A stretch of DNA of 64,000 nt from a virus. Below, piece by piece: positions 1-64,000 of the stretch. Where the stretch lies: the IMG/VR virus record IMGVR_UViG_3300047558_000077, positions 1 to 64,000 of that record. One strand, 5' to 3'. The notes below the pieces were generated by a model. That model had not been told where the DNA came from. It saw nothing but the letters and a program-made list of their open reading frames with translations, and ran no database searches. The position numbers and the translations under genes were made by a program. Every line of letters begins with the position of its first letter. The stretch's first letter is position 1.

Positions 1-1
1 C

Positions 2-421
2 GCACACGACTCTACTAAGATAAGTGCTCCGCCTAGAATTGTTTTCACGTATGATACAGATAGAACAGGATGTCCTCCGACTGCCGCTGCTTTTGCAGCT
101 TGGTGTTCAATTACAGTAACGATAAATAATCCGGCAGCAATATATATTACTGGTAAAAATATTAGAAATTGGAATGGAAGAACTGATTTGTATCTGTATG
201 CTACTGGTCCTAATGGATGGAGCAACACCGTATTAAGAAATAGATTGAATTGGACCAATGGCGCAAATTGGGAAACAACAATGATGAGATATAATGCTTT
301 TCTTTCCACAACAGGAACTTATACGTTTTGGTTAGCCGGTGCTGGTGCAAATGCTTGGGGTTGTCCCGGTGATGGTCCTGCAAGATATGGATATCTTGGG
401 GCCCTTATAATGGAATGCTAA
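2..421 (+). CDS. Cys/Trp-rich putative virion protein, 5'-truncated by the window edge; paralog of 423..839
   Basis: The frame of ORF 188..421 is open back to base 2 (AHDSTKISAPPRIVFTYDTDRTGCPPTAAAFAAWCSITVT...). It aligns by eye to the next ORF. Confidence 0.6.
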   Translation, partial: AHDSTKISAPPRIVFTYDTDRTGCPPTAAAFAAWCSITVTINNPAAIYITGKNIRNWNGRTDLYLYATGPNGWSNTVLRNRLNWTNGANWETTMMRYNAFLSTTGTYTFWLAGAGANAWGCPGDGPARYGYLGALIMEC

Positions 422-422
422 A

Positions 423-839
423 ATGCCTATAAATTTTGCAACAAACGGAAGTATAGGTTTCACTAGACCTCCAAGAGTAGTTACTACAACAGATAGTTTT
501 GCTGGATGTCCTGGAACTAGAGCGGCAGGAACACCTATGTGTTCTACCACTATAACTATGGCGTCCGAAGGATTAGTAATTGTAGAGGGAAGAATTATTC
601 GTATATGTAGTCTTAACTCAGGAAGATGTGACACCGCCTTAGTTGTCAATGGAACTAATGTTAATAGATTTATCGATTGTTGTGATGGTGCGACGAGTGA
701 CTGGGTTCAGCATGTTATATCCTGGATGGGACCGCTATCAGCAGGTACACATACAATTAGTATTCAAGGTACATTCTGTGATAATGTTTTTGGTTGCGGA
801 GATTCCTGGGGCCATTTACAATTTTTAATTTTTGAATAG
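423..839 (+). CDS. Cys-rich putative virion/fibre-associated protein
   Basis: 138 aa, beta-rich, 8 Cys. Shares PPR-x-GCP-x-C and GTxT...GC...G.L..LI.E patterns with the upstream ORF. Confidence 0.55.
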   Translation: MPINFATNGSIGFTRPPRVVTTTDSFAGCPGTRAAGTPMCSTTITMASEGLVIVEGRIIRICSLNSGRCDTALVVNGTNVNRFIDCCDGATSDWVQHVISWMGPLSAGTHTISIQGTFCDNVFGCGDSWGHLQFLIFE

Positions 840-848
840 GAGATAATC

Positions 849-1271
849 ATGATAGAGTTTAGTTCATATGAAGATGTTATTAGTTTTTGGAACGCTCCGA
901 ACAGTAAGATCAAGTGTGTGATCTTTTATAAGAAAGATTGTCCAACTTGTGACGATTTTATTCCGCACGTATTAGAGCCTACCCTTTTAACTAAATCAGA
1001 TCATTTTGATGTTAGAAAAATATGTGTAGACACTGGAAACATACCTTTTCCTCCAGCAAACACACCCACTGTTTATTTTCATATACCAAACACAGAAGAA
1101 CCTATGCCGCTAATAAGAACCAGTGGGGCAACACCAGAAATACTTAATAATGATCTAGATGCTATGATTGACATCAAGGACAACGGAAAAACTATTACAC
1201 AAGCATTTTTCGAGAACAAGGCACCCGTTCTATCTGGATGGTCACAACAAATGCTTAGTTTGTTCAGATGA
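849..1271 (+). CDS. Thioredoxin-fold protein
   Basis: VIFYKKDCPTC (CxxC after a beta strand) plus a cis-Pro-like TPT motif. SD AGGAG upstream. Confidence 0.7.
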   Translation: MIEFSSYEDVISFWNAPNSKIKCVIFYKKDCPTCDDFIPHVLEPTLLTKSDHFDVRKICVDTGNIPFPPANTPTVYFHIPNTEEPMPLIRTSGATPEILNNDLDAMIDIKDNGKTITQAFFENKAPVLSGWSQQMLSLFR

Positions 1272-1450
1272 AAATAGATAAAAAGTTAGGAAAATATAGA
1301 CAGTCTATATGTAACAGGTGTGAACATAGAAGAAAGATAGTAAATCAATGTAAGTTGTGTGGATGCTTTTTGTTTTTTAAAACCAAGATGTTGTATTCAG
1401 AATGCCCCATAGGAAAGTGGAAAAGTCCTATGAATAATTGGGTGGGATAA
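1268..1450 (+). CDS. Small Cys-rich, probably metal-binding protein (DUF6171-like)
   Basis: R..IC..C...QC..CGC...K.....CP.GKW pattern. ATGA overlap with the thioredoxin gene. Confidence 0.6.
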   Translation: MKIDKKLGKYRQSICNRCEHRRKIVNQCKLCGCFLFFKTKMLYSECPIGKWKSPMNNWVG

Positions 1451-1457
1451 ATAGAAG

Positions 1458-2303
1458 ATGGCACTTAACTTTCCGACATCACCAGTAGATAAGCAGATAT
1501 ACATCAACACTAATACTGGAGCCCAGTATGTGTATGATGCTGCCAATACACGTTGGACAACCAACACGTTTGTCTCTAATGTCGTTAGTGCATTCTATGG
1601 TTCTGTCTATGACTCAGCCAATGCAGCTTATAACGCATCCAATGTGTCATTCAATGCTTCTAATCTAGCGTTCACTCACGCTAACGCTGCTTTTGATACT
1701 GCCAATGCGGCTCTACCAAACGTTAGTAACTCCGTATTCAACGGCAATCTAAGAGTTACAGGTACACTATTAGTTGGTACCAACACAGTAACGATCAAAG
1801 AAGATCATATCATATCTGCCGAATACTTCCGTATGAACACAGCCAATCATATGGTTGTGATTCCTGACGGTAACAGGGTAAACGCACTATTCACATTAGC
1901 TAACTCAGCATATGACTCAGCTAATAGCATTGCTGCCGGCACATTAACCGTAAACAACATCTCACTATCAGGCACTATCAATCCTGGAACAGTGAATGTT
2001 TTATCACAGACATTGACCGATGGTGCAACAATCAACTGGAATGTTGCACTTGGCACAGTAGCCACAGTTACTCTTGGTGGTAATAGAACAATGGCAGCAC
2101 CAACCAATCTTAAAGTCGGAACGCTAATTCTACACATTGTTCAGGATGGAGTTGGCGGTAGATCGATAACTTGGAACTCAGTATTCAAGTGGCCCGCTGG
2201 TGTGGCTCCTACGCTTACTCCTACGGCAAATCGCCGTGATATGATTTCATTTGTTTGCGATGGTACAAATCTTTATGGCGCATATATTCCAGACGTAAGG
2301 TAA
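1458..2303 (+). CDS. Virion structural/tail-fibre-like protein
   Basis: N-terminus MALNFPTSP, ANAAFDTANAA helical repeats, C-terminal fibre-type beta domain (QDGVGGRSITW..KWPAG.APTL). Late promoter TAAATA upstream. Confidence 0.65.
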   Translation: MALNFPTSPVDKQIYINTNTGAQYVYDAANTRWTTNTFVSNVVSAFYGSVYDSANAAYNASNVSFNASNLAFTHANAAFDTANAALPNVSNSVFNGNLRVTGTLLVGTNTVTIKEDHIISAEYFRMNTANHMVVIPDGNRVNALFTLANSAYDSANSIAAGTLTVNNISLSGTINPGTVNVLSQTLTDGATINWNVALGTVATVTLGGNRTMAAPTNLKVGTLILHIVQDGVGGRSITWNSVFKWPAGVAPTLTPTANRRDMISFVCDGTNLYGAYIPDVR

Positions 2304-2307
2304 TCAA

Positions 2308-3057
2308 ATGTCACTCAACAAACCCGCTAACAAAGAAGAACTAAAAGAGTTTTGCCTACGTCAGCTAGGCTATCCTGTTATTCAGATTAACGTTGATGAT
2401 GAACAGGTCAATGACGCTGTAGAACTTGCATTTGAATACTGGAATGAGTTTCATTTCAATGGCACCGAACGCACATATGTTAAACATCAAGTTACCTCTC
2501 AAGACAAAGCAAATCGCTATATCACAGTTAGCGATAGTCTAATTGGTGCAACACGAGTATTCAAAGTTGGTCAGAACAAGATGGCTATGAATATGTTCGA
2601 CCTACGTTATCAGTTGCGTCTAAACGATCTATGGGATCTATCATCAACATCATACGTAAACTATTCATTGACTATGCAGCATCTAGCAACTCTTGATCTA
2701 ATCTTTACTGGTGAGACTCCTATTCGCTTCAATCGTTTGACAGACAAACTTTATATTGATTGGGATTGGGATACTGACGTAGCAGAAGCGGAATGGATTG
2801 TCGTCGAAGGATTCATTATCACCGATCCTAATACATACACACAAGTATGGAATGATCGTATGCTTAAAAAGCTGGCTACCTCATATGTTAAAAAGCAATG
2901 GGGAACTAACATGTCAAAGTTCGATAAAATGCAGCTACCTGGCGGTGTAACGATGCGTGGTGTTGATATCTATAATGAAGCCGTCAATGATATTGAAAAA
3001 ACAGAACAAGAGATACGGAATGTTTATGAAGCGCCGCCCTCGTTCCTCGTTGGCTAG
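2308..3057 (+). CDS. gp13: Neck protein gp13
   Basis: ELKEFCLRQLGYPVIQINVDDEQ...KQWGTNMSKF..MQLPGGVTMRG, typical T4 gp13; synteny with gp14-gp19. Confidence 0.93.
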   Translation: MSLNKPANKEELKEFCLRQLGYPVIQINVDDEQVNDAVELAFEYWNEFHFNGTERTYVKHQVTSQDKANRYITVSDSLIGATRVFKVGQNKMAMNMFDLRYQLRLNDLWDLSSTSYVNYSLTMQHLATLDLIFTGETPIRFNRLTDKLYIDWDWDTDVAEAEWIVVEGFIITDPNTYTQVWNDRMLKKLATSYVKKQWGTNMSKFDKMQLPGGVTMRGVDIYNEAVNDIEKTEQEIRNVYEAPPSFLVG

Positions 3058-3123
3058 ACCCAACCAGAATATGTGGAGGTAGTAAGTTTACTATATAGTT
3101 ATATCAGGTAAAGAGGTTATGAT

Positions 3124-3789
3124 ATGACTGTATTTCACAAACACCACATTATACCAAAACATATGGGCGGAACAGATGATCCATCAAATTTGATAGAATT
3201 GACAGTAGAAGAACATGCCGAGGCTCATAGAAAGTTGTGGGAAGAGCATGGAAATGAATATGATAAGATTGCTTGGTTGAGTTTAACAAATCAGATTGAC
3301 AATGCAGAAGCAAGAATACTCGCTGTTATTGAATGGAATAAGAATAGGATCATATCTGATGAAACAAAAGAAAAAATGTCGGAGAGTTTGAAAAAATATT
3401 ATAGTGATCCGGATAACAGAAAGAAAACGTCAGACGCAACTAAAAATGGTATGAAGTCTTGGTGGGATAACTTATTAGAAGATGAAAGACAAGAGTGGAT
3501 TGAGAAGTGTAAAAAACGTCCTGAAGATTGGGTTCCACCTAAAGGATGGAAACTAAGTGAAGAAACCAAACAAAAGATGAAAGGACCGAGAGAACCATAT
3601 GGTCCACAGTCAAAAGAACACCGTAAAAATGTAAGCAAGGGGCGCAAAGGTAAAGGAACAGGCGAAAGAAACGCAATGTCTAATGAAGAAAATAGAAAGA
3701 AAGTTTCTCAATCTAAGATTGGAAGAAAGCGTGTCTATCAACCTGATGGATCGTTCAAGTATCTATTTCCTAGTGAAATAGGAGGTTAA
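3124..3789 (+). mobile_element. Free-standing HNH homing endonuclease with NUMOD3-like repeats
   Basis: HKHHIIPKHMGGTDDPSNLIELTVEEHAEAH nuclease motif and SEETKQKM-type repeats. Inserted between gp13 and gp14. Confidence 0.85.
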
Positions 3790-3790
3790 C

Positions 3791-4681
3791 ATCGCACTGA
3801 ACCGATATTTTCAAAATTTTCCTGGCAAGAATCGCTTTAACAATGAGCATAGACTCATGGAAGATGTTATTGTCGAATCGATTGAGATCATGGGTCATCA
3901 GGTTTATTACATTCCTAGAGAGTCCTTTGATAATGGTGATATGATCTTTGGTGAGTATAGCAAGTCTAAATTTGAAAAGGCTTATTCGATTGAAGCGTAT
4001 ATAGCCAATGTGGAAGGCTTTGAAGGTGATGGTGACTTCTTTTCCAAGTTTGGTCTAGAGATTAGAGATACATCCAACTTTGTAATCTCACGCCGTGCAT
4101 TTACCCGTGGTCTACCATCAGTGTTGAGAGAAAGACCACAAGAAGGCGACTTGATCTACATTCCTTTGATGCATCGTCTATTTGAAATTAAATTTCTTGA
4201 AAAGAAGCTAATGTTCTATGCTCTTGGAAACAGAGAGCCATACATATACGAAATTCGTTGTGAACTATTCCGCTATAGTCAAGAAGCGATTGATACTGGT
4301 GTTGATGAAATTGATCAGATAGAAGAAGATAACGCATACACAATGAGATTAAATCTCAATACATCCGGTCTTGGTAACTTCAAAGACGGTGAAGTTGTTT
4401 ATCAATCTTCTACAGGAAGATGGTCAGAACAATTGGCACATGCTACGGTCGGAGAATGGTATAAAGCTAACGGAACAATGTTTATCTATGGTATTACAGG
4501 TAGCTTTGCAGCAAACACAACACTTTATGGAAATACTTCACTTGCACAATATACAGTCAACAGTATCGCTGACGAAAAGAATGATTACGTTAAGTTTGAC
4601 ATATTTGATAATGAAGATTTTGACACTGGCGCAGATTTGATCCTTGATCTATCTGAAACAAATCCATTCGGGACACCATAA
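3791..4681 (+). CDS. gp14: Neck protein gp14 (probable non-canonical ATC start at 3791; first ATG at 3857)
   Basis: EGFEGDGDFFSKFGLEIRD, RPQEGDLIYIP and LDLSETNPFG motifs. In-frame extension (M)ALNRYFQNF follows SD GGAGG at 3781-3785. Confidence 0.9.
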   Translation: MALNRYFQNFPGKNRFNNEHRLMEDVIVESIEIMGHQVYYIPRESFDNGDMIFGEYSKSKFEKAYSIEAYIANVEGFEGDGDFFSKFGLEIRDTSNFVISRRAFTRGLPSVLRERPQEGDLIYIPLMHRLFEIKFLEKKLMFYALGNREPYIYEIRCELFRYSQEAIDTGVDEIDQIEEDNAYTMRLNLNTSGLGNFKDGEVVYQSSTGRWSEQLAHATVGEWYKANGTMFIYGITGSFAANTTLYGNTSLAQYTVNSIADEKNDYVKFDIFDNEDFDTGADLILDLSETNPFGTP

Positions 4682-5685
4682 TGCTAGGCAATGCACACTA
4701 CTATCATCAACTAACTCGTAAAGCAGTTGTTCTATTTGGACGGCTATTTGATGATATTAGCATCATTCGTAAAAACGACCAAACAGGGCAAGAAGTTAAC
4801 CGTTTTATCGTGCCTATCATATATTCTCCAAAAGAGAAAATGGTTACACGTTTATTCTCAGATCCTGATCTAACAAGACAGCTTCAAGCTATTCTGCCTA
4901 GAATGTCGTTTGAGATTTCCGGTTTGTCATATGATGCATCTAGAAAGCAGAACAACTTACTTAAATCATCTAAGGCACTTGCCGGAGGATCAACAGCATC
5001 TTCGGCATACATGGGTGCACCATATGATCTAAACTTTCAGTTGAATGTGTATGCTCGTAACATTGATGACGGAACGCATATTGTTGAACAAATACTACCA
5101 TTCTTTAATCCAGACTTTACAGTATCAGCAAGTATGGTTCCTGACTTAGGTTTTATCAAGGACATTCCTGTCATACTCAACAATGTGACAAATAACATTG
5201 AATATGAGGGTAACTATGATTCTGTTCGTTATGTATACTGGACATTAAACTTCACAATGAAATTACACTACTATGGTCCAGTCACAACACCTAAGATCAT
5301 TCGTACCGTTTACGCAAACATTCATAACGATGAAAATCTAAATCCAAGATATATTACTAGACTGTTGGTCGCTAATACATCTGGTCAATACAAAATAGAA
5401 GACACAGTTTTCCAGGGCAATAGTTTAAGAACAGCCAATGCACAAGGAATTGTCTTAAGTTATAGGCCAGATTCAGGTCTATTGACGCTTGGTGCAACTC
5501 AAGGAACATTTGTGGTCAACAATACTATTCACGCAGCATCAACAAATGCCACAAGTAGAATAACTTCATTCTATGAACCACCATCAAAGATGGTTGAGAT
5601 TAGAATTAGACCAGATCCAATTGATGCTGAACCTGGTGATGATTATGGTTATACGACTACAATAACAGAATGGCCTGACGCATAA
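4681..5685 (+). CDS. gp15: Tail sheath stabilizer/terminator gp15
   Basis: FGRLFDDI, VPIIYSPKEK, LPRMSFEI, YDASRK, QILPFFNPDF motifs. Confidence 0.92.
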   Translation: MLGNAHYYHQLTRKAVVLFGRLFDDISIIRKNDQTGQEVNRFIVPIIYSPKEKMVTRLFSDPDLTRQLQAILPRMSFEISGLSYDASRKQNNLLKSSKALAGGSTASSAYMGAPYDLNFQLNVYARNIDDGTHIVEQILPFFNPDFTVSASMVPDLGFIKDIPVILNNVTNNIEYEGNYDSVRYVYWTLNFTMKLHYYGPVTTPKIIRTVYANIHNDENLNPRYITRLLVANTSGQYKIEDTVFQGNSLRTANAQGIVLSYRPDSGLLTLGATQGTFVVNNTIHAASTNATSRITSFYEPPSKMVEIRIRPDPIDAEPGDDYGYTTTITEWPDA

Positions 5686-5713
5686 ATAGAATAAAGAATT
5701 AGGATAGAGGCAA

Positions 5714-6658
5714 ATGTCACAACTTATTATCAATGTGGGCACAGTATCTAATGACGGCACAGGCGATACCATTCGTGGAGCCTTTGTCAACGTCAATACT
5801 AACTTCACAGAAGTCTATAATCACATTGCAAATCTAACAGCAAATGTCGCTAGTATTGATGTAATCCAAAATGTGGTTATTGGAGCAGCTTTTAATACTG
5901 CTAATGCTGCATTTGATTATGCCAACACAGTGAATACACTAACATACAATGTTGGCACAAGTGCAAATCTGTATTCCGTTTCTGTTGGTGTTGCTGGCAA
6001 CTCATTCACAACGACAGTTGGTGCATCATCTAACGCATACACAAATGCGGTAGGAACGGCAGTAAATGCATATGCACAATTCGTAGGAAATTCTGGTAAT
6101 AGCTACGCCACCATACTCTCAACTAACAATTCTGCTAGTGCAAATGCATGGGCTAACACTATTCAGATTACAACTTTAGAATGGGCAAACGCTAAGTTTG
6201 AATCAGTATCTAATGTTGGTGTAGTCTTCACCCACGCTAACAATGCTTTCATCAAAGCAAATAACTCTCTTCAAAATACATCAATCACTATTCAAGGTAA
6301 CGTAACAACACTCGGCGTATTTAGCGACCAATATGCACCTATCAGAGATAAGTTAGCATTCGTAGTCAATTCGAATGTATCGATGATCTATATTACGTCT
6401 CTTGTTCTGGCTAATAATTCTAATAACATCTATATCAATATCGAAGAAGATACCAAGTTTCCATCATATGCTAACGTTGGTACGACAATTGAGGTCTTCC
6501 AGGTCGGCACAGGCACCACAACATTTGTTGCTAATGATGCTGCCGTAACAGTAAATGGTCCCAACAATTGTTTAACGATGGGTAATCAATACACAGTTGC
6601 TAAACTCGTTAAGTTAGCTGCGAATAACTGGTTCGTTACAGGAGATTTGAGGGCATAA
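5714..6658 (+). CDS. Virion structural protein with gp9/gp10-like N-terminus (fibre/baseplate)
   Basis: INVGTVSNDGTGDTIRGAF..VN.NF.EVY N-terminal motif and Asn/Ala repeats. Late promoter at 5684. Confidence 0.7.
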   Translation: MSQLIINVGTVSNDGTGDTIRGAFVNVNTNFTEVYNHIANLTANVASIDVIQNVVIGAAFNTANAAFDYANTVNTLTYNVGTSANLYSVSVGVAGNSFTTTVGASSNAYTNAVGTAVNAYAQFVGNSGNSYATILSTNNSASANAWANTIQITTLEWANAKFESVSNVGVVFTHANNAFIKANNSLQNTSITIQGNVTTLGVFSDQYAPIRDKLAFVVNSNVSMIYITSLVLANNSNNIYINIEEDTKFPSYANVGTTIEVFQVGTGTTTFVANDAAVTVNGPNNCLTMGNQYTVAKLVKLAANNWFVTGDLRA

Positions 6659-6667
6659 GGATATACT

Positions 6668-7138
6668 ATGAACGTTGAAAAAAACTTGTCAGATGCTTTA
6701 GGCATCGAACATACTCCTGCCAATCGTGAGGTAATATCAAATGAAGTTGGCAAAGAGGTTGTTACTTATGAAGTTCCTAAAAATTTGCCAGATGAAGATG
6801 AAGACTATACTCTAGTAAGAGGCACATTGCGTAATCTAATACAAAAGGGAAATGATGCTCTAGATGAAATCGTCCACATCGCTAAACAAAACGAAAGTGC
6901 AAGAGGTTTTGAGGTTGTTTCTACTCTCATCAAAACTATTGGCGAAACGTCGAAAGACCTATACGCACTACAGAAACAGAAAAAAGACCTAAAAGAACCT
7001 GATCCAGCCACAGATCCTCGCAAGAAGAATGCAGAGAGTATTAATGTGGAACAGGCTGTCTTTGTAGGATCTGCCGCCGAGTTGCTGTCAGCCATAAAGA
7101 AGAAAAAAGAAGAAGATGAAAAGGTAATCGATGGCTAG
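6668..7138 (+). CDS. gp16: Terminase small subunit gp16
   Basis: DYTLVRGTL, ESARGFEVV and VFVGSAAELL motifs; directly upstream of gp17. Confidence 0.9.
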   Translation: MNVEKNLSDALGIEHTPANREVISNEVGKEVVTYEVPKNLPDEDEDYTLVRGTLRNLIQKGNDALDEIVHIAKQNESARGFEVVSTLIKTIGETSKDLYALQKQKKDLKEPDPATDPRKKNAESINVEQAVFVGSAAELLSAIKKKKEEDEKVIDG

Positions 7139-8813
7139 AACGCCTTTTAGTTATCAGAATAACCCAAACTTACCTAACGAGCAATACAGACATTCGTTCA
7201 CACAACATGAGTTGGATGAATATCTAAAGTGTGCTGACGATCCTGTTTACTTTGCCAAGAGGTATGTGAAGATCATCAACGTCGACCGTGGTTTGATTCC
7301 GTTTGAGATGTGGGACTTTCAGGAGCGTATGTTACAGACGTTCCATGAAAATCGTTTCTCTATTTGTAAGTTGCCACGTCAGGTAGGTAAGTCAACCACA
7401 TCGGTAGCATATATTCTACACCAAGTTCTATTCAATGAGAACTTTGTGGTTGCTATTCTTGCTAACCGTGCGCCTACTGCCCGTGAGTTGTTACAGAAAC
7501 TAAAACTAGCGTTCGAGTATCTACCTATGTTCCTCAAGCAAGGCATCAAAGAATGGAACAAAGGCTCTATCTATCTTGCTAATGGTTCGAGAGTTCTAGC
7601 AGATTCTACATCTGGTTCATCGGTTCGTGGTTTCTCATTCAACCTAATCTTCTTGGACGAGTTTGCGTTCGTTCCCAATAACATTGCCGAAGAGTTTTTC
7701 AATTCAACCTATCCTACCATTTCATCTGGTCAGAGTTCTAAGGTCGTTATCGTTTCTACACCAAACGGCATGAATCTATTCTATAAGATGTGGCAAAAAG
7801 CAGTAGAAAAAGTCAGCACCTATGTGCCTATTGAAATCCATTGGTCCATGGTACCAGGTAGAGACGAAGCATGGGCTGCCGAGACGATTCGAAACACCAG
7901 TCAGAGACAGTTCGACCAAGAGTTTGGTTGTGAGTTTCTAGGTTCATCTAATACACTAATCAGCGGCGCAAAACTGGCTACGCTCCATTGGAAAGAACCT
8001 ATTCGCAAAATCGAGTGTATGGATATCTTTGAAGAACCTGTACCAAAGCATACTTATGTTCTATGTGCCGACGTATCCGAAGGTCAAGGATTAGACTACT
8101 CGACATTCTCGATATTCGACGTTACAGAAATACCTTATAAACAGGTTGCTAAATATCGTAGCAATGAGATAAGTCCTATGCTTCTACCTGCCGTAATATA
8201 CTCAGCGGCGACACAATACAATGAAGCGTTTGTTCTAATAGAAATCAACTCTATTGGTCTTCAAGTTGCTGATATTTTGCATTTTGAACTAGCCTATGAT
8301 AATCTTTTAAAGTTTCAGATAAAAGGTAAACAAGGTATGCAAGCCTCGGGCGGATTTGCTGCCGGTAAGAATAAACTCGCATTTGGTCTAAAAGTTACCG
8401 CACAGTCCAAAATGATTGGTTGTTCTAACCTAAAAACTCTGGTAGAAAATGACAAACTAATACTAAACGACGAAGACACGATTACAGAGTTGTTCTCGTT
8501 CTCTGCCGATAAGAAAACATTCAAGGCAGAAGAGGGTTCAAATGACGATCTAGCCATGACGCTAGTTCATTTTGGCTGGTTAACAGCACAAAAGTTATTT
8601 AAAGAAACGGTTTCGAATGATATCCGATATACCTTACAGAAAGAGATATCTTATCTGGAAGATGTGAATAATGTACCTTTTGGATTTATCGATAATGGCA
8701 TTGATAGTCCTCATGATAGTGAAGTCGATGTTAATGGTGATCGATGGGTGCGTGAGAGAGAACAGCTATACCCGCTTGATGATCTAAACTACTCGTGGGA
8801 CGGTCGGCTATAG
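7131..8813 (+). CDS. gp17: Terminase large subunit gp17
   Basis: Walker A LPRQVGKST, Walker B IFLDEFAF, STPNG, nuclease ADVSEG...DDLAM. Confidence 0.97.
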   Translation: MARTPFSYQNNPNLPNEQYRHSFTQHELDEYLKCADDPVYFAKRYVKIINVDRGLIPFEMWDFQERMLQTFHENRFSICKLPRQVGKSTTSVAYILHQVLFNENFVVAILANRAPTARELLQKLKLAFEYLPMFLKQGIKEWNKGSIYLANGSRVLADSTSGSSVRGFSFNLIFLDEFAFVPNNIAEEFFNSTYPTISSGQSSKVVIVSTPNGMNLFYKMWQKAVEKVSTYVPIEIHWSMVPGRDEAWAAETIRNTSQRQFDQEFGCEFLGSSNTLISGAKLATLHWKEPIRKIECMDIFEEPVPKHTYVLCADVSEGQGLDYSTFSIFDVTEIPYKQVAKYRSNEISPMLLPAVIYSAATQYNEAFVLIEINSIGLQVADILHFELAYDNLLKFQIKGKQGMQASGGFAAGKNKLAFGLKVTAQSKMIGCSNLKTLVENDKLILNDEDTITELFSFSADKKTFKAEEGSNDDLAMTLVHFGWLTAQKLFKETVSNDIRYTLQKEISYLEDVNNVPFGFIDNGIDSPHDSEVDVNGDRWVREREQLYPLDDLNYSWDGRL

Positions 8814-8888
8814 TTCTGAAAAACACTAAAACGATAAATATTGGTTGAAATGGATTACACACCATTCCAACCTACAAAGGAGTAAAAG

Positions 8889-10634
8889 ATGGCATATTCA
8901 CTTTCCCCAGGCGTGACATGGTCTGAAATTGATCTAACGACCGTTGTTCCTGCCGCATCTACTACAGAAGGGGCGTTTGCCGGAAACTTTGATTGGGGTC
9001 CTATTGACGAGGTTGTAACAATTGCTAATGAGATCGAGCTAGTTCGCTGGTTCGGTAAGCCTTCAGATAATACAGCAGTTTCATTTTTTACTGCCGCTAA
9101 CTTCTTGGCATATGGTGACAACCTAAGAGTAGTTCGCTCAGCCAATACACATCAGGTAAAGAACGCAACATCTGGTAACACAGCAGCACTAGTTAAGAAC
9201 AGAGACGATTGGGACGTTAATTGGGACGTTTTCGCAACTAACAATCCAAGTTATGGTATGTTTGCCGCACGTTGGGCAGGCACACTAGGTAACGAAATCA
9301 AGGTTTGTGTATTCGCCAAAGCAGGTGTCGATGTAAACGATTCCGAATGGCAGGGCTGGGAATACGGCGCACAGTTCGATGCACCTCCAGGCACATCAAA
9401 GTATGTTGAAGATCGTGGTGGTGCTAACGACGAAATGCATATTATCGTCCTAGATACCAAAGGCACCTTCACAGGTGGTATCGCTAACTCAGTTCTAGAG
9501 AGATATTCTAACCTTTCTAAGGCTGTTGACGCTACACTTGATGACGGTTCTTCAAACTACTACGTAAACGTTCTAGCTGATCGTTCAGCCTTCCTATGGC
9601 CAATCAATCACGCTATTTCAAACACAACTACTCCAGTTGTTCAGACCTCTACATGGGGTTCAACCGCTTCTGGTACATCATTTGCTCAGTCAAATGCGTC
9701 ATTTAACTTTACTCTATCTGGTGGTGTTCTAGCTGCTCCTAATGACGGTCAGCTACAAAACTCATACGTAAAGTTCTCTGATACTGATGCTTACGACACA
9801 TCATTAATCATGATGGGCGGCGCTTCAAATACCGTTTGTAAGTATGTTATCGACAATATTGCTGCTCCTGGTGGCACATATGGTCGTGGCGACGTAGTTG
9901 TATTCGTTTCACCACAATACACCGACGTAGTTGATCAACCAGGTCAGGAAGTAAACAAGTCACTTGCAACAAGAAACTTCCTTGGTTCATCTTCATACGC
10001 TTTCATGGACTCTGGTTGGAAGAAGCAGTTTGACAAGTATAACAATAAGTATCGTTGGATTCCTCTCAATGGTGACGTTGCTGGTCTTTGCGCTCGCACC
10101 GATCAACAGAGAGACGCTTGGTTCTCACCAGCAGGTCTAAATCGTGGTCAGATCAAGAATGTTACAAAACTTTCTTGGATGCCTACAAAGGCTGATAGAG
10201 ACAACCTTTACAAGAATGGTATCAACCCAGTTGTTACATTCAAGGGTGAAGGAACAGTTCTCTATGGTGATAAAACACTACAGTCAAAACCATCTGCCTT
10301 TGATCGTATCAATGTCCGCAGATTGTTTATCGTTCTAGAAAAGACAATCTCTAGAGCAGCCAAGTATTCACTATTCGAGTTCAACGATGAATTTACTAGA
10401 GCCCAGTTTGTTGCTCTTGTAGAACCATTCCTACGAGACGTAAAAGGTCGTCGTGGTATCTATGATTATAGAGTTGTTTGTGACGATACAAACAACCCAC
10501 AACAGGTCATCGATAGTAATCAATTCGTCGGGGACATTTACATTAAGCCTGCCCGTTCTATTAACTTTATTCATCTTAACTTTGTGGCCGTTAGAACTGG
10601 TGTTGCCTTCTCCGAAATTGTCGGCAAATTCTAA
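8889..10634 (+). CDS. gp18: Tail sheath protein gp18
   Basis: LSPGV...EIDLT, WFSPAGLNRG, FDRINVRRLF, YIKPARSINFI.LNFVA. Confidence 0.97.
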   Translation: MAYSLSPGVTWSEIDLTTVVPAASTTEGAFAGNFDWGPIDEVVTIANEIELVRWFGKPSDNTAVSFFTAANFLAYGDNLRVVRSANTHQVKNATSGNTAALVKNRDDWDVNWDVFATNNPSYGMFAARWAGTLGNEIKVCVFAKAGVDVNDSEWQGWEYGAQFDAPPGTSKYVEDRGGANDEMHIIVLDTKGTFTGGIANSVLERYSNLSKAVDATLDDGSSNYYVNVLADRSAFLWPINHAISNTTTPVVQTSTWGSTASGTSFAQSNASFNFTLSGGVLAAPNDGQLQNSYVKFSDTDAYDTSLIMMGGASNTVCKYVIDNIAAPGGTYGRGDVVVFVSPQYTDVVDQPGQEVNKSLATRNFLGSSSYAFMDSGWKKQFDKYNNKYRWIPLNGDVAGLCARTDQQRDAWFSPAGLNRGQIKNVTKLSWMPTKADRDNLYKNGINPVVTFKGEGTVLYGDKTLQSKPSAFDRINVRRLFIVLEKTISRAAKYSLFEFNDEFTRAQFVALVEPFLRDVKGRRGIYDYRVVCDDTNNPQQVIDSNQFVGDIYIKPARSINFIHLNFVAVRTGVAFSEIVGKF

Positions 10635-10661
10635 TAAATAAAGGAAAAGGAGAAATCACAA

Positions 10662-11219
10662 ATGGCTTTTAATGTCAATCAATTCAGAGCAACCTTGATA
10701 AATGATGGTGCCCGTCCAAGTATATTCGAGGTTGTTATGGCGCTACCACCAATTCTTGGTGCCGCACCATTGACGCCTGATATTATCTTTCGTGTGAGAT
10801 CAACATCACTACCAGGTAACGGTGTTTCATCTATCGAAGTTCCATATTTCGGTAGAACAATTAAGATTGCTGGCACAAGAACCTTTCCAGATTGGTCTTT
10901 CACGCTAATCAACGATGAGAACTTTGTGGCTCGCCGTAATCTAGAAACATGGCTAAATCTAATCAATGGTCACGTTTCTAACCTTCGTGCTCCACAGGCA
11001 CTAGCGGCAGCATCTTATCAATCAGATGCTATAGTTACACAGTTTAGTAAAGCTGGACCTCCAATCAAGAGCTACAGAATTGTTGGTTGTTTCCCAACAG
11101 ACGTTGCTCCAATTGAACTGGATTGGGGTCTAGGCGATCAGATTGAAGAATACGGTGTTACACTTGCCTATCAGTGGTGGGAGTCACTCGACGGTTCTAC
11201 AGATATTTCTGGTGCTTAA
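10662..11219 (+). CDS. gp19: Tail tube protein gp19
   Basis: GARPSIFEV, VPYFGRTIKIAGTRTFPDW, FPTDVAPIELDW, IEEYGVTLAYQWW. Confidence 0.95.
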   Translation: MAFNVNQFRATLINDGARPSIFEVVMALPPILGAAPLTPDIIFRVRSTSLPGNGVSSIEVPYFGRTIKIAGTRTFPDWSFTLINDENFVARRNLETWLNLINGHVSNLRAPQALAAASYQSDAIVTQFSKAGPPIKSYRIVGCFPTDVAPIELDWGLGDQIEEYGVTLAYQWWESLDGSTDISGA

Positions 11220-11241
11220 TAGTTAGACTAAATATAAGATA

Positions 11242-11267
11242 AGTCATGGGGCTTCGGTCCCATGACT
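11242..11267 (+). promoter_or_regulatory. cUUCGg-capped 11-bp hairpin just downstream of late promoter CTAAATA (11228-11234)
   Basis: AGTCATGGGGC-TTCG-GTCCCATGACT. No U-tract, so more likely a 5' stabiliser or processing signal than a terminator. Confidence 0.7.
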
Positions 11268-11294
11268 ATTCATCATGTTCAAGGAGTAGGGACC

Positions 11295-13154
11295 ATTCGC
11301 TTATTCGGCTTTCAAATTGGTGTTGACGACCAAGATAAAAAACCAGATCAATACGGTCAACCAACACAGAAAACATTTGCTATACCGCAGACAGACGACG
11401 GCGCCGTAACTGTTGCTGGCGCTGGCTATTATGGTACCTATGTTGATCTTGATGGTACATTCAGAAACGAAACACAACTTATTACGAAGTATCGTGAGTT
11501 AGCAATTCAGCCAGAAATGGAAACTGCTATTGATGAAATCGTTAATGAAGCTATTGTCATTGAAGATTCCGGCACCTCGGTAGAAATCAACCTAGACGAA
11601 CTTAAAGTTCCAGCAGGAATTAAAAGAAGAATTGAAGATGAGTTTGAACTAATACTAAAGATGCTAAACTTTGGTAATATGGGGCATGATATCTTTAGGC
11701 GCTGGTATATTGATGGAAGACTTTTCTATCACCTTGTTATCGACGAAACACAACCACAATTAGGTATTCAAGAATTAAAGTATATCGATCCTCGCCGTAT
11801 TCGTAAGATCCGTGAAATTCAAAAGATGCGTGATCCTAATACAGGCGTTGAACTAATCAAAAAGACTATTGAGTATTATCTTTACAACGAAAGAGGAATG
11901 ATTGGCTCTGGTACCAATCTAGGCTCTAAGATTGCCGTTGACTCAATTGTAAATGTTAATTCTGGTTTGCTTGATCCTAAGCAGACAATGGTGCTTTCTT
12001 ATCTACACAAAGCAATCAAGCCATTCAACAATCTACGCATGGTCGAAGATGCTACAGTTATCTATCGTCTATCTCGTGCTCCAGAACGCCGAGTTTTCTA
12101 TATTGATGTTGGTAATATGCCAACAGTTAAAGCGGAACAGTATGTCCGTGATATCATGGTCAAGTATCGTAACAAGTTGGTTTACGATTCTAATACTGGT
12201 GAAATCAAAGACGACCGCAAACATCTATCAATGCTGGAAGACTTCTGGTTGCCTCGCCGTGAAGGTTCTAAGGGAACAGAAATTTCTACATTAGAAGGCG
12301 CACGTAATCTAGGTGAACTAGAAGACGTTAAGTATTTCCAAAGCAAGCTATACAAGTCACTAAATGTTCCAATCGGTCGTTTAGAACCACAACAAGGTTT
12401 CTCACTAGGTAGAACAACAGAAATCACAAGAGATGAACTTAAGTTTACTAAGTTTGTCCAAAGACTACGTAACAAGTTTTCATCACTATTTGACGATCTA
12501 CTAAGAGTTCAATTAATTCTTAAGAATGTCTGTACCGAAGAAGAGTGGAAAGAGTTTAAAGAAGATATCTGGTACGACTATAAGAAAGATAATAACTTCG
12601 ATGAACTGAAAGACGCAGAACTATTAAACATGCGTCTAGATGTTCTAGCTAAAGTTGATCCATTCGTCGGTAAGTATTATTCTGTAGCATGGGTTAGAAA
12701 GAACATTCTACAGCAAACCGAAGAAGATATGGAAGAGATTAACGCTCAGATGGAACAAGAGAATGCTATTCTTGCTCAACAGCAACAGCAAGCAATGGTT
12801 GATCAACAAGCACAACAGCAACAGGATATGGAAAATCAGATTGCTTTTGGAGCACAGCAACAGATCGCTCAGGCACAAGTCAATAAAGAAATCGATAAGA
12901 TTACTGGACCGGATGAAGGTCCAGGTAAATCTGAAAAAGCTGGTCAAGATCATGAATCCAAGATGATGGACAAGAAAATCAAACTAGCACAGATACAATC
13001 TAAAAAGTCTGCACCAGCACCAGCAAAGAAAAAGACTGTAGCAGAACAAGCAAAAGATTTAGGTCTAGTTTATGTTGGCTCAAATAGATATGCTGATACA
13101 AGTGGTAATGTAACACATCTTACCGAAAACGGTATATTAGTTCCGACTAAATAA
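11295..13154 (+). CDS. gp20: Portal protein gp20 (probable ATT start at 11295)
   Basis: WYIDGR, YRLSRAPERRVFYIDVGNMP, EDFWLPRREG and ITRDELKF motifs. (M)RLFGFQIG N-terminus follows AAGGAG. Confidence 0.96.
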   Translation: MRLFGFQIGVDDQDKKPDQYGQPTQKTFAIPQTDDGAVTVAGAGYYGTYVDLDGTFRNETQLITKYRELAIQPEMETAIDEIVNEAIVIEDSGTSVEINLDELKVPAGIKRRIEDEFELILKMLNFGNMGHDIFRRWYIDGRLFYHLVIDETQPQLGIQELKYIDPRRIRKIREIQKMRDPNTGVELIKKTIEYYLYNERGMIGSGTNLGSKIAVDSIVNVNSGLLDPKQTMVLSYLHKAIKPFNNLRMVEDATVIYRLSRAPERRVFYIDVGNMPTVKAEQYVRDIMVKYRNKLVYDSNTGEIKDDRKHLSMLEDFWLPRREGSKGTEISTLEGARNLGELEDVKYFQSKLYKSLNVPIGRLEPQQGFSLGRTTEITRDELKFTKFVQRLRNKFSSLFDDLLRVQLILKNVCTEEEWKEFKEDIWYDYKKDNNFDELKDAELLNMRLDVLAKVDPFVGKYYSVAWVRKNILQQTEEDMEEINAQMEQENAILAQQQQQAMVDQQAQQQQDMENQIAFGAQQQIAQAQVNKEIDKITGPDEGPGKSEKAGQDHESKMMDKKIKLAQIQSKKSAPAPAKKKTVAEQAKDLGLVYVGSNRYADTSGNVTHLTENGILVPTK

Positions 13155-13169
13155 TAAAAAGGATTTTAT

Positions 13170-14891
13170 ATGTCACTCAAAAGCGTAAAGACTTTATCAG
13201 CAACACAACTTGCCAAAAAGTGGAATCTTTCACTTGGCGAAGTTGGTAAACTTATTGCACAAGGTGCCGCTGTTGAGAAAGAGCATACTAAGAACGAAAA
13301 AGAAGCAAGAGAAGTTGCTAGAGACCATCTTGCCGAAAGACCAGATTATTATAAGAAACTAAAGAAAGTAGAGAAGTCTCCTATTTCTATGAAAGAAGGA
13401 ATCTCTGCTGGACCTGAAAGAGAAGTAGATCATACTATTGGTGATCTAACAGGTTCATCCAGAAAAGTTATGAAGGTTGATGAAGTAAAGATATCACCAA
13501 AGATTAGAAAAGCGGCTGCTGTTGGTATGACCGCTGCTAACATAGCAACTGGTGCAAGCGTTTATGATAATGCATCAAGAGGTGTAGGAAGTCCTATTAG
13601 AGATATTGCTGCCGCAGCATCTGGATTACCAGGTAAAGTTGGCTATGCTGCTATGGGAACAAACTACACAATCAAAGGTTTTGATAAAGCCAGAGAACAT
13701 CTAAGAGCAAAAATGAAAAAGAAAATAGAAGAAGAACAGATTGACGAAATCTCCGCAGAACTAGTCGGTAAGGTTTCTAATGCTCGTTTTTTTCGTGGTG
13801 AAGCACCAAGCAAGACACTAACTCGTGCTATCAATAAGAAGTTTATTGAATCAGGTAAAAAAGATAAAGGTAAGATAAACAAAGATAAGAAAGAAGTAAA
13901 AGAGGCTGTGATGGCAATGCCTCCACAAGCTCAGCAACCTGCTATTTATGGTTCGCAGCGTGCAGGAGTTCAAAGACAAGTATCAAGACCAACATCTGTG
14001 TCTGGTAGTGCGTCAGGAAGAATCGCTGGTCAGGCAGGATCTATGTCAGCAAAACCAAATGTTAGAGTTTCTTCTGGTGTTCAGCCATCAATTGAAAGAA
14101 CATGGAAAACTCCTGGTAGAGGAACAATGGGAACAAGTGGTGGTTCTATGTCAGCCACTCCAAAAGTTTCTACAGCATATTCACAAGGTGGTGTAAATGT
14201 TGGTAAAGCAATGGGTGCTTCAAAGCAGACTAGTCCTGTTGTAAAGGGTATGACTTCTGCTGGTCGTGAAGCCGCAGCCGCTGTATCTAAAGCAGCACCT
14301 ATGGCATCAAGAGTTGCTGGCGCCGCTCTAAGAGTTGCTGGTGGACCAGCCGCTACTGCCGCTGCCGCTGTAATGTCACCAACACCCGCAGGCGCAGGCG
14401 AAGATGAAAAGAAAAGACAAGCAACACTAAAGGATTATAATCCATACAAGCCATCTGGTCGTTCTGTTGCTGATTATGAAAAGCAAGCACTAACACCACA
14501 AAAATATGACAAGCCAAAAGCACCAGAAACACCTAAAGTTGATGCTCCTCAACCACCAAGTCGTCCTGAATACTTCACAAGAGGACAGGCATTTCAGGCT
14601 GCTCGTGGCGAAGCAGGTGGAGCAGGCGCCAAGTTTTCTTATGGTGGTAAAGAGTATCAGACAAATGTTGCTGGTGAGAAGTATGCTTCTAAACCAAAAC
14701 AAACAAGCGTAACAGATATAAAGGAAACAACTATGGATACCAAAGACCTTATCAACGAGGCACTAGATGATATTCTAGAAAACAATCTAGGTAGTATGAA
14801 AGAAAACTTTATGCTTGCTCTACAAGAGAAGGCTGTTGAAAAGCTAGAAGAACGTAAGAAAGAAATCGCTTCTAACTATTTTGCTGAATAA
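13170..14891 (+). CDS. Large basic low-complexity internal head protein ending in a gp67-like prohead-core module
   Basis: Lies between portal and gp21. EKEHT...ARDHLAERPDYYKKL domain. The C-terminal 52 aa (MDTKDLINEAL...LEERKKEIASNYF) resembles the small prohead core protein. Confidence 0.6.
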   Translation: MSLKSVKTLSATQLAKKWNLSLGEVGKLIAQGAAVEKEHTKNEKEAREVARDHLAERPDYYKKLKKVEKSPISMKEGISAGPEREVDHTIGDLTGSSRKVMKVDEVKISPKIRKAAAVGMTAANIATGASVYDNASRGVGSPIRDIAAAASGLPGKVGYAAMGTNYTIKGFDKAREHLRAKMKKKIEEEQIDEISAELVGKVSNARFFRGEAPSKTLTRAINKKFIESGKKDKGKINKDKKEVKEAVMAMPPQAQQPAIYGSQRAGVQRQVSRPTSVSGSASGRIAGQAGSMSAKPNVRVSSGVQPSIERTWKTPGRGTMGTSGGSMSATPKVSTAYSQGGVNVGKAMGASKQTSPVVKGMTSAGREAAAAVSKAAPMASRVAGAALRVAGGPAATAAAAVMSPTPAGAGEDEKKRQATLKDYNPYKPSGRSVADYEKQALTPQKYDKPKAPETPKVDAPQPPSRPEYFTRGQAFQAARGEAGGAGAKFSYGGKEYQTNVAGEKYASKPKQTSVTDIKETTMDTKDLINEALDDILENNLGSMKENFMLALQEKAVEKLEERKKEIASNYFAE

Positions 14892-14901
14892 GGATTAGAT
14901 T

Positions 14902-16182
14902 ATGAAGACCGTCAAGCAGATCAAAGAAGAATATGATAATATTTATTTGGAGCAGACAGCTCCAGATAAACTCATGCTTGAAGGTCGTGAAAGTGCAGTG
15001 AAACCTTCGCCAAGAACTGTTCCTTCTGTTAGTGAAATGCCTAACATGCTTCTCTTTAGAAGAGTTGCATATAGACTGTATCCTAATAAACAAGTAGTGG
15101 CTCTTTACTATTCAAAGACAGTAGATAAATATCTATCAGTTCCTTTTGGTCCAGATGGCAATCTAAATCTTAGTGAGTCAGAAATACATGAAGGTGCATT
15201 AAAGACAGCCGCTAAAACCGTTGCTGGCGGTGTATCTGGTGCCATTCATGGAGGCATAAGAGGATTTGCAAGAGGAGTTTCTGTTGGTCTATTACCCGGA
15301 GCTACAGCAGGTGGTGTAGTAGGAGCAACAATCGGCGCATATAAAGGTGCAAAGAAGGCATATGATAAAGCAAAGGATAAAGATGTGAATGAAGATTGGC
15401 AGAGTGTAAATCGTAAAGATAAAACAGACGGTCTTTCACAGGCCGCTGTAAACGCATATCGTCGTGAAAATCCTGGTTCTAAGTTACAGACAGCCGTAAC
15501 AGAAAAGAATCCAAAGGGCAAAAGAGCAGCCCGTCGTAAGTCATTCTGTTCTCGCATGGGTGGAATGAAAAAGCGTTTAACATCTGCCAAGACAGCAAGA
15601 GATCCAGATTCACGCATCAATAAGGCACTACGCCGTTGGAACTGTGAGGAATCATTCCAAGCTAAACTAGCTGAAAAGCGTCAACAAAGACTTGAAGAAA
15701 ATCCTTTACTAAAAAGTCTGGGCTCTTTAGCTTTAAAGAAGACTTTTGATTATTTTACTAAAGGCGATAATAAAGATAATAAAGCAAAAGAAAATCAGCC
15801 ATCTGATACTATTGTAACTCGTAAGGCATCGTTGGTAAAAGATAAACCCGGAGCAAGAACCAAGAGTTCATGGGAGAGAGCTAAATCAACCGACGCAACT
15901 TTTCAGGCAAGACAAAAAGCAGCCTTAAGTAAAGAATTAAGTTCATCTCAGAAAGTTCAAGAGAATAAAATTTCCGATATACAAAACATGATTGATGAAG
16001 GATTCGATACAATGAATCTTTCCATCAACGGAAGAACTGTTACACTAAATAGTAGTATGGCAAAAAAGATTATAAGAGTTTATGAGTCCGTTAATACTAA
16101 GAACAAGAAGATTGTTGAGAGTATGTTAAACGAAGACCTAGACTCTTTCAAGAAACTACTAAACTTTTCAATAAAGGCATAA
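14902..16182 (+). CDS. Modular internal head protein containing a DUF6321-like basic domain
   Basis: GLSQAAVNAYRRENPGSKLQTAVT...RRKSFCSRM...SRINKALRRWNC module; position in the head module. Confidence 0.6.
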   Translation: MKTVKQIKEEYDNIYLEQTAPDKLMLEGRESAVKPSPRTVPSVSEMPNMLLFRRVAYRLYPNKQVVALYYSKTVDKYLSVPFGPDGNLNLSESEIHEGALKTAAKTVAGGVSGAIHGGIRGFARGVSVGLLPGATAGGVVGATIGAYKGAKKAYDKAKDKDVNEDWQSVNRKDKTDGLSQAAVNAYRRENPGSKLQTAVTEKNPKGKRAARRKSFCSRMGGMKKRLTSAKTARDPDSRINKALRRWNCEESFQAKLAEKRQQRLEENPLLKSLGSLALKKTFDYFTKGDNKDNKAKENQPSDTIVTRKASLVKDKPGARTKSSWERAKSTDATFQARQKAALSKELSSSQKVQENKISDIQNMIDEGFDTMNLSINGRTVTLNSSMAKKIIRVYESVNTKNKKIVESMLNEDLDSFKKLLNFSIKA

Positions 16183-16185
16183 TAA

Positions 16186-16674
16186 ATGGCAACTACTCTA
16201 ACAACACAAACATTGGTTGATACCAATCGTCATTCGGTCATCAAGATTGTTGGCTCTGGTGGCGGTGATGCTAATACATTACTAGTTAAAGCATCCGATC
16301 TAGCCTATGCTATCAATGCTACTGGTGTTGTTAGCACAACTAATCCAAAGCGTCTTAATAGAGTTGCTATTAAGCGTGTATGGGGACAGGGTCAGATCGC
16401 AGGTGATAAAGCCGTAACTCTACAATGGGGCGGCAATACAAATACAGCTATTGTTACATTTGGTTCTGGCTCATTCGACTATAACTTTGATAGTAGTGCA
16501 ACACAAGGAACAATTGAGATTCCTGATCAAGCAAATTGCACAGGTGATATTGTGTTCACAAGCACCGCAACAACCGGTGATAACTGGACATTGTTTATCG
16601 ATCTAAAGAAAGACGGACGAGACTATGATCAAGGTCAAGCTCGTGATCCTCTAGCATTTAATAACGGAATCTAA
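16186..16674 (+). CDS. Hypothetical head-module structural protein
   Basis: 162 aa, beta-rich ORF in the head gene cluster. Confidence 0.5.
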   Translation: MATTLTTQTLVDTNRHSVIKIVGSGGGDANTLLVKASDLAYAINATGVVSTTNPKRLNRVAIKRVWGQGQIAGDKAVTLQWGGNTNTAIVTFGSGSFDYNFDSSATQGTIEIPDQANCTGDIVFTSTATTGDNWTLFIDLKKDGRDYDQGQARDPLAFNNGI

Positions 16675-16675
16675 C

Positions 16676-17191
16676 ATGTCAAGACAACTAATCGAATCCA
16701 TTGTATCAGGTAATATGCTAGAAGCAAGTGATATGCTTGAAGCAAAGTTAAACGAAATTCGTGAACGCAAGATGTATGAAATGAAACGCATGTATGCTGC
16801 CGAAGCATTTGGTGGTATGTCAAAAGCAGAAATCGAAGCTAAGAAAAAAGCTGGATATAGAAAGGCCGCTGACGTTCTTAAAGATCCTAGAGAAAGAAAA
16901 CTTCCACCCCTTCCCGATATGAAAAAAGAAAAGAAGATATCAGAGAGTTGGGCAAGAGCAATAAAGATGGGTATCAAAAGAACAGGAACCCGATTGAATG
17001 TAATGCGTCATATCCCAGGCGCAATGAAAGACATAGCTGTAGATGCTGCTAAAAGTGCTGTTGCTGATCCATTAGATACAGCAAGTAAAGTTACCAAAGC
17101 AACAGGTGGTGCCGCAGTAAGAGCAGTTAAAAAAGCCGGCGATGCACCTGTATTCAGTGATCTCAAATCCATCGGAATGCGAAATATATAA
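16676..17191 (+). CDS. Prohead core-like protein (gp67/gp68 region) with basic C-terminus
   Basis: N-terminal LIESIVSGNMLEA...KLNEIRERK resembles the core module at 14733; immediately upstream of gp21. Confidence 0.5.
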   Translation: MSRQLIESIVSGNMLEASDMLEAKLNEIRERKMYEMKRMYAAEAFGGMSKAEIEAKKKAGYRKAADVLKDPRERKLPPLPDMKKEKKISESWARAIKMGIKRTGTRLNVMRHIPGAMKDIAVDAAKSAVADPLDTASKVTKATGGAAVRAVKKAGDAPVFSDLKSIGMRNI

Positions 17192-17212
17192 ATATACTAA
17201 ACAGGTAAACAA

Positions 17213-17860
17213 ATGAAACTTATTAGAGAAGAAATTCGAGACGTAAAGTATCTTGTAGAATCGGATGGTAAAGGTGGTAAGAACCACTTTATCACTGGCA
17301 TCTTCATGCAGGCTGAAAAGCAGAACCGTAACGGTCGTGTTTATCCTATGAATGTGCTTGCTAAAGAAGCAGACAGATACAATAAAGAATATGTTCAAAA
17401 GAACAGAGCATTTGGTGAGCTAGGTCATCCAGAGAATCCTCAAATCAACCTAGATCGTGTTTCACATATGATTACGAAGTTGTATCCAGATGGTACAAAC
17501 TTTATTGGTAAGGCTAAGATATTAGATACTCCTAACGGAAAGATAGTTAAGAGTCTACTAGACGGCGGTGCAAGTCTTGGTGTGTCTACAAGAGGCGTAG
17601 GGTCTCTTCGTCCACACAATGGTTATCAGCAAGTCCAAGACGACTTCAAGTTGGCTACAGCGGCAGACATTGTAGCAGACCCAAGTGCACCAGACGCTTT
17701 TGTGCAAGGCATTATGGAAGGTAAAGAGTGGGTTTTTGAAAATGGTAAATGGAAAGAAATGCATAACGAAAGAGCAAAGAAACTAATTCGTGAAGCATCT
17801 CGACATGATATTGAAGAAGTTGCCTTGAAGATTTTTGAAAACTATATTTCAAAACTTTGA
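17213..17860 (+). CDS. gp21: Prohead protease gp21
   Basis: GIFMQAE..NRNGRVYP, GELGHP, LGVSTRGVGSL, DIVADPSAPDAFV. Confidence 0.97.
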   Translation: MKLIREEIRDVKYLVESDGKGGKNHFITGIFMQAEKQNRNGRVYPMNVLAKEADRYNKEYVQKNRAFGELGHPENPQINLDRVSHMITKLYPDGTNFIGKAKILDTPNGKIVKSLLDGGASLGVSTRGVGSLRPHNGYQQVQDDFKLATAADIVADPSAPDAFVQGIMEGKEWVFENGKWKEMHNERAKKLIREASRHDIEEVALKIFENYISKL

Positions 17861-17895
17861 AATTACTAAATAAGGAAAAAAGGAGTAATCTAACT

Positions 17896-19284
17896 ATGGC
17901 ATCACTAACAGAAACAGCTAAGGCTGTTCTAGAAGGTAAGCAACTTGTAGAAGGTGCAACACTACCAACCGTAGGTCCATTAAGCGGCGGTGTGTCTAAT
18001 CCTAATCCAGTTGATCCTTCTACAGCATCTACAGCTAATGCTAAAACACTAAAACCAAAATCAAAGCTCTCAGAGCCAGATCCAAAGCACAATGAAGCAC
18101 AGGATCTTGGTGGTCAGACACCAACACAGCTACCATCTGGTAATCTAGGTGCATCAGCCGCTGGCGGTGAAAAGAGAGATACTTCCGTTAAGGGTTCAGG
18201 TTCAAATGCCGAACCAACAAAGAAGCTATCAGAAGACGAGGAACTAGAAGGCGAAGTCTTCGAAGAAAACGCATCATCTTCTTTCGCTGATCGTGTAAAG
18301 GCTATCAAAGAAGCCCGCAAGATGTATGAGAAGAAGGAAGAAGAGAAAGAAGATGAGGACGAAGACGAGAAGGACGAAGGCGAGATGGAAAAGTGCGACG
18401 AAGAACTAGAACTTTCCGAAGAACTAGAAGACTTCATCAACGAAGCCATCGAGGCTGGTCTTTCCGAAGAAGAAATCATGGAAGCAATCGATGAGAACTT
18501 TGAGTTTGTTTCAGAAGAAGCAGAAGAGATTGCAGAAGAAATCGAGAACTACGAAGTTGATATGTCCGAGCATATTAACGCACTTCTAGAAGGTGAGAAC
18601 CTATCAGAAGAGTTCCATGCTAAGGCTACCACAATCTTCGAAGCCGCAGTTAAGTCAAAGCTAGAAGAAGAAGTTGCTCTACTAGAACAGGCATATGCTG
18701 AAACTCTAGAAGAGAGAGTCGACGAAATTATGGAAGAACTTGCTTCCAATGTTGATGACTATCTAAACTATGTCATTGAACAGTGGATTGCAGAAAATGA
18801 AGTTGCTGTTGAGTCTGCACTACGTTCAGAACTAACAGAAGACTTCATTTCAGGTCTTCGTGCCCTATTTGCAGAACATTATATCGACGTTCCAGAAGAT
18901 TCAGTAAATGTTGTTGAAGAACTATCAGCAGCAAATGAGGAACTAGAAGCTAAACTAAATGAAGAAATTCAGCGTAATGTTGAACTAACATCTATGCTTG
19001 CTGAATCACGCAAGATCGAACTAGCCGCTACTGTTTGTGAAGGTCTATCAGACACACAGACACAGAAGCTACTAGCTCTTGTTGAAAATATCGCATACAC
19101 TGATGATGAAACATTCATCGAAAAAATTTCAACACTAAGGGAAAATTATTTCCCAACAGCCGTCAAGACTGATGCAGTTCTTGACCGTGTTGAGTCAGCA
19201 GATCCGCAGGCTCTAACAGAAGCCACTCTTGAGGGTCCAATGGCCAAATACGTTCAGGCTCTTGGTAAAAGTCTCCCAAAGTAA
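17896..19284 (+). CDS. gp22: Prohead core scaffold gp22
   Basis: Highly acidic; EFHAKATTIFEAAV, VDDYLNYVIEQW and LFAEHYIDVPE motifs. ATG at 17896 after AGGAG. Confidence 0.92.
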   Translation: MASLTETAKAVLEGKQLVEGATLPTVGPLSGGVSNPNPVDPSTASTANAKTLKPKSKLSEPDPKHNEAQDLGGQTPTQLPSGNLGASAAGGEKRDTSVKGSGSNAEPTKKLSEDEELEGEVFEENASSSFADRVKAIKEARKMYEKKEEEKEDEDEDEKDEGEMEKCDEELELSEELEDFINEAIEAGLSEEEIMEAIDENFEFVSEEAEEIAEEIENYEVDMSEHINALLEGENLSEEFHAKATTIFEAAVKSKLEEEVALLEQAYAETLEERVDEIMEELASNVDDYLNYVIEQWIAENEVAVESALRSELTEDFISGLRALFAEHYIDVPEDSVNVVEELSAANEELEAKLNEEIQRNVELTSMLAESRKIELAATVCEGLSDTQTQKLLALVENIAYTDDETFIEKISTLRENYFPTAVKTDAVLDRVESADPQALTEATLEGPMAKYVQALGKSLPK

Positions 19285-19320
19285 TTTTAACTAGTTAAAC
19301 AAAGAAAGAAGGAAATTCAA

Positions 19321-20688
19321 ATGTATCTTACAGAAAACCTAGAACAGAAGTGGTCCCCAGTTCTCGACCATTCTGGTCTCAATCCAATTAAGGATTCATA
19401 TCGTCGTGCTGTTACTGCCGTTATTCTTGAGAATCAGGAAAAGGCAATGGCAGAAGAGGCTCGCACTCTAAACGAAGCCGCTCCAACTAACTCTGGTGGT
19501 GGCCTTGGTGCAGGTACAAACATTGGTTCATACGACCCAATTCTTATCTCACTAGTTCGTCGTGCGCTTCCAAACCTAATCGCTTATGACGTTTGCGGCG
19601 TTCAGCCAATGACAGGTCCAACAGGCCTTATCTTCGCTATGCGTTCACGTTATAAGTCAATGTCTGGTACAAATGCTCCAGTATCTGGCTCAAACGAAGC
19701 ATTCTTCAATGAAGCCAATACAGCATTCTCTGGTCAGAACAATGCATTCGGTATCACCGAAGCTGGTTATCATCCAGATGCTAACAACAATCCATTCGCC
19801 GATACAACTCTTGCTGGCTCCTCAATTGCAGTCAACAAGGGCATGTCAACAGCACAGGCAGAAGCCCTAGGCGATGCCGCTGGCAACATGTTCAACGAAA
19901 TGGCCTTCTCAATCGATAAGGTTACTGTTACTGCTCGTAGCCGTGCGCTAAAGGCAGAATACACCACAGAGCTTGCACAGGATCTTAAGGCAATTCACGG
20001 CCTTGATGCTGAGACAGAGCTAGCCAACATTCTTTCAACAGAAATCTTGGCTGAAATCAACCGTGAAGTTATCAGAACAATCTATCGTTCTGCTACTCTC
20101 GGCGCTCAGTATGGTGTTACAACCGCTGGTACTTTCGATCTTGACACAGACTCAAACGGCCGTTGGTCAGTTGAGAAGTTCAAGGGTCTAATTTTCCACA
20201 TCGAGCGTGAGTGTAACGCTATTGCCAAGGCAACCCGTCGTGGCAAGGGTAACGTCCTTATCGTTTCTTCTGACGTTGCATCTGCAATGGCTATGGCTGG
20301 TGTTCTTTCTTACACACCACAGCTTTCTGCCGATCTAACAGTTGACGATACAGGCAATACCTTCGTTGGTACTCTACACGGCCGTATTAAGGTTTATATC
20401 GATCCTTACTTCGGTGGTTCAGAGAACGGCGACGAGCTAGTAACCGTTGGTTATCGTGGTTCTTCACCATTCGACGCTGGTCTATTCTACTGCCCATACG
20501 TTCCACTACAGATGGTTCGTGCAATCGGTCAGGATACCTTCCAGCCAAAGATTGGCTTCAAGACACGTTACGGCATGGTTGCAAACCCATTTGCTACTAC
20601 CGCTGGTGACGGTGTTGTTGGTACTCGTGACACAGCAACAAACGCTAACAGATACTATCGTATCTTCCGTGTTCGCAACCTAACCTAA
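19321..20688 (+). CDS. gp23: Major capsid protein gp23
   Basis: KWSPVLDH, GVQPMTGPTGLIFAMR, SRALKAEYTTELAQDLKAIHGLDAE, FQPKIGFKTRYG. Likely gp21 cleavage at TLNE/A. Confidence 0.98.
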   Translation: MYLTENLEQKWSPVLDHSGLNPIKDSYRRAVTAVILENQEKAMAEEARTLNEAAPTNSGGGLGAGTNIGSYDPILISLVRRALPNLIAYDVCGVQPMTGPTGLIFAMRSRYKSMSGTNAPVSGSNEAFFNEANTAFSGQNNAFGITEAGYHPDANNNPFADTTLAGSSIAVNKGMSTAQAEALGDAAGNMFNEMAFSIDKVTVTARSRALKAEYTTELAQDLKAIHGLDAETELANILSTEILAEINREVIRTIYRSATLGAQYGVTTAGTFDLDTDSNGRWSVEKFKGLIFHIERECNAIAKATRRGKGNVLIVSSDVASAMAMAGVLSYTPQLSADLTVDDTGNTFVGTLHGRIKVYIDPYFGGSENGDELVTVGYRGSSPFDAGLFYCPYVPLQMVRAIGQDTFQPKIGFKTRYGMVANPFATTAGDGVVGTRDTATNANRYYRIFRVRNLT

Positions 20689-20710
20689 GAGATAGGTGCG
20701 ATTAAACTAA

Positions 20711-20739
20711 AGGCGGGGGCTTCGGCTCCCGCTTTTTTT
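20711..20739 (+). terminator. Rho-independent terminator after gp23
   Basis: GGCGGGGGC-TTCG-GCTCCCGCT followed by a T-run. Confidence 0.9.
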
Positions 20740-20768
20740 ATGGGCTAAATACTGCATGGAGGTCCGTC

Positions 20769-21290
20769 ATGGCGATAGAATCTTTTGCATCTAATACACC
20801 ACAAAACTCTAGCTTGCTACAAACTGCTAGATTTACGTTTATCATTCCTGATAAACCCTATCTAAAGTATTTCTGCCAAACAGTCTCCATACCTTCTGTA
20901 TCAACTACAGAAGTTACAGTTGCCACACCATTCTCTAATACCTATAGACATGGTGACAAGTTATCGTTTGAAGCATTGTCAATCACATGTCTTGTGGATG
21001 AAGACTTGCGTATTTGGGAAGAGACATACAATTGGCTCAAAGGTCTTACTCGACCATCTTCTTCCGAGGAATATCTAAGAAAGAGTTTGACTGATAAAAC
21101 TCCTCTATATTTCGATGGTTATCTTACCGTCAATACGAACGCTAACAACCCTAACATTCGTTTCAAGTTTCATAACTGTCATCCAATATCTCTAGGTGGT
21201 ATTGACTTTGATACCAAGACGGATGCAGATAACATTCCAACATGTAATATTCAATTCCGTTACGATATCTTTGAAGTAGAAAGGCTTTGA
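20769..21290 (+). CDS. gp3: Tail completion/tube terminator gp3
   Basis: YFCQTVSIPSV, GDKLSFEAL.I..LVDEDL..WEE.YNW, FHNCHPISL. Follows gp23 as in cyanomyophages. Confidence 0.85.
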   Translation: MAIESFASNTPQNSSLLQTARFTFIIPDKPYLKYFCQTVSIPSVSTTEVTVATPFSNTYRHGDKLSFEALSITCLVDEDLRIWEETYNWLKGLTRPSSSEEYLRKSLTDKTPLYFDGYLTVNTNANNPNIRFKFHNCHPISLGGIDFDTKTDADNIPTCNIQFRYDIFEVERL

Positions 21291-21315
21291 CTTTTCCTAC
21301 TTGTTATGTTATAAT
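21287..21315 (+). promoter_or_regulatory. Sigma70-type early promoter for uvsY/uvsW
   Basis: TTGACT-17bp-TATAAT with extended TGn. Confidence 0.8.
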
Positions 21316-21335
21316 CTTCGTGAAAGGAAAAAGTT

Positions 21336-21782
21336 ATGAAAGTTCCGGTAAATATTGAATCTCTTATGAAGGAATGGTCGCAGGATTGTGATATTGATTC
21401 CACGGCCATGGAAAAAGAACTCCTAAAGATTTCACATCTACATAGTAAATATCTAAACGTTATGTCATATCATCGGCATCTTGTCCGCAAAATGGATGCA
21501 GACTATAAGATGATGAAAGGACTTCGTGAAGACTATTATCAAGGTCATCTTACCAAAGAAGAACTGGATGAACGTGGATGGGAGCCAATGCAGCATGTTC
21601 TCACTAACCCACAAATCGCACGCAAACTTGAGACTGACGGTGAACTAAATAAACTGTTGCTAAAGAAGATTGCTCACGAGGAAATCGTTTCTTATTGTGA
21701 GAGTGTTCTAAAGTCACTCAATAATAGAACTTGGGACTTGGGCAACTATACCAAGTATCTTCAACTCACCTCAGGTAGATAA
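21336..21782 (+). CDS. uvsY: Recombination mediator UvsY
   Basis: W..D..ID...ELLKI..LHSKYL, YYQG and LKSLNNRTW motifs; upstream of uvsW. Confidence 0.85.
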   Translation: MKVPVNIESLMKEWSQDCDIDSTAMEKELLKISHLHSKYLNVMSYHRHLVRKMDADYKMMKGLREDYYQGHLTKEELDERGWEPMQHVLTNPQIARKLETDGELNKLLLKKIAHEEIVSYCESVLKSLNNRTWDLGNYTKYLQLTSGR

Positions 21783-23251
21783 TGCGTCTGACGATTACCA
21801 ATGTCAATGAATCCTATGTTAGAATAGATTGCGAAGAAAGTATTGCCTGGGAACTAAGAGATGCATTCTCATTTCGCCCACCTGGTTTTCAATTTGTTCC
21901 TAGCTACAAACAAAAACTTTGGGATGGTTATCTAAGACTCTTCAATACTCTCAATAGACAAATCTATCGTGGACTAGCACCTCAAGTTATGGAGTGGGCC
22001 ACAAAGCGTGGCTATACATATGATTATGCTGATGAAGATTTAGACACATCTTTTTCAATCGAGGAAGCAAATGAATACATTAGCAAACTTAATCCAAAAC
22101 ATCCTCCTCGTGATTACCAGCTTAATGCTTTTGTTCATGCTATTCGTTCTAAGCGGAAAATTGTTATTTCTCCTACTGGTTCTGGCAAGTCTCTGCTTCT
22201 TTATCTTGTCTGTAATTATCTTCTTAAAAAGGGTAAGCGAGGACTATTGATTGTTCCTCGTTCTGCTCTTGTGGAACAGATGTATTCTGACTTTGAAGAC
22301 TATTCTGTTAAGAATGGTAAAGACATGGAGAAGTATTGTCATCGTGTCTATTCAGGTCGTGATAAGGAATCATCAAAGCCTATCATCATATCAACATGGC
22401 AATCATTACAAAGAATGCCTAAAGAATACTTTGCACAGTTTGATTATGTTATCTGTGACGAAGTGCATCAAGCTCAAGCAAAGGCGCTCACTGATATTGT
22501 AGGAAAATGTGTCAAAGCAGAGTATCGTCTTGGTGTAACAGGAACTCTTTCAGGTGCCAAGTCGCATGAATGGCAGCTAATAGGTCTGTTTGGACAAATC
22601 TATAAAGCTACTACTTCCGCTGAATTGATGAAGAAGAAACAACTTGCAGAACTATCAATCAAATGTCTATTACTCAAATATGGTGAAGAAGAATGTAAGT
22701 ATATGAAGTCTGCGTCATATGAAAGTGAGATCAAATATATCATTACCAATCCAGCTAGAAATACATTCATTACAAATCTAGCTTTATCACTTGAAGGTAA
22801 CACACTTCTGCTTTTCAACTATGTAGATCTACATGGTAAGGTCCTATACGACAGCATAAATAGCAAGGTGAAAGAAGGTAGAAAAGTATTCTTTATTCAT
22901 GGAGGAACAGATGTTGAAGACAGAGAACGCATACGAACAATCATCGAAAAAGAGTCCAATGCTATTATTGTTGGGTCCGTTGGTGTTCTTAGCACTGGTA
23001 CTAATATCGTGGCCCTCGATAATGTGGTCTTTGCATCTCCTTCCAAGTCCAAGATTCGTAACCTACAATCAATCGGTAGAGGTCTTAGGGTTAGTGACAC
23101 AAAGAAATCCGCCACCTTATATGACATTGCCGACGACTTTAGCTGGAAGTCCAAAGAGAACTATACTCTTAAACACTTTTTTGAACGAATCAAAACATAT
23201 AACGAAGAAAAGTTCAAGTTCAAAATCTACAAGATAGACATGAAAGGGTGA
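21782..23251 (+). CDS. uvsW: SF2 helicase UvsW
   Basis: WDGYLRLF, RDYQ, SPTGSGKS, DEVH, QSIGRGLR. Confidence 0.95.
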   Translation: MRLTITNVNESYVRIDCEESIAWELRDAFSFRPPGFQFVPSYKQKLWDGYLRLFNTLNRQIYRGLAPQVMEWATKRGYTYDYADEDLDTSFSIEEANEYISKLNPKHPPRDYQLNAFVHAIRSKRKIVISPTGSGKSLLLYLVCNYLLKKGKRGLLIVPRSALVEQMYSDFEDYSVKNGKDMEKYCHRVYSGRDKESSKPIIISTWQSLQRMPKEYFAQFDYVICDEVHQAQAKALTDIVGKCVKAEYRLGVTGTLSGAKSHEWQLIGLFGQIYKATTSAELMKKKQLAELSIKCLLLKYGEEECKYMKSASYESEIKYIITNPARNTFITNLALSLEGNTLLLFNYVDLHGKVLYDSINSKVKEGRKVFFIHGGTDVEDRERIRTIIEKESNAIIVGSVGVLSTGTNIVALDNVVFASPSKSKIRNLQSIGRGLRVSDTKKSATLYDIADDFSWKSKENYTLKHFFERIKTYNEEKFKFKIYKIDMKG

Positions 23252-23254
23252 GTT

Positions 23255-23647
23255 ATGAATGATGAACTACCACAAGCCAAGTTCATTAGACTACAGAATG
23301 GTGAAGATATCGTATCCGAGACAGTAGAATATGAAGACGAAAAAGGTGTGCTATATATGTTATGTAACCCTTTGAAAGTTGTTTACGCACAATCACCTCA
23401 CCATGGATATCTTTCAGTCTCTTTCATTCCCTGGGTATTCACAAAGATTTGTGACAGCCAAGAGTTTGTCATCCATGCTGATGATGTATTGCTTATTTCC
23501 AATGTATCGGAACAAATAAATGATTACTATTGGGCTAACGCACAATCGTCTAATAAATCTCTTGAGGAACAACATGAAGAAGTTATCGAGCCTGAACCAG
23601 AAGAAACTCCTGAGGTATGCTCTTACAACAAAAGGACATTTCACTAA
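23255..23647 (+). CDS. Conserved T4-like hypothetical protein downstream of uvsW
   Basis: KFIRLQNGEDIV...NPLKV...FIPW pattern common in this position. Confidence 0.55.
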   Translation: MNDELPQAKFIRLQNGEDIVSETVEYEDEKGVLYMLCNPLKVVYAQSPHHGYLSVSFIPWVFTKICDSQEFVIHADDVLLISNVSEQINDYYWANAQSSNKSLEEQHEEVIEPEPEETPEVCSYNKRTFH

Positions 23648-23919
23648 TGGATAGTAAGTATTTTGATTTAGATAAGGATCTAAACGACTTCGGATTTACT
23701 TTTGAGGAAGAGACAGACCTTACACCTATCAGTGACGAGGTGGATGATCTCAAGGAGAGACTCGTGGCGATCCGAAAGATTTATCTACCACTATTACAGA
23801 ACTTGGCTAAGAATGCCGATCAGCCTATCATCAAGTGGCCTGATAGGGGTTCTGTGCTTAAACGGCACATAGACAAACTCACGATGCTAACGGAACCAGG
23901 ATTTACTACTGCTAAGTAG
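23647..23919 (+). CDS. Hypothetical protein
   Basis: DFGFTF...PLLQNLAKN...IKWPDR. TAATG coupling to the upstream gene. Confidence 0.55.
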   Translation: MDSKYFDLDKDLNDFGFTFEEETDLTPISDEVDDLKERLVAIRKIYLPLLQNLAKNADQPIIKWPDRGSVLKRHIDKLTMLTEPGFTTAK

Positions 23920-23956
23920 TTGCTTCGCAACACTCGCTTCGCTCGTAGGTTGCATT

Positions 23957-24802
23957 TTGGTTAATACTTGGTGGTTGGATGCGGAGCATATTATACACAA
24001 AGTTGGAAACCTGTCAAGCCCTAAAATGAAAGAAAGTGATAAATTGTTCAACTTTTTTCACCGCACACCAGAGATTCATCTGGACTGCTTCACAACAAAT
24101 AACACCGTATATCTGACTACACCTATCATCAAAGCATCTAAAGCTATACCGGAATGGTGGCGAAAGATGACACCACATCAACCACAGTTTCGACAATCAG
24201 AAAAAGTTCCTTTTTATGTAGAAGACAACATGACAGTGAGAGATTGTTATGCGTTCATAGAGTTATATAAAAAAGGAGTCATCATCGAGAATTGGTGTGA
24301 CATCTCATTTAGAGTAGAGAACGGTAGTTATAACTATTGTTATTCACAAGGAGATTCTCCTCAAGATCATCCTAGGGAACAGCTTGGCGATTCTTTTCCT
24401 AATCATCACCACATAAAACTACTAAGTCCATGGGCGTTTAGAGAAACTACAGGTATCCAGTTTGCGTGGCTGGGTGCGGAATGGTCACTTGATAAACTTG
24501 AAATAAAAGTCTTGCCAGGAGTCATAAACTTTGATATAGTATCACAGATTAACGTGAACTTTATGTTTCCAGTTAGGAACGGTATGTTCAACATACCTGT
24601 AGGTAATCCTTTGGTGCATTTGATTCCTTTGTCAGAGAAAAAATTGAAAGTCCATAATCACTTGGTGACCGACCAAGAGTTTAAAAAGAACATACTTGAT
24701 TCAAAATCAGTTTCGTTCTATGGTTGGAAAAGAGCGTTACAGTTAAGAAAAAGAAATAGAGAACGAGGTACCTGCCCGTTTCAGGGAGATAACAATGACT
24801 AA
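23957..24802 (+). CDS. Hypothetical protein (true start probably ~24026-24044)
   Basis: IPEWWRKM, KLLSPW, LPGVI and GNPLVHLIPL motifs recur in freshwater phage proteins. Confidence 0.5.
   Translation: MVNTWWLDAEHIIHKVGNLSSPKMKESDKLFNFFHRTPEIHLDCFTTNNTVYLTTPIIKASKAIPEWWRKMTPHQPQFRQSEKVPFYVEDNMTVRDCYAFIELYKKGVIIENWCDISFRVENGSYNYCYSQGDSPQDHPREQLGDSFPNHHHIKLLSPWAFRETTGIQFAWLGAEWSLDKLEIKVLPGVINFDIVSQINVNFMFPVRNGMFNIPVGNPLVHLIPLSEKKLKVHNHLVTDQEFKKNILDSKSVSFYGWKRALQLRKRNRERGTCPFQGDNND
23990..24017 (-). promoter_or_regulatory. Antisense sigma70 promoter with no downstream minus-strand gene
   Basis: Reverse complement reads TTGACA-16bp-TATAAT. Confidence 0.65.
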
Positions 24803-25391
24803 AAAGAAAAAAAATCACTACGTAGATAATGAACGGTTCTTTGCCGAGATCGTTGAATATAAGAAACAATGTAAAGTTGCTGAATTAGAAGGTAGAGAAA
24901 AGCCTATGCTATCAGATTACATAGGCAAATGCATTTTCCTGATTGCGGAAAACCTAGCACATAAGCCAAGGTTCATGAACTACTCATTTGTCGATGAAAT
25001 GAAGTCTGATGCTATTGAAAACTGTTTGATGTATTTTGATAACTTTGACTCGGATAAGTATAGCAATCCGTTCGCATACTTCACACAGATTATTTACTAC
25101 GCTTTTCATCGCCGCATAAACAAGGAAGAAAAGAATCGATATATAATGTATAAGAAGTTTCAGGAAAGTATTCTAGATACTACTCAACATTTTGAAGGTT
25201 TTAACATTGACAGTCATTCACTACTTTTAGATAGTGCAGACAACCACGTTATGAATACTCAGATATATGATAACATTAATGACTTTATTGATCGTTTTGA
25301 GAAACGTGAGGAAGAGAAGAAAGCCAAGCGTAAAGTAAAAAAAGAAGGACTCGAAAAGTTTATAGGAGAAGATGATGAAAGAAGAGAATGA
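24795..25391 (+). CDS. gp55: Late-transcription sigma factor gp55
   Basis: HYVDN..F, YIGKC..LIAENL, EMKSDAIENC, NPFAYFTQIIYYAF.RRI.KE. Confidence 0.95.
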   Translation: MTKKKKNHYVDNERFFAEIVEYKKQCKVAELEGREKPMLSDYIGKCIFLIAENLAHKPRFMNYSFVDEMKSDAIENCLMYFDNFDSDKYSNPFAYFTQIIYYAFHRRINKEEKNRYIMYKKFQESILDTTQHFEGFNIDSHSLLLDSADNHVMNTQIYDNINDFIDRFEKREEEKKAKRKVKKEGLEKFIGEDDERRE

Positions 25392-25575
25392 CTTTGAAGT
25401 GCCGTTTCAGGTACAGACATTGATTTCATCCTTGAGAAATAAAGGCGAAAGAGTCCACATTCGTGGAAACTATCGTTCAAGGCTAGAAAGTATTCGTAAG
25501 GCTATTGACAAGGCTATTCTAGAATATGATCAGGAAATGACTGTCGCATCACGATATAAAATAGGAAGACGATAA
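25372..25575 (+). CDS. Hypothetical protein
   Basis: ORF with SD, coupled to its neighbours. Confidence 0.45.
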   Translation: MMKEENDFEVPFQVQTLISSLRNKGERVHIRGNYRSRLESIRKAIDKAILEYDQEMTVASRYKIGRR

Positions 25576-25757
25576 TGGATATAGATGATTTCGTCGCCGA
25601 GGTAGATCAGAATATAGAATGGTTCTGTGATAAAGTATGTGAACCGATTCCTTTGAATCCTCAGGACAAAGAGAAGATAATGAGAAGAATGGCAAACTTA
25701 GGATGGATAAGAGAGACGGAAATTGAAACGTATAAAGTGGCTACCAGAAAAGATTGA
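25575..25757 (+). CDS. Hypothetical protein
   Basis: TAATG-coupled ORF. Confidence 0.45.
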   Translation: MDIDDFVAEVDQNIEWFCDKVCEPIPLNPQDKEKIMRRMANLGWIRETEIETYKVATRKD

Positions 25758-25820
25758 CGAGTTCATCTTTTTGATGTATACTGTGTCCAAGAATATATTT
25801 TTGGAACTAAAGGATAAACT

Positions 25821-26897
25821 ATGGCGCTGATTGCTATGCCTACCGATACACACGCCGGAGTCAGAAATGATAATCCGGCGTTTCAGACGTATCAAAAGAA
25901 ATGTTGGAAGTGGTTCATTGATTATATTGATGCTAATAACATCAAGCATGTCATTCATCTTGGAGATATCTATGACCGTAGAAAGTATATCAACTTTATG
26001 TCGGCCAAGCGCCTGCGTGAGGACTTCTTTGAACCATTAGAGGAGAGAGGCATTGAAACTCACATTATACAAGGCAATCATGACTCTTATTACAAGGATA
26101 CACACGAAGTCAACGCTCTCGACGAAGTTGTCCGTGGGCGATATACTCACATTAGGACTTATAGCGTTCCTACTCTTATCAATATTGACGGCCTTGATAT
26201 TCAAATAATGCCATGGATTACCGACTCTAACTATGAAGAGTCCATGGAAGCAATCAAACATCCTAAAGCACCGATCCTCATGGGTCACCTTGAGTTGAAC
26301 GGTTTCACTATGCACAGAGGACTTATATCAGATCATGGATTGGATCGCAAACTCTTTGAAAACTTTGACGCTGTATATTCAGGTCACTATCACCACCGTA
26401 GCACTGTTGGTAATATTACTTATATTGGCGCCTTTGGTGAGTATACTTGGCACGATTACTCGGACCCTAGAGGATTTTCTGTCCTGGATACTGCATCCAG
26501 GAAACTAGAGTTCATACAGAATCCGCATAGAATGTTCCGTATTGCTAAGTATGATGATGTTGCTAATCCGGATATTATAGAGAAAATCCAGAAAACAGAT
26601 TTCAGTATGTATAAAGATTGCTACGTCAAACTGATTGTAGTGAACAAAAGCAATCCATACGCATTTGATTTGCTCTTTGATTCCATTTACAAAGCAGGTC
26701 CACTGGACATTCAGATTGTTGAAGATCCTACAGTTTTACTAGATTCCGAAGAAGATGTGGAGATTGACGAGGCCGAAGATACCGTAAGCATACTAAAAAA
26801 GTATGTTGAAGGGTTGACACTATCAGTAAATAATGATAGAATGAAAAAGTTTATGATTGATGTATATAACGAAGCCTTACAGGTTGAAACAGTATAG
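25821..26897 (+). CDS. gp47: Recombination endonuclease subunit gp47 (Mre11/SbcD-like)
   Basis: DTHAG, HLGDIYDRRK, GNHD, GHLEL.GF and SGHYH phosphoesterase motifs. Promoter TTGACG-17-TATACT at 25754-25782. Confidence 0.95.
   Translation: MALIAMPTDTHAGVRNDNPAFQTYQKKCWKWFIDYIDANNIKHVIHLGDIYDRRKYINFMSAKRLREDFFEPLEERGIETHIIQGNHDSYYKDTHEVNALDEVVRGRYTHIRTYSVPTLINIDGLDIQIMPWITDSNYEESMEAIKHPKAPILMGHLELNGFTMHRGLISDHGLDRKLFENFDAVYSGHYHHRSTVGNITYIGAFGEYTWHDYSDPRGFSVLDTASRKLEFIQNPHRMFRIAKYDDVANPDIIEKIQKTDFSMYKDCYVKLIVVNKSNPYAFDLLFDSIYKAGPLDIQIVEDPTVLLDSEEDVEIDEAEDTVSILKKYVEGLTLSVNNDRMKKFMIDVYNEALQVETV
26814..26842 (+). promoter_or_regulatory. Sigma70-type promoter for ftsH within the 3' end of gp47
   Basis: TTGACA-17bp-TAGAAT with extended TGn. 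Confidence 0.65.
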
Positions 26898-26908
26898 GAT
26901 AATATGAT

Positions 26909-28699
26909 ATGAAAAAACTAATCCCTTGGGTAGCATTTCTGTTGATTGCTGCTATGCTTTTTGCTTTTTCTATGGAAAGCAGAGGTCGTAACACAACAAA
27001 CGAAATCGCTTATACAGATTTTATGACACAGGTAGAACATAATAACGTCCATGATATCACTATCTATGGTAGTCAAGTCACAGGACATTATAAAACTGAC
27101 AATAGATCATTTACAACTTATGTTGCCTCACTAACAAATCTTATGCCTAAACTAGAGGAACATAAGGTTCACATTACAGTGAAGTCGGATGATCCTGAAT
27201 CATCTTTCTGGACAACACTATTTCTAAATCTACTTCCTGTTGTATTCTTTTTTGGTCTATGGATTTTTCTGTCTCGCCGTCAAGGTGGTGGCATGGGTGG
27301 TCCTATGTCCTTTGGCAAGTCAAAGGCTAAACTGCTAACAGAAGCAAATGGAACAAAGACATTTGATGATGTTGCTGGTGTAGATCAAGCAAAAGAAGAC
27401 TTACAGGAAGTTGTGGAGTTTCTACAGGATCCGCATAAGTTTGAACGACTAGGTGGTAAGATTCCTCGTGGTGTTCTACTTGTTGGTCCTCCTGGTACAG
27501 GTAAAACTCTACTAGCAAGAGCGGTTGCTGGTGAAGCGGGCGTTCCGTTCTTTAGCATTTCCGGTTCTGACTTCGTTGAAATGTTTGTCGGTGTCGGTGC
27601 TTCTCGTGTCCGTGATATGTTTGAGCAAGCAAAGAAGAATGCTCCTTGCATTATCTTCATTGACGAAATCGACGCCGTTGGTCGTTCTAGAGCAAATGGA
27701 TTTAGTGGTAATGATGAAAGAGATCAGACACTAAACGCCATGCTTGTTGAAATGGATGGTTTCAATGATAACGAAGGTGTTATTGTTATCGCTGCTACCA
27801 ACCGTGTAGATGTTCTAGATAAGGCACTAACTCGTCCTGGTCGTTTTGATAGACAGGTTCAGGTTCCTAATCCAGACTTTGTTGGTCGTGAAAAGATTTT
27901 GAAAGTTCACACACGCAAGGTTCCTATTGGTCCTGATGTTGATCTAAAGACTGTTGCAAGAGGAACACCAGGTTTTTCTGGTGCCGATCTTGCTAATCTT
28001 GTCAATGAAGCAGCACTACTAGCAGCACGCCGTTCAAAGCGTATTGTTACTAGTAGTGAGTTTGAGGATGCCCGTGATAAGATCCTAATGGGAGCAGAAC
28101 ATAGAACACTTCTAATGACAGAAGATGAAAAGAGAATGACAGCCTATCACGAAGCAGGTCACGCTCTTGTTTCTCTCAACATGACTGGTTCTATTCCAAT
28201 CCACAAAGCGACAATCATTCCTCGTGGCGGTGCTCTTGGTATGGTTCAGTCACTACCTGAAAGAGATAAAATCTCACAGTCTTATGAGGAAATGATTGCT
28301 CAACTTGCTATGGCTATGGGTGGTCGTGTAGCAGAAGAAATCATCTTTGGTAACGAGAAGGTAACTTCTGGTGCTTCGGGTGATATCCAGCAAGCGACAA
28401 AACTAGCAAGAGCAATGGTTACTGAATATGGATTCTCTCGTAAACTAGGTAGAATGGCATATTCAACACCTGGTGCTGATATGTTCAATAGTCCTAAGAT
28501 TTCAGAAGAGACTCAAAAGACTGTTGATGAAGAAGTCCTAAAGTTGGTTGAGGAAGGATATAAAACAGCAAAAGATATTCTTACATATCATAAAAAAGAC
28601 CTTGACAAACTAGCAGAAGGTCTGCTAACATACGAGACACTAACGGGTCAAGAAATCAAGGATCTGTTACAAGGAAAGACACCAACAAGAGATTTTTAA
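26909..28699 (+). CDS. ftsH: ATP-dependent membrane zinc metalloprotease FtsH
   Basis: Two TM segments, Walker A GPPGTGKT, pore FVGVG, Walker B IFIDEID, SRH TNR.D.LD.AL.RPGRFDR, HEAGH zinc motif, [10 protein letters not shown]. Confidence 0.97.
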
Positions 28700-30423
28700 T
28701 GATAACATTCCATGTGATTAGATACAAAAATTTTCTATCATCTGGAAATGTGTTTACTGAAATAGAACTAGACTCTCATAAGAATACTCTTATTATGGGT
28801 CACAACGGCGCAGGGAAATCAACATTGCTTGATGCCCTGTGCTTTGTTCTTTTCGGTAAGCCGTTTCGTAAGGTGAACAAAGGTAATGTTGTAAATAGCA
28901 TTAATAACAAAAACTGCCTTGTTGAGATTGAGTTTACCGCAAACAACAAGCGGTACAAAGTTATCCGTGGTGCCAAACCTAATGTGTTTGAAATCTACTG
29001 TAACGATGTAAAGATCAATCAAGATGCCGCTGCTAAAGACTATCAGGAACATCTAGAAAAATATATTCTAAAGATGAACTATAAGTCATTCACACAGATT
29101 GTTATTCTTGGTTCAGCATCGTTTGTTCCTTTCATGCAGTTGTCATCCAATGATCGTCGGTCTGTTATCGAGGATCTTTTGGACATTCAAATCTTTACCG
29201 CCATGTCTACGGTTGTAAAGAATAAACTACAAATGAACAAAGAAGGTCTAGAAAAGAACCGTGTTGTCTTGACTAGCAAGAATGAGAATAAGTCTTACAT
29301 TGAAAAGACACTTGCTTCCCTTCGTGCTAATAACGAAGAGAAGTTGAAAGAACTTGAAGCAAGGAAGGACGAACTTACGCAAGAGTCCATTAAGCAAGAA
29401 TGTATTGTTGAAAATCTTAAAATTGATTTTGAGAAAGCAACCGATCAAGACCTAAACCTAACACCATTAAAGACTAAGCATTCCAAGTTGGTCGCATTCA
29501 AGGCCAAGATTGAAGGCAATAAAGAAAGAGTTGTAAAAGAAAACTTTTTCTATCATGATAATGATACCTGTCCAACTTGTAAGCAGGATATCAGTCATGA
29601 ACATAAGTTCAATATGATGACAGATAATGACAAGAAGATTGCTGAATATGGAGATGGACTAAATAAGATCGAGGAACAAATCAACTCCGTTCTATCTGAA
29701 ATCGAGCGCATAGATGAAATCTTACAGAACATCAACAAGATTAAGTTGGATCTTTCATCTGCTAAGGCTACCTATAACAATACTGCTAATAATCTTCGTC
29801 AAATCGTGGAGCAGATTGAATCATTCGCTACATCGGACAAAACCACCCAAGAGTCAGAACGACAACTCCAAGTCGTTCAACATGATATTTCCACCCTCGA
29901 AGAAGAGAAGAAGGCCCTTCTAGATGACAGACAATACATTGACACGGCCATCACCCTACTCAAAGATGGTGGAATCAAGACTCGAATCATTAAGCAATAT
30001 CTACCTATCATCAATAAGCATATCAACAAATACCTGGCTAAACTGGGTTTCTTTGTTAACTTTAACATTGACGAATCCTTTAACGAATCCATCAAGAGTC
30101 GTTTCCGAGACGAGTTCTCCTATCAGAACTTCTCCGAAGGAGAGAAACTCCGAATTGATTTGGCCATACTTCTAACATGGAGACAGATTGCTAAACTAAA
30201 AAACTCCGTGAATGTCAATATTCTGGTGTTTGATGAAATACTCGACCGTGCCATGGACGCTAGTGGTATCGACGAGTTCCTTAAGATCATGTGGGATATG
30301 GGAGACAAAGGAACAAACATCTTCGTTATCTCACATAAGGACAGTATGGTCGATAGATTCCAGAGAACCTTGAAGTTTGAAAAGGTAAAGAACTTTTCGG
30401 TCTTGACAAGCGCCCAAGAATAG
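28699..30423 (+). CDS. gp46: Recombination ATPase gp46 (Rad50/SbcC-like)
   Basis: GHNGAGKST, zinc hook CPTC, FSEGEKLRIDLA signature, LVFDEILD, ISH. Confidence 0.96.
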   Translation: MITFHVIRYKNFLSSGNVFTEIELDSHKNTLIMGHNGAGKSTLLDALCFVLFGKPFRKVNKGNVVNSINNKNCLVEIEFTANNKRYKVIRGAKPNVFEIYCNDVKINQDAAAKDYQEHLEKYILKMNYKSFTQIVILGSASFVPFMQLSSNDRRSVIEDLLDIQIFTAMSTVVKNKLQMNKEGLEKNRVVLTSKNENKSYIEKTLASLRANNEEKLKELEARKDELTQESIKQECIVENLKIDFEKATDQDLNLTPLKTKHSKLVAFKAKIEGNKERVVKENFFYHDNDTCPTCKQDISHEHKFNMMTDNDKKIAEYGDGLNKIEEQINSVLSEIERIDEILQNINKIKLDLSSAKATYNNTANNLRQIVEQIESFATSDKTTQESERQLQVVQHDISTLEEEKKALLDDRQYIDTAITLLKDGGIKTRIIKQYLPIINKHINKYLAKLGFFVNFNIDESFNESIKSRFRDEFSYQNFSEGEKLRIDLAILLTWRQIAKLKNSVNVNILVFDEILDRAMDASGIDEFLKIMWDMGDKGTNIFVISHKDSMVDRFQRTLKFEKVKNFSVLTSAQE

Positions 30424-30450
30424 AGTATTATATTCATCTAACTGAAAGGA

Positions 30451-30780
30451 ATGAATATGCTAGATAAGTTTTTCCTGCGTGCTATGGCAGAGTCGGAACG
30501 ATTGATGGATGAAGGAAAGATTGCCTGGGTAATGGCGCCTAGTGTTTCTGGTGAAGGCATGGATAGACTCGCTGTAACTCCTGAGATTATGGAAGACCTA
30601 CAGTTGAAACAGGGTCAGACTGTAAACTCTATCCTTAGAGACGCTATCCTAATGATGACTTTGCAAAAAATAGGTGCAGATTTATCCGCTCTTAGGGAAA
30701 AGAAAGAAGAAGAAAAACTAACAGAAGACTTTGATTTCCGCACTATGATGGGAGATGATGATGCTAATGATAATCGATGA
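30451..30780 (+). CDS. Hypothetical protein
   Basis: ORF with SD, preceded by TTGACA-17-TATTAT (30403-30431). Confidence 0.5.
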   Translation: MNMLDKFFLRAMAESERLMDEGKIAWVMAPSVSGEGMDRLAVTPEIMEDLQLKQGQTVNSILRDAILMMTLQKIGADLSALREKKEEEKLTEDFDFRTMMGDDDANDNR

Positions 30781-30849
30781 TATCCGATACGGATATCAGA
30801 CATACAATATTGATAGTCTATGGACAGGTCTATCGCAAATGGGCTGGGA

Positions 30850-31497
30850 ATGAAATATCTTTTTTATGAAGATTGGGCTAACAAGCGTATTGATAGAGTT
30901 GTTAGCATCTTTGGTAAGGGCTGGTTCAACGGCAAAACTGTTCTTGAACTAGGTGCTGCTCATGGTGATATTGGTATCGAGTTACTAAAACTCGGTGCCG
31001 ATGTTACTTTCTCCGACGTAAGACAAGAGCATCTAACATCCATAAGAAACAATCTAAAGCAGTATAACTTCACACCAAAGACAATCTGTTTCAATCAAAA
31101 TGAAAAGTATGATCTTGGTAAAAAGTTTGATCTAGTTCTACACATCGGTGTTATCTATCATGTTAAGAACTGGAAACAAGATTTAGAATGTGCGTTAAAT
31201 CATACCAACACAATGATACTAGAGTCCGCAGTTTATCCTACAGATAAGCATATGAGACATCCAGTTTATGGTCCTTTCAAGTGTGAGAATCCACAATTCA
31301 CACAAGAAGAGATTGAAGAACATCTTACATCGTTAGGGTGCAAGTTCATTCGTTTCGATATTCCCGAGTTAGACTGTATGGGTGGTTGGCTAACATCTGA
31401 CATGAGAAACAACCATCTTTATAGTTGGACTAATGAAAGAGAAAACATAATCGGTGAGATGGATCATTACAGAAGGTTTTGGTTGGTGCTAAAGTGA
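30850..31497 (+). CDS. Class I SAM-dependent methyltransferase
   Basis: VLELGAAHG motif I, FDLVLHIGVIYH. Confidence 0.8.
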   Translation: MKYLFYEDWANKRIDRVVSIFGKGWFNGKTVLELGAAHGDIGIELLKLGADVTFSDVRQEHLTSIRNNLKQYNFTPKTICFNQNEKYDLGKKFDLVLHIGVIYHVKNWKQDLECALNHTNTMILESAVYPTDKHMRHPVYGPFKCENPQFTQEEIEEHLTSLGCKFIRFDIPELDCMGGWLTSDMRNNHLYSWTNERENIIGEMDHYRRFWLVLK

Positions 31498-32084
31498 TAT
31501 TAGAATTAGGCACAACCAAGATACTAAGAACACGTTACGATAGCACACCAGAGTTATATCAGTCCATATCAGACAAACTTAGAGATATAACAAGTCAATC
31601 AAACAAAGTTCCTTGGTTCATTCTAAACGGTAGTTGCTCATTTCATAATGTAGAAGATGAAGGAAGACAATTATACAAATGGGAAGAGTTGAAAGATTTG
31701 GTTGTGTTCCTTAAAGATGTTATGCGTGAGTATCTTGATAGTGTCTCTATAAAAGAAGAGGACGCTGCCGTTGCAGGAATGTGGGCCAATAGATATCCGC
31801 CAGGAACTTTTGTTGCTAGGCATAACCACAATCATTTGAAGAAAGAGGAACACATAGTCATTGGTGTGTTATACTACATTAGAAAAGATGACAATGCAGG
31901 AAGTTTGTATATTGACATTCCTGAATATGGCGAGTATAATGTGAATATGAATGAAGGAGATGTTGTTGTCTTCCAATCGTCTCTAGATCACTGGACTGTT
32001 CCTAACAATAGCAATACGGACAAATACGTTATAGGAATGGAACTAGTAGTAGGTGAAAAAGGTATGACCATAAATGAAATTTGA
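31479..32084 (+). CDS. Putative 2OG-Fe(II) oxygenase
   Basis: WANRYPPG..VARHNH, GVLYY, EGDVVVFQSSLDHWTVPN. Confidence 0.75.
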   Translation: MVGAKVILELGTTKILRTRYDSTPELYQSISDKLRDITSQSNKVPWFILNGSCSFHNVEDEGRQLYKWEELKDLVVFLKDVMREYLDSVSIKEEDAAVAGMWANRYPPGTFVARHNHNHLKKEEHIVIGVLYYIRKDDNAGSLYIDIPEYGEYNVNMNEGDVVVFQSSLDHWTVPNNSNTDKYVIGMELVVGEKGMTINEI

Positions 32085-32307
32085 CAGTGAGTTCTTTTTA
32101 GAATGGACATCGACGGCGCTGGTTATCACCGGCGCCGTTTTAACTGCTTGGAACATCTATCCACTGAACTTGGCAGTTCAGATTGTCGGTAATATAGGAT
32201 GGTTCATTGTTGGTTATATGTGGCGCAAATGGTCGCTTATGACCATTCAAGCAATAATCAGTGTAATCTACATTGTAGGTTTTCTAACGAAAGGACAATT
32301 CGTATGA
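32074..32307 (+). CDS. Small membrane protein
   Basis: Three hydrophobic segments; NIYPLN...GW..VG..W motif. Confidence 0.6.
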   Translation: MKFDSEFFLEWTSTALVITGAVLTAWNIYPLNLAVQIVGNIGWFIVGYMWRKWSLMTIQAIISVIYIVGFLTKGQFV

Positions 32308-32567
32308 GATACAATCATTGGTTCTGGAATAGTTCGTTTATGAATAAGGTGGCGACTTTTGTCGTATATCTAAACAACTATCTCTGGAGTAAGCAGTATG
32401 GCAAAAACTGATCCGCACAAAACACATTCATACTCACATGATTGGATGTTGATGACAGCCTTTGACTTTGAACTACGCAATCACCTCGCAGTAAAGTATA
32501 AGCACAATAATGAAAAAGCTATCATTGAACAATATCTCCAAGATCGTGTAAAAGAAATCAAGGAACG

Positions 32568-32795
32568 TTGGAAGTGAGAACTAACTTTTCACCGTTCAAA
32601 TCAGGTGATGTTGTGAGAATCAAATCTGACTTTCCCTATATCAATAGAGAACTGATGATTGATGAAATATATACTATCGAACAGATGTTTTCGGATGCTG
32701 GTATAGTATCGCTTGTAGGATTCCCTAAAGGTAAAACATTTCCAGAAGGCGCATTTGAGTTACTGTATAATGGAGAAATGAGTGGCAAAGACTGA
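32568..32795 (+). CDS. Small SH3-like hypothetical protein
   Basis: FKSGDVVRIK...IYTIE...FEL pattern. Confidence 0.45.
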   Translation: MEVRTNFSPFKSGDVVRIKSDFPYINRELMIDEIYTIEQMFSDAGIVSLVGFPKGKTFPEGAFELLYNGEMSGKD

Positions 32796-34059
32796 TGAAG
32801 AACTAAAAGATGTAGAAAGACAATGGGTCGAATTTCAGGCTAAGTTTGATCCTAAGTCTATTGAAGCACTATCAGATGATGAACTTAAAAAGGTTGTTGT
32901 TGATGATCTTACTACTGTATCCAACATGACAGTGGAAGAGTATACACTTTTTCAGAAGTGGTTAGAAGTTCACATCAAATATCCTACACACGAGGTCTCT
33001 ACGCTTTTTGGTGAAGAAAGGCAAATGGTTGATCTTGAAGCTGAACGAGAAATAATGAAGATCAAAGAGAATATTTGGATTCCAAAAGAACCTCAAGATT
33101 ATATCAATCTAAAACCTGTACTGGTATACACACCGCAATTTAAGTTGCAAGAGACTTGGAACACAATCCGTAATTTTACATCCACGATGAAGAATAACTC
33201 CAACATTGGACGTAATCTTTCTTATCTTGTTCAAGATGATGTTACAGGCAAGTATCTTGGTGTTATCTGTGTTTCATCCGACTTTCTCGATCTTACACCG
33301 AGAGATAAGTTTATTGGCTGGGACCGTGACGTTAAGACTAGTCAAGGTATGATCAATCATACTGCTATTGGTTCTACTATCGTTCCTCTACAGCCTCTAG
33401 GTTACAATTACACAGGCGGCAAGTTGCTAGCCTTACTTTGTCTTGCTGACAAGGTGCAACAAGATTGGAAGGATCAATACAATGATACGCTCGTTGGTGT
33501 CACTACTACATCTCTATACGGTAGAAATAAGACTGGTGGTCTATCGCAGTATGATAGACTTACACATTGGAAGAAAATGGGCTTCACAAGCGGTTCTGTC
33601 TCTTATGAAACGAGAAAACCTGTTGTAAAGCAAATGTTGGATTGGTTGAAGAAGAACCATACTCGCAAGTATTTTGAATGGTATGAAGCGAAGAACCTTG
33701 ATGGTATGCCTTTCAAACGTGACCATAAGAACCGTTCTTATACATTCATCTATTCACAACTCGGTGTTCCAAAAGAATTAGTTCGTTCAGAACATGCTCG
33801 TGGTATCTACTTTGCTCCTTTATACAACAATGCTTGCGAGTTTCTTCGTAAAGACATTACAGAAGATAAGTTGGTGAAGACCATCGATACTAGTTACGAT
33901 GCACTCGTGAATAACTGGAAAGAAAAGTATGCGGCTAAACGGATTCGATCCTTGATTGAACAGGACCGAGTATCACATGAAACACTATTTTATGATGATC
34001 TGATCTATATGGATTGGGAAGAAACCAAGGCTAAGTATCTAACACAGGTGGGAAGATGA
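32782..34059 (+). CDS. DUF4338 (DruA-like) domain protein
   Basis: GRNL.YLV.D..TGKYLG, RDKFIGW, VPLQPLGYNY.GGKLLALL, TTTSLYG and SQYDRL motifs. Confidence 0.7.
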   Translation: MAKTDEELKDVERQWVEFQAKFDPKSIEALSDDELKKVVVDDLTTVSNMTVEEYTLFQKWLEVHIKYPTHEVSTLFGEERQMVDLEAEREIMKIKENIWIPKEPQDYINLKPVLVYTPQFKLQETWNTIRNFTSTMKNNSNIGRNLSYLVQDDVTGKYLGVICVSSDFLDLTPRDKFIGWDRDVKTSQGMINHTAIGSTIVPLQPLGYNYTGGKLLALLCLADKVQQDWKDQYNDTLVGVTTTSLYGRNKTGGLSQYDRLTHWKKMGFTSGSVSYETRKPVVKQMLDWLKKNHTRKYFEWYEAKNLDGMPFKRDHKNRSYTFIYSQLGVPKELVRSEHARGIYFAPLYNNACEFLRKDITEDKLVKTIDTSYDALVNNWKEKYAAKRIRSLIEQDRVSHETLFYDDLIYMDWEETKAKYLTQVGR

Positions 34060-34186
34060 CGTTTACTCCTGACTCTCATTACTTCAACTTCTATGCTATA
34101 CAGTCACAAATGGAACATGCCATTCATTGGCTAATTCTACCATTCTTACTATACATCGTTTATAGATTGGTAAAGGGAATGGTTGG

Positions 34187-34705
34187 TTGAAGGTAGCAGA
34201 ACTCTTTTCGTATAAAGAGATTGATGGCAAATGGCGGGCTTTCAAGGTCCGTCGTTTGTCGTTTGTTCCTCTAGAATACACTGATAGAAACATAGAATGG
34301 GCTTCCAATAAGATACTAGAAACATTGGATCAATCCTATCTTTCTAAAAGATACAAAGAAGAAAACAAAATCAATCCTACATATGGTCATTGTTATCATG
34401 TCACACAGGCTATGTTTTATATGTTCGACACCGACCTGCTCGTGCCCATGCGTGGTGAAGATCACAGGAATGAATACCATTGGTGGCTGCAAGACGGTGA
34501 AAAAATAGTTGACCCGACCGCAAATCAGTATTATACTAGAGGCGAGTTACCTCCTTATGAGAACGGAAAGAAAAGTCAGTGGTATGCATGGCAGCGTCAA
34601 CCGTCGGCACGAGCATTCCGTTTGATTGTAAACGTCCTAGACAATGTGATCGATTCCACTGAATTGGTTGTCAACGAACACCATAACTCATTGATTTCAT
34701 TATGA
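34187..34705 (+). CDS. Hypothetical protein (possible papain/transglutaminase-like C-H-D triad)
   Basis: GHCYH...HWWL...IVDPT. Confidence 0.4.
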   Translation: MKVAELFSYKEIDGKWRAFKVRRLSFVPLEYTDRNIEWASNKILETLDQSYLSKRYKEENKINPTYGHCYHVTQAMFYMFDTDLLVPMRGEDHRNEYHWWLQDGEKIVDPTANQYYTRGELPPYENGKKSQWYAWQRQPSARAFRLIVNVLDNVIDSTELVVNEHHNSLISL

Positions 34706-34706
34706 C

Positions 34707-34735
34707 TTGACAAATGCAACCGGTTTTGCTATGAT
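34707..34735 (+). promoter_or_regulatory. Sigma70-type early promoter
   Basis: TTGACA-17bp-TATGAT with TGn. Confidence 0.8.
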
Positions 34736-34759
34736 ATTGAAAATCGTGAAAGGAAACAA

Positions 34760-36946
34760 ATGTCGGTTATCTCTACTTCTTCCAATTCGCTTCTAGCAAA
34801 ACTTCTTGCTACGGAAAACATTACGGTCCAGCATCAGTCTGGTATTAAGACTGCTATGTTTGACCTCAAGAATCGTATTCTTATGCTGCCTGTGTGGCAG
34901 GATGTTTCTGCTGACCTTGAACATTTGCTTATTGGTCACGAAACTGCCCATGCGATTGATACACCTAATGCAGAAGAATATCGTAAAGCATATGAAGGTA
35001 TTGCCAAGCGTGTATTTGGTAGCGAACTGACTGACCAGTTGACTAAAACTGTTGCTGGCTTTCTTAACGTTATTGAAGATGCTCGCATTGACAAGCGCCA
35101 GAAGCGCCGTTATCCTGGCCTTCGCAAAAACTATCTTCTTGGTTACAAAGAGTTGTTTGATCGCAACTTCTTTGGCACCACTGGTCGTGATATCAACGGC
35201 ATGAACTTTATCGACCGCTTGAATATCTATTTCAAGGGTGGTAATGTCAATCTCAATATCGAGTTTACACCCGAAGAAAAGGCATTGTTGAAGCGTGTTG
35301 AGAATGCTGAAACTTTTGCCGAAGTTATCGAACTGACCGAAGAAGTTTATCGGTTCTGTAAGGGTCAGATTGAAAATCAGCCTGACGATATTGATATCGG
35401 TCTTGGTGCTTCCGAGAACGGTGAAGACGGTGATGAATTTGACATGGAAATGTCAGATGATGCTGATGGTTGGGAAGATGGTGAAGATGATGATGCCAAA
35501 GGTGGCAAAGGTCGGAGCACTGGCGAAGGTGATATAGCGCCTACTGGTTCTGGTGGACCTTCTCGTGGTGCCGGTTCTGATGGTGTTGTGAATGATAAAG
35601 CACCAGAGTCCGTTACTGATAGCGTCTGGGAAAAGAAGCGTGAGGAACTTGTTCGTGATGCTAACACGGACTATATCTATCTTTCGCTTCCTCAGATTGA
35701 TTATAGTCAGTGCATTGACAACTACAAAGTTGTCCTTGCCGATTGGCGTAAAGAAATGACCAATGGTCACTGGCGTGGTATTGATCCGCCTCGGTTCGCC
35801 GAATTTCGCCGTGAGTTTATGGAATGGCGATCAAAAGAAAAAGATACTATTTCGTTTCTTGTAAAAGAGTTTGAACAGCGCAAGAGTGCCGAACTTTATT
35901 CTCGCATCTCTATCGCTAAGACTGGTATGATTGATACCAACAAACTCCACTCTTACAAGTATAACGATGATATCTTCCGTCGTTTGTCTATCATTCCTGA
36001 AGGCAAGAACCACGGTTTCGTTATGTTTCTTGACTGGTCTGGTTCCATGCTGTTCGGTCTAAAGCATACAATGAAACAGTTGTTTACACTGGTTTTATTC
36101 TGTAAGCAGATCCAGGTGCCCTTTGAAGTCTATGCGCTCAAAGATGCTCATGGTAATAATGCATATACTTACGAAGGTCAAAACATTCTGGAACTGAATA
36201 AAGTATGTCTTCGTCAGTTCCTGTCGTCTAAAATGAATACGGCAGAACTAAATGAGGCTATGACTTTCTTGTGGGGTATGGCTCATGGTGCTTATCTTTA
36301 CTGTGACGGTATGGGTGGCACGCCTTTGAATGAGGCTCTTATTCTTGCGCCGAAGATTGTAAATGATTTTCGTGCCAAGTATAAACTTGAAATCGTGAAC
36401 ACCATTGTTCTTACGGACGGTGATGCTAACGGATTCAATGGCGTGTTTAACGAAACTAATAACAACAAATCATACTCTCTTGGTCGGCGTAAGAGACAGT
36501 ATTTTTACACCGACAAGATTACAGGTAGAACGCATGAGATTTGGCCTCATAGTAATGGTTACACTAACAACACCAACATCTTTCTGCGTATTCTGAAAGA
36601 CCAGACTGGTTGCAATCTTATCGGGTTCTTTCTCTTTACAGAGTCTTGGACCAGATTTACATATCGTTTCTTGGATCAAAACACAATGGAGCATAAGAGC
36701 AAGGTTCAAAAGTTCTGGAAAGATAACAAGTTCTATCCTGTCAAGAGTGCCGGTTACGATGATTATTATGTCATCGATGCCAATGCTCTAAGAGAAGGTG
36801 ATGTAGGTCTTGAAATCGACAACAGCAAGTCCACGAAAGTTATGGCTAAGGCATTCTCCAAGTTTGCCGCTAAGAAGGCTGTAAATCGTGTCCTTCTTCG
36901 GAACTTTATCGACCACGTAACTGGTCAGGCCAAGAAGGTTGCATAA
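34760..36946 (+). CDS. CobT-like protein: N-terminal HExxH metallopeptidase-like domain, acidic linker, vWA domain
   Basis: HETAH, NVIEDARI, MIDAS DWSGSM...GGTPL...LTDG. Confidence 0.85.
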   Translation: MSVISTSSNSLLAKLLATENITVQHQSGIKTAMFDLKNRILMLPVWQDVSADLEHLLIGHETAHAIDTPNAEEYRKAYEGIAKRVFGSELTDQLTKTVAGFLNVIEDARIDKRQKRRYPGLRKNYLLGYKELFDRNFFGTTGRDINGMNFIDRLNIYFKGGNVNLNIEFTPEEKALLKRVENAETFAEVIELTEEVYRFCKGQIENQPDDIDIGLGASENGEDGDEFDMEMSDDADGWEDGEDDDAKGGKGRSTGEGDIAPTGSGGPSRGAGSDGVVNDKAPESVTDSVWEKKREELVRDANTDYIYLSLPQIDYSQCIDNYKVVLADWRKEMTNGHWRGIDPPRFAEFRREFMEWRSKEKDTISFLVKEFEQRKSAELYSRISIAKTGMIDTNKLHSYKYNDDIFRRLSIIPEGKNHGFVMFLDWSGSMLFGLKHTMKQLFTLVLFCKQIQVPFEVYALKDAHGNNAYTYEGQNILELNKVCLRQFLSSKMNTAELNEAMTFLWGMAHGAYLYCDGMGGTPLNEALILAPKIVNDFRAKYKLEIVNTIVLTDGDANGFNGVFNETNNNKSYSLGRRKRQYFYTDKITGRTHEIWPHSNGYTNNTNIFLRILKDQTGCNLIGFFLFTESWTRFTYRFLDQNTMEHKSKVQKFWKDNKFYPVKSAGYDDYYVIDANALREGDVGLEIDNSKSTKVMAKAFSKFAAKKAVNRVLLRNFIDHVTGQAKKVA

Positions 36947-36958
36947 AATCAAAGACTT

Positions 36959-36996
36959 AGGAAGGGGTTGACAAGACCCCTTCCTTGTGCTATAAT
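36959..36996 (+). promoter_or_regulatory. Consensus sigma70 promoter whose -35 box lies within a 10-bp inverted repeat
   Basis: AGGAAGGGGT-TGACAAG-ACCCCTTCCT; TTGACA(36968)-17-TATAAT(36991). Confidence 0.8.
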
Positions 36997-37032
36997 CCTT
37001 ATATAATGAGAAATGTGAAAGGAAAATCTCAT

Positions 37033-38253
37033 ATGACTAATGATCGTGATGTGTTTCTCGACAAAGTTCGGTTCGAGTTGGGTGGTGTGACTGAAATTAC
37101 CCGTCAACAGGCAATTGAATTGGCTGAAAAGTATAATCTTCCACGCCCACGCTGGGTTTGGAACGACCCTGCTCGGCGCCTCGGTCGTGGTGTATATGCT
37201 CTTCCTGAGCATAGTGGTTCCGTTGTTGCCACTTCTGCGCCTGTTACTAAAGTAAAGGCTCCTCGTAAGACTGCTAAGATCCAGTCTGTTGTTCCTGTTA
37301 CCGAAAATATGATTGCTATGGCTTCGACTGTTTCTATGTCTGCTCCTTCTACTAGCGCAACCGCTGAAATCTCCCTTGTGCCCGAAAAGGCTTCGGGTTA
37401 TGTGCCGTTCGGTAACTTTGCCGATGTTCGTGCTATTATCAAGTCTAAGAAGTTTTATCCTGCATATATCACGGGTCTTTCTGGTAACGGTAAGACTATG
37501 ATGGTCGAACAGGTTTGCGCTCAGGAAAAGCGTGAATGTGTCCGTGTCAATATTACTATTGAAACTGACGAAGATGACCTTATCGGTGGTTTCCGACTTG
37601 TCGATGGTCAGACCGTTTGGCAGGATGGTCCTGTTATCACGGCTATGACTCGTGGTGCGGTTCTCCTTCTAGACGAAGTTGACCTTGGTTCTAATAAACT
37701 AATGTGTCTCCAGCCTGTTCTCGAAGGCAAGTCTGTCTTCCTCAAGAAGATCAATCGCCTTGTTCATCCTGAAAATGGTTTCAATGTGATTGCTACAGCA
37801 AACACCAAGGGTAAGGGTTCTGACGATGGTCGCTTTATTGGCACCAACGTTATGAACGAAGCGTTCCTTGAGCGTTTCTCTATCACTATGGAGCAGGAAT
37901 ATCCTGCACAGAAAACCGAGACTAAGATCCTCAACAATGTTCTTGGTGCTTCTGGTATTGAAGCAAAAGAGTTTGTGGATAAACTGGTGACTTGGGCAGA
38001 TGTTATTCGCAAGTCCTTCTATGAAGGTGCTTTGTCTGAAATCATCTCCACTCGTCGTCTCGTCCATATCTGTGAGGCTTATTCTATCTTTGGGCAGAAC
38101 CGTGTGAAGGCACTTGAACTGTGCTTGAACCGCTTTGATGTGGATACTAAGAATGCGTTTATGGAACTCTATAAGAAAGTCGATGAAACCATTGATCCGC
38201 AGCCTGTTTCGGAATCGGAAACAGCCAAAGTGGGTGAAGAGATTGCTTTCTAA
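37033..38253 (+). CDS. MoxR/CobS-like AAA+ ATPase
   Basis: GLSGNGKT, ETDEDDLIGG, LLLDEVD, TANTKGKG, NEAFLERF and STRRL motifs; partner of the upstream vWA protein. Confidence 0.9.
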   Translation: MTNDRDVFLDKVRFELGGVTEITRQQAIELAEKYNLPRPRWVWNDPARRLGRGVYALPEHSGSVVATSAPVTKVKAPRKTAKIQSVVPVTENMIAMASTVSMSAPSTSATAEISLVPEKASGYVPFGNFADVRAIIKSKKFYPAYITGLSGNGKTMMVEQVCAQEKRECVRVNITIETDEDDLIGGFRLVDGQTVWQDGPVITAMTRGAVLLLDEVDLGSNKLMCLQPVLEGKSVFLKKINRLVHPENGFNVIATANTKGKGSDDGRFIGTNVMNEAFLERFSITMEQEYPAQKTETKILNNVLGASGIEAKEFVDKLVTWADVIRKSFYEGALSEIISTRRLVHICEAYSIFGQNRVKALELCLNRFDVDTKNAFMELYKKVDETIDPQPVSESETAKVGEEIAF

Positions 38254-38268
38254 CCCATAACAAGAATA

Positions 38269-38335
38269 CCCGTGTATAGTAAAATGATGCTGGTGGTTAT
38301 ACACGGGGCCTTTTCTTTCACGACCACCAGCATCA
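38269..38335 (+). ncRNA. Predicted pseudoknot or two-state RNA leader
   Basis: Perfect helices 38269-78/38298-307 (10 bp) and 38285-97/38323-35 (13 bp) are interleaved. Confidence 0.6.
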
Positions 38336-38359
38336 AAACTTTGAATGGAGAAATATATA

Positions 38360-38581
38360 ATGGCTACCCCACGTAAGACTCAGATTGAGAAGATTGAAAA
38401 CGTTCTATGGCGTCACAACACCGGTGCTGGTGTTACTGCCGATAAGATTGCTTCACTAGCCCGTGTTCCTCGCAGTGCCGTCGGCAAGCGTGTTTATGAT
38501 CTTCGTGAAGATTACACAATCTATACTAACTATCGCAATGTAAATGGCAAGCGCACAGCATTCTATCGCATTGCTGGCTGA
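38360..38581 (+). CDS. Small winged-HTH DNA-binding protein
   Basis: GVTADKIASLARVPRSAVGKRVYDLRE helix-turn-helix followed by a beta wing. Confidence 0.65.
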   Translation: MATPRKTQIEKIENVLWRHNTGAGVTADKIASLARVPRSAVGKRVYDLREDYTIYTNYRNVNGKRTAFYRIAG

Positions 38582-38651
38582 TTTGTAAAAAGTCTGCTAT
38601 ATAAGCGTAGGGACAGAAATGACCCTACGCTATTCGTTTATGGAGAATAAT

Positions 38652-39482
38652 ATGGAAATAAAAATCAGTGCGGATGAATTGAGAAAGAAGAAGTTGTTTG
38701 TAGCAACACCTTGTTATGGTGGTCAGTGTCTAGGTCTTTACGCTAAAGCATGTCTCGATTTACAAGCTATCTGTATTCAGTATGGTATTGAATGCCGCTT
38801 TTCATTCATCTTTAATGAGTCTCTAATTACAAGAGCAAGAAACTATTTGGTTGATGAGTTTCTTCGTTCTGGTTGCACACATCTACTATTCATCGACGCT
38901 GATATCAATTTCAATCCTCAGGATGTTCTAGCACTTCTGGCACTTGATCGTGATATCATCGGCGGCCCATATCCAAAGAAGTCAATCAACTGGTCAAACA
39001 TCGTCAATGCTATTCAGAAGAATAGTAAAGTTGATGGCGAGAATATCAAACTGCGTGATGGTTTTAATCCTGGTGATCTTGATCAGATTACTGGTGACTT
39101 TGTTTTTAATCCTGTTCCAGGCACAACATCTTTCCGTGTAACTGAACCTGTCGAAGTTATGGAAATCGGCACAGGCTACATGATGGTCAAGCGTGAAGTA
39201 TTTGACAAATTCAAAGAAGCATATCCAGAACTAAACTATAAGCCCGATCACATTGGTCAGGCTAACTTTGATGGTTCAAGATACATTCATGCATTCTTTG
39301 ATACGGTTATTGATCCTGATTCACATCGTTATCTCTCGGAAGATTACATGTTCTGTCAGTGGTCACGAAAGATTGGTATTAAGATTTGGCTATGCCCATG
39401 GATGAAGACAACCCACGTTGGAACATATGGCTTCCAAGGTGATCTACCCGCAGTCGCAGCACTCTCGGGAAACTTGAGATAA
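38652..39482 (+). CDS. GT-A fold glycosyltransferase-like protein conserved in T4-like phages
   Basis: FVATPCYGG, NESLITRARN, LLFIDADI (DxD), GTGYMM, YLSEDYMFC. Confidence 0.75.
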   Translation: MEIKISADELRKKKLFVATPCYGGQCLGLYAKACLDLQAICIQYGIECRFSFIFNESLITRARNYLVDEFLRSGCTHLLFIDADINFNPQDVLALLALDRDIIGGPYPKKSINWSNIVNAIQKNSKVDGENIKLRDGFNPGDLDQITGDFVFNPVPGTTSFRVTEPVEVMEIGTGYMMVKREVFDKFKEAYPELNYKPDHIGQANFDGSRYIHAFFDTVIDPDSHRYLSEDYMFCQWSRKIGIKIWLCPWMKTTHVGTYGFQGDLPAVAALSGNLR

Positions 39483-39500
39483 GAGGAATACTAAATAGAT

Positions 39501-39558
39501 GTAGGCCACGGTGCTACCAACACCTGCCTACCCTAACGCTATGAAGGAGCGCCAGCCT
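39501..39558 (+). ncRNA. Structured leader RNA motif, copy 1 (upstream of HNH gene)
   Basis: Follows late promoter CTAAATA. Same architecture as 55989-56044, with compensatory changes. Confidence 0.65.
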
Positions 39559-40172
39559 ATGTCTATTTATCGTCGGATCTATACAGAACATTTTGGTCCA
39601 ATTCCAAAGGGTTATCATATCCATCATAAAGATGGAAATCATTCTAATAATGATCCTTTGAATCTTGTTGCCATTGCGGCAAAAGAGCATTATGATATAC
39701 ATTTTAGTCAAGGAGACTATGGTGCCTGTTGGGCAATGTATCGCACAGGTCATATGACACTAACAAGTGAGGAACGATCCGCACTAGTTAGTAAGCAACA
39801 AAAGATGTTGTTAGAATCAAACAAACATCCTTTTCAAGATCAAAAAATCGTGAAAAGAACAGGCAGATTCATTTGGATAAAATATCTAAAAGAACACACC
39901 ATCTTCAATCAGGATCTATTCAAAGAATACAAAACGCCAAGAGGATTCTTGAAGGAACACACAACTTATTAGGTGAAAACAATCCGATTCACGAAAGAGT
40001 TGAAAAAGGTTTACACCAAGAGATGATGAAGAATGAGAATAAAAAACGATTGGCAAATGGGACACATAACTTTACCATGAAATGGATATGTCCAATATGC
40101 GGTAAAAGTGGAACCAACCAAACAAACTATAGTAGATGGCATGGTGATAGATGTAGGGAGAATATAAAATGA
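39559..40172 (+). pseudogene. HNH homing endonuclease split by a single frameshift near 39841-39847
   Basis: YRRIY..HFGPIPKGYHIHHKDGNHSNNDPLNL HNH motif. Reading continues in the -1 frame as KNREKNRQIHLDK...GTHNL...CPICGK...RWHGDRC. Confidence 0.75.
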
Positions 40173-40765
40173 TTATTGGTTTGGTAGGATTTATTGGTGC
40201 AGGTAAAGGTACGGTAGCAGATATTTTAGTAAGAGAACATGAATATCATAAGTTTAGTTTTGCTGATGCTCTAAAGGATGCCGTTGCCACAATCTTCACA
40301 TGGCCACGAGGTCTTCTAGAGGGTGACTCAAACGCTTCTAGAGCATTTCGTGAGCGTGTTGATCCGTGGTGGTCACATAAACTCGGCTATGAGGTTACTC
40401 CACGGCTCATTCTACAAAAGATGGGTACCGAAGCATGTCGGCACGGAATCGCAGATAACATCTGGATTGCCGCATTAGAGAAACGCATTCATGGATATGA
40501 TGATGTGGTTATCTCCGATGTTCGTTTTCCAAACGAAATCGATTTTGTTCGGAGTGCCGGTGGTATCATAGTTCAGGTCAATAGAGGTAATGCACCCACA
40601 AAAGAAGAACTATCCAAAATGCATATATCGGAGACAGCATGGAACTATGTTGTGCCAGATTACATCATAGATAATGATGGTTCATTACAGGAACTGAAAG
40701 ATAAGATAAAAATAGTCTTGACAGTAGAACAAAAACCTACTACAATATTTCATCATCCGGTATGA
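40169..40765 (+). CDS. gp1: Deoxynucleoside monophosphate kinase gp1
   Basis: IIGLVGFIGAGKGT, SFADALKD, TPRLILQKMGTE, ISDVRFPNE, HISE. Confidence 0.92.
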   Translation: MIIGLVGFIGAGKGTVADILVREHEYHKFSFADALKDAVATIFTWPRGLLEGDSNASRAFRERVDPWWSHKLGYEVTPRLILQKMGTEACRHGIADNIWIAALEKRIHGYDDVVISDVRFPNEIDFVRSAGGIIVQVNRGNAPTKEELSKMHISETAWNYVVPDYIIDNDGSLQELKDKIKIVLTVEQKPTTIFHHPV

Positions 40766-40778
40766 TAAGGAGAATATA

Positions 40779-41432
40779 ATGAAGCTAAGTGAGAATACAC
40801 TATCCGTCCTAAAGAACTTTGCCACGATCAATAGTGGTGTTGTTTTAAATGCAGGCAAGATTCAAAAAACAATCTCACCTGAGAAGTCTATTCTAGTTGA
40901 AGCAACACTTGATGATGACATTCCAACACCATTTGGAATTTACGATCTAAATCGGTTCTTGGGCAATCTAACAACACTAAAGAATCCTGAATTGACCTTT
41001 AATAATGAATCCGTTACTCTAGATGATGGAGAGTTTTCATTCGATTATCATGCTTGTTCTGCTAATCTTATTATCACTCCTCCAAATAAGGATATTATGT
41101 TGCAAACGATTGATGTTACATTCTCTCTTCCTAATGTGATTCTACAGAAGCTACTTAAAGTTGCCACCATGAACGGTCTACCTAATCTCTCTGTTGTAGG
41201 TAAAAATGGTGAGTTGCTACTTCGTATTCACGAAAAGGCAAACGATACATCTAACAGTGGAACTATGAAGATTGGTGAGTATGCGGGTCAGGACTTCACT
41301 GCTACATTCAACACAGAGAATCTAAAGCTATTGTCTGATGACTACACCGTAGAAATCCAGAAAGGTGCTTTTGCGAAGTTTGTGAATGCCGCCGGCAATC
41401 TAAAGTATTTCGTTGCTCTGGAGACAAAGTAA
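40779..41432 (+). CDS. gp45: Sliding clamp gp45
   Basis: MKLSENTL.VLKNFATIN, FGIYDLNRFL, ENLKLL..DY.V and YFVALE motifs. Promoter TTGACA-17-TACAAT at 40718-40746. Confidence 0.95.
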   Translation: MKLSENTLSVLKNFATINSGVVLNAGKIQKTISPEKSILVEATLDDDIPTPFGIYDLNRFLGNLTTLKNPELTFNNESVTLDDGEFSFDYHACSANLIITPPNKDIMLQTIDVTFSLPNVILQKLLKVATMNGLPNLSVVGKNGELLLRIHEKANDTSNSGTMKIGEYAGQDFTATFNTENLKLLSDDYTVEIQKGAFAKFVNAAGNLKYFVALETK

Positions 41433-41601
41433 TGTCCATGTTTTCTAGAATATATTTTGGCGGAATATTTCTACTATTCTTATCACTAGGATTGATTGCA
41501 TATCAAGACTATACAGAGAATAGAAAGTGTGAAGATGCTGGTGGCATCTATGGTGGCCACGACATGTGTGTGAATCCGGCAGCAATCATTGAGGTAGACT
41601 A

Positions 41602-41898
41602 ATGAGTATGATGGGACATAATCAGCAACAGCGTTCGGTTCAGGGACTAACCGAAGAAGAACGCAAGGTCTTTCGCAAGGCTATTATGGAGTTGAATGAC
41701 TCCATGACTCGTGTTGGTGCCGAGCGAGAACTACAGAAAGAGACTATCAATGAACTAAGTGATAAACTGGATATTGATAAGAAACTCATTCGCCGTATGG
41801 CACGCACATACTTCAAGGCAAACTTCAACTCTGAGGTTCAGGAGAACACAGACTTTGAAGAGTTTTACACCACTGTGATGGAGAAGACACAACTATGA
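41602..41898 (+). CDS. Phage dsDNA-binding protein (T4 DsbA-like)
   Basis: SMTRVGAERELQKE.......IDKKLIRRMARTYFK.NF..E......FEEFY pattern. Confidence 0.7.
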   Translation: MSMMGHNQQQRSVQGLTEEERKVFRKAIMELNDSMTRVGAERELQKETINELSDKLDIDKKLIRRMARTYFKANFNSEVQENTDFEEFYTTVMEKTQL

Positions 41899-42049
41899 TG
41901 GCGCTTATCTTTGAGTTGCTAAGTGTAGTAAACTTTATAACTGCATCCTACTATTGGATTATGGATCACGATGATATCAATCGCTGGTTGTTTCTTCTTC
42001 TAACATCTATTATAATGCAACTTAGCGCATCTCGTTATGAGGAAAATGA

Positions 42050-42988
42050 ATGAGCAATGACTTCCTTTGGGTAGAAAAGTATCGTCCTCACAAGATCGAG
42101 GACTGTGTTCTTCCTGATCGTATCAAACAGGCATTTCAAGAATATGTGAATAAGGGGGAGATTCCAAATCTCCTTCTTTCTGGGCCCGCTGGTTGTGGTA
42201 AAACTACCGCAGCCATGGCTATGTGTGATGAAATCGGTTGTAACTATCTTTTCATCAACTCCTCAGAAGAAAGAGGCATTGATGTTCTAAGAACAAAGGT
42301 CGTAGGTTATGCGTCGACCGTATCGCTTACTGGTGGTCGTAAGGTTATCATTCTAGACGAAGCCGACGGCCTGACACCAGATACGCAAGATGCTCTTAGA
42401 GGTGTTATTGAGAAGTTTGCTTCCAACTGTTCTTTCATCTTCACATGTAACTTCAAGGCAAAGATCAAAGACGCTATTCATTCTAGATGCTCCGTCGTTG
42501 ACTTTACCTTGAAGTCTACTGAAAAGCCTGCTATGGCTGCTAAGATGTTCAAGCGTATTGAACAGATTCTAAAAATCGAGAGTGTAGATTATGACAAACA
42601 AGTTCTTGCCAAAGTTGTCGAAAAGTATTTCCCAGACTATCGTAGGACTCTTAATGAACTACAACGGTATTCTGTTGCTGGAAGCATTGATGCTGGTCTT
42701 GCTGCTCAACTTGACAGCGTTCGCAGCCTTAACGATCTAATCAAGTCTCTCAAAGATAAAGACTTTACGGCTATGCGTAAGTGGGTGGTTCTAAACTCTG
42801 ACATTGATCCTTCACGCATTTATCGTTCGGTGTATGATAATCTAAATCAGTATCTAAAGCCAGAGTCCATTCCCGCTGCGGTTGTAACGCTTGCTAAGTA
42901 TCAGTATCAGTCCGCCTTTGTTGCTGATCAGGAACTAAACTTGGTTGCTTGTCTGACGGAAATCATGGTTGAGTGTGAGGTGAAGTAA
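42050..42988 (+). CDS. gp44: Clamp loader large subunit gp44
   Basis: LWVEKYRP, GPAGCGKTT, IILDEAD, HSRC, FPDYRR.LNELQ. Confidence 0.96.
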   Translation: MSNDFLWVEKYRPHKIEDCVLPDRIKQAFQEYVNKGEIPNLLLSGPAGCGKTTAAMAMCDEIGCNYLFINSSEERGIDVLRTKVVGYASTVSLTGGRKVIILDEADGLTPDTQDALRGVIEKFASNCSFIFTCNFKAKIKDAIHSRCSVVDFTLKSTEKPAMAAKMFKRIEQILKIESVDYDKQVLAKVVEKYFPDYRRTLNELQRYSVAGSIDAGLAAQLDSVRSLNDLIKSLKDKDFTAMRKWVVLNSDIDPSRIYRSVYDNLNQYLKPESIPAAVVTLAKYQYQSAFVADQELNLVACLTEIMVECEVK

Positions 42989-43479
42989 TGGCTAAAATGG
43001 ATTGGAGTAAAGCGAATCATTCAAATAGTTTAGAATTGGGTTCTAAATCATCTTTTGAGGCTAGAAAAGCGAAAGAACTCAAACAAATTGTAGATTTACA
43101 AGAAGAGAATGTGGGAAAATATAAGAAGTCTTATGTTCAAGAAACATTCGATAATAGTCCTTTTCAGACAACCGAAGAATTTGAAAAGTCAATAGTAAAA
43201 TCCATAAAAGAAGAACAAGAAAAAGAACTCAATGGATCAAAAATCAATGGACATGTAAAGTTAACTGGAGGTAAGTATAGACATTTCAACTATGATGATG
43301 TTTGGAATGCCGATCCTGATTACATCCTTTGGTTATTCTGGAATACACCACATGACTTTATTAGACAACAGATATTGAGGTCTGTGCCTATTACTGAAAA
43401 TGTTGGTATGTATTTCAAGAAGATCGAGATGCCTACCGTAAAGAAACTTGCCGTTCAACCTACATGGTGGCAATATTGA
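42988..43479 (+). CDS. Hypothetical protein inserted between gp44 and gp62
   Basis: Carries a GKYR......V...DPDYILWL small module; overlaps both neighbours. Confidence 0.55.
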   Translation: MAKMDWSKANHSNSLELGSKSSFEARKAKELKQIVDLQEENVGKYKKSYVQETFDNSPFQTTEEFEKSIVKSIKEEQEKELNGSKINGHVKLTGGKYRHFNYDDVWNADPDYILWLFWNTPHDFIRQQILRSVPITENVGMYFKKIEMPTVKKLAVQPTWWQY

Positions 43480-43892
43480 CTGATCTATTCAAAGATGTCA
43501 TTCCATCCATTCTACAGACTAAGAAGAATGTTCTGGAGAATGAAAAAGACTATAGTGCTTTCGTGGTGAATCGGGCCCTCTCGTTTCACTACGATTGCGT
43601 TTTACAAGTCAATGAGATGAACCAGTATCCAGGTTTGCCTGCTAATATGCAATATCACTATTTGCTAAATAGCATTAGAGGCTATAAACGCCCTTTTAGA
43701 AAATGGGAAAAGCGTGAAACCATTGAGGACTTGGAAGCCGTAAAAGAGTATTACAACTACTCTAACGAAAAGGCCAAAGAAGCATTGGTTTTGCTAAACG
43801 CTACCCAGTTAGAACAAATAAGAAAAGAACTAAACAAAGGTGGCATAAATGACAGCAAACCTAGAAGACTTCGTGGAAGTAAGACTTCCTGA
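43476..43892 (+). CDS. gp62: Clamp loader small subunit gp62 (probable TTG start)
   Basis: YSAFVVNRALS, MQYHYLLNSI, VKEYYNYSNEKAKEAL. Confidence 0.9.
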   Translation: MTDLFKDVIPSILQTKKNVLENEKDYSAFVVNRALSFHYDCVLQVNEMNQYPGLPANMQYHYLLNSIRGYKRPFRKWEKRETIEDLEAVKEYYNYSNEKAKEALVLLNATQLEQIRKELNKGGINDSKPRRLRGSKTS

Positions 43893-44262
43893 TCCTCAAG
43901 CCTTCTTGAAAGTGAAGGAGACTTTGACTCGTATTGGTGTAGCATCTAAGAAAGATAAAACTCTCTATCAGTCATGTCATATATTACATAAGCAGGGTCA
44001 TTATTACTTGGTACACTTCAAAGAGATGTTTATGTTGGACGGTAAGCCAACAGACTTCTCCGAAGAAGATCGTGGCAGAAGAAACACGATTGCTAATCTA
44101 TTAGCAGAATGGGGTCTAGTCACGCTAGTCGATAAAACTAAATCACAAGAGCCACTAACACCTCTAAACCGCATCAAGATAATCTCTTATGGTGAGAAAG
44201 GTGAGTGGAATCTAGTCGCCAAGTATTCTCTTGGTAAGAAAAGATTTTCAGATACAGAATAG
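43849..44262 (+). CDS. regA: Translational repressor RegA
   Basis: FLKVKETLTRIGVAS, LYQSCHILHKQG.YYLVHFKE, RRNTIA.LL.EWGL. Confidence 0.97.
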   Translation: MTANLEDFVEVRLPDPQAFLKVKETLTRIGVASKKDKTLYQSCHILHKQGHYYLVHFKEMFMLDGKPTDFSEEDRGRRNTIANLLAEWGLVTLVDKTKSQEPLTPLNRIKIISYGEKGEWNLVAKYSLGKKRFSDTE

Positions 44263-44276
44263 AAAGTGAGTTTGTT

Positions 44277-44885
44277 ATGACTACATTGAAGATTTGGAAA
44301 ACACATCCCGATATTCAAATACCAAAGCACCAGACCACACAGTCTGCTTGCTTTGATCTAGCTTTTCAAGGTGCCGGCAAAAGAGAGTATAAAGGCTATT
44401 CGCATATGAATAAGCCTTTCTCTCGCCTACTTTCAGGATCTATCACAATCGCTCCTGGTGATCGTGTTCTAATTCCAACTGGTTGCATCATGGATATTCC
44501 AGAAGGATATTCGGTTCGTCTTCATGCTCGTTCTGGAACATCTCTAAAGCAGGGACTTGTTCTAGCTAATGCGGAAGGTGTCATTGATTCTGACTATGTT
44601 GAAGAAGTGTTTATCATGCTATGGAACATTTCTGGTAACGCTGTTACGATTAACAACGGTGATCGTATTGCACAGGCAGAACTTGTGAAGAATGAGGAAT
44701 ACACAATTGAGCAAACACCAGCCCGTCCTTTGCCCAGAACTAATCGCACAGGCGGATTTGGTTCTACAGGAATCACATCAAAAGATGATATGATTCTAAT
44801 AAATATACCACAAACTTTGGTTGTCGAGAAAGTTGAGGAACCTGTCGTGAAGCGTGGTAGAGGAAGACCGAGGAAGAATGCCTAA
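44277..44885 (+). CDS. dut: Trimeric dUTPase with C-terminal AT-hook
   Basis: SACFDL, RSG, GVIDSDY, GDRIAQ and RTGGFGSTG motifs; tail KRGRGRPRK. Confidence 0.92.
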   Translation: MTTLKIWKTHPDIQIPKHQTTQSACFDLAFQGAGKREYKGYSHMNKPFSRLLSGSITIAPGDRVLIPTGCIMDIPEGYSVRLHARSGTSLKQGLVLANAEGVIDSDYVEEVFIMLWNISGNAVTINNGDRIAQAELVKNEEYTIEQTPARPLPRTNRTGGFGSTGITSKDDMILINIPQTLVVEKVEEPVVKRGRGRPRKNA

Positions 44886-45420
44886 AGCACATAGAATTGG
44901 TGATCAAAGAATGTGCGGCGCTACTACCACAAGCGCCGGATTGAACACCAACGTCTTTGTCAATGGTATGTTAGCCGCTGTTGCCGGTGACCGTAACGAT
45001 CATAATAATCTAGGTGCATTGATATCATCATCACCTGGTACCATATTGATTAATGGTGTTCCTATGATCGCATCTATCATGGATAATTCCTCACCAGATC
45101 AGATTGGATTAATCACACACGTTACAGGACTTCCTACACCAGCAACAGGTTCACCAAACGTAAATCTATATGGAGGTTCCGGATCGTTTGCGGGTGGACT
45201 AGGTTCATTTGGCGTATCCGGACTTCCTAATGTGGGCGAGCTTTTATCATTTGCTGGTAATATTGTAGGTCAAGTATATCGAACTGCAAATCAAGGAAGC
45301 AACTCTGGTATGCTGGCGATGAACAACATAACATCAAACACACAACCAACCACAGGATCTACAGTTACAGGAGTCACAACAGGGAGAACATTCACGTTTT
45401 CCTCATATTATACATCTTGA
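44878..45420 (+). CDS. PAAR-domain spike-tip protein with C-terminal extension
   Basis: MPKAHRIGDQRMCGA, NVFVNG..AAV.GD..DH, TILING.P, TGSPNV. Confidence 0.75.
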   Translation: MPKAHRIGDQRMCGATTTSAGLNTNVFVNGMLAAVAGDRNDHNNLGALISSSPGTILINGVPMIASIMDNSSPDQIGLITHVTGLPTPATGSPNVNLYGGSGSFAGGLGSFGVSGLPNVGELLSFAGNIVGQVYRTANQGSNSGMLAMNNITSNTQPTTGSTVTGVTTGRTFTFSSYYTS

Positions 45421-45451
45421 CAACAGTATAGAGTTTACTATATAATATAAC

Positions 45452-45504
45452 AATGATAGCCGAAAGGTATCATTCCTTATAATCTCGCTGAAAAGGAGAA
45501 ACAC
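45452..45504 (+). promoter_or_regulatory. ROSE-like RNA thermometer in the hsp20 leader
   Basis: 5' hairpin AATGATA..GAAA..TATCATT, then UCUCGCU-GAAA-AGGAGA with a bulged G opposite the SD. Confidence 0.7.
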
Positions 45505-46044
45505 ATGACAAACTATAAGTTTAACACAGAAAACTTCGCATTTCCTTCCGCTCTAGCCAGACAATTCATTGGCTTCGATTCGGTACTTGAAAATTTCAAT
45601 CGAGCTACCGAGCAATTGACCAAAGCTACTAATTATCCTCCATACAATATCAAGAAAATTGACGAAGAACATTTTGTAATCGAAATGGCAGTTGCTGGTT
45701 TCGGTAAGCAGAATCTTGATATTGAATTAAAGGACGGCGAACTGACCATTACTGGTAGACATGACGCCGACGAAAGTGACTACATCTACCAAGGCATTGC
45801 TAACAGGGCTTTCACCCGTAAGTTTACTCTTGCCGATACAGTGGTTGTAAAGAATGCCGAATTGGTCAACGGCCTATTGAAGATCGCTCTTGAACGTTAT
45901 ATTCCGGAAGAGAAGAAAGCGAAGAAGATCGACATTCTAGATCCATTCGGTGTTGGTGAAACGACAAGGCAATTTCTCACCGAGAGCGGCAAAGTTTGGG
46001 CCGAAGGCCTACAGAAAGTCGCAGAAACTATGACGCCTAAATAA
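45505..46044 (+). CDS. Small heat shock protein Hsp20 (IbpA-like)
   Basis: FIGFD, NYPPYNI, IEMAVAGF, GIANRAFTRKFTLAD, NGLLKIALE. Confidence 0.95.
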   Translation: MTNYKFNTENFAFPSALARQFIGFDSVLENFNRATEQLTKATNYPPYNIKKIDEEHFVIEMAVAGFGKQNLDIELKDGELTITGRHDADESDYIYQGIANRAFTRKFTLADTVVVKNAELVNGLLKIALERYIPEEKKAKKIDILDPFGVGETTRQFLTESGKVWAEGLQKVAETMTPK

Positions 46045-46118
46045 GACTGACATGGCCGAGGCCTCTGCCGCAAGGTACGCCTCGGTCCTCTTTATATGAT
46101 GTTACTATGGAGCATGTG

Positions 46119-46415
46119 ATGAAAAAACTCATTCTATTATTCTGTCTTATTCCATCTATCTCACTAGCCGAAGGCTTCGAATGTAGCAAACATGACGGTA
46201 ATGTTGTGTGTAAGGCTAAAGAAAATGGTGTTGCGGTAAACTCTATTTCAATTAATGGTGGTGAATGTGCTTCTCCTTATGATGCTAAGATATATCATAA
46301 GGTAATGAAAAAGGGCGACAAGTTCACCGTTCCTGGTTCTAAAGATTGTTTCTATGTTAGATCGGTGCATATAAATACGCACGACGGTGAAACACATCGC
46401 CATAATGCCATGTGA
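46119..46415 (+). CDS. Secreted small protein with 4 Cys in the mature part and a His-rich C-terminus
   Basis: Signal peptide MKKLILLFCLIPSISLA/E; tail HINTHDGETHRH. Confidence 0.55.
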   Translation: MKKLILLFCLIPSISLAEGFECSKHDGNVVCKAKENGVAVNSISINGGECASPYDAKIYHKVMKKGDKFTVPGSKDCFYVRSVHINTHDGETHRHNAM

Positions 46416-46422
46416 GGATAGT

Positions 46423-47163
46423 ATGAAACTAGTGATTGAAAAACCCGTTACAGTTATCACACCTACAATCGGTTCCCCAAAACTTATTGACGCTATTGAG
46501 TCTGTAAAGAATCAGACTTACAAGTGCAATCATTTGATTGTCGTTGACGGTTCTGAGCATCTATCAGATGCTAGGTCTATATTCCATCGTGATACCAACT
46601 ATGTCGTTTCTCCAGAGAACACAGGAAAGACAGGTGGCAACTTCTATGGTCATCGTATCTATGCTGCTTATCCACATCTAATCAATTCAGATTACATTCT
46701 GTTCCTTGACGAGGACAACTGGTATGAACCAGATCATGTTGCCTCACTAATCGAAACAATCGAGAAGAAAAATCTAGATTTCTCCTATTCGCTTCGAAAG
46801 ATTTTCTCACCTGATAAGAAGTATCTTTGCGATGATAATTGTGAAAGTCTTGGTAAGTGGCCGATCTTTATGTCTCGCAGTTCTCCACATGGTCCTCAGT
46901 TTCTAATCGACACATCTTCCTTCTGCTTCAAGCGAGAGTTTATTCAAAAGACTTGTCATTTCTGGCATTCTGGATGGGGTGGCGATAGACGATTTTTATA
47001 CTCGGTAAAAGATAATGCTAACTACGATACAAACGGTAAGCATACTCTCTGCTATCGTCTAGATGGTAATCCCAATTCAGTAACACGAGAATTTTTTGAA
47101 CAAGGTAACAAGACACAAGAAGCATATTATGGAGGAGCGAAATATCCATGGCTAAGGACTTGA
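46423..47163 (+). CDS. Glycosyltransferase family 2
   Basis: VTVITPT, AIESVKNQT, LIVVDG, FLDEDNW, WGGD. Confidence 0.85.
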   Translation: MKLVIEKPVTVITPTIGSPKLIDAIESVKNQTYKCNHLIVVDGSEHLSDARSIFHRDTNYVVSPENTGKTGGNFYGHRIYAAYPHLINSDYILFLDEDNWYEPDHVASLIETIEKKNLDFSYSLRKIFSPDKKYLCDDNCESLGKWPIFMSRSSPHGPQFLIDTSSFCFKREFIQKTCHFWHSGWGGDRRFLYSVKDNANYDTNGKHTLCYRLDGNPNSVTREFFEQGNKTQEAYYGGAKYPWLRT

Positions 47164-48047
47164 TTATAGGTGGAGCGGCAGGTTACAATTGGGATCAATT
47201 GAAATACTGGGTGAACTCCATCAACAAAACAGGATTTAAAGGTGATATTGTTCTAGTAGCAACAGACATGTCAGGTGAAACCGTAAAGAAGCTGGTAGAG
47301 AACAATGTAAAAGTATATGCATATGGTAAGCGTAATGAAAGTGGCGGAATAGAAAAGAGTGCAAACGGTATTCCGCCGCATGTTGAACGATTCATTTTCA
47401 TTTGGGATTATCTACGTAAGAACAAAGACGACTATCGATTTGTAGTTGTCACGGATACGAGAGACGTTATCTTTCAGAAAGATCCAACAGAATATCTGGA
47501 ACAAAATTTATTGTTTGGAGCAGCCTCTATCGTATGTGCGTCAGAAGGACTAGCATACAAAGATGAACCATGGGGCAGTAAGAACTTACTTGACACATTT
47601 GGTCCATTAGTATACGATGAACTTAAAGATAACTTGATATACAATGTAGGCACAATCGCTGGTTTTTACGAAGAAGTGAGAGACCTTATATTGCAGATAT
47701 TCTTTCAGTCAGTCAATCGTCCTATTCCTATTGTTGATCAGGCTGTGTTCAACTTTATCATTAGCATGAGCACATACAATCTAGAAGTGTTGAGAACAAA
47801 CAATCAGTCTGCATGGGCTGTTCAATTAGGCACAACACTAGAAGCGGTCAAGGCAGGTGCCGGTGATATTGGACAGATTGTCAGACAAGATCCATCTAAA
47901 CTTGAAGAATATATAAAAGCGTATCAAGATAAACAGCCTACAATTGATAATGAACTTGTGATGGCTGATCATGTTCCTTTTACAATCGTTCACCAGTGGG
48001 ATCGTGTTCCTGCTATCAAAGAATTGGTAATGAAAAACTATGCATAA
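47148..48047 (+). CDS. Glycosyltransferase-like protein
   Basis: ERF, TDTRDVIFQ.DP, NVGTIAG, DQAVFN, IVHQWDR. Confidence 0.7.
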   Translation: MAKDLIIGGAAGYNWDQLKYWVNSINKTGFKGDIVLVATDMSGETVKKLVENNVKVYAYGKRNESGGIEKSANGIPPHVERFIFIWDYLRKNKDDYRFVVVTDTRDVIFQKDPTEYLEQNLLFGAASIVCASEGLAYKDEPWGSKNLLDTFGPLVYDELKDNLIYNVGTIAGFYEEVRDLILQIFFQSVNRPIPIVDQAVFNFIISMSTYNLEVLRTNNQSAWAVQLGTTLEAVKAGAGDIGQIVRQDPSKLEEYIKAYQDKQPTIDNELVMADHVPFTIVHQWDRVPAIKELVMKNYA

Positions 48048-48894
48048 GTTGAGATTAGGTTTCGCTGACACATTCGATGGTGCCAAAGAATACTTTACAC
48101 ATCTTTTATCAAAACGTTTTGAGGTAGTTCGGGATGATGTTCATCCTGACTATCTTATCTTTGGTGATAGAAACTTTGGTGAAAGCAATCTAAGGTATCA
48201 AAATTGCGTTCGTATCTTCTACACAGGTGAGAACCAACGTCCTATTGATTATCGCTGCAACTATGCAATCTCATTTGATCATCCTACAGATAGTCGGATG
48301 TTTAGACTTCCTCTATATCTAATCTATGAGTATGATCATAAGATTTGGCAGAATAGAGAAGCAAGACATGAGGATGATTTTGACAATAAGAAGTTCTGTT
48401 CCTTTGTTGTCAAGAATCCTGGTTGCAAGTATCGCAATGACTACTTCAATATTCTTTCTAATATTGCTCAAGTGGATTCTGCTGGTCCTTTGTTCAATAA
48501 CATGCCTGACGGATGGCGACCAGAAACTGTTTCTGACAAAGTAAAGTTCATGAGCAACTACAAATTCAATCTTTGTTTCGAAAATAGTTCTTATCCTGGA
48601 TATTGCACAGAAAAGCTATTTGAGGCTTTGTGTGCTAAGACTGTTCCGATTTATTGGGGTAGTCCAACAGCCGCACTAGATTTCAATCCTAGAGCGTTTC
48701 TCAATCGTTATGATTATTCTAGTGACCAGGCTTTCTTTGATGCTATCGTGAGACTACATACTAACAAGGATGCATATAATCAAATGTATCTACAGCCAAT
48801 GTTTAGGGATGATGAGTTTGTTAGAAACTTTAATCCTGATAACTTCCTAGATTGGTTTCAACAAAATGTTTATCAAGGTGTGATCAACAAATGA
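48040..48894 (+). CDS. GT10 alpha-1,3/4-fucosyltransferase-like protein
   Basis: FYTGEN, KFCSFVV, YKFNLCFENS..PGYCTEKLFEA....TVPIYWG fucosyltransferase motif. Confidence 0.88.
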   Translation: MHKLRLGFADTFDGAKEYFTHLLSKRFEVVRDDVHPDYLIFGDRNFGESNLRYQNCVRIFYTGENQRPIDYRCNYAISFDHPTDSRMFRLPLYLIYEYDHKIWQNREARHEDDFDNKKFCSFVVKNPGCKYRNDYFNILSNIAQVDSAGPLFNNMPDGWRPETVSDKVKFMSNYKFNLCFENSSYPGYCTEKLFEALCAKTVPIYWGSPTAALDFNPRAFLNRYDYSSDQAFFDAIVRLHTNKDAYNQMYLQPMFRDDEFVRNFNPDNFLDWFQQNVYQGVINK

Positions 48895-49619
48895 ATAAAG
48901 CTCTAATCATTACTCCCACAGGTCGTTCAATCTATCACCACGAAGATTATGACAAAGACAATCACTGGCGCTTTACAAAGCCAGAGAGAACATATGAAAC
49001 ATGTGTGGTGGTCTATAATGACTTTCAGCCAGAGCCAGGAACATATGACTATATCATTCGTCGTAAAGGTCTAAAGTGGAATCTCGTTCCTGAGGTTTCT
49101 AAGATTATCAACTGGCAGGACTACGACTACATTGGTGTGTGGGATGATGACTATGCTACAGATATTCAATCTATCAATAAGGCTCTTGCATATGCTCGGC
49201 GCTATGACTTTAGATTGTTTCAACAAGCAACAACCTCATTTCAAACTTACGATTGTCTAAAGCACAATCCAGAGTTTGCTTTCACGGAAACAAACTTTAT
49301 TGAGTTAGGTGTTCCATTCTTTCGTAATGATATCTATCGCAAAGTTCTTCGCTTTCTTGAGGACTACCGTTATGAGAAGTCTGATTGGGGAATTGATAAA
49401 GTTCTTTGTTACTATCTACAGGCATCGGCTCATGTTGTCCATGATACAACAGTTAGACACATGCTTCCAGATGAAAGCACCTATAATAAAGAAGATGGCT
49501 TTAGAGAAATGGAATATCTAATGCGTGACTTCTTTCCCAAGTATATGAAAGAGAACTTTGGATTAGAATATCAGTATACAGATGTTCAACAAGTGATAAG
49601 GGCTTATAAACATGGATAA
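48891..49619 (+). CDS. DUF707-like glycosyltransferase
   Basis: YDYIGVWDDD, TNFIELGVPFF, WGID. Confidence 0.6.
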   Translation: MNKALIITPTGRSIYHHEDYDKDNHWRFTKPERTYETCVVVYNDFQPEPGTYDYIIRRKGLKWNLVPEVSKIINWQDYDYIGVWDDDYATDIQSINKALAYARRYDFRLFQQATTSFQTYDCLKHNPEFAFTETNFIELGVPFFRNDIYRKVLRFLEDYRYEKSDWGIDKVLCYYLQASAHVVHDTTVRHMLPDESTYNKEDGFREMEYLMRDFFPKYMKENFGLEYQYTDVQQVIRAYKHG

Positions 49620-50412
49620 TATGACAAGATACATCAACTGGATGGAAGTATCAGATCAGTTTAGAAAAAGTCTTCCTTTCAATCACGTTATCATTGATGA
49701 CTTTTTTCTACCGCATATTGCAGAACAGTTAGCTAACGAGTTTCCTGATTATAATGATCCGGCTCTTGGCTATTACAATAATGCCATCGAGAACAAGAAG
49801 GTCTTTAACAAGTGGGATAAGTTTCCGAAGTTAACATATCAGGCATTTACTATGCTTGGTCGTCCTAATTTTTTGTTTCATATTAGAGGTCTTATCGGCA
49901 ATCCTAACAACACCGAACTATGGATGGACTATGGATTGAATGGTGGTGGTTGGCACATGCACACCAAAGGCGGTAAGAACAATGTGCATCTTGACTACAA
50001 CATTCATCCTAAGTTAGGTGAACAACGCAAACTAAACATCATCGTATACATGACTCCTAACTGGAAGTCGGAATGGGAAGGTGGTCTAGAACTATGGTCA
50101 CATGATAATGTAACTCGTAGGCCAAAGGATCTGGTTAAGACAGTTGAAAACAAATTCAATCGTGCTGTTATTTTCGATACTACACAGAATAGCTGGCATG
50201 GATTGCCTAAAGAACTAAAGTGTCCTGATGGTGTTGTTCGTAAGTCTCTTGCTGCTTATTACGTTCAACCTGCACCAGAAGGTGCTGATCCTCGTGGCAA
50301 GGCTCTATTTGCTCCTACAAAGGAACAAGAAGGTAATCCAGAAATCGAACAACTTATCCGTGAACGCTCGAATGTGGCAACTGCCGATAAGTTCCATGCA
50401 GGTGACAAGTAA
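49612..50412 (+). CDS. 2OG-Fe(II) oxygenase
   Basis: PFNHVIIDDF, GGGWH, HLD, WEGGLELW, FNRAVIF...SWHG, RKSLA.YY. Confidence 0.85.
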   Translation: MDNMTRYINWMEVSDQFRKSLPFNHVIIDDFFLPHIAEQLANEFPDYNDPALGYYNNAIENKKVFNKWDKFPKLTYQAFTMLGRPNFLFHIRGLIGNPNNTELWMDYGLNGGGWHMHTKGGKNNVHLDYNIHPKLGEQRKLNIIVYMTPNWKSEWEGGLELWSHDNVTRRPKDLVKTVENKFNRAVIFDTTQNSWHGLPKELKCPDGVVRKSLAAYYVQPAPEGADPRGKALFAPTKEQEGNPEIEQLIRERSNVATADKFHAGDK

Positions 50413-51122
50413 TGGAAGAAATAGATGTAGTATTCTTTATCAATAGTGCTATGAATGTCACTGGTCGTTCCCTCTACTCTAACGATGTTAGATGGGAACA
50501 GACACAGGAAACGATTTTATCTATTGACAAACAGGTACCAAATAATATAAAATACTTAATTGATGGTTCATTCCTACCAATTGAGGAATACAAACTTAAT
50601 TGGTTGAAAGACCATAATGTTCGTGTAGCTCTAACTGGTCATATTCCAGGTATTACAGAGATATCAAAGAACATCGCACAGTATGGTATTGGTAATAGTA
50701 TTGCAGAGACTCGTTCAATGTTCATGTTTGTGGATCACTTTCTACAGTCTGAATATGGAAACATCAAAGCAAAGCGTATATGTAAGTTATCTGGTAGGTA
50801 CAAGATAAATGAAAACTTCAAGTGGGATGATCCTAACTTTGAAAATAAGTATGTCTTCGTGAAGCATCATGCGTCAAATAGTCCTGTGAAAGAACAACTT
50901 GGTCTAACTGGATTGTTTGTCGTGCGTTGCTGGCATATGGATTATGCTCTACTACATAACTACAGAGAAGTCATTCTTAGCATCGCTAACGATTGTGCCA
51001 ATCTCGGTATCGATGCAGAGAACTCTTATTATAAAAACATTCCTAAAGATTTACTTTATGAAGTGGAAAAGATTGGCGTAGAAGGTTATGTCTCACCCGT
51101 GGGAGTCTATGAAAATGAGTAA
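50412..51122 (+). CDS. Hypothetical glycan-cluster protein
   Basis: R.EQT..TI.SI and KLSGRY motifs, often seen in phage glycan loci. Confidence 0.5.
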   Translation: MEEIDVVFFINSAMNVTGRSLYSNDVRWEQTQETILSIDKQVPNNIKYLIDGSFLPIEEYKLNWLKDHNVRVALTGHIPGITEISKNIAQYGIGNSIAETRSMFMFVDHFLQSEYGNIKAKRICKLSGRYKINENFKWDDPNFENKYVFVKHHASNSPVKEQLGLTGLFVVRCWHMDYALLHNYREVILSIANDCANLGIDAENSYYKNIPKDLLYEVEKIGVEGYVSPVGVYENE

Positions 51123-52161
51123 AACACTATTGATTACAGGTGGTGCTGGGTTTATCGGTCACCACGTTATTGACTTGTTCCTACAGAAAACTGATTGGAA
51201 CATTGTCTCACTAGATCGCCTAGATTACTCTGGCAATCTAAATCGTCTTGATGATGTTGTGCGGCGCTATCCTGTGGAAACTCGTAAGCGTGTCAAGGTT
51301 GTATATGGTGATCTTCGTGCAGAAGTCACAGCATTACAGCAAAACTTTATTGGTGATGTTGATTACATACTTCACATGGCTGCGTCGTCACACGTTGACC
51401 GCTCTATTGAAGATCCAATGTCATTCGTTATGGACAATGTTGTTGGTACAGTCAACATTCTAAACTTTGCCCGCAAGTGTAAGAACCTCAAGCGGTTCAT
51501 CTATTTCAGCACAGATGAAGTTTTCGGTCCTGCACCAGGTACTATTACATATGGCGAGCGTGATCGCTATAACTCAACTAATCCTTATTCAGCATCTAAG
51601 GCGGCTGGTGAAGAAATGTGTGTTTCCTTCGAGAACACATACAAGCTACCTATCTTCATTACACATACAATGAACGTCTTTGGACAGCGACAGCATCCAG
51701 AGAAGTATATTCCTATGTGTATTCGTAAAGTTCGTAATGAAGAGACTGTTACTATTCATTCCGATCCTTCTAAGACTACACCTGGTTCACGCTTCTATAT
51801 TCATGCCGCTGACGTTGCTGATGCCATGTATTTTCTATTGCATCTAACACCAGAGCAAGAAGCAAAAGTTCATGAGCCTGATTATGGTGGTGCCAAGTGT
51901 CCAAAGTTCAATGTAGTTGGTAAAGAAGAAATCAACAATCTTGAACTTGCAGAGTATATTGCACAAGCAGAAGGTAAGATTCTAAACTTTGAAATGGTTG
52001 ACTTCCATTCTTCACGTCCAGGTCATGATCTTCGATATGGTCTATCGGGTGAGTATATGAAGTCTCTTGGTTGGGAACCAAAGTATACTCTTCGTGATCG
52101 TATCAAGGAAGTAGTTGATTGGTCGCTTGCTAACCCAGAATGGATCGAGGTGACAGAATGA
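51115..52161 (+). CDS. dTDP-glucose 4,6-dehydratase (RmlB-like)
   Basis: TGGAGFIG, HMAASSHVDRSI, STDEVFG, PYSASK, RPGHDLRY. Confidence 0.9.
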   Translation: MSKTLLITGGAGFIGHHVIDLFLQKTDWNIVSLDRLDYSGNLNRLDDVVRRYPVETRKRVKVVYGDLRAEVTALQQNFIGDVDYILHMAASSHVDRSIEDPMSFVMDNVVGTVNILNFARKCKNLKRFIYFSTDEVFGPAPGTITYGERDRYNSTNPYSASKAAGEEMCVSFENTYKLPIFITHTMNVFGQRQHPEKYIPMCIRKVRNEETVTIHSDPSKTTPGSRFYIHAADVADAMYFLLHLTPEQEAKVHEPDYGGAKCPKFNVVGKEEINNLELAEYIAQAEGKILNFEMVDFHSSRPGHDLRYGLSGEYMKSLGWEPKYTLRDRIKEVVDWSLANPEWIEVTE

Positions 52162-52724
52162 GTGTAACATATAACTTTTACGAGCCACTGAAAGACCCAC
52201 AATGGATATCAGGAAAAGATATTCTTCCTCTACTAGCAGACTTTAAGAATCCTGTTGGTATTGAAATTGGTGTTGATGAGGCACCAACAAGTTGGTTCTT
52301 TCTAAAGAATAGACCAGACCTGAAACTATTCGGTGTTGATCCGTTTCAGGCATATCAAGATTGGTATCCTGAAGGTTATATCAGTCAGCGTCAACAGGAT
52401 GAAAAGTATGAGAACATGCGTCGTCGTACCGCAGAGTTTGGTGATCGATGGAAACATTATCGTTTAACTTCTGATGATGCTGTTCCTCTATTTACAGATG
52501 ATTCATTCGACTTTATCTTTATTGACGGTCTGCATGAGTATGAACAGGTCCTAAAGGACTGTAAGAACTATTGGCCTAAGATCAAGAAGGGTGGTGTATT
52601 CGCAGGGCATGACTATCGTGTTATTGAAGGTGTCGGTCGTGCTGTTGATGAATTTGCTGCTACAGTAGGCGCAACGCCTATTCATCTACCAGAACAAGAT
52701 GCTTGGTACTGGATAAAGGAGTAA
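52158..52724 (+). CDS. Class I SAM methyltransferase (Methyltransf_24-like)
   Basis: GIEIGV, FDFIFIDGLHEYE.V..D, GGVFAGHDY, GV.RAVDEF. Confidence 0.85.
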   Translation: MSVTYNFYEPLKDPQWISGKDILPLLADFKNPVGIEIGVDEAPTSWFFLKNRPDLKLFGVDPFQAYQDWYPEGYISQRQQDEKYENMRRRTAEFGDRWKHYRLTSDDAVPLFTDDSFDFIFIDGLHEYEQVLKDCKNYWPKIKKGGVFAGHDYRVIEGVGRAVDEFAATVGATPIHLPEQDAWYWIKE

Positions 52725-52727
52725 ACT

Positions 52728-53948
52728 ATGGATTGGGAATGTCGTCCGATTACAGAATGTATTGCATGTGGTTCAAGCGATTTGGTTCCTGTGTTGGATC
52801 TCAATTCTCAACCATTAGCAAACTCATATAAGAAAGATAAACTAGAACAACAACCAGAGTATCCTCTAGCAATCAATCGCTGTAAACATTGTTATCATGT
52901 TCAACTAACGCATCAAGTAAATCCAAAACTAATGTTCACGGATTATGCTTATGTGTCAGGTACAGCTAAAACGTCGCTAGACTATTTTGATTGGCTAGTT
53001 GATCAAATAGTAAGAAAATACGGCTCTACACCAGAGTCAGTTCTAGATATCGGATGCAATGACGGTAGCTTTCTAAACGCATGGGGTGGCACGGGCACCG
53101 TTACGTTTGGTGTTGATCCTGCTGAAAACTTGCATCCGATATCTTCTAAACATCATCGTGTTCATTGTGGCTTCTTTACAGGTAAAGAGTTTGGTGACAA
53201 AAGATTTGACGTTATTACATGTCTAAATGCATTCGCTCACAACGCAGATCAGTTATCATTACTAAAGAATGTGGCGACACGTATGCATGAAGATACGTTA
53301 TTGTTTTGTTCCGTGTCTCAGGCTAATATGATATTAAATGGTGAGTTTGATACAATCTATCATGAGCACCTATCATTCTATAACATCAAATCTGCAAGAG
53401 CCTTGTGTAAACGAGCAGGGCTAAATTTGATTGATGTTATCAAGCACAGCATTCATGGTGATAGTTATATCTTTGTTATCTCGAAAGTGAAAGAAGCAAA
53501 AGTCTATATCGAGTCATTGATTCTAGAAGAAGAGAAGATGGGTCTTTATGATCCTGAAACCTATGATGAGTATGCTGAAAAGTGTTATTTCATTGCGGAT
53601 AAGTTTGCAGAAACGATCAGAGGTTATCGTGCATTAGGTGTCACTGTTATTGGTTACGGTGCTCCTGCCAAGGGCAATACACTAATGAACTTTGCTAATG
53701 AAGGTCCAGACTTTATTGTTGATGATAATCCTTTAAAGCAACTCACATTTACTCCTGGTATGTCTGTGCCAATCTATTCACCTTCATACATGACGCTAAA
53801 CTATTTTGAAACGAAACGTGTTTGCTTTGTTCCGCTTGCTTGGAACTTCTATGATGAAATTGTTGCTAACATAAGAAAGATTAGACCAGCACATACACAT
53901 AAGGATATCTTCGTGCGTTACTTCCCAAAGTTTGAAATCAATGAATAG
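52728..53948 (+). CDS. NDP-hexose C-methyltransferase
   Basis: Zn site CIACGS...C.HC.HVQL, DIGCNDG, FDTIYHEHLSF, GYGAPAKGNTL, PLAWNF. Confidence 0.88.
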   Translation: MDWECRPITECIACGSSDLVPVLDLNSQPLANSYKKDKLEQQPEYPLAINRCKHCYHVQLTHQVNPKLMFTDYAYVSGTAKTSLDYFDWLVDQIVRKYGSTPESVLDIGCNDGSFLNAWGGTGTVTFGVDPAENLHPISSKHHRVHCGFFTGKEFGDKRFDVITCLNAFAHNADQLSLLKNVATRMHEDTLLFCSVSQANMILNGEFDTIYHEHLSFYNIKSARALCKRAGLNLIDVIKHSIHGDSYIFVISKVKEAKVYIESLILEEEKMGLYDPETYDEYAEKCYFIADKFAETIRGYRALGVTVIGYGAPAKGNTLMNFANEGPDFIVDDNPLKQLTFTPGMSVPIYSPSYMTLNYFETKRVCFVPLAWNFYDEIVANIRKIRPAHTHKDIFVRYFPKFEINE

Positions 53949-54726
53949 AGTTGCCTACTATCACATTCATCTAACAGATGATCCTCTAATCTGGACTTCT
54001 ATCTTTCTTGAACAAATGAAATGTATAGAGGATTCTGGATTGATTCAGAATCTAAATAAGATGCGAGTTACTTGCATTGCACAGGATGATGACCGCATCC
54101 AGATGTTTGTTCGTCTATGCGAATCCTATAACATTCCTATGGAACTAACAGCGATCAAGAACCCATTTGACAATGATCGTGACATGCTCTATAATAGAAA
54201 CACTAATAAGTCATGCACGGAAGACATTACGTTAAAGCGTATATGGGAAGATTGTAAAAAGGAAGATATGAAAGTTCTTTACTTTCATTCTAAAGGTTCT
54301 ACATCATATTCCACTAATGTCAATGTCAATAACATCGTCAAACATAAGGAATACTTTTACTGGCGTTCCTTTATGAATTGGGCTGTGTTGGAGCAATGGG
54401 CTTTTTGTGAGAACGCATTGGATAGATATGATATTGCTGGTGGTGACTATCATGAATTACCTTCCCCACATTTTTGCGGTAACTTCTGGTGGGCAACTTC
54501 GGATCATATCAAGCAATTGCCAGACCCACTAGATAAAGCATGGTGGCATGAATTACAAAAGAGGACAGATGATGCTTGGATCAAACAAGCACCAGTTAGA
54601 ATGTATGATGAAATGTGGATCGGTGCTAGAGAAGGTATCAAAGTATATAACGTGATTGATCTAAAGGGTAAGAACCCAGTCAATCAATGTTTATCTGAAT
54701 TAGACTGTGAGAGGCTTATGCAATGA
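53941..54726 (+). CDS. Hypothetical glycan-cluster protein
   Basis: LYFHSKG, WR.FM, HFCGNFWWA and EMWIG motifs. Confidence 0.55.
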   Translation: MNRVAYYHIHLTDDPLIWTSIFLEQMKCIEDSGLIQNLNKMRVTCIAQDDDRIQMFVRLCESYNIPMELTAIKNPFDNDRDMLYNRNTNKSCTEDITLKRIWEDCKKEDMKVLYFHSKGSTSYSTNVNVNNIVKHKEYFYWRSFMNWAVLEQWAFCENALDRYDIAGGDYHELPSPHFCGNFWWATSDHIKQLPDPLDKAWWHELQKRTDDAWIKQAPVRMYDEMWIGAREGIKVYNVIDLKGKNPVNQCLSELDCERLMQ

Positions 54727-55964
54727 AAGTAACAGTGATTGGTGCGGGAGGTCATGTTGGTCTTCCGTTTTCTCTTGTGGTAGCAGATGCGGGACATATC
54801 GTATATGGTGTTGACCTGAATGAAGAACTTATTCTAGCACTGAATAGTGGTATTGTGCCTTATATTGAACATGGCGCAGAAGAACTACTAGTAAAGCACA
54901 CATCAGAAGGTAACATCGTTTTCACTACCAACGCATCTATGATAAATGAATCAGATGTTGTTGCCATCATGCTTGGCACACCTGTTGACGAAGAGAACAA
55001 TCCACGACTAGATGATTTGTTTGACTTTGTTGATCATACTCTTATGCCTAATATGAAGAAAGATACGTTGGTGCTGTTAAGGTCAACAGTATCACCAGGC
55101 ACAACAGAAATACTTCGTGATCGTATTGAATCGATAACTGGATGGATAGAAGGTAAAGATTTTTATCTGGTGTTTGTTCCTGAAAGAGTTCTACAGACAA
55201 AAGGTATTGAAGAGACAGCAAATCTACCAGCATTGATTGGAGCATTTGGAGATAACTCATATTATAAGGCTAGAGAGTTTCTAGGAACATTCATCAAGGC
55301 ACCTATGTTTCTTCTAACACCAAGAGAAGCGGAGATCGGTAAACTTATGACGAATATGTTTCGTTATGTTACCTTTGCTCTTGCTAATGAGTTTTGGATG
55401 ATTGGAGAAAAGCAAGGTGTGGATATGCACCGTGTCATCCAAGCAGCAAATTATGGTTATGAAAGAAATGCTATTCCTCTACCAGGTCCTAATGTCGGCG
55501 GTCCATGTCTATTCAAAGATGGTAGATTTCTTCTATCAGACATACCGTTTGCTGATCTTATTCAGACCTCGTTCCATATCAATGAAGGTATGCCAGACTA
55601 CATCTTCAATCGCATCAAGGAGATGAATCCTAAGGTAAGATGTGTTTTGATTCTTGGTGCGACCTTCAAGAAGGACTGTGACGATACACGAAACAGTCTA
55701 TCATTCAAAATGAAGAAGGTATGTAAGAAGAATGGTGCCGAGGTGTATATGTGGGATGACTATATTCCGTGGCCAAAGGACAAGGATTTTCCATACAGAG
55801 AACATTTTGATGCTGTTATTGTAATGACACCTCATACAGGCACAGAAGCAAAGTGGCCGCTAAATGATTTCAATGATGATTGTATCATCGCAGATATCTG
55901 GAAGATGTATCCAGAAAGTAAACTAAGTAAGTCAGGCATTTATAGAGTTGGAGATATGTTGTAA
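54723..55964 (+). CDS. Nucleotide-sugar dehydrogenase (UDP-Glc/GDP-Man/UDP-ManNAc DH family)
   Basis: GAGGHVGLP, RSTVSPGTT, PERV, AEIGKL..N, GGPCLFKD, LGATFK..CDD.RNS. Confidence 0.9.
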   Translation: MKVTVIGAGGHVGLPFSLVVADAGHIVYGVDLNEELILALNSGIVPYIEHGAEELLVKHTSEGNIVFTTNASMINESDVVAIMLGTPVDEENNPRLDDLFDFVDHTLMPNMKKDTLVLLRSTVSPGTTEILRDRIESITGWIEGKDFYLVFVPERVLQTKGIEETANLPALIGAFGDNSYYKAREFLGTFIKAPMFLLTPREAEIGKLMTNMFRYVTFALANEFWMIGEKQGVDMHRVIQAANYGYERNAIPLPGPNVGGPCLFKDGRFLLSDIPFADLIQTSFHINEGMPDYIFNRIKEMNPKVRCVLILGATFKKDCDDTRNSLSFKMKKVCKKNGAEVYMWDDYIPWPKDKDFPYREHFDAVIVMTPHTGTEAKWPLNDFNDDCIIADIWKMYPESKLSKSGIYRVGDML

Positions 55965-55988
55965 GGATCGGATTTACTAAATAGTATT

Positions 55989-56044
55989 GTCCGTCACGGA
56001 GTTGGCGCTCCCACGGACTCTAATACTGTTTAGGAGTATCAGCA
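55989..56044 (+). ncRNA. Structured leader RNA motif, copy 2 (upstream of GIY-YIG gene)
   Basis: Follows late promoter CTAAATA (55977-55983). Covaries with 39501-39558. Confidence 0.65.
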
Positions 56045-56668
56045 ATGTTCTATATTTATGCCTATCTCAGGCAAGACAACACACCATATTATATCGGTAA
56101 AGGAAAAGGTCGTAGGGCTTGGACTAAGTATAAGGGAGAAGTGTATCCTCCTAAAGACAAAACTCGTGTGGTCATTATGGAAGATAATCTAACAGAACTT
56201 GGCGCTTTGGCTTTAGAAAGAAGATATATTCGTTGGTATGGACGTAAAGATAATGGCACAGGTATATTGAGAAATATGACAGATGGTGGTGACGGAACAA
56301 CAGGTATCATCAGAGACGAGGAATGGAGTAGAAAGCAAAGAGAGTCACAACCTAAAAAATTTGGTTTAGATAATCCATTCTATAACAAGCAGCACAATGT
56401 AGAAACAAAAAAGATAATGAGTATCAAAAAACAGGGTGAAAATCATCCTATGTTTGGAAAGAAACAAAGTAATACTACAATAGAAAGAAAAGTAAAGAAA
56501 CTATCAAAGAAGTGGATGATAACATTTCCAGATGGTCATAGTGAGATTATAAAGAACATAAAAGAGTTTTGTAGAGATAAAGATTTTGGTCCGAGCCAAC
56601 TATATAATGTCGCTTATGGAAATCAAAAATCTTGTCACGGATATAAATGTCAGAAAATGGAGAACTGA
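56045..56668 (+). mobile_element. Free-standing GIY-YIG homing endonuclease with NUMOD3-like repeats
   Basis: FYIYAY...YYIGKG...[26 protein letters not shown] and HPMFGKKQS repeats. Confidence 0.88.
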
Positions 56669-56669
56669 A

Positions 56670-57659
56670 ATGCGTGTATTGGTCACTGGAAGTGAAGGAT
56701 CGTTGGGACAGGCTGTCATACCACTATTATTGAAAAAAGGTTATGTTGTGACCGGCGTAGATAATCTTGCCAGATACGGTGAAAGATTCGGTTTAGCAGG
56801 TAATGATTATACGTTTATCAAGTGCGATCTAACTGACGGACTTAGTGTCCAGAGATTGATGGATCAGGTAAAACCGGATTATATTCTACAAATGGCTGCC
56901 ACTATTTACGGGGTTTCAGGGTTCAATAAGTATTGCGGTGAGATGTATAAGGACATTGCCCTACACGATAATGTCCTTCGTGCTGCTGCTAATCATAATG
57001 TTGAAAAGGTAATCTACATTTCATCTTCTATGGTGTATGAGAACTGCCCACAAGACATTGCTTATCCGGTTCCTGAGGATATTGTTGATAGTAATCCAGC
57101 ACCTTATACAGACTATGGTCTATCAAAGTTTGTCGGTGAGCGTGTATCTAAGGCATATCTAAAGCAGTATGGTCTAAAGTATACTATCTGGCGTCCATTC
57201 AACATCATTACACCATATGAAAGAAGTGAGTCCGAAGAAGTTGGTATCTCACATGTCTTTGCCGACTACATCAAGAATATCGTTATTGAAAAGAAGAAGC
57301 CACTACCTATTCTAGGTGATGGTTATCAGATTCGGTGCTTCACATGGATTGATGAAGTTGCTGCGGCTATTGCTGACTATTCATTTGATACTAAGACCGA
57401 CAATCAGATTTACAATCTCGGTAATGCTGAACCAATCTCTATGCGTGTTCTAGCAGAGAAGATCAAAGACATTGCCTCTAAAGAATATAATCTGATTGAA
57501 GATTACTTCCTTCTATATGAGACTATCGGTGATTATCAGAACGATGTTCGTGTCCGTATTCCAGATTGTGAAAAAGCCAAGAATGAACTTGGTTGGGAAG
57601 CACGAATGAAAGTTGATGACTCTATTCGTATGTGTCTCAAGTATGTTGCGGAGAAATAA
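56670..57659 (+). CDS. NAD-dependent nucleotide-sugar epimerase/dehydratase (possibly UDP-GlcA decarboxylase-type)
   Basis: TGSEGSLG, SSSMVY, YGLSK, RPFN, GDGYQIRCFT. Confidence 0.85.
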   Translation: MRVLVTGSEGSLGQAVIPLLLKKGYVVTGVDNLARYGERFGLAGNDYTFIKCDLTDGLSVQRLMDQVKPDYILQMAATIYGVSGFNKYCGEMYKDIALHDNVLRAAANHNVEKVIYISSSMVYENCPQDIAYPVPEDIVDSNPAPYTDYGLSKFVGERVSKAYLKQYGLKYTIWRPFNIITPYERSESEEVGISHVFADYIKNIVIEKKKPLPILGDGYQIRCFTWIDEVAAAIADYSFDTKTDNQIYNLGNAEPISMRVLAEKIKDIASKEYNLIEDYFLLYETIGDYQNDVRVRIPDCEKAKNELGWEARMKVDDSIRMCLKYVAEK

Positions 57660-58606
57660 TGACAACATTCATCGTAACAGGTTGTAATGGATATATTGGC
57701 AGTCATATGTGCCATGAACTTGGTGCGTTATACAATGATTGTCATATCATAGGTATTGATAGAGTTGAGAAGAAGCATCTCAAGCATTTGTATGACGAGT
57801 TTATTCAGGTAGACTTGGCTCTTGACCCTATTGTATTATCAAATGGAAAGAAACGGCACATAGATGCCGTTTTTCATTTTGCTGCCGAGATATCAGTAGA
57901 AGAAGGCGAGTCGGATCCATGGAAGTATTACTTTAACAATGTGGTCGGTTCGCTTCGTATGATGAAAGAAGCAAAGCAGTATGGTATCAAAAACTTTATC
58001 TTTTCATCTACTGCGGCTGTCTACGGTAAATCAGAAAGTTCTGCGTTCGGACATTTGTTTGAAACAAGTCCAGTCAATCCTTATTCTGTATATGGTAAGA
58101 GTAAGGCGATGGTTGAAAATGTTCTGCTAGATGAAAAAGAAATGAACTGTGCCATTCTTCGGTACTTCAATGTTGCCGGTAGAAGTCAGAAAGCCAATCT
58201 ATACGAAGAACATGATCCAGAAACACATTTGATTCCTCTTCTTGTCAGAGGAGAAAATCCTGTGATCTACGGAACAGATTATCAGACAAGAGACGGAACT
58301 TGTGTTAGAGATTTTATTGACGTTAGAGACGTATGCCGTGCCCATACATTGGCTTATCGTTATATGAATGAAAAGAATGAAAGTCTCCTTCTAAATGTAG
58401 GAAGCGGTAGAGGATATACAGTCAAAGAAGTTGTTGACAAAGTGAATGAAATCATTCATAATGGTGAAATGAAAGTTACTTTTGAGGAACGGAGACCAGG
58501 TGATGTTTCCTATCTGGTTGCGGATACAACCAAGATAAAAGAGACACTGGATTTTCAGCCACAGTATTCTCTGGACAATATCATAGAAAGTATGAAGAAT
58601 GTATAA
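57659..58606 (+). CDS. galE: UDP-glucose 4-epimerase
   Basis: GYIGSH, HFAA.ISV.E, FSSTAAVYG, YGKSK, LRYFNVAG, ETHLIP, DGTCVRDFI, RRPGD. Confidence 0.9.
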   Translation: MTTFIVTGCNGYIGSHMCHELGALYNDCHIIGIDRVEKKHLKHLYDEFIQVDLALDPIVLSNGKKRHIDAVFHFAAEISVEEGESDPWKYYFNNVVGSLRMMKEAKQYGIKNFIFSSTAAVYGKSESSAFGHLFETSPVNPYSVYGKSKAMVENVLLDEKEMNCAILRYFNVAGRSQKANLYEEHDPETHLIPLLVRGENPVIYGTDYQTRDGTCVRDFIDVRDVCRAHTLAYRYMNEKNESLLLNVGSGRGYTVKEVVDKVNEIIHNGEMKVTFEERRPGDVSYLVADTTKIKETLDFQPQYSLDNIIESMKNV

Positions 58607-58793
58607 GAGAGACAAATGGGAGAAAGTGAGAAATCTGATTACAGCGGATATTTCTCATGCCGTTCATTATTCGTGCGATAAACTATACGAACATAACGTG
58701 GCGCTTCGGTATCTCCAATACATGGAAGCACTAGAGATAGAAGAAAACTGGCACAATGAATATATTAGATACATGGAAAAGGGTCTAGAATGA
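58599..58793 (+). CDS. Hypothetical protein
   Basis: Short ORF overlapping its neighbours. Confidence 0.4.
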   Translation: MYKRDKWEKVRNLITADISHAVHYSCDKLYEHNVALRYLQYMEALEIEENWHNEYIRYMEKGLE

Positions 58794-58993
58794 AACTTAT
58801 GAGAGTCTTAGACAAAACATTTAAGATTAATAAATCAATGCGACCCGAAATGATTTTAACAGTAGCATTTCCTTTGGAATATGCCAAAGATGAATCAGAA
58901 GTTATTTCTGGTGAAGAGTTTTTAAAACAGTTTAATGAAGCAATGGCAGAATACGAAAGAGAGAATGAAAATGAAGTATCATTCACCGATTGA
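58790..58993 (+). CDS. Hypothetical protein
   Basis: ATGA-coupled short ORF. Confidence 0.4.
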   Translation: MKLMRVLDKTFKINKSMRPEMILTVAFPLEYAKDESEVISGEEFLKQFNEAMAEYERENENEVSFTD

Positions 58994-60683
58994 TTCAACA
59001 CTATTTCTTCTCCGTGATGTTCTAGGTTTTGACAATGAACTAACGGAGCCGATTCTTACTGAGGCGGCCAAGTTGTGTGAAGAAGAAATCGCACCGACTA
59101 ATCAGATTGGTGATAAGGAAGGTTGTGTTAGAGTTCCTAAAGTAACCATTTTAAACGAAGATAAAACGATTAAAGAAACTCGTGAATCTTTCGTAAGAGT
59201 TCCAGAATGTTTCAAAGAACCATACAAAAAGTTTGCCGAAGGAGGTTGGCTTGGTCTATCAGTTCCTGAAGAGTATGGTGGACAAGGCCTACCATATACA
59301 CTTGCGGCTGCGGTCAACGAGTTTGTATCCTCGTCTAACATGGCTTTTAGTATGTTTCCTGGCCTTACTCGTGGAGCTATCCAAGCACTCTTAGCATCTG
59401 GTAATGATTTCCAGAAGCATGAGTATATACCTAGATTAGTATCTGGTGAATGGACTGGAACAATGTGTCTTACTGAACCACATTGCGGTACCGACCTTGG
59501 ACTGCTAAAGACAAAAGCGGTGCATGATTATGACGACTGGTATAAGATTACAGGTCAGAAAATCTTTATCTCTGGTGGTGACCACGATCTAACAGATAAT
59601 ATTCTTCATCTTGTTCTAGCAAGAGTTGAAGGTGATTCAGAAGGCGTCAAAGGTATTAGTCTGTTTGCTGTACCTAAAAATCTAGGAGAAAATAATAATG
59701 TCTCTTGCGGTTCTATTGAAGAAAAGATGGGCATTCATGGTTCACCAACATGCGTTATGAACTTTGATGGTGCTTATGGTATTCTAATCGGTGAACGCTG
59801 TAAGGGTCTCCAAGCAATGTTCGTTATGATGAACGAAGCAAGACTAGGTGTTGCTGTTCAAGGACTATCACAATCGGAGTTGGCTTATCAAAATGCTTTG
59901 GAATATGCTAAAGAAAGACTTCAAGGGACTAAACTTTCGAATCGATTGGGGGAGACTACTACTCGGAATCCGTGTAGTATTATACATCACCCTGACGTTC
60001 GCCGTATGCTACTTGATGTTAGGTCTATCAATGAGGCTGCTAGGCTTCTAATACTAGAAGCGGCGATGTTGGTTGATAAAGCCGACGAAGAATCACAAGA
60101 TCGCCTTGGTCTAATGACTCCTGTTCTAAAGGGTGTATTGACAGACTATGGTTTTGAAAATGCTGTAAAGATGCAACAGGTTTGGGGTGGCCATGGATAT
60201 GTTCGTGACAATGGTATGGAACAAATCGTAAGAGACGCCAGAATTGCCATGATCTATGAAGGTGCTAATGGTATTCAGGCACTTGATCTTGTTGGCCGTA
60301 AGTTGCCTAAGAACATGGGTCGTGCTATTACTAAGTTCTTCAAGGATAGTGAAAGTTTCTTGTCGGGTGCATATGATAAAGATATCAATCCAATCGTGCA
60401 GCCAATGACAAGAGCATTGAATGAACTAAAACAAGCAACAGAATGGTTGATGCATAATGCTATCAAGAATCCAAACAATGCTGGTTCGGCATCTTATGAT
60501 TATATGAAGATGATGGGACTTGTTATGCTTGGTATGGCACACATCAAGATTTGTCTAAAGACAAATGACAAGACACGCCATGACAATGCTACATATTTCA
60601 TGGAGCGTATTGTACCAGAGACAAGTTTTCTGTTGAAGCGTATCAAAGAAGGTTCTGATACTATGATGAAAGCGGAGTTTTGA
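58971..60683 (+). CDS. Acyl-CoA dehydrogenase (long type with N- and C-terminal extra domains)
   Basis: YGGQGLP, GTMCLTEPHCGTDL, GQKIFIS, EEKMGIHGSPTC, MMNEARL, QVWGGHGY, IYEGANGIQALDL. Confidence 0.95.
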   Translation: MKYHSPIDSTLFLLRDVLGFDNELTEPILTEAAKLCEEEIAPTNQIGDKEGCVRVPKVTILNEDKTIKETRESFVRVPECFKEPYKKFAEGGWLGLSVPEEYGGQGLPYTLAAAVNEFVSSSNMAFSMFPGLTRGAIQALLASGNDFQKHEYIPRLVSGEWTGTMCLTEPHCGTDLGLLKTKAVHDYDDWYKITGQKIFISGGDHDLTDNILHLVLARVEGDSEGVKGISLFAVPKNLGENNNVSCGSIEEKMGIHGSPTCVMNFDGAYGILIGERCKGLQAMFVMMNEARLGVAVQGLSQSELAYQNALEYAKERLQGTKLSNRLGETTTRNPCSIIHHPDVRRMLLDVRSINEAARLLILEAAMLVDKADEESQDRLGLMTPVLKGVLTDYGFENAVKMQQVWGGHGYVRDNGMEQIVRDARIAMIYEGANGIQALDLVGRKLPKNMGRAITKFFKDSESFLSGAYDKDINPIVQPMTRALNELKQATEWLMHNAIKNPNNAGSASYDYMKMMGLVMLGMAHIKICLKTNDKTRHDNATYFMERIVPETSFLLKRIKEGSDTMMKAEF

Positions 60684-60870
60684 TATGTTTAAGAATGAAA
60701 AACTAAACAAGATTTGTGATGCTGTATCTAAGGATGATCCACAGAATAAGATGACGACTATGTTTCTTTTGAAACTCGTGGAAAATTTGATTGAGGCCAG
60801 AGATGATGGTGAGCGTCTAAGACTTGCTCATGATATAATAAATGTGATGTCTGAATGATAGGAGCAAACA

Positions 60871-61080
60871 TTGATTGAACTGTTTAAAGAGCAATTAGAC
60901 GGAAGTCCCAATATAACAAAAGTTTGCTATGCGGTTCGCCAACTAAAGCCACATTCGTTAGAAATTCATTTTTGTAAATTAAATGAAATAGAAAAAATAT
61001 GCGAACAGTATGAAAATTGGAAAGTAACTTACGATATTCTTGGAAGTATTCCAATTTTCAACGAGGTAATAATGGAATGA
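60871..61080 (+). CDS. Hypothetical protein
   Basis: ORF with GGAG SD. Confidence 0.4.
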   Translation: MIELFKEQLDGSPNITKVCYAVRQLKPHSLEIHFCKLNEIEKICEQYENWKVTYDILGSIPIFNEVIME

Positions 61081-61283
61081 TTTTTGATTACAAAGAAGAT
61101 ACCTGTAAGTATGTTGTCCATTCCAAGAAGAACGGAAACGAGTTTGCTATTTCGTTTATCTCCATGGATCAAGTTGCTGAATATGTAGAGACGGAAGAAA
61201 ATGTAACTGGTGTTTGGAAAGTAACAGCACAGAAGATTCCACCAGAAGTTTATAAGAGAAGAGTGAAAGATGTGGTTCAGTAA
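61077..61283 (+). CDS. Hypothetical protein
   Basis: ATGA-coupled ORF (track start 61017). Confidence 0.4.
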   Translation: MIFDYKEDTCKYVVHSKKNGNEFAISFISMDQVAEYVETEENVTGVWKVTAQKIPPEVYKRRVKDVVQ

Positions 61284-61545
61284 TCATCATAACGGTATCA
61301 TCGTTCGCCGTAGATACAACTATAAACATCTAAGGCCATATGATACGTGTCTTTGTAGCACATGGTCGAGACACATTAGAACAGTCAATAAGAAAATGAG
61401 GAAAAAGTATGAGAATACATGACTGTAAATACAACGTTCGTCGTAGACCTAAACATTTTAAGGAAAGGCCATATAATAATTTTGCCCAAGCGCCTTGGTC
61501 ATGGTTTATTACATGTGTCAATTTGACAAAGAGAAAAAAGTATGT

Positions 61546-61782
61546 ATGATGAAATATTTGATGATAATCTCAATGGTGGTATTCCCCACGGTTACTAATG
61601 CTCAACTAGCAATGACCACGGACAATCATTCTTTGACACAATCTACTGCCAATCCTCCGTTGAGATCGCCAGCGTATTCTTGGCAGCCAAATACAAGTGA
61701 TGGTGCCACACAGGGTTGGCAGTCAACTGTTCCGACTGGTGGTGCCAGAGGAATCGTAACAGAATGGGAAGAAGTTGAGTGA
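61546..61782 (+). CDS. Small, possibly secreted protein upstream of pmoC
   Basis: Signal-like MMKYLMIISMVVFPTVTNA/Q followed by a polar Ser/Thr-rich mature part. Start uncertain. Confidence 0.4.
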   Translation: MMKYLMIISMVVFPTVTNAQLAMTTDNHSLTQSTANPPLRSPAYSWQPNTSDGATQGWQSTVPTGGARGIVTEWEEVE

Positions 61783-61850
61783 CGAAAAATGAACGCAGAT
61801 TGTCTAGAAATGAATGTCTTTCAGACGAGTTTTGTGTCATTATAGCGACA

Positions 61851-61930
61851 AGTAGTCAATGGTGACTACTAAATAAAAGACCGGGCATCCTATCCCGGAG
61901 ACCGGTCAATCACAAAATAGGAGTGAATAT
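61851..61930 (+). promoter_or_regulatory. pmoC regulatory region: palindrome, late promoter, structured leader and SD
   Basis: AGTAGTCA-ATGG-TGACTACT abuts CTAAATA. GACCGG/CCGGTC and CCGGG/CCCGG helices; AGGAG SD. Confidence 0.6.
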
Positions 61931-62704
61931 ATGAGCGTTGTAAAACAAACGGCAACTGCCGTGGCCACCGACGTTGATACACAGGTCGTTGACCTACGAG
62001 GCATGTGGATTGGGCTCGCCCTTCTAAATGTCTTTTATCTAATCGTCCGTATCTATGAACAGGTTTATGGCTGGCGTGCTGGTCTTGACTCGTTCGCACC
62101 AGAGTTTCAGACATATTGGATGTCTATTCTTTGGACAGAAATCCCACTAGAACTTATCTCAGGTCTTGGTCTTGCAGGTTATCTTTGGAAGACTAGAACC
62201 CGTGACTTCTCTCTTGTAACACCAAGGGAAGAAATGCGCCGTCTAGCGGTGTTGGTTCAGTGGTTGGTTGTTTATGCTGTTGCTATCTACTGGGGTGCAT
62301 CGTTCTTCACCGAACAGGATGGTACCTGGCATATGACAGTCATTCGTGATACGGATTTCACTCCGTCCCACATCATTGAGTTCTACATGAGTTACCCAAT
62401 CTACTCAATCATTGCTGTTGGTGCGTTCTTCTATGCTCGCACTCGTATCCCTTACTTTGCTCAGGGATATAGCCTAGCATTCTTGATTGTTGCTATTGGA
62501 CCATTCATGATCATCCCGAACGTTGGCCTGAATGAGTGGGGCCACACCTTCTGGTTCATGGAAGAACTATTCGTTGCTCCTCTACATTGGGGCTTCGTGT
62601 TCTTCGGCTGGATGGCTCTAGGTGTCTTTGGCGTTGTGCTACAGATCCTAGGTCGTGTCCACAGTCTCGTTGGACGAGATGGTGTAAGACTCCTTACCGA
62701 ATAA
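61931..62704 (+). CDS. pmoC: Particulate methane monooxygenase subunit C (Methylocystis/Methylosinus type)
   Basis: GLDSFAPEFQTYWM, WGASFFTEQDGTWHMTVIRDTDFTPSHIIEFYMSYP and PNVGLNEWGHTFWFMEELFVAPLHWGFV motifs. N-terminal VVDLRGMWIGLA matches type II methanotroph PmoC as recalled. Confidence 0.97.
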   Translation: MSVVKQTATAVATDVDTQVVDLRGMWIGLALLNVFYLIVRIYEQVYGWRAGLDSFAPEFQTYWMSILWTEIPLELISGLGLAGYLWKTRTRDFSLVTPREEMRRLAVLVQWLVVYAVAIYWGASFFTEQDGTWHMTVIRDTDFTPSHIIEFYMSYPIYSIIAVGAFFYARTRIPYFAQGYSLAFLIVAIGPFMIIPNVGLNEWGHTFWFMEELFVAPLHWGFVFFGWMALGVFGVVLQILGRVHSLVGRDGVRLLTE

Positions 62705-62712
62705 ATGTCAAC

Positions 62713-62741
62713 AGGGGTGCGACGCAATGTCGCACCCTTTT
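62713..62741 (+). terminator. Rho-independent terminator after pmoC
   Basis: GGGTGCGAC-GCAAT-GTCGCACCC-TTTT. Confidence 0.85.
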
Positions 62742-62744
62742 CTA

Positions 62745-62773
62745 TTGACAACGGCAATATCCATTGATATAAT
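62745..62773 (+). promoter_or_regulatory. Consensus sigma70 early promoter
   Basis: TTGACA-17bp-TATAAT with TGn. Confidence 0.85.
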
Positions 62774-62796
62774 GCAAAGACACTGGAGATTCCAAT

Positions 62797-63207
62797 ATGC
62801 CGTTGCTTCCCGCTTATTATACCACGACTAATCTTCGGAAGCGCAAGTCTAAAAAGACTAATACTTCCGAACATACTAAGTGGCTAGAGTCCATGGGTCT
62901 TACGCCCAAGCAGATAAAAAGTAAAAAGTCAAAGAATACTTCCTGGAAGTCTGACTATACTGCCTCTTTGCATGTCGACCGTTCCACAAAACATTACGAA
63001 AAATCTATTCAAGAGGTGTGTAACGCACCTGCTAATGCCACGGCTAATCGTTCCGTGATGGCTAATCTACATAAAGAGAACGAAGAAACTCGCAAGGCTA
63101 TTCTTGATAAAGCCAAGCGGGTCATGCCACTTTACAATAAGGGTGGACTCCAGGTTCTCTCTGAGTCTGATGATCTCAAAGCACTCAACAAAACTGTGAG
63201 GGTATAA
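62797..63207 (+). CDS. Basic hypothetical protein
   Basis: Lys-rich; C-terminal P.YNKGGLQ motif seen in T4-like phages. Confidence 0.55.
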   Translation: MPLLPAYYTTTNLRKRKSKKTNTSEHTKWLESMGLTPKQIKSKKSKNTSWKSDYTASLHVDRSTKHYEKSIQEVCNAPANATANRSVMANLHKENEETRKAILDKAKRVMPLYNKGGLQVLSESDDLKALNKTVRV

Positions 63208-63340
63208 TGGCATTAGAAGAACATGACTATATTGAATGGCATTTCAATATTCGTTATAGAGCCTGGTGGTATTTTCATATTCGCTGGCATGATGATTATG
63301 ATGCATGTGAAATCGAACCTGTAATCTATTGGGGTGCATG

Positions 63341-63607
63341 ATGAGCAAGAAAGCAAGACGTAGACCTTCATGGAAAAAGTATATTGGCCCAAGATCGTTT
63401 TATATCGATCTAATCAATGAAGAAACAGGAGAACTATTTGAGAGGGTCATGGTTAAAGATGGCACCTTTCTTCGTGATATGCTAAAGAGAAATGGTCCTG
63501 TTGTTTTAGAAGAAAATCTAAGACAGGCATTTATAGACCTTGCGGAGAGGACACTAAATAATGACAGACAAGTCCAGATTGAAAGCAATAACTCAAAAGA
63601 TGTTTGA
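63341..63607 (+). CDS. Hypothetical protein
   Basis: ORF track 63329..63607. Confidence 0.4.
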   Translation: MSKKARRRPSWKKYIGPRSFYIDLINEETGELFERVMVKDGTFLRDMLKRNGPVVLEENLRQAFIDLAERTLNNDRQVQIESNNSKDV

Positions 63608-63800
63608 AGTGCATGACGAAACTTTTAAGCAGTTAGCAGAAAGCGAACGCAGAGATCGTAAGTTTAGATTGGAGATGGCAAATGAAATCTGGAGAAAAGT
63701 CAAAGGTATTGACATTCCCGAAGACTACTCGGAAGAGGATCGTTTGTCAATATACGAGCGTTACTACCACCGAGCCGTCTCCATGTCCCAAGGAGAGTAG
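63561..63800 (+). CDS. Hypothetical protein
   Basis: ORF preceded by GAGG and CTAAATA. Confidence 0.4.
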   Translation: MTDKSRLKAITQKMFEVHDETFKQLAESERRDRKFRLEMANEIWRKVKGIDIPEDYSEEDRLSIYERYYHRAVSMSQGE

Positions 63801-64000
63801 AAGTTATTGGCCCACATTGCTAGGCGCATTCATTGGACTGTTATACATTTCTATTCTATTTGTATTATAAGGAAGAGTTATGGATCAAGATACTATTGTA
63901 GGCATCCAGAAGATGCGAGAACATAAACCCACAACTGTCTATGATCTTATGGACGAAAGAGATGCCTATAAACAGGCACTGTGGGATATCACAAAAGCAG

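Follow-up and report, generated by a model that had tools for sequence, protein, structure and literature searches.

Comparison of the gp13/gp14 junction among related phages makes it likely that gp14, a neck gene, is translated from an AUC codon at position 3791 of the window (the whole stretch of 64,000 nucleotides of viral DNA that was analysed), and that this codon was brought there by a mobile homing-endonuclease cassette with recoded flanks. We infer actual initiation at AUC and its efficiency, whereas the anatomy of the junction, the homology of ATC with the ATG of relatives, its linkage to the insert, the limits of the recoded tracts, the selection on the first codons and the mosaic spread of the cassette are read directly in the aligned DNA. 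The comparison set comprised ~60 related phage sequences at the junction, from IMG/VR and metagenome contigs.

The gp14 gene and its probable first codon

The gene at 3791..4681 (+ strand), of 296 codons if the ATC is counted, encodes a neck protein of the T4 gp14 type (head closure Hc2): the product matches PF11649 with E=1.6e-34 (120 bits, where the cut-off is 25), phrog_460 with E=1.7e-79, and the T4 gp14 structures 9mkb and 9lu4 with E=4e-27, in an alignment that begins at residue 12. On the same strand it is preceded by gp13, the head-tail adaptor or neck protein (2308..3057, stop TAG at 3055-3057; phrog_211, E=1.3e-37), and followed by the tail sheath stabiliser gp15 (4681..5685; PF16724, E=5e-64). 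The order gp13-gp14-gp15 is the same in the insert-free relative L165, whose gp13 homolog is recognized by PF26809 (Phage_T4_gp13). The closest named gp14 proteins are from cyanophages, at ~40% identity, and a nucleotide search of GenBank phages returned short matches to the HNH gene only, and no close relative. The phage itself is uncultured, a phage of methane oxidisers. A search of the genome for a second gp14 found none; since the genome holds a single copy, the idea that this gp14 is dispensable was rejected.

Immediately upstream lies an HNH gene, whose stop codon (TAA, 3787-3789) is followed by one C and then by the ATC at 3791-3793, in the gp14 frame and 66 nt (22 codons) before the first ATG (3857-3859, codon 23). 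The frame is closed 12 nt upstream of the ATC by a TAG at 3779-3781, which belongs to a TAGGAGG also present in L001, L085, L156 and L163; after this TAG it reads GAG GTT AAC ATC, and no ATG, GTG or TTG occurs in it up to 3857. In the same four relatives, too, none of these codons separates the upstream stop of the frame from the conserved N-terminus. A perfect Shine-Dalgarno sequence (SD), GGAGG, had been claimed from the window alone to lie 5 nt before an in-frame ATC, and it is indeed found at 3781-3785 (+ strand), formed by the final two Gly codons of the HNH gene. As GGAGG is rare (51 occurrences on the + strand of the 172-kb genome), its presence 5 nt before the codon homologous to ATG is not due to chance. 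Its spacing falls in the range of 5-9 nt, as does that of the AAGGAG found 7 nt upstream of the corresponding codon in L032 and L033. From the ATC, the predicted N-terminus of gp14 is (M)ALNRYFQNFPGK.

The ATC is also present in independent metagenome assemblies (L001, 2, 3, 5, 6 and L137; L085, 89, 91 and L147; L032 and L159; L163), with ATT in L033 and L156, which rules out a sequencing error in this record. Two other ways of starting gp14 in this region were rejected: CTG 3797 is not conserved (ATA in L001, ACC in L085), and among the 24 tRNAs of the genome a phage initiator-like tRNA reading AUC was not recognized, tRNA-Ile(GAU) and tRNA-Met(CAU) being without the three anticodon-stem G-C pairs and 1:72 mismatch.

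Public gene calls place the start of gp14 at ATG 3857, which removes the first 22 residues; we regard this reading as very unlikely. This ATG is the first canonical start and was picked by gene callers on at least 17 contigs: the databases hold truncated products of 274 and 273 aa, labelled 'hypothetical protein', on 17 contigs. However, it has no SD upstream, and in all relatives Met23 is conserved as an internal residue. Moreover, codons 2-22 are under purifying selection within the lineages that carry ATC or ATT (hereafter ATY, or AUY in RNA), with pN/pS of ~0.15-0.22 (Fisher p=0.002-0.003); pN/pS is 0.08/0.51 between the window and L001, and 0.12/0.55 between L032 and L033. Such selection implies that codons 2-22 are translated; this segment also falls partly inside the region aligned to the T4 gp14 structures, at T4 residues 32-42. 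The original prediction that gp14 starts at ATC 3791, and that a start at 3857 would delete a conserved segment, is thus supported by the homologous position, the strong SD and the conservation of and selection on these codons, which require a start at or just before this ATC. For annotation, the consequence is that each public gene call found for this allele, on at least 17 contigs, cuts 22 conserved residues from an essential virion protein.

A systematic scan of the genome found no other real gene with an SD and an ATH codon at least 20 codons upstream of its first canonical start; gp14 alone stands out, and general use of such starts in this genome was rejected. In the portal gene of the same genome, ATT stands at the position of the relatives' GTG, and in L097 this ATT is the sole possible start, from which it would seem that AUY starts can work in this phage and its host. 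The portal ATT came to light apart from the scan, in which an in-frame upstream ATG masks it.

The endonuclease insert and its recoded flanks

The insert between gp13 and gp14 begins with a leader (3058..3123, + strand) that contains a late-promoter-like CTATATA at 3091-3097 and the ribosome-binding site of the HNH gene, AGAGG, at 3112-3116. The leader is alignable between cassettes with HNH and with GIY-YIG nucleases; relatives have CTAAATA in place of CTATATA, and the genome has 30 copies of CTAAATA on the + strand as against 3 on the − strand. We interpret both motifs as a predicted late-type promoter. The gene that follows (3124..3789, + strand, 221 aa) is a free-standing HNH + NUMOD3 homing endonuclease, with putative cleavage and homing activity: the protein matches PF01844 at 23.1 bits (cut-off 21.4) and phrog_655 with E=2.8e-17, while the NUMOD3 match, at 18.5 bits, is under the cut-off of 20.4, which is passed in L085, L033, L026 and L019.

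The cassette is a mosaic. From 3046 to 3737 its HNH body is 89-98% identical in DNA to that of L044; the tail and the flanks resemble L001 instead, and the breakpoint lies near 3740. The right end, TAGGAGGCTAAC-ATC, with the pattern TAGGAGG(C/T)TAA(C/A)-AT(C/T), recurs behind both HNH and GIY-YIG nucleases, is preceded by four different nuclease bodies, and persists in L032 and L159, whose nuclease gene has suffered an internal deletion; there a mini-ORF of 9 codons is left, which has an SD-like AAGAGGAAG of its own and terminates at the same TAA. In terms of mobile-element biology, HNH and GIY-YIG domains are swapped on a common leader, DNA-binding region and right end, and decay of the element at this locus keeps the part that the host gene needs.

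The near-isogenic L165 allows the insertion to be seen against its empty site. What separates the window from it is an insert of 734 nt, recoding at the 3' end of gp13, and 10 nucleotide changes within nt 1-30 of gp14, one of which turns ATG into ATC; the surrounding flanks are 1-3% diverged. The total number of differences is 63, and 27 of them lie within the final 79 nt of gp13 (2976..3054, + strand), the left flank of the cassette. The right flank is the gp14 5' tract (3791..3820, + strand), with differences at nt 3, 7, 9, 12, 15, 18, 22, 24, 27 and 30, as compared with only 10 in nt 31-600; the third base of the ATC is position 3 of this tract. The same 5' excess is seen between L001 and both L007 and L004 (binomial P = 5.8e-5 to 5.5e-4). 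At the gp13 3' end, alleles with and without the endonuclease gene differ at 9-14 positions per 30-nt bin, as against 0-4 in the last bin among alleles without it. The recoding is dense and mostly synonymous on both sides, with a sharp boundary, and the tract resembles the native sequence of the insert-free lineage L023. Presence or absence of an insert at one site in close relatives, with diverged flanks, is thus evident in the comparison of L165 with the window, in the tree and in the haplotypes.

The position of gp14 in the +1 frame of the HNH gene raises the question of whether the two are joined by a +1 frameshift or a short bypass, or whether an intron restores the ATG or an assembly error removed it; we give these readings almost no credence. 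The SD-like GGAGG before the stop superficially resembles prfB, and a Gly codon with a stop after it recalls the take-off site of gene 60. However, there is no slippery codon, the GGT/GGC/AAC codons before TAA cannot re-pair at +1, and the tail codons differ between cassette types; a frameshift or a gene-60-like hop from the HNH ORF was rejected on these grounds. A group I intron or other splicing was likewise rejected, as no Rfam match was found in 2800-4100 at E<=1 and the ORF is flanked by just 66 and 1 non-coding bases. Against an assembly error, ATC or ATT is found in >10 independent assemblies.

A more plausible variant, compatible with AUC as the start brought by the cassette but held by us only tentatively, is that the AUC is used only or mainly through termination-reinitiation: ribosomes terminating at the HNH UAA (3787-3789) would unfold a hairpin that holds the SD and restart one base further on, so that gp14 would be coupled to translation of the selfish gene. 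In agreement with this, the spacing between stop and start is one base in all ATY alleles (TAAC-ATC, TAAC-ATT, TAAA-ATT), the mini-ORF of the L032/L159 remnant is retained, and the ancestral TAATG is also a coupling arrangement. The hairpin (3765..3786, + strand; 8 bp) pairs the HNH codons AUUUCCUA with the SD-holding UAGGAGGU, and is predicted to keep the SD paired for the most part in the window, L001 and L156 (P unpaired 0.14-0.26; mean 0.14 for the SD zone of the window), which argues against free loading of 30S subunits. However, the fold is not significant when compared with shuffled sequences (z=0.44) and the pairing is absent in L163 and L032, so that a conserved regulator sequestering the SD was rejected and the role of the hairpin is uncertain. 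Homing endonuclease genes are also usually poorly translated (PMC2988022), so that coupling to one would yield little gp14.

Linkage to the insert and probable origin of the predicted AUC start

Alignment of gp14 5' ends across related phages, the check proposed with the original prediction, places the ATC where 45 insert-free contigs have ATG and L040 has GTG. In the insert-free junction the ATG overlaps the gp13 stop (TAATG; 45/46 ATG contigs). In all 7 ATC/ATT junction types gp13 and gp14 are separated by a homing-endonuclease gene or by what remains of one, while all 33 insert-free types, that of L165 included, use ATG. By junction haplotype, the ratio with/without insert is 7/0 for ATC/ATT and 6/33 for the others (Fisher p=3e-5). 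As many contigs are near-copies, independent events are few: at least 2 are forced by well-supported branches, and 4 by parsimony. An insert or remnant is present in 10/10 ATH contigs of IMG/VR, and likewise in all true gp14 matches among the metagenome contigs. In the gp14 tree the ATY alleles are polyphyletic: L001 is sister to the insert-free L004, and L085 to L113. A strong SD (GGAGG or AAGGAG) accompanies all ATY alleles; those with canonical starts have only a weak GGTGG/GGTAGG-like sequence, or a more distant GGAG (L040). From these distributions, ATC/ATT most likely belongs to the mobile homing-endonuclease cassette and arrived with the insert.

L043 and L044 carry an HNH cassette 93% identical to that of the window (up to 98% in DNA over part of the DNA-binding region, 3678-3737) and keep ATG in the TAATG overlap, which indicates that this enzyme can be carried without ATC; ATG is also kept, despite an insert, in L019 and L026. 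These alleles weigh on the proposal that the ATC is an immunity determinant, that is, that the enzyme recognizes the empty junction including TAATGG, and that the change from ATG to ATC, with the wobble changes, blocks self-cleavage. The dense synonymous recoding on both sides of the insert would fit such a role, as would the high conservation of the empty junction in insert-free phages (0-4 differences per 30 nt), and there is a precedent in the 50-nt bypass insert that shields T4 gene 60 from MobA (bioRxiv 10.1101/2022.08.31.505936). With ATG kept in all four of these relatives, and with a tract whose resemblance to L023 may mark it as mere donor sequence, we consider immunity unlikely.

According to the cassette interpretation, gp14 would be translated from AUC 3791 by initiator tRNA, to give an N-terminal Met, in an initiation driven by the GGAGG of the final two HNH codons and possibly assisted by ribosomes fresh from terminating one base upstream. 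The ATC would be no long-standing control element of gp14 but would belong to the mobile cassette, in which a leader bearing a late-type promoter is followed by a nuclease domain (of HNH type here and GIY-YIG type in relatives), by the DNA-binding NUMOD3 region and by the right end. These parts would move together, carrying along ~80 recoded bases of gp13 and 30 of gp14, and the third base of the start codon would have switched together with the wobble positions of the tract. In E. coli AUC initiates at ~1-2% (0.02-3%) of the level of AUG, and the product begins with Met (Hecht et al., bioRxiv 10.1101/063800). A codon 50-100 times weaker than AUG counts against this interpretation, and compensation by GGAGG is putative: the much stronger SD may offset the weak codon, and a low need for gp14 may let a weak start be tolerated. 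Retention of the ATC without reversion to ATG finds no explanation in the cassette model.

The original prediction went further, and saw in the start codon, presumed to be sensitive to IF3, an adaptation that limits the output of a low-copy virion protein. As a cause this is not upheld, and we judge it rather improbable. The T4 virion has six copies of gp14 (PMC9958956), the portal gene of the same genome (12 copies) has ATT, and ATC/ATT persists across diverged lineages without reversion. However, the non-ATG state is perfectly linked to the insert and lies in its recoded flank, all insert-free junction types, near-isogenic L165 among them, use ATG, and insert-free phages already obtain a low output through weak-SD coupling to gp13. 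Low demand for gp14 probably accounts for the tolerance of a weak start, not for its origin.

Taken together, these observations provide a clean example from nature, controlled by a near-isogenic relative, of a selfish element that appears to have rewritten the initiation signals of an essential neighbour, the tight TAATG coupling to gp13 being replaced by a strong SD and a near-cognate AUC. It is conceivable, although we advance this as speculation, that endonuclease cassettes in tight stop/start junctions systematically capture initiation of the downstream essential gene (ATG to AUY, the sole usable SD, possibly coupling), and so become entrenched and perhaps self-immune. If so, the host gene would depend on the 3' end of the cassette and deletions would have to keep the tail, as they do in L032/L159 and L024; if general, this would offer a simple rule for mis-called starts beside endonuclease genes and a testable model of hard-to-lose elements.

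Relationship to known systems

The pmoC-phage paper (PMC7674155) makes no mention of start codons or endonucleases. T4 gp14 (PF11649; PDB 9mkb, 9lu4) shares family and gp13-gp14-gp15 synteny with the gene of the window, but identity is only ~30% over the N-terminal 170 residues, and the T4 protein has ~20 extra N-terminal residues and an ATG start. The AUU/AUC starts of E. coli infC and pcnB offer a closer likeness at the codon itself: a conserved gene without a canonical start, AUY at the homologous position, a properly spaced SD, and the expectation of initiation with Met at a few percent of AUG efficiency. Unlike these, the AUY of gp14 is not a matter of ancient autoregulation: it is polymorphic in close relatives, linked to an insert, and has no evident logic of feedback through IF3.

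As for the insert, the free-standing seg and mob endonucleases of T-even phages, with their intronless homing (Edgell et al., PMC2988022), have in common with it HNH or GIY-YIG + NUMOD3 genes between conserved genes, a late-type promoter of their own, presence/absence polymorphism and co-conversion of flanking markers; replacement of a neighbour's start codon, or provision of an SD from the end of the endonuclease gene, is not reported in the described T4 cases. The T4 mobA/gene 60 system (HNH and a 50-nt translational bypass; bioRxiv 10.1101/2022.08.31.505936) is similar in that an unusual translational feature enters an essential host gene with the recoded flank of an endonuclease element, with multiple insertions at one site, remnants after loss of the nuclease and several nuclease families per site. 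Here, unlike in gene 60, only the start codon is changed; the coding sequence has no gap to be hopped, gp14 can be read in one frame from the ATC onwards, and the insert is intergenic and splits no ORF; as for a protective role, L044 argues that the change is not required. What the two systems share is a translational oddity that travels with an endonuclease: the AUY of gp14 is linked to the insert and polyphyletic on the phage backbone.

Position of the gp14 start

The open reading frame of the T4-type neck protein gp14 (profile matches to PF11649, 120 bits, and phrog_460, E=1.7e-79) has gp13 (phrog_211) on one side and gp15 (PF16724) on the other, and a gene with profile matches to an HNH + NUMOD3 homing endonuclease is located at 3124-3789, between gp13 and gp14. 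Around the gp14 start the window reads aggagg-ttaac-ATC-gca-ctg-aac, comprising a GGAGG Shine-Dalgarno (SD) sequence (3781-3785), the TAA stop of the HNH gene (3787-3789), a single C, and an ATC (3791-3793) in frame with gp14. Upstream this frame is closed by a TAG at 3779-3781; between this stop and ATG 3857, the start chosen by the gene caller 22 codons downstream of the ATC in the same frame, there is no ATG, GTG or TTG in frame, and no SD precedes ATG 3857. The window sequence therefore bears out the original prediction of a GGAGG 5 nt before an in-frame ATC.

For comparison, gp14 loci of related phages were collected from IMG/VR (by protein and degenerate DNA pattern searches), metagenome contigs and exact protein look-up. 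In insert-free relatives the ATG of gp14 overlaps, or directly follows, the stop of gp13 (ggcTAATGgca in the closest ones), and the peptide that follows is MAINRYFNNFPG...NEHxLMED; the ATC of the window aligns exactly with this ATG. In an alignment to solved neck structures (9mkb, 9lu4), residues 12-22 of the protein read from ATC correspond to residues 32-42 of T4 gp14, and the methionine encoded by ATG 3857 (Met23) is an internal residue conserved among relatives. For codons 2-22, pN and pS are 0.08 and 0.51 between the window and the related contig L001, and 0.12 and 0.55 between two other relatives, L032 and L033. This purifying selection in lineages with ATC or ATT (ATY) at the start position (Fisher p = 0.002-0.003) argues that the segment is translated in genomes lacking a canonical start, and for this reason a start at Met23 is unlikely. 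The alignment with the relatives' ATG, the selection on codons 2-22 and the missing SD at 3857 thus support the predicted start at ATC rather than at 3857.

Comparison with the junctions of relatives led us to reject CTG 3797 as the start. An assembly error was likewise rejected, as independent assemblies carry the same state, and so were an intron, an initiator-like tRNA for AUC, an HNH-gp14 fusion by frameshift or hop, and a second gp14 copy. Gene calls in public collections place the start of ATC-allele gp14 at Met23: for cassette-bearing genomes (window 3857-4678; L001:3067-3885) they hold only the truncated form, as entries of 274 and 273 aa labeled 'hypothetical protein' in at least 17 contigs.

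Linkage of ATY starts to a mobile cassette

When loci were sorted by junction haplotype, the gp14 start codon appeared sharply linked to a mobile element: all ATY haplotypes (7/7) have an insert between gp13 and gp14, all haplotypes without insert (33/33) have ATG, and 6 haplotypes combine an insert with a canonical start (Fisher p = 3e-5). The ATY inserts are HNH+NUMOD3 genes (window; L001 group), GIY-YIG genes with the same C-terminal DNA-binding region (L085 group; L156), a seg-like GIY-YIG gene (L163, apparently frameshifted), another GIY-YIG/NUMOD3 gene (L033), and a remnant of 105 nt left by deletion in the L033-type element (L032, L159). Canonical starts accompany an HNH gene 93% identical to that of the window, with a TAATG overlap (L043/L044), an HNH remnant (L024), seg-like GIY-YIG genes (L019 and L026), an insert followed by a GTG start (L040), and a LysM ORF (L038). 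In the last of these, a more distant relative, the junction (L038:2351-3001) is occupied not by an endonuclease but by an ORF of 216 aa whose C-terminus is LysM-like.

On sequence grounds, the cassette (endonuclease gene, leader and right end) is modular and spreads horizontally. Its left leader, with a late-promoter-like TTTACTAAATAG (CTATATA in the window), is alignable between HNH and GIY-YIG cassettes; CTAAATA has a strand bias of 30:3 in the phage genome. HNH nuclease bodies and those of two kinds of GIY-YIG are followed by one and the same right end, TAGGAGG(C/T)TAA(C/A)-AT(C/T), of which the L033 type has a variant, AAGGAGAACTAAC-ATT. Since the HNH body of the window (3046-3737) is 89-98% identical in DNA to L044, while its last ~50 nt, gp13 and the 5' end of gp14 resemble L001, a recombination breakpoint is placed near 3740. 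With the first 12 residues left out of the gp14 tree, ATY alleles occupy at least 2 well-supported separate places (4 by parsimony), adjoining insert-free ATG sisters (L001 with L004; L085 with L113); the number of independent origins of the ATY state is small. HNH or GIY-YIG domains at one genomic site (L085:137-880, L156:178-921 on the minus strand and L040:2273-3001, versus window 3124-3789) sit on a common leader, NUMOD3-type DNA-binding region and tail, a pattern that we read as a single cassette family exchanging its nuclease domain in nature.

Decayed nuclease genes still have their final 35-70 nt, which adjoin the gp14 start; in L032/L159 this stretch includes the SD, the stop and the ATC, and in L024 it includes the TAATG overlap. 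In L032 (2897-3000) and L159 the ~105 nt left consist of the left 11 nt and the last ~70 nt, with a 9-codon mini-ORF, SD, TAA and ATC; in L024 (2809-3000) the leader, 30 HNH codons and the tail with TAATG remain.

Origin of the ATC codon

The cleanest control is L165, a Logan assembly whose gp14 clusters with that of the window at 90%, with flanking DNA only 1-3% divergent, no insert, and a TAATG junction. Relative to L165, the window carries an insert of 734 nt; the last 79 nt of gp13 contain 27 differences, and nt 1-30 of gp14 contain 10 (at 3, 7, 9, 12, 15, 18, 22, 24, 27 and 30), nearly all at wobble positions, the one at position 3 being ATG to ATC; just 10 more occur in nt 31-600. An equally sharp tract separates L001 from L004 and L007. 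Farther downstream, a 60-nt patch (gp14 nt 604-663; window 4394-4453) holds 28/49 of the window-L165 gp14 differences; this part of the neck protein's C-terminal half is hypervariable or mosaic and has no connection with the insert.

The reading we favor is that the ATC hitchhiked, lying in a tract co-converted with a super-Mendelian element, and that the SD compensates for it. Insert-free relatives, with their uniform ATG, contradict the original proposal that ATC is an adaptation throttling gp14 output through a weak start. In the remaining reading the ATC change would help to make the occupied site immune to the endonuclease, much as the bypass insert protects in the MobA case (10.1101/2022.08.31.505936); this is weakened by L044, which combines ATG with an almost identical enzyme.

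Initiation at AUC and known systems

The record is complete (172 kb, 40.8% GC) and, because it carries an intact pmoC (window 61952-62677; PF04896, 354 bits), is a freshwater 'pmoC-phage' of methanotrophs (PMC7674155, where start codons and endonucleases are unmentioned). Outside the window (G000:C1:75119-83779 and 125940-126300 of the full record) ARAGORN found 24 tRNA genes in a block, together with a tmRNA-like gene that has the tag AANDNVPFDYALAA.

The initiator tRNA most likely starts gp14 at AUC. With reporters in E. coli, AUC yields ~1-2% (range 0.02-3%) of AUG, and the product starts with Met (10.1101/063800); T4 virions contain (gp13)12-(gp14)6 (PMC9958956), six copies of gp14, so that demand for it is low. 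Every ATY start is preceded, at 5-7 nt, by GGAGG or AAGGAG; insert-free canonical-start alleles have only GGTGG/GGTAGG-like sequence, and among insert-bearing canonical-start alleles GGAG occurs only in L040 (GTG), 9 nt upstream. The strong SD at ATY alleles thus looks like compensation. In the same genome the portal gene (gp20) has an ATT at 11295 behind AAGGAG (11281-11286), aligned with the GTG at which more distant relatives (L132, L104, L111, L092) start. In the related L097 an in-frame TAA comes after the upstream hairpin ATG and leaves this ATT as the sole possible start, and AUY starts therefore seem workable in this phage-host system. In the window's portal start region (11228-11320), which has no endonuclease, an ATG at 11262, in frame and part of an 11-bp hairpin, stays open.

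As a variant mechanism, gp14 might start by termination-reinitiation after the HNH stop, with terminating ribosomes opening an SD hairpin. The HNH stop is always one base ahead of ATY, and in the window, as in L001 and L156, HNH codons pair with the SD to form a hairpin of 7-8 bp (probability of the SD being unpaired, 0.14-0.26); this hairpin, however, is neither significant versus shuffles nor universal.

The closest precedents are the near-cognate starts of infC and pcnB, the free-standing seg/mob endonucleases and their co-conversion (PMC2988022), and the MobA/gene 60 cassette; mobility, remnants and nuclease swapping are features that the gp13-gp14 cassette has in common with them. Unlike in these precedents, the translational oddity here is the replacement of a start codon together with an SD donated by the last codons of the endonuclease.

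Follow-up and report, generated by a model that had tools for sequence, protein, structure and literature searches.

At which codon does the portal gene gp20 of this phage begin? The window, that is, the whole stretch of 64,000 nucleotides analysed here, is part of a 172-kb IMG/VR virus record of an uncultured, freshwater, T4-like phage. It shares the gene order gp18-gp19-gp20 with T4 and with marine and freshwater T4-like phages, and the positions of the relevant features are collected in Table 1. The portal is present in 12 copies per virion, and environmental surveys of T4-like phages use its gene (g20) as a standard marker. The gp20 product of the window matches the Portal_T4 profile at 586.1 bits (cut-off 22.9) over profile positions 2-433 of 433. 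Its nearest cultured relatives are found in Pelagibacter phage Mosig and the cyanomyoviruses, with ~53-55% identity over the N-terminal 330 residues. The gp19 gene ends with TAA 11217-11219, and the portal frame is closed upstream by TAA 11235-11237 and open from 11238. An ORF caller takes the ATG at 11262-11264 as the portal start, whereas an earlier note on this DNA proposed ATT 11295. The conservation of this ATT argues that translation of gp20 very probably starts at AUU 11295, giving a product of 619 amino acids.

Table 1. Features of the window considered in this work (positions counted from the first nucleotide of the window)
Feature	Position	Strand	Remark
gp13	2308		T4-like gene order
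HNH homing endonuclease gene	3124..3789	+	inserted between gp13 and gp14; phrog_655 and Pfam HNH matches
gp14 initiation region	3780..3793	+	SD AGGAGG 3780-3785; ATC start 3791-3793
gp15	4681		after gp14
Terminase subunits	6668 and 7131		
Sheath gp18	8889		
Tube gp19	10662		portal gp20 next
CTAAATA, T4-type late-promoter-like motif	11228..11234	+	putative promoter, just past the gp19 stop
11-bp hairpin with cUUCGg tetraloop, gp20 leader	11242..11267	+	loop UUCG 11253-11256
TTCATCATGTT, invariant spacer element	11269..11279	+	same in six haplotypes
Shine-Dalgarno AAGGAG of gp20	11281..11286	+	invariant in all clade relatives
Predicted ATT start codon of gp20	11295..11297	+	8-nt spacer after AAGGAG, in frame
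gp20 portal CDS (predicted start)	11295..13154	+	619 aa and stop; Pfam Portal_T4 PF07230
Protease	17213		
Scaffold	17896		
Major capsid protein	19321		

The Shine-Dalgarno (SD) sequence and the in-frame ATT are present as the earlier note had described them. The spacer between them lies inside the 4-10 nt range that separates AAGGAG from canonical starts in this genome, and the SD/ATT stretch is no more structured than its shuffles (z = 0.22). The start regions of the high-copy genes also bear out the claim that these genes use ATG behind good SDs (gp18, AAGGAG+6+ATG; gp19, AAGGAG+9+ATG; gp22, AAGGAG+10+ATG; gp23, AAGGA+8+ATG). An SD followed by ATT would by itself be weak evidence, because AAGGAG is not enriched in the whole window (28 observed vs 31 expected). 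SD-plus-AUH combinations are present inside long ORFs too. We surveyed the 183 long ORFs for an AUH codon behind a strong SD without a canonical start beside it, and only gp20 and gp14 combined such a codon with a first canonical start that has no SD. The case for the ATT start is carried by comparative data.

Relatives were collected with the pattern AAGGAGTAGGGACC NNN CGN TTN TTY GG, which leaves the start codon free, and 14 IMG/VR contigs from 13 metagenomes were obtained. ATT occupies the aligned codon in 14/14 of these contigs and in 4 further metagenome contigs (18 in total). A degenerate pattern scan of metagenomes was too loose, with portals at 5 of its 120 loci, and yielded L145. This 175-kb contig is the closest relative (93% identity over 435 aligned portal columns); it keeps ATT and differs from the window in its spacer, TAACGACC, and in its hairpin loop, UACG. 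The 18 contigs represent five further haplotypes, or six with the window. Protein identity among the five haplotypes with full-length genes is 85-93%, and 27-41% of the codons for conserved residues differ. The window comes from a metagenome assembly and ATT differs from ATG by a single base, so that an assembly or sequencing error could be suspected. However, 18 contigs, assembled independently and drawn from 13 or more metagenomes, have the same ATT and fall into five haplotypes differing at many sites, and an error at this codon is vanishingly unlikely; the earlier note had thought two independent errors, at the gp20 and gp14 starts, unlikely. That the third base of ATT never varies is no significant sign of constraint, since 15 of the 34 conserved Ile columns likewise retain a single codon.

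The haplotypes also show where the coding sequence begins. In four of them, a TAA lying inside TTTAAGGAG and made by its T stands in frame four codons before ATT, and the codons between the two (GGA GTA GGG ACC) include no near-cognate start. The alignment from hairpin to SD contains four 1-nt indels; past ATT, it shows third-position changes and one 3-nt indel. The first ATG, GTG or TTG after ATT is 67-74 codons downstream, within conserved coding sequence. From the TAA, the indel pattern and the distant next start, it follows that coding begins at ATT. Canonical starts cannot explain the conserved N-terminal coding sequence; the window does have an in-frame ATG upstream, but it is not conserved. 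The earlier claim of a real ATT start thus stands on 18 contigs and five further haplotypes without a possible canonical start.

The upstream ATG 11262 would add an 11-residue extension, MTIHHVQGVGT, and it lies in the portal frame, which is open from 11238. As the earlier note had stated, this ATG has no SD and is paired in the leader hairpin, within its 3' arm and with no SD-like run before it; the predicted stability of the hairpin is -19.4 kcal/mol (z = -6.1), and 0/200 shuffles are as stable. The equivalent ATG is cut off by the in-frame TAA or out of frame in 5/5 related haplotypes (out of frame through a 1-nt indel in L145), so that it is open and in frame in the window only among the six. 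The segment encoding the extension carries 1-nt indels, and no homolog has homology to it. When the protein called from the ATG was compared with 80 IMG/VR portal loci (tblastn), homology always began at its residues 11-14. These more distant portals begin M(A)(x)xLFGF, in agreement with the earlier view of (M)RLFGFQIG as a typical portal N-terminus. The window ATT aligns with the initiator ATG of the relatives or 1-3 codons after it, and with TTG in L003. Judged by these alignments, there is no conserved product with the 11-residue extension, and ATG 11262 is very unlikely to be the portal start. A minor, 11-residue-longer portal isoform may still be made in the window genome only, because ATG 11262 is in frame and open there. 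The predicted N-terminal peptides are (M)RLFGFQIGVDDQDK for the ATT start and MTIHHVQGVGTIR for the ATG 11262 start.

A shorter portal, starting at the first downstream canonical codon ~74 codons past ATT, is even less probable, to the point of being nearly negligible. That codon is the first ATG, GTG or TTG in four haplotypes, and a gene finder limited to these three codons would be forced there. However, no SD is seen at it, the 74 codons after ATT change in the manner of coding sequence (at third positions and by the 3-nt indel), and protein-level conservation across the 80 loci runs from the LFGF motif on.

The leader between gp19 and gp20 has features of its own. T4-like gp20 genes have a late-promoter-like motif upstream, and the gp20 of the window likewise has CTAAATA. 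The + strand of the genome has 30 copies of this motif and the - strand 3; of the + strand copies, 21 are followed by an ORF start within 90 nt. In relatives, ATAAATA or TATAAATA replaces it at the same site, and it is a putative late promoter. With T4 late promoters as a model, the transcript start would fall just before the hairpin. The hairpin is kept in 6/6 haplotypes with one compensatory change (T:A to C:G) and one change from G:U to G:C, and its loop is UUCG or UACG, of the UNCG type. It probably forms a leader structure at the 5' end and not a terminator, because it begins 7-9 nt past the promoter motif (CTAAATA, ATAAATA or TATAAATA) and has no U-run. A role as intrinsic terminator of gp19 was not favoured for the same two reasons, its position downstream of the motif and the missing U-run. 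Elsewhere in the window, a terminator-like hairpin at 20709-20736 stands before, not after, its CTAAATA, in contrast to the gp20 hairpin.

The spacer element TTCATCATGTT is unchanged in the six haplotypes despite 1-nt indels in its flanks, and it occurs once in the genome. It contains the ATG of a mini-ORF, ATG TTC AAG GAG TAG (11275-11289), which overlaps the SD and varies in frame and length among haplotypes. Ribosomes might load at the hairpin ATG or at ATG 11275 and then enter the portal frame through frameshifting, readthrough or reinitiation at AUU. In every haplotype, ATG 11275 opens a mini-ORF of 2 or 4 codons with its stop in or just past the SD, and AUU could be used after termination on the TAA or TAG beside the SD. 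There is a parallel in the natural infC junction, UAA GGU AUU, where part of the initiation is reinitiation (PMC3592434). However, both upstream ATGs are without SD, and their frames relative to the portal vary (in frame with a stop, +1, or fused), so that no single recoding event fits; frameshifting and readthrough from them were rejected for these differing frames. Reinitiation would still start at AUU 11295 and would thus modify the main explanation rather than replace it. Such loading at an upstream ATG is improbable to about the same degree as the start at ATG 11262. Taken on the sequence comparisons, sequencing error, an ATG start and recoding appear effectively excluded.

The phage does not seem to bring its own machinery for an AUU start. 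Among its 24 tRNAs (Aragorn), no initiator tRNA matching AUU or AUC was found. The tRNA-Ile(GAU) and tRNA-Met(CAU) were rejected as candidates for this role, as they lack the initiator hallmarks: position 1:72 is paired and the anticodon stem is without three G-C pairs. A search for phage-encoded IF3 or IF1 found neither in the phage, and the control genomes were positive. The start at AUU 11295 is best explained as ordinary near-cognate initiation of the infC/pcnB type, a known kind of start. The strong AAGGAG would select AUU 11295 and place it in the P site. The initiator fMet-tRNA would then read AUU as Met despite the mismatch at the third position, giving MRLFGFQIG..., and ATG 11262 would be an accidental in-frame triplet in the conserved leader hairpin, not a start. 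A near-cognate start combined with a strong SD would result in a low, fixed initiation rate, which reporter studies place between about one tenth and one sixth of that of AUG.

Several known genes use comparable starts. In E. coli, infC (IF3) and pcnB (poly(A) polymerase I; Binns and Masters, 2002, as cited in PMC3592434) resemble gp20 in that AUU is conserved in orthologs and the protein is needed in small amounts. The output of infC and pcnB is several-fold below that of AUG (PMC3592434). AUU reporters gave 6-8 times less output than AUG in E. coli, a factor that may not be that of the phage's host (PMC3592434). Unlike infC and pcnB, gp20 belongs to a phage, encodes a structural protein and is carried on late transcripts, and no autoregulatory loop is implied for it, because the phage is without an IF3 or IF1 gene. 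In S. aureus, cvfC1 (AUU), ccpN (AUA) and infC (AUA) pair a weak start with an extended SD, and the two are conserved together; AUU and AUA reach ~10% of AUG there, always behind extended SDs (PMC13009471). The gp20 loci resemble these cases in having non-ATG starts with longer SD matches. The evidence for the S. aureus starts comes from Ribo-RET mapping and reporter assays, that for the gp20 start from comparison of sequences. Our literature searches found no published case of an ATT-started phage portal, and the pmoC-phage paper (PMC7674155) does not mention start codons.

Is the weak start of gp20 peculiar to the clade of the window? T4-like relatives outside the clade mostly start gp20 with ATG, whereas the window clade has ATT and a second clade has ATC. 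The second clade (L019 and L258-L261, from four metagenomes) reads ATC GCA ATC AAA where its sisters read ATG GCA ATC AAA. Four codons upstream of this ATC is a TGA, its SD is GAGAGG, and the first canonical start downstream is at +68. In a portal tree from a quick maximum-likelihood run (IQ-TREE), the ATT clade and L003, which has TTG at the same codon, form one clade with 100% support. The ATC clade lies apart from it, among ATG and GTG lineages, and thus appears to have reached a near-cognate portal start independently. At least six to seven departures from ATG are needed, all within one half of the tree, and several of these led to GTG or TTG. The ortholog survey, which the earlier note had suggested, gives ATT in all clade relatives, and across 74 gp20 loci ATG at 64, GTG at 7 and TTG at 1, plus the ATT clade and the ATC clade. 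The tail-tube gene gp19 starts with ATG in 70/70 loci, and the difference in non-ATG starts (10/74 vs 0/70) has a Fisher p of 0.0015, a test that ignores phylogeny. The SD match is longer at the non-ATG gp20 starts (mean 5.3 vs 4.3 nt; p = 2e-4, likewise ignoring phylogeny).

What purpose could such a start serve? A low initiation rate would keep the 12-copy portal scarce relative to sheath, tube, scaffold and capsid, which are made from the same late transcripts. Attenuation of this low-copy protein is a plausible purpose of the ATT, because weak starts recur in gp20 and gp19 has ATG in all 70 loci. However, the ~13% of weak gp20 starts may be no more than the outcome of relaxed selection, gp19 being the exceptional gene under constraint, since GTG or TTG was picked for 38 of the 183 ORFs of the genome, by a rough start-picker that probably overestimates them. 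Keeping the portal scarce by a weak start would also not be a general rule in this phage, because gp13 and gp15, low-copy neck and tail genes, start at ATG.

The second AUH start, that of gp14, has a different setting. The earlier note had claimed an ATC start here, and the claim holds: AGGAGG lies 5 nt upstream of ATC, and the first ATG comes only after 22 conserved codons. The relatives start M-A-[ILV]-N-R-Y-F at the codon aligned with ATC, and the PHROG profile match of the gp14 version starting at ATG 3857 begins only at profile position 32. The stop of the HNH endonuclease gene (TAA 3787-3789) stands between the SD and ATC of gp14. The endonuclease-free gp13/gp14 junction reads …GGCTAATGGCA…, vs TAACATC in the window allele. 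Where gp13 directly abuts gp14 (TAATG overlap), all such relatives have ATG; ATC or ATT is confined to loci with an endonuclease gene, or what remains of one, between the two genes. An HNH gene goes with an AUH gp14 start in the window, L096-L098 and L100-L101. The AUH gp14 start of L128 follows an unrelated GIY-YIG-like gene, assigned to this family by eye from an N-terminal motif, and that of L127 follows a remnant of this gene. The link between endonuclease and AUH start is an association, not a rule, because upstream ORFs that are GIY-YIG-like by eye also accompany ATG in L114 and L121 and GTG in L135.

Five contigs combine an ATT gp20 with an ATG gp14 (L084/L102, L083/L104, L088/L106, L094/L108 and L095/L109), so the AUH starts of the two genes are uncoupled and have separate histories. 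The earlier proposal that AUH starts form one strategy for virion stoichiometry is partly supported. It is plausible for gp20 alone, and as a wider strategy it is weakened by the link of the gp14 AUH start to endonucleases, by this uncoupling and by the ATG starts of gp13 and gp15. The ATC or ATT of gp14 may instead be a scar, or an immunity allele, left by endonucleases targeting the gp13/gp14 junction. In the portal, several lineages may have independently swapped ATG for ATT, ATC, GTG or TTG while strengthening the SD. That the weak portal starts are a recurrently selected control point in T4-like phages, rather than products of neutral drift, is an unlikely reading, and so, separately, is the gp14 start as an endonuclease scar or immunity allele.

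These starts matter for gene finding. A gene finder that accepts only ATG, GTG and TTG would place the portal start 67-74 codons too far downstream in four of the five haplotypes of the relatives, losing the conserved N-terminus. In the window, it would call the portal too early, adding 11 residues, and would lose 22 residues of gp14. For gp14, the result suggests a different and unreported route to near-cognate starts, homing endonuclease insertion. If the gp14 start is such a scar or immunity allele, invasion by a selfish gene would be degrading the start codon of an essential gene, and the 3' end of the endonuclease gene would supply the strong SD. For the portal, an essential structural gene appears to have kept AUU through substantial divergence, and a second lineage to have reached AUC independently. 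This supports the view that the choice of start codon helps to set how much of the low-copy virion proteins is made, relative to the high-copy ones, from the late transcripts that they share. If weak portal starts are a recurrently selected control point, the number of prohead initiation complexes could depend on the initiation fidelity of the host (IF3, ppGpp, temperature), and capsid initiation could be tied to host physiology.

Between the leader hairpin of the portal gene gp20 and its Shine-Dalgarno sequence (SD) lies TTCATCATGTT, which is found once in the genome and is identical in all six portal haplotypes (that of the window and five further ones of the ATT clade), despite 1-nt indels on its flanks. 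The ATG of a mini-ORF falls within this spacer. The mini-ORF encodes MFKE in the window and MF in the relative L082, and its stop is inside or adjoining the gp20 SD. Another cUUCGg hairpin, terminator-like with its 12 bp and a U-run, is positioned 3' of the capsid gene. There the hairpin is followed by CTAAATA, a motif resembling T4-type late promoters, whereas in the gp20 leader the order is opposite, with the promoter motif preceding the hairpin.

The same motif also precedes the first of four ORFs between the portal and prohead protease genes. No functionally annotated PHROG match was found for these four ORFs; the second contains a domain of about 95 residues common to several PHROGs of unknown function. 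Outside the window, Aragorn detected 24 clustered tRNA genes and a permuted (two-piece) tmRNA in the same genome, the tag of which is AANDNVPFDYALAA.

Homing endonuclease genes seem to insert preferentially at the gp13/gp14 junction, where the relatives carry as many as four distinct ORF insertions. The profile scan covered the window's HNH gene, and the insert types in other loci were assigned by eye. The ATC or ATT start of the neck gene gp14 occurs only beside the HNH gene, an L128-type gene, or a remnant of the latter (L127). Both the HNH and L128-type junctions read TAAC-ATY, and the strong SD upstream is supplied by the last codons of the endonuclease gene. In the early gp14 codons, endonuclease-bearing alleles share FQNF in place of FNNF, a pattern resembling a tract of co-conversion or immunity.

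Weak portal starts are also present in other lineages. A second, independent T4-like clade from four metagenomes (L019 and L258-L261) starts its portal gene with ATC, reading ATC GCA ATC AAA versus ATG GCA ATC AAA in its sisters, with a TGA four codons upstream and the SD GAGAGG. In L003, which represents the lineage sister to the ATT clade, the codon at precisely this position is TTG (TTG CGA TTT TTT GGA); these sister lineages therefore have different weak starts. The codon comparison suggests that the TTG and ATT represent two separate steps away from ATG.

Positions of the features in the window, elsewhere in the genome and in related loci
Feature	Location	Detail
gp13/gp14 junction	window 3124-3793; loci L096-L137	
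Insert at gp13/gp14	L128	GIY-YIG-like gene (N-terminal motif, by eye)
Insert at gp13/gp14	L114/L121	another type (N-terminal motif, by eye)
Insert at gp13/gp14	L135	yet another type (N-terminal motif, by eye)
gp20 leader spacer	window 11269-11289	
CTAAATA before first ORF	window 13147	
Four ORFs, portal to protease	window 13170-17191	573, 426, 162 and 171 aa
Post-capsid hairpin	window 20709-20751	
CTAAATA after hairpin	window 20745	
tRNA cluster and tmRNA	genome 75119-83779 and 125940-126300	
ATC portal start	L019 1495-1500	
TTG portal start	L003 ~1412

What the first reader, a model, noticed from the sequence alone, without database searches (positions are those of the whole stretch)
26814..28701. 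Intact FtsH inserted between gp47 and gp46: possible phage-run turnover system for pMMO
Seen: a full-length FtsH with all catalytic motifs splits the normally adjacent gp47-gp46 pair. It has its own sigma70 promoter inside gp47 and is coupled to gp46 through a TAATG overlap, so it looks integrated rather than a passenger. The same genome carries pmoC and hsp20. Known: FtsH extracts and degrades damaged or unassembled membrane proteins (photosystem II D1 in cyanobacteria, SecY, and regulators such as sigma32 and lambda CII). Inference: by analogy with cyanophage psbA and the D1 repair cycle, early phage FtsH could remove host or damaged PmoC so that late phage PmoC is swapped into pMMO. Alternatively it could destroy membrane-bound anti-phage sensors.
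Basis: partly seen in the sequence, partly recalled or inferred. Interest (0 to 1): 0.8.

Follow-up and report, generated by a model that had tools for sequence, protein, structure and literature searches.

The report
Methanotroph-derived FtsH protease in pmoC phage
A lake phage of methane-eating bacteria carries an intact membrane protease gene (ftsH) taken from its host lineage. That lineage keeps an extra ftsH next to a spare methane-monooxygenase gene (pmoC), so the protease may service this enzyme, but phages exist that have either gene without the other.

Summary
Window 26909-28699 (+) encodes a 596-aa full-length FtsH (TIGR01241 820 bits; all catalytic motifs) between gp47 and gp46, joined to gp46 by TAATG. 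The 172-kb T4-like genome also carries stand-alone pmoC and hsp20.

New here:
- The gene is conserved at this site in about 45 viral contigs, with dN/dS about 0.1.
- All these phage FtsH form one clade nested inside the FtsH of pmoC-bearing (methanotroph) alphaproteobacteria.
- The nearest host genomes keep an accessory ftsH directly upstream of a monocistronic pmoC, as published for Methylocystis SC2.
- A second T4-like lineage carries a pmoC-hsp20-M15-ftsH cassette.
- A separate gamma-type FtsH family occurs in pmoC-bearing jumbo phages.

Against an obligate link:
- A complete DTR genome (G585) has ftsH but cleanly lacks pmoC.
- Sublineage B2 keeps hsp20-M15-ftsH without the adjacent pmoC.
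- Three complete pmoC phages lack ftsH.

Verdict: a real, selected auxiliary FtsH of methanotroph origin. A role in pMMO/PmoC quality control is the best-supported reading (about 0.45). A strict "swap host PmoC for phage PmoC" mechanism is not required. First readers of this scan noted the same gene in other genomes. Chen et al. 2020 do not mention it.

The parts
24795..25391 (+). gp55-like late sigma factor; part of the conserved T4-like uvsW-gp55-gp47-gp46 block
   Evidence: phrog_234, E 1.7e-53
25821..26897 (+). gp47 (Mre11/SbcD-like nuclease subunit)
   Evidence: phrog_100, E 5e-100; Metallophos
26814..26842 (+). sigma70-like site TTGACA-17-TAGAAT inside the gp47 3' end, upstream of ftsH
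   Evidence: 11/12 match with TG. Kept only in the nearest relatives. Site density in the region equals chance.
26909..28699 (+). ftsH: full-length membrane AAA+ zinc metalloprotease, 596 aa. It has two TM segments (about residues 5-21 and 100-121), a short periplasmic domain, an AAA+ module and an M41 protease. It lacks the roughly 50-aa C-terminal tail of the bacterial proteins.
27485..27508 (+). Walker A codons (GPPGTGKT, residues 193-200)
   Evidence: invariant in alignment A1. This is also the site where relative L077 carries a LAGLIDADG intein.
28148..28162 (+). zinc-site codons HEAGH (residues 414-418)
   Evidence: H414, E415 and H418 are invariant
28602..28631 (+). sigma70-like site TTGACA-18-TAACAT inside the ftsH 3' end; a likely internal promoter for gp46
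   Evidence: The -35 is exact in 19/19 clade-A copies and the -10 is TAGAAT in 15/19. The same peptide is encoded with other codons in group B, where gp46 is not downstream.
28697..28701 (+). TAATG stop/start overlap of ftsH and gp46
   Evidence: TAATG or TGATG is kept in most clade-A relatives.
28699..30423 (+). gp46 (Rad50/SbcC-like ATPase subunit)
   Evidence: phrog_77, E 6e-168
45505..46044 (+). hsp20 (small heat-shock protein), 17 kb from ftsH here; lies close upstream of ftsH (M15 peptidase gene between) in group B phages
   Evidence: PF00011, E 9e-20
61868..61875 (+). late-promoter-like ACTAAATA about 55 nt upstream of pmoC
   Evidence: read directly. CTAAATA count in the window is not above chance, but 15 of 16 copies are on the + strand.
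61931..62704 (+). stand-alone pmoC, 88-91% identical to PmoC of an alphaproteobacterial methanotroph genome
   Evidence: PF04896, 354 bits

Best explanation
The gene is a working, membrane-anchored FtsH protease that phages captured once from a Methylocystis-type (alphaproteobacterial, type II) methanotroph. It then spread between at least two T4-like phage lineages and a few large-genome contigs.

In this clade it was inserted at the gp47|gp46 junction and wired into that operon. It overlaps gp46 at stop/start, and a promoter for gp46 is kept inside its 3' end.

Inferred mechanism: during infection, phage FtsH hexamers sit in the host's pMMO-packed membranes. They extract and degrade damaged or unassembled membrane subunits, above all PmoC. 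This keeps methane oxidation, and so energy supply, running. It is the phage counterpart of the host's own accessory ftsH-monocistronic pmoC module, and it works alongside phage PmoC and Hsp20 where these are present.

Shown: gene identity, intactness, purifying selection, donor lineage, and linkage to pmoC in hosts and in phages.
Inferred: the substrate (PmoC/pMMO) and the benefit to the phage.

Phage pmoC is not required for FtsH to be useful, because host PmoC would be a substrate too.
For: 1. It is a bona fide FtsH with every catalytic motif.
2. dN/dS is 0.07-0.13 in all lineages. The gp47-ftsH-gp46 arrangement occurs in about 45 contigs.
3. In the IQ-TREE analysis, phage FtsH is monophyletic (100/99). 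It nests in a clade (100/100) whose bacterial members all come from genomes that carry PmoC. It groups with G411/G490 (94/94).
4. G411 and G490 have an accessory ftsH directly upstream of a monocistronic pmoC, distinct from the housekeeping tilS-ftsH-glmM copy. The same is published for Methylocystis SC2 and Rockwell (PMC3794950). The ML tree puts the phage clade sister to this accessory paralog, with weak support (74/72).
5. The phage PmoC is 88-91% identical to the G411 copies, so both genes trace to the same host group.
6. Group B phages carry pmoC-hsp20-M15-ftsH within 4 kb on one strand, in 13 loci. The deeper-branching phage FtsH lineages G011 and G019 have pmoC 8-10 kb upstream on the same strand.
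7. FtsH (70%), PmoC (94%) and M15 (88%) are far more alike between lineages A and B than gp43 (45%) or UvsX (32%). This indicates exchange of these accessory genes between phage lineages.
8. A second phage FtsH family, sister to Methylococcaceae/Methylogaea FtsH, occurs in pmoC-bearing jumbo contigs G026 and G567.
Against: - G585 is a complete 169-kb genome with direct terminal repeats. It has gp47-ftsH-gp46 but no pmoC, and there is a clean 2.2-kb gap at the syntenic site.
- B2 phages keep hsp20-M15-ftsH, with dN/dS 0.09, but lack the adjacent pmoC.
- The complete pmoC phages G016, G017 and G024 have no ftsH.
- Some clade-A relatives have lost ftsH or never had it.
- FtsH is pleiotropic in bacteria. 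Co-occurrence with pmoC may only reflect a shared host gene pool.
- The paralog of origin is unresolved: a housekeeping sister is not rejected (p-AU 0.34).
- There is no expression or biochemical evidence.
Confidence: 0.45

Rival explanations
1. General proteostasis or host takeover. Phage FtsH, together with Hsp20, manages membrane and heat-shock stress or regulatory proteolysis in the infected cell. By analogy with E. coli FtsH, substrates could include sigma32-type factors, LpxC, SecY-type jammed translocons and phage regulators. There would be no special relation to pMMO.
For: - ftsH is retained under purifying selection without phage pmoC, in G585 and B2.
- In group B its constant neighbours are hsp20 and the M15 peptidase, not pmoC.
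- FtsH-like genes also occur in non-methanotroph jumbo phages of the PA5oct/MIJ3 group, where the function is unknown (PMC6892783).
- The pleiotropy of bacterial FtsH is established knowledge.
Against: - This reading does not explain why the alpha-type phage family nests within methanotroph FtsH and the gamma-type family is sister to a clade that includes methanotroph (Methylococcaceae) FtsH.
- It does not explain why hosts pair an extra ftsH with a spare pmoC.
- It does not explain why pmoC lies within 10 kb upstream of ftsH in every non-clade-A alpha-type lineage examined except B2, which lacks it at that site, and contigs that end short of that position.
Confidence: 0.33
2. Interference with host FtsH control. 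The phage subunit forms its own or mixed hexamers that escape host regulation (for example an HflK/C-type cage). This would change which membrane proteins are degraded, and could serve lysis timing or superinfection control.
For: - The AAA+ module is 84-85% identical to the host's. The TM1 plus periplasmic part, which in E. coli contacts HflK/C (7vhp), is only 36-44% identical, even within clade A.
- The C-terminal tail is missing.
Against: This is purely inferential. Fast evolution of the periplasmic domain can be relaxed constraint, and dN/dS there is still 0.04-0.14. No partner genes were seen.
Confidence: 0.1
3. Counter-defence: the protease destroys membrane-bound anti-phage sensors or effectors.
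For: None was found here. Only the general fact that some defence effectors are membrane proteins.
Against: There are no defence or anti-defence neighbours. The gene sits among replication and recombination genes, or in the pmoC-hsp20 cassette. This reading would not explain the methanotroph-specific origin.
Confidence: 0.05
4. Neutral passenger, or a contig or assembly artefact that carries a bacterial gene.
For: Several 'phage' FtsH hits in public phage records look like bacterial contamination. One example is MaAM05, where ftsH is flanked by glgX, proS and lepA.
Against: - The same insertion point recurs in about 45 independent contigs from many samples.
- GC content is phage-like.
- dN/dS is about 0.1.
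- The overlap with gp46 and the embedded promoter are conserved.
Confidence: 0.02

Closest known systems
Bacterial FtsH (E. coli FtsH/HflB, PDB 7vhp; TIGR01241)
   Same: Same domain order and all catalytic motifs. Aligns over residues 2-588. 819.7 bits against a 600-bit cut-off.
   Different: Encoded by a lytic T4-like phage. Lacks the roughly 50-aa C-terminal tail. The TM1/periplasmic part is strongly diverged (36-38% identical to the donor lineage, against 85% in the AAA+ module).
Accessory FtsH1 next to monocistronic pmoC in Methylocystis sp. SC2 and Rockwell (Dam et al. 2013, PMC3794950)
   Same: Same genus-level FtsH clade (94/94). The ML tree places it as sister to the phage clade. It shows the same pairing of an extra ftsH with a stand-alone pmoC.
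   Different: The sister relation is weakly supported (74/72), and the housekeeping copy is not rejected (p-AU 0.34). In this window ftsH and pmoC are 33 kb apart. Only group B phages keep them close together (about 1.3 kb apart, separated by hsp20 and the M15 gene).
pmoC-phages of freshwater lakes (Chen et al. 2020, Nat Microbiol, PMC7674155)
   Same: The window's genome fits the description. It is 172 kb and T4-like, has a stand-alone pmoC about 90% identical to Methylocystis-type PmoC, and has hsp20.
   Different: [quoted passage not shown] It does not mention FtsH in its text or in the supplements held here.
Cyanophage psbA and the FtsH-dependent PSII D1 repair cycle
   Same: A phage supplies a copy of a labile membrane subunit of the host's energy-harvesting complex. 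In cyanobacteria FtsH removes the damaged subunit (general knowledge).
   Different: Cyanophages rely on host FtsH, whereas here the phage also brings the protease. That PmoC is the labile, FtsH-cleared subunit of pMMO is an inference and has not been shown.
FtsH-like gp107 of Pseudomonas jumbo phages MIJ3/PA5oct (PMC6892783)
   Same: Phage-encoded AAA+/M41 protein of unknown role.
   Different: Only about 45% identical, and the match covers residues 151-587 only, with no match to the TM/periplasmic part. Unrelated phage group and host, and no pmoC.

Membership tests
FtsH (TIGR01241; MEROPS M41 AAA+ protease) | Whole-protein score above the curated equivalog cut-off | tested here: met
   819.7 bits against a cut-off of 600
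FtsH (TIGR01241; MEROPS M41 AAA+ protease) | N-terminal membrane anchor: TM1, periplasmic domain, TM2 | tested here: met
   FtsH_ext hit at residues 7-92. Residues 2-121 align with the E. coli TM1-periplasmic-TM2 region.
FtsH (TIGR01241; MEROPS M41 AAA+ protease) | AAA+ module with Walker A, Walker B, aromatic pore loop (FVG) and second region of homology with arginine fingers | tested here: met
   G193-T200, D252-E253, F226-V-G228, T297-N-R299 and R309/R312 are invariant in 13 phage copies
FtsH (TIGR01241; MEROPS M41 AAA+ protease) | M41 zinc site HExxH plus third ligand Asp | tested here: met
   H414, E415, H418 and D492 are invariant; Peptidase_M41 E 7e-66
FtsH (TIGR01241; MEROPS M41 AAA+ protease) | Hexamer with ATP-dependent proteolysis of membrane substrates | not testable with these tools
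   Needs biochemistry.
pmoC-phage (Chen et al. 2020) | Phage genome with stand-alone pmoC and no pmoA or pmoB | tested here: met
   pmoC at 354 bits. No PF02461 or PF04744 match in the 172-kb record (no positive control). T4-like core genes are present.
Host-type accessory ftsH-pmoC module (Methylocystis SC2 type) | ftsH immediately next to a monocistronic pmoC | tested here: not met
   In this window the two genes are 33 kb apart. Not strictly met in group B relatives either: pmoC and ftsH share a 4-kb cassette but hsp20 and the M15 gene lie between them. Met in hosts G411 and G490.
Host-type accessory ftsH-pmoC module (Methylocystis SC2 type) | Phage FtsH descends from the accessory paralog and not the housekeeping one | tested here: inconclusive
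   It is sister in the ML tree at 74/72. The alternative is not rejected, p-AU 0.34.

The most novel reading that the evidence does not exclude
FtsH, stand-alone PmoC and Hsp20 together form a transferable pMMO repair kit. In this reading PmoC is the sacrificial, rapidly turned-over subunit of particulate methane monooxygenase, as D1 is in photosystem II, and a dedicated FtsH clears it. Methanotrophs evolved this module as accessory ftsH plus monocistronic pmoC. Phages captured it and pass it between lineages to keep methane oxidation running during infection. Capture of a separate gamma-type FtsH by pmoC-bearing jumbo phages would then be convergence on the same solution.
Probability: 0.35. 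Interest if true: 0.85.

Novelty: new variant of a known kind. Interest (0 to 1): 0.62.

Why it matters
pMMO is the main biological sink for methane, yet how the enzyme is maintained, and why methanotrophs keep spare pmoC copies, is unresolved.

Two independent lines point to FtsH-dependent turnover of the C subunit: a host accessory ftsH-pmoC pair, and phages that carry ftsH, pmoC and hsp20, sometimes as one cassette. This gives a concrete experiment, using a trap mutant and PmoC half-life measurements in Methylocystis.

It would also be, to my knowledge, the first auxiliary gene set in which a phage brings both the replacement subunit and the protease of a repair cycle. Finally, it corrects the published statement that PmoC is the only distinctive protein of pmoC-phages.

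Tried and rejected
- **G002 as an 'ftsH+ pmoC-' case:** rejected. Its contig ends fall exactly in the pmoC neighbourhood.
- **G013 as 'pmoC-':** uninformative. The contig ends 6 kb upstream of ftsH, while its near-twin G019 has pmoC 10 kb upstream.
- **Microcystis phage MaAM05 FtsH as a cyanophage parallel:** rejected. The gene lies among glgX, proS and lepA, which looks bacterial. Most other full-length hits in the phage collection are short unannotated records or a Salmonella genome.
- **Promoter inside gp47 as evidence of early expression:** not conserved beyond the nearest relatives, and the site density equals chance.
- **Paralog of origin:** the AU test could not decide it.
- **Co-capture of ftsH and pmoC as one DNA segment:** considered. 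The gene order in G411 and G490 (ftsH then pmoC) is opposite to the phage cassette (pmoC ... ftsH). The Rockwell order reported in PMC3794950 would fit, but this was not tested.
- **Structure and complex prediction:** not run. A pass would only reflect homology to solved FtsH structures.
- **pmoC in ftsH-lacking clade-A relatives (G582, G583 and others):** those contigs do not reach the pmoC position, so there is no answer.


Full report
**1. What is there**

The window is the first 64 kb of a 172,364-bp IMG/VR virus record judged 100% complete. The ORF at 26909-28699 (+) encodes 596 aa.
- Pfam finds FtsH_ext, AAA, AAA_lid_3 and Peptidase_M41 in the canonical order.
- The NCBIfam FtsH equivalog scores 819.7 bits against a cut-off of 600.
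- E. coli FtsH (7vhp) aligns over residues 2-588, so only the bacterial C-terminal tail is missing.
- In an alignment of 13 diverse phage copies, Walker A, Walker B, the FVG pore loop, the SRH arginines, HExxH and the third zinc ligand D492 are all invariant.

Upstream lie a UvsW-like helicase, a gp55 late sigma factor and gp47. Downstream lies gp46. This is the usual T4-like cyanophage-type order, with ftsH as the one extra gene. The ftsH stop overlaps the gp46 start (TAATG, 28697-28701). The same genome has a stand-alone pmoC (61931-62704) and hsp20 (45505-46044), and no detectable pmoA or pmoB.

**2. It is conserved and selected**

A scan of IMG/VR with the protein returned 80 loci at 49-94% identity. 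About 45 of them (75-94% identity) have exactly gp47-ftsH-gp46.

An unbiased sample drawn with gp46 gives the same picture. Within the clade (gp46 at least 72% identical) almost all loci carry ftsH. More distant T4-like relatives have gp47 and gp46 overlapping or 5-20 nt apart.

A gp47+gp46 tree needs one gain at the base of the clade. At least one later loss is needed, because L358 is nested among ftsH-positive rows.

Pairwise dN/dS is 0.07-0.13 in every lineage, and lowest in the AAA+ module. Only a few copies are truncated or interrupted (L074, L057/L124).

**3. Wiring**

It is kept only in the closest relatives. Another subclade instead has a late-type TATAAATA or CTAAATA overlapping the gp47 stop. 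So the time of expression is not a conserved feature.

More telling is a second site inside the 3' end of ftsH (28602-28631 in the window).
- The -35 TTGACA is exact in 19 of 19 clade-A copies.
- The -10 is TAGAAT in 15 of 19.
- Synonymous divergence across the clade is saturated.
- Group B phages, where gp46 is not downstream, encode the same peptide with different codons that break the hexamers.

This looks like a promoter for gp46 that selection maintains within ftsH, which is a mark of long integration.

**4. Where the gene came from**

The top 120 matches in the 5.8-billion-protein collection are all of this phage type (at least 69% identity, about 595 aa). The best bacterial matches are alphaproteobacterial.

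In a 143-row FastTree and a 41-row IQ-TREE (LG+C20), the phage sequences form one clade (100/99). That clade sits inside another (100/100) whose bacterial members come from G411, G445, G490, G492, G529 and G531. These are six of the only eight genomes among 121 sampled from that family that carry PmoC, so they are the methanotrophs. The phage clade groups with the copies from G411 and G490 (94/94).

The window's PmoC is 88-91% identical to the G411 copies, so both genes trace to the same host group. Chen et al. 2020 predicted Methylocystis as host for phages of this size class.

**5. The host parallel**

G411 has a housekeeping ftsH in the canonical cpoB-tilS-ftsH-glmM context. It also has an accessory ftsH that lies about 345-390 bp (by the two searches) upstream of a pmoC with no pmoA behind it. 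G490 has the same pair. This is the arrangement published for Methylocystis sp. SC2 (FtsH1 next to monocistronic pmoC1Gs) and strain Rockwell. Those authors speculated on a role in pMMO quality control (PMC3794950).

In the best tree the phage clade is sister to these accessory copies, but only at 74/72. A tree with the housekeeping copies as sister is not rejected (p-AU 0.34).

**6. The phage parallel**

The second set of loci (67-72% identity) belongs to another T4-like lineage. Its gp43 is 45% and its UvsX 32% identical to the window genome's. There the order is pmoC-hsp20-M15 peptidase-ftsH-gp43-uvsX on one strand, seen in 13 loci.

Two large-genome contigs with deeper-branching FtsH (G011, G019) have pmoC 8-10 kb upstream on the same strand.

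FtsH (70%), PmoC (94%) and the M15 peptidase (88%) are much more alike between the two lineages than core genes are. These accessory genes have therefore moved between phages that share hosts.

A separate phage FtsH family, sister to Methylococcaceae/Methylogaea FtsH, occurs in jumbo contigs. Two of these (G026, G567) carry pmoC. The other members are fragments, so this second association is only suggestive.

**7. What speaks against an obligate FtsH-PmoC system**

- G585 is a 169,069-bp genome with direct terminal repeats, judged 100% complete. It has gp47-ftsH-gp46 but no pmoC by profile or by protein search. It is collinear with the window on both sides of a clean 2.2-kb gap where pmoC would be.
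- Within group B, a derived sublineage (B2) is collinear with the cassette but lacks just the pmoC gene. Its ftsH still has dN/dS 0.09.
- Conversely, complete pmoC phages G016, G017 and G024 have no ftsH.
- Two apparent counter-examples were discarded because contig ends fall at the critical place (G002; G013).

So each gene can be kept without the other. A role on host pMMO remains possible in pmoC-less phages, since the host always supplies PmoC.

**8. Reading**

I take the following as shown: this is a functional auxiliary FtsH of methanotroph origin, long integrated in this phage clade.

The most likely function (about 0.45) is quality control of the pMMO-rich membranes, with PmoC as prime substrate. 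This rests on the repeated physical pairing of an extra ftsH with a spare pmoC in hosts and in phages.

The main rival (about 0.33) is general proteostasis or regulatory proteolysis together with Hsp20.

The strongly diverged TM1/periplasmic part contrasts with the AAA+ module (36-44% against 84-85% identity). This suggests altered regulation, for example escape from an HflK/C-type cage, but that is inference only.

**9. Novelty**

Chen et al. [quoted passage not shown] They do not mention FtsH in their text or in the supplements held here. No paper in the library links phage FtsH with pmoC. Phage FtsH-like genes have been reported only for PA5oct/MIJ3, with unknown role.

First readers of this scan flagged the same gene, and the pmoC-hsp20-ftsH cluster, in other genomes. 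No follow-up was on record.

Noticed in passing
L077:8324-11302 (also L076): A relative of this FtsH (extein about 77% identical) is a 992-aa ORF. It carries an insert of about 365 aa with a LAGLIDADG domain exactly at the Walker A motif. This looks like an intein in a phage FtsH, and it lies in a genomic context without gp46 or gp47.
   Followed up: partly
L116:8841-13080, L133:8756-12631, L134: In another phage lineage (gp46-like only 25-27% identical), pmoC itself sits between the gp47-like and gp46-like genes. That is the same junction that holds ftsH in this window. Other relatives have 0.2-0.95-kb inserts there, so the gp47|gp46 junction is an insertion hot spot.
   Followed up: partly
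window 28602-28631 and the equivalent site in clade-A loci: A sigma70-like promoter embedded in the ftsH coding sequence is conserved at synonymous positions in 19/19 clade-A copies. It is lost in lineages where gp46 is not the next gene.
   Followed up: yes
G567:C1:10472-11380 (L331, L332): pmoC in this jumbo-phage fragment is read in two pieces (profile positions 4-207 and 204-223 in another frame or stretch). This may be an intron or a frameshift like the split pmoC genes noted earlier in this scan.
   Followed up: no
genome G000 87676-88338 (outside the window) and L046:9271-9936: An M15-family peptidase is 88% identical between two phage lineages whose DNA polymerases are only 45% identical. 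It appears to have been exchanged together with pmoC and ftsH among phages of the same hosts.
   Followed up: partly
L074:10001-11563; L057 and L124 (same contig): A few FtsH copies are truncated (520 aa) or carry an internal stop. These are rare decay or assembly errors, in contrast with the otherwise intact family.
   Followed up: no
L413 (MW495066.1 197320-206876): The 'ftsH' of Microcystis phage MaAM05 is flanked by glgX, proS and lepA. This part of the deposited phage record looks like bacterial DNA.
   Followed up: partly
window 31479-32084 and 23255-23647: A 2OG-Fe(II) oxygenase (phrog_81) and a small protein matching phrog_471 ('methylamine utilization', with a weak Sm-like Pfam hit) lie near the ftsH block.
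   Followed up: no

Follow-up and report, generated by a model that had tools for sequence, protein, structure and literature searches.

The two structured elements that precede the HNH and GIY-YIG homing endonuclease genes in the analyzed window (the whole 64,000-nucleotide stretch of the IMG/VR record IMGVR_UViG_3300047558_000077) are copies of a portable cassette of ~85 bases found at the head of many unrelated selfish nuclease genes in T4-like phages, all uncultured and from fresh water. Within the family, the distribution of wobble pairs points to the strand opposite the gene as the one whose fold is under selection, and a small antisense RNA probably restrains the nuclease. Few mobile genes of large phages are as common as those of homing endonucleases and, to our knowledge, the tolerance of phages for dozens of DNA-cutting passengers is understood only for a handful of T4 genes that have individual hairpins. 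The cassette is a single homologous control unit found at more than 100 genes from at least four families of nucleases, with a fold that points to an antisense RNA. If this reading is correct, it would be a new abundant phage RNA family missing from Rfam, would add to the very small number of antisense regulators described for T4-like phages, and would be an example of regulatory DNA travelling between unrelated selfish genes.

An earlier note on this DNA described two copies of one architecture, each preceded by the late promoter CTAAATA, and both the architecture and the positions hold, with each element 3-5 nt after the promoter (Table 1). A descriptor of the shared architecture finds 2 sites in the window, namely these two copies, and 0 in 100 shuffled sequences. 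Neither the descriptor scan nor the covariance model revealed a third copy in the 172-kb genome, where the next match scores 8.8 bits (E=6).

Table 1. Features of the two cassette copies (window coordinates; ends of the predicted RNAs are approximate)
Feature	Positions	Strand	Details
Copy 1, forward late promoter	39491-39497	+	CTAAATA, 3 nt before G39501, where hairpin P1 begins
Copy 1, element	39501-39558		before ATG 39559
Copy 1, hairpin P1/P2	39501-39531	-	6 bp, CAC opposite U, 4 bp, 7-nt loop; in the internal loop A39508 pairs with U39525; read antisense, the second (3') hairpin in the predicted RNA
Copy 1, extended third hairpin	39533-39555	-	CUAA+CGCU / AGCG+CCAG, loop AUGAAGG; contains Shine-Dalgarno GGAG (39546-39549); on the antisense strand 8 bp (GGCUGG... 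...UUAGG), loop beginning CCU
HNH homing endonuclease gene, P0001	39559-39972	+	137 aa; PF13392 HNH_3, E=5e-13
Copy 1, candidate antisense late promoter	39564-39570	-	ATAAATA; + strand TATTTAT, codons 2-4 TCT ATT TAT
Copy 1, predicted antisense RNA	39488-39558	-	approximate ends, inferred from promoter geometry, antisense fold and U-rich tail
Copy 2, forward late promoter	55977-55983	+	CTAAATA, 5 nt before G55989
Copy 2, element	55989-56044		before ATG 56045
Copy 2, hairpin P1/P2	55989-56018	-	GUCCGU-CAC-GGAG-UUGGCG-CUCC-C-ACGGAC
Copy 2, extended third hairpin	56020-56042	-	CUAA+UACU / AGUA+UCAG; GGAG at 56033-56036; the antisense minimum-free-energy fold has an unbroken 8-bp hairpin, CUGAUACU/AGUAUUAG
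GIY-YIG-type (Seg-like) homing endonuclease gene, P0002	56045-56668	+	207 aa; NUMOD3 motifs
Copy 2, candidate antisense late promoter	56053-56059	-	ATAAATA; + strand TATTTAT, codons 3-5 TAT ATT TAT
Copy 2, predicted antisense RNA	55975-56047	-	approximate predicted ends

Scanning of IMG/VR viral metagenomes with a covariance model built from 5 copies recovered further covarying homologs, with 36 matches in a first set of loci and 96 in 80 further loci, which reduce to at least 113 distinct instances (the fractions of 113 given below refer to instances among the matches listed). The second set of loci was retrieved with a pattern that placed no constraint on P1 or P2, yet a full match was present at nearly every locus. 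Across the family, 94.5% of the pair cells are paired and 13 of 13 pairs vary on both sides, values that none of 500 shuffles reached; the compensatory changes reported for the three helices of the two copies are thus real and are kept family-wide. Because the member sequences are related, such counts overstate the number of independent events, with the key pair states each represented in 18-51 clusters. As the earlier note suspected, the element belongs to no named Rfam family: none of the Rfam 15 covariance models matched the 64-kb window when run at gathering thresholds, and searches of the two loci on both strands at E up to 10 returned chance-level hits only (HOTAIR_2, E=2.1; CRISPR-DR51, E=9). 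The members all come from uncultured viral contigs, and megablast and blastn searches with the region and the element found no match among 50,697 deposited phage records, so that no cultured carrier is known. A 2023 catalogue of more than 10,000 viral RNA candidates describes no homing endonuclease motifs in its main text, and the cassette may be listed there unnamed (PMC10690425).

The element is always located 5' of a nuclease gene, in the same orientation, with GGAG and AUG at fixed places. Among 97 downstream proteins, the Pfam domains detected were NUMOD3 (32), HNH_3 (18), HNH (14), GIY-YIG (6), HNH_5 (4) and TnsA-like (2); these domains, together with the family and its covariation, bear out the proposal that a portable covarying element is common to unrelated nuclease families. 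The closest IMG/VR homologs of P0001 all carry the cassette and the more distant HNH homologs (L040-L106) lack it, and it is therefore not a general feature of HNH genes. In three relatives, the flanking gene directly adjoins gp45, and the promoter, the element and the nuclease gene are all missing from this site, which makes the HNH cassette of the window a presence/absence polymorphism. The dNMP kinase gene (P0005) was searched for in the relatives and not found, and hence belongs to a window-specific insertion. The cargo of the cassette, with its nuclease domains and presence/absence polymorphism, consists of free-standing homing endonuclease genes.

The YCUAA and YCAGC blocks, which had been described as conserved and unpaired, pair with each other and lengthen the third helix, so that the element consists of two hairpins. 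Covariation links the final linker base to Y (A-U, U-A, G-C and A.C), and the CRC bulge also contains a covarying pair. A pseudoknot between the P2 loop and YCAGC, likewise suggested at that stage, finds no consistent complementarity across the members in the aligned rows inspected.

The computed distribution of non-Watson-Crick pairs differs sharply between the strands. P1 and P2 are 98% paired, with all four Watson-Crick pair types, and on the sense strand these helices contain a single G.U and 12 A.C or C.A cells, in varied helix contexts. On the same strand, the outer pair of P3 is C.A in 45 cells, U-A in 34, C-G in 20 and U.G in none; the internal-loop pair is G-C (54), A.C (32) or A-U (24), never G.U; and the pair between the linker and Y is A-U (68), A.C (34), U-A (4) or G-C (3), again never G.U. 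These three covarying pairs hold 111 A.C or C.A cells and no G.U, in addition to an invariant A.C mismatch, and the states of the internal-loop and linker:Y pairs are spread across 87 sequence clusters. Read on the antisense strand, the internal-loop pair is G-C (27), G.U (17) or A-U (17). RNAalifold predicts 19 pairs from a 61-sequence antisense alignment; in this structure, which was derived on that alignment and is biased to its strand for the pairs added there, canonical pairs occupy 98.7% of the cells on the antisense strand versus 88.1% on the sense strand, and 131 wobbles are possible on the antisense strand only versus 10 on the sense strand only, with clean shuffle and slide controls. 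The minimum free energy is lower on the antisense strand in 112 of the 113 listed instances, and the composition-controlled z-score is -2.10 for this strand versus -1.25 for the sense strand. For RNA discovery in general, a caution is in order: here the gene context suggested the mRNA strand and the covariation pattern the other one.

The cassette is also bracketed by motifs resembling late promoters that face each other. TAAATA is found 5' of the element in 106/113 listed instances, with a modal gap of 5 nt, and lies 3-5 nt before P1 in 96/113; the predicted start of the late transcript is the first base of P1. Codons 2-4 of the nuclease gene (NNT ATT TAT or, in the alternative frame, TAT TTA) contain the late promoter in reverse complement, TATTTA being present between the ATG and +15 in 92 of the 113 listed instances, in two frames (MxIY and MYL) and across nuclease families; the other 21 have no exact TATTTA. 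The isoleucine codon at position 3 is ATT in 62 of 68 cases versus 38% elsewhere in those genes. Minus-strand TAAATA is depleted in the genome (25 observed, about 58 expected), and only 11 minus-strand sites match (A/C)TAAATA, two of which are those of the cassettes. The spacing TAAATA-N5-G is modal in both directions (forward, 57/92; antisense, 59/92), although in the two window copies the distance between the antisense promoter and GCUG is 7 and 9 nt, longer than the mode of 5 nt. This spacing agrees with the T4-type late promoter geometry (-13 to -6) and with the CTAAATA variant of phage Aeh1 (PMC1524935). These features suggest that the 5' end of the gene contains, as in IS10, an outward-facing promoter, here a candidate one, and that its motif is under nucleotide-level selection. 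The 3' end of the predicted antisense RNA is U-rich, with a mean of 6.4 U per 12 nt after a hairpin of -10.5 kcal/mol; a simple consensus terminator scan detected no antisense terminator at either window copy.

Given that the preserved fold is on the opposite strand, the likeliest product is a cis-antisense RNA of ~65-75 nt, and we assign a probability of roughly 0.6 to a model in which convergent late promoters flank such a two-hairpin RNA, laid over the Shine-Dalgarno sequence of the nuclease gene in the manner of the IS10 RNA-OUT. On the gene strand, the order would be (A/C)TAAATA, 5 nt, G, P1/P2, P3 with GGAG, AUG, and the inverted promoter within codons 2-4. Transcription from the promoter hidden in these codons would begin with the G of GCUG, which is complementary to YCAGC. 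The antisense RNA would form an 8-bp hairpin with a loop beginning CCU (an anti-Shine-Dalgarno sequence) and an 11-bp bulged hairpin, and its 3' terminus would be the U-rich stretch complementary to the forward promoter. Such an RNA would be perfectly complementary to the entire 5' UTR of the late nuclease mRNA and might prevent ribosomes from binding or target the duplex for cleavage, so that a selfish DNA-cutting gene stays at a low dose. The helices of the mRNA itself, weakened by A.C mismatches, would still permit translation when the antisense RNA is missing or in the minority. The firing of the antisense promoter, the position of the RNA end and the repression are all three what we infer from the sequences.

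The closest known parallel is the RNA-IN/RNA-OUT system of IS10/Tn10, in which a gene of a selfish element carries an outward-facing promoter in its 5' end and the 69-nt antisense RNA-OUT keeps ribosomes from binding the transposase mRNA (PMC5006887). The shared design is a short antisense RNA (~69 nt in IS10) that folds stably and is complementary to the region where translation starts; for the cassette this RNA is a prediction, and the canonical-pair, wobble and energy comparisons indicate a conserved stable antisense fold of this type. Unlike in IS10, both promoters predicted for the cassette are phage late promoters, its predicted RNA has two hairpins and would span the whole 5' UTR, and it is common to unrelated genes, the putative targets being homing endonucleases of several families. 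RNA-OUT can act in trans among IS10 copies (PMC5006887). It is conceivable, albeit rather doubtful, that the cassette is an exchangeable "dose-control unit" with facing late promoters, self-contained and yielding an mRNA leader together with its antisense partner. The segments free to vary (P2, both loops and the three central pairs of P1) would form a specificity code for the cognate nuclease mRNA, be it the phage's own or that of an identical copy in a co-infecting phage, and would permit sensing of copy number or co-infection, analogous to IS10 multicopy inhibition but in a lytic virus.

A tentative second explanation, which we regard as about half as likely as the antisense RNA, is the gating described for homing endonuclease genes of T-even phages. 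Under this scheme, the pairing partner of UAAAUA and its flanks in a read-through mRNA would be either codons 2-4 (UAUUUA) or the loop side of P3. This pairing would close a three-way junction and hide the start region, and transcripts initiated at the late promoter, which lack that arm, would be translated. The mechanism is established for I-TevI, I-TevII, I-TevIII, segB and mobE of Aeh1, which, like the cassette, occur in T4-like phages and have a late promoter directly 5' of the homing endonuclease gene, an RNA structure around the Shine-Dalgarno sequence, and a promoter complementary to a downstream segment (PMC2988022). The earlier note held that it does not apply here; P1, P2 and P3 indeed all lie downstream of the predicted late start, but this exclusion is not established. 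The late promoter is complementary to codons 2-4, and in both window copies its segment of a read-through transcript is predicted to pair with downstream parts of the element. For copy 1, the modeled read-through fold contains a 15-bp helix (the promoter and the P1 5' arm against GCCUAUGUCUAUUUA), with the start region predicted to be 1% unpaired in the read-through versus 38% in the late transcript; for copy 2, the respective values are 47% and 76%. The element lies between the arms of the inverted repeat TAAATA...TATTTA in 92 of the 113 listed instances, and the base after TAAATA is weakly tied to the middle base of codon 2 (G is found with C in 21/35 cases, versus 26/71 otherwise). Nevertheless, the conserved part of the helix amounts merely to 6-7 A-U pairs, and the mean predicted opening of the start region barely shifts (0.49 versus 0.58 in 25 members). 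Neither the wobble bias toward the antisense strand nor the spacing of TATTTA, which mirrors the promoter-to-start distance, is explained. The T-even hairpins are gene-specific and have an inhibitory arm that late transcripts lack; the cassette is one homologous family with its three covarying helices inside the late transcript and its selected fold on the other strand. Gating of this type may be secondary to the antisense RNA and could coexist with it.

That the element acts as a leader in the sense mRNA, whether riboswitch-like, ribozyme-like or protein-binding as the earlier note proposed, or as a 5'-terminal stabilizing hairpin joined to a Shine-Dalgarno hairpin, appears improbable. Such a leader would account for the invariable co-orientation with the nuclease gene and the fixed GGAG and AUG, the late transcript is predicted to begin at the first base of P1, and stable 5' hairpins also follow other late promoters of this phage. 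The blocks thought to be single-stranded are, however, paired, the invariant A.C mismatch and the lack of G.U at the three covarying pairs place the selected fold opposite the gene, and the sense fold is the weaker one in all but one of the listed instances. A riboswitch or self-cleaving ribozyme in particular is not supported: the sense RNA lacks the conserved unpaired nucleotides expected of a pocket or active site, with YCUAA and YCAGC paired, the pair in the CRC bulge covarying and the fold selected on the antisense strand, and no Rfam riboswitch or ribozyme matched even at E up to 10. Least plausible of all are hairpins that form in minus-strand single-stranded DNA, where G.T is tolerated, during replication, recombination or homing: homing does involve resected single strands and the strand-specific wobbles are equally compatible with DNA, but we know of no DNA-level role for such hairpins in HNH or GIY-YIG homing, the promoter motif lies at the correct spacing exactly where an RNA would need one, and the element is common to nuclease families with different DNA-binding modules.

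Two further systems of T4-like phages invite comparison. CfrI of cyanophage S-PM2 is reported to be an antisense RNA overlapping, and co-expressed with, a homing endonuclease gene (Millard et al. 2010, as summarized in PMC2984593); unlike the predicted cassette RNA, it is ~225 nt long, links the nuclease gene to psbA and occupies a single locus instead of recurring as a cassette at the start of many genes. We found no sequence or structural relation between the two. The PeSL cassettes are likewise short modules of promoter and stem-loop, repeated in the genome and implicated in modular shuffling (PMC4122927; PMC2839356). In these, an early promoter is coupled to a terminator stem-loop and there is no link to nuclease genes, whereas the cassette described here comprises late promoter motifs on both strands, two covarying hairpins, the ribosome site and the first codons.

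Re-reading of the window returned the sequences of both elements exactly as the earlier note had given them (see the table), and a descriptor of their shared architecture matched, within the window, these two copies alone, and nothing in 100 shuffles. The comparison with Rfam 15 proposed there yielded no match at gathering scores in the window and, at E values up to 10, no meaningful match for either locus on either strand. The virus record that holds the window (172,364 bp, 40.8% G+C) carries T4-type genes, including that for the gp45 sliding clamp, and Gp23 capsid genes are present on related contigs.

Coordinates of the cassettes, promoter sites and associated features
Feature	Record	Position	Strand	Remark
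Copy 1, CTAAATA	window	39491-39497	+	
Copy 1, element	window	39501-39558		
Copy 1, ATG	window	39559	+	137-aa HNH_3 protein
Copy 1, segment with second partner of P1 5' arm	window	39498-39570		
Copy 2, CTAAATA	window	55977-55983	+	
Copy 2, element	window	55989-56044		
Copy 2, ATG	window	56045	+	207-aa GIY-YIG-like protein, NUMOD3 motifs
Insertion	window	39483-40778		cassette, HNH gene and the next two rows
99-aa frame	window	39873-40172		
dNMP kinase gene	window	40169-40765		
Late promoter with simple hairpin	window	46037, 11228, 61869, 8834		61869 precedes pmoC
Other (A/C)TAAATA sites	whole genome	6318, 13943, 14940, 104085, 104115, 118822, 121455, 134501, 135409	-	
Cassette before decayed frame	L010	4435-4496	-	
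Cassettes before decayed frames	L147, L139, L184, L156, L187, L154, L202, L168			
Cassette-headed nuclease gene	L002	3974-4529	+	
Cassette-headed nuclease gene	L002	5907-6494	-	

An exact-pattern scan of IMG/VR identified true homologs in three contig pairs, with helix sequences differing among them. A covariance model, R1, built from five copies with no wobble pairs in the seed, located further copies in the same loci, as well as a copy right before the start codon in most of the 13 closest homologs of the copy 1 HNH gene; in more distant homologs of this gene, R1 detected no cassette. A second IMG/VR pattern, which specified the 3' half only and left P1 and P2 unconstrained, retrieved at least 120 loci, and essentially all 80 of these among the matches listed contain a full-length R1 match. 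The metagenome search with a covariance model, as envisaged earlier, thus brought many additional homologs with covarying helices, 113 distinct instances in all among the matches listed, with 2-6 copies per single phage contig. Across 89 distinct rows of the listed matches, 94.5% of the pair cells are canonical and changes on both sides occur in all 13 pairs; neither shuffles nor slid registers came near the observed pairing. The 50,697 deposited phage genome records contain no match to the region or the element. Among 185,579 prokaryote genomes, cassette matches were found only in three short contigs (L246, L247, which is from Lake Mendota, and L248) of lake-metagenome MAGs labelled Bacteroidetes and Luteolibacter, which are probably phage DNA binned by mistake and give no evidence of the host.

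A strand-biased pattern of wobble pairs is the standard signature that assigns a structured RNA to a strand, and here this pattern points away from the gene strand. In P1 and P2 of the listed instances, the gene strand shows one G.U against twelve A.C or C.A cells, in differing helix contexts, and the outer pair of P3 is C.A in 45, U-A in 34, C-G in 20 and U.G in none of the matches listed. Three pairs occur in three states, each found in 18-51 of 87 sequence clusters, with 111 cells that are A.C or C.A in the sense orientation and none that is G.U there (all among the matches listed). In an alignment of 61 members, one pair is an invariant A.C in the sense and hence G.U in the antisense orientation, and 19 pairs have 98.7% canonical cells on the antisense compared with 88.1% on the sense strand, with 131 antisense-only against 10 sense-only wobbles and clean controls. 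The antisense fold is the more stable in 112 of the 113 listed instances (-18.5 vs -13.8 kcal/mol), also when composition is controlled for (z = -2.10 vs -1.25). Because the R1 seed contained no wobble pairs, the asymmetry was not imposed by the model. Judged by these sequence comparisons, the selected fold is that of the strand opposite the nuclease gene.

Applied to the antisense alignment of these 61 members, which are diverse, RNAalifold places CUG(R) opposite UUAG in a helix, which on the gene strand corresponds to pairing between CUAA and YCAG. The last base of the linker covaries with the Y (A-U 68, U-A 4, G-C 3 and A.C 34 on the gene strand, among the matches listed), and, within the CRC bulge, the central base forms a pair (G-C, A-U and A.C) with the lone base facing it. 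The view that YCUAA and YCAGC are unpaired is therefore untenable, and for a pseudoknot between the P2 loop and YCAGC, also considered earlier, consistent complementarity was not found in the aligned rows. According to the alignments, the element consists of two hairpins and not of three helices interspersed with conserved unpaired segments. In the family alignment, the P2 loops of some members are reverse complements of those of others (CGCCAA/UUGGCG; UCCCCA/UGGGGA) and both P1 and P2 have conserved, palindromic ends (GU...AC), which suggests either that the hairpin is invertible or that the identity of the loop matters on both transcripts. The loops of the window copies, CUACCAA and UUGGCG, could form a 4-base pairing.

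Upstream of P1, TAAATA is present in 106 of the 113 listed instances, usually 5 nt away. In most members, the nine bases after the ATG read NNT ATT TAT, the reverse complement of ATAAATA; the position counts for TATTTAT are T 97, A 83, T 88, T 87, T 82, A 87 and T 88 of 106 among the matches listed. Different nuclease families retain the motif in the form of an additional MxIY prefix (e.g., MSIYPTG-FYIYAY in GIY-YIG proteins); about a dozen genes carry it in another reading frame, ATG TAT TTA (MYL...). Where codon 3 specifies isoleucine, 62 of 68 listed cases use ATT, vs 38% elsewhere in the same genes. Genome-wide, TAAATA is more frequent than expected on the coding strand (85 observed vs about 64 expected) and 2.3-fold rarer than expected on the other (25 vs about 58); two of the eleven minus-strand (A/C)TAAATA sites are the antisense sites of the window copies. 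TAAATA-N5-G is the modal spacing of the forward promoter, measured to G1 of P1, as well as of the candidate antisense promoter, measured to the G of GCUG. Since this spacing matches the position of T4 late promoters, -13 to -6 (PMC1524935, which also reports the use of CTAAATA by phage Aeh1), both conserved G residues are predicted transcription starts, which would explain why YCAGC and the first base of P1 are conserved. Immediately past the distal antisense hairpin (mean -10.5 kcal/mol) lies the complement of the forward promoter, a U-rich stretch in which, among the matches listed, 6.4 of 12 nt are U on average. The putative antisense 3' end is terminator-like but not canonical, and a simple terminator scan called no antisense terminator at either window copy. 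Many late promoters of this phage (CTAAATA or ATAAATA) have a stable simple hairpin within a few bases downstream; such hairpins fall outside the cassette family.

The cassette is real, portable and without an Rfam name, as the earlier note had held, and is probably an antisense RNA cassette rather than the riboswitch-like leader proposed there, given that the fold is selected on the antisense strand. Antisense transcription and repression are both inferred. Two late promoters that face each other at a distance of about 75 bp would produce the nuclease mRNA, with the element as its 5' UTR, and an antisense RNA of about 65-75 nt, the exact complement of this 5' UTR including the Shine-Dalgarno site. 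Pairing of the two would either prevent initiation or yield a long duplex open to cleavage, and the mismatched, weaker sense helices would keep unpaired mRNA usable. The closest worked-out parallel to such control is RNA-OUT of IS10 (PMC5006887), and the one example on record of an antisense RNA that overlaps a nuclease gene of a T4-like phage is CfrI (PMC2984593).

Gating by an RNA hairpin, as in T4-type homing endonuclease genes (PMC2988022), is a possible but less likely alternative, under which the two halves of the inverted TAAATA/TATTTA repeat would pair in read-through transcripts; such gating and the antisense RNA may operate side by side. For copy 1 the helix is predicted to be strong, for copy 2 moderate. 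In copy 1, the P1 5' arm GUAGGC has a second partner, GCCUAUG, that spans the start codon and, together with the promoter:codon complementarity, yields a predicted 15-bp read-through helix peculiar to this copy, whereas family-wide the gating would rest on 6-7 A-U pairs and would leave both the strand asymmetry and the mirror spacing of the two promoters unexplained. Action of the hairpins as minus-strand DNA, although compatible with the sequence evidence on its own, appears very improbable. The antisense-strand selection of the fold contradicts a leader that acts in the sense RNA alone, and likewise a 5' stabilising hairpin of the kind that follows other late promoters of the phage.

The proposed movement of the element between nuclease families is borne out by its cargo and by its absence, together with the nuclease gene, from the corresponding site in three relatives. 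The matches listed include 97 downstream proteins with lengths of 100 aa or more, among which Pfam identified NUMOD3 (32), HNH_3 (18), HNH (14), GIY-YIG (6), HNH_5 (4) and TnsA-like (2) domains. Copy 1 lies within a ~1.3-kb insertion relative to three related phage genomes, in which the homolog of the glycosyltransferase-like gene upstream of copy 1 directly adjoins gp45; the promoter and the element thus arrive together with the nuclease gene, and hence the claim of portability holds. The dNMP kinase of the insertion has no homolog in these three relatives. Nine cassettes among the matches listed head decayed reading frames of 4-56 aa. These cassettes are intact and high-scoring, and some of the frames are recognisable truncated nuclease genes (e.g., MTIYPSNFYIYL*); either the cassette outlives its cargo or it serves some purpose by itself, such as driving the next gene from its promoter or supplying an antisense RNA that acts in trans. 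Contig L002 contains two cassette-headed nuclease genes in opposite orientations, an HNH gene that lies on the strand opposite to the major capsid gene and downstream of it, and a GIY-YIG gene between a 418-aa frame and the major capsid gene (Gp23).
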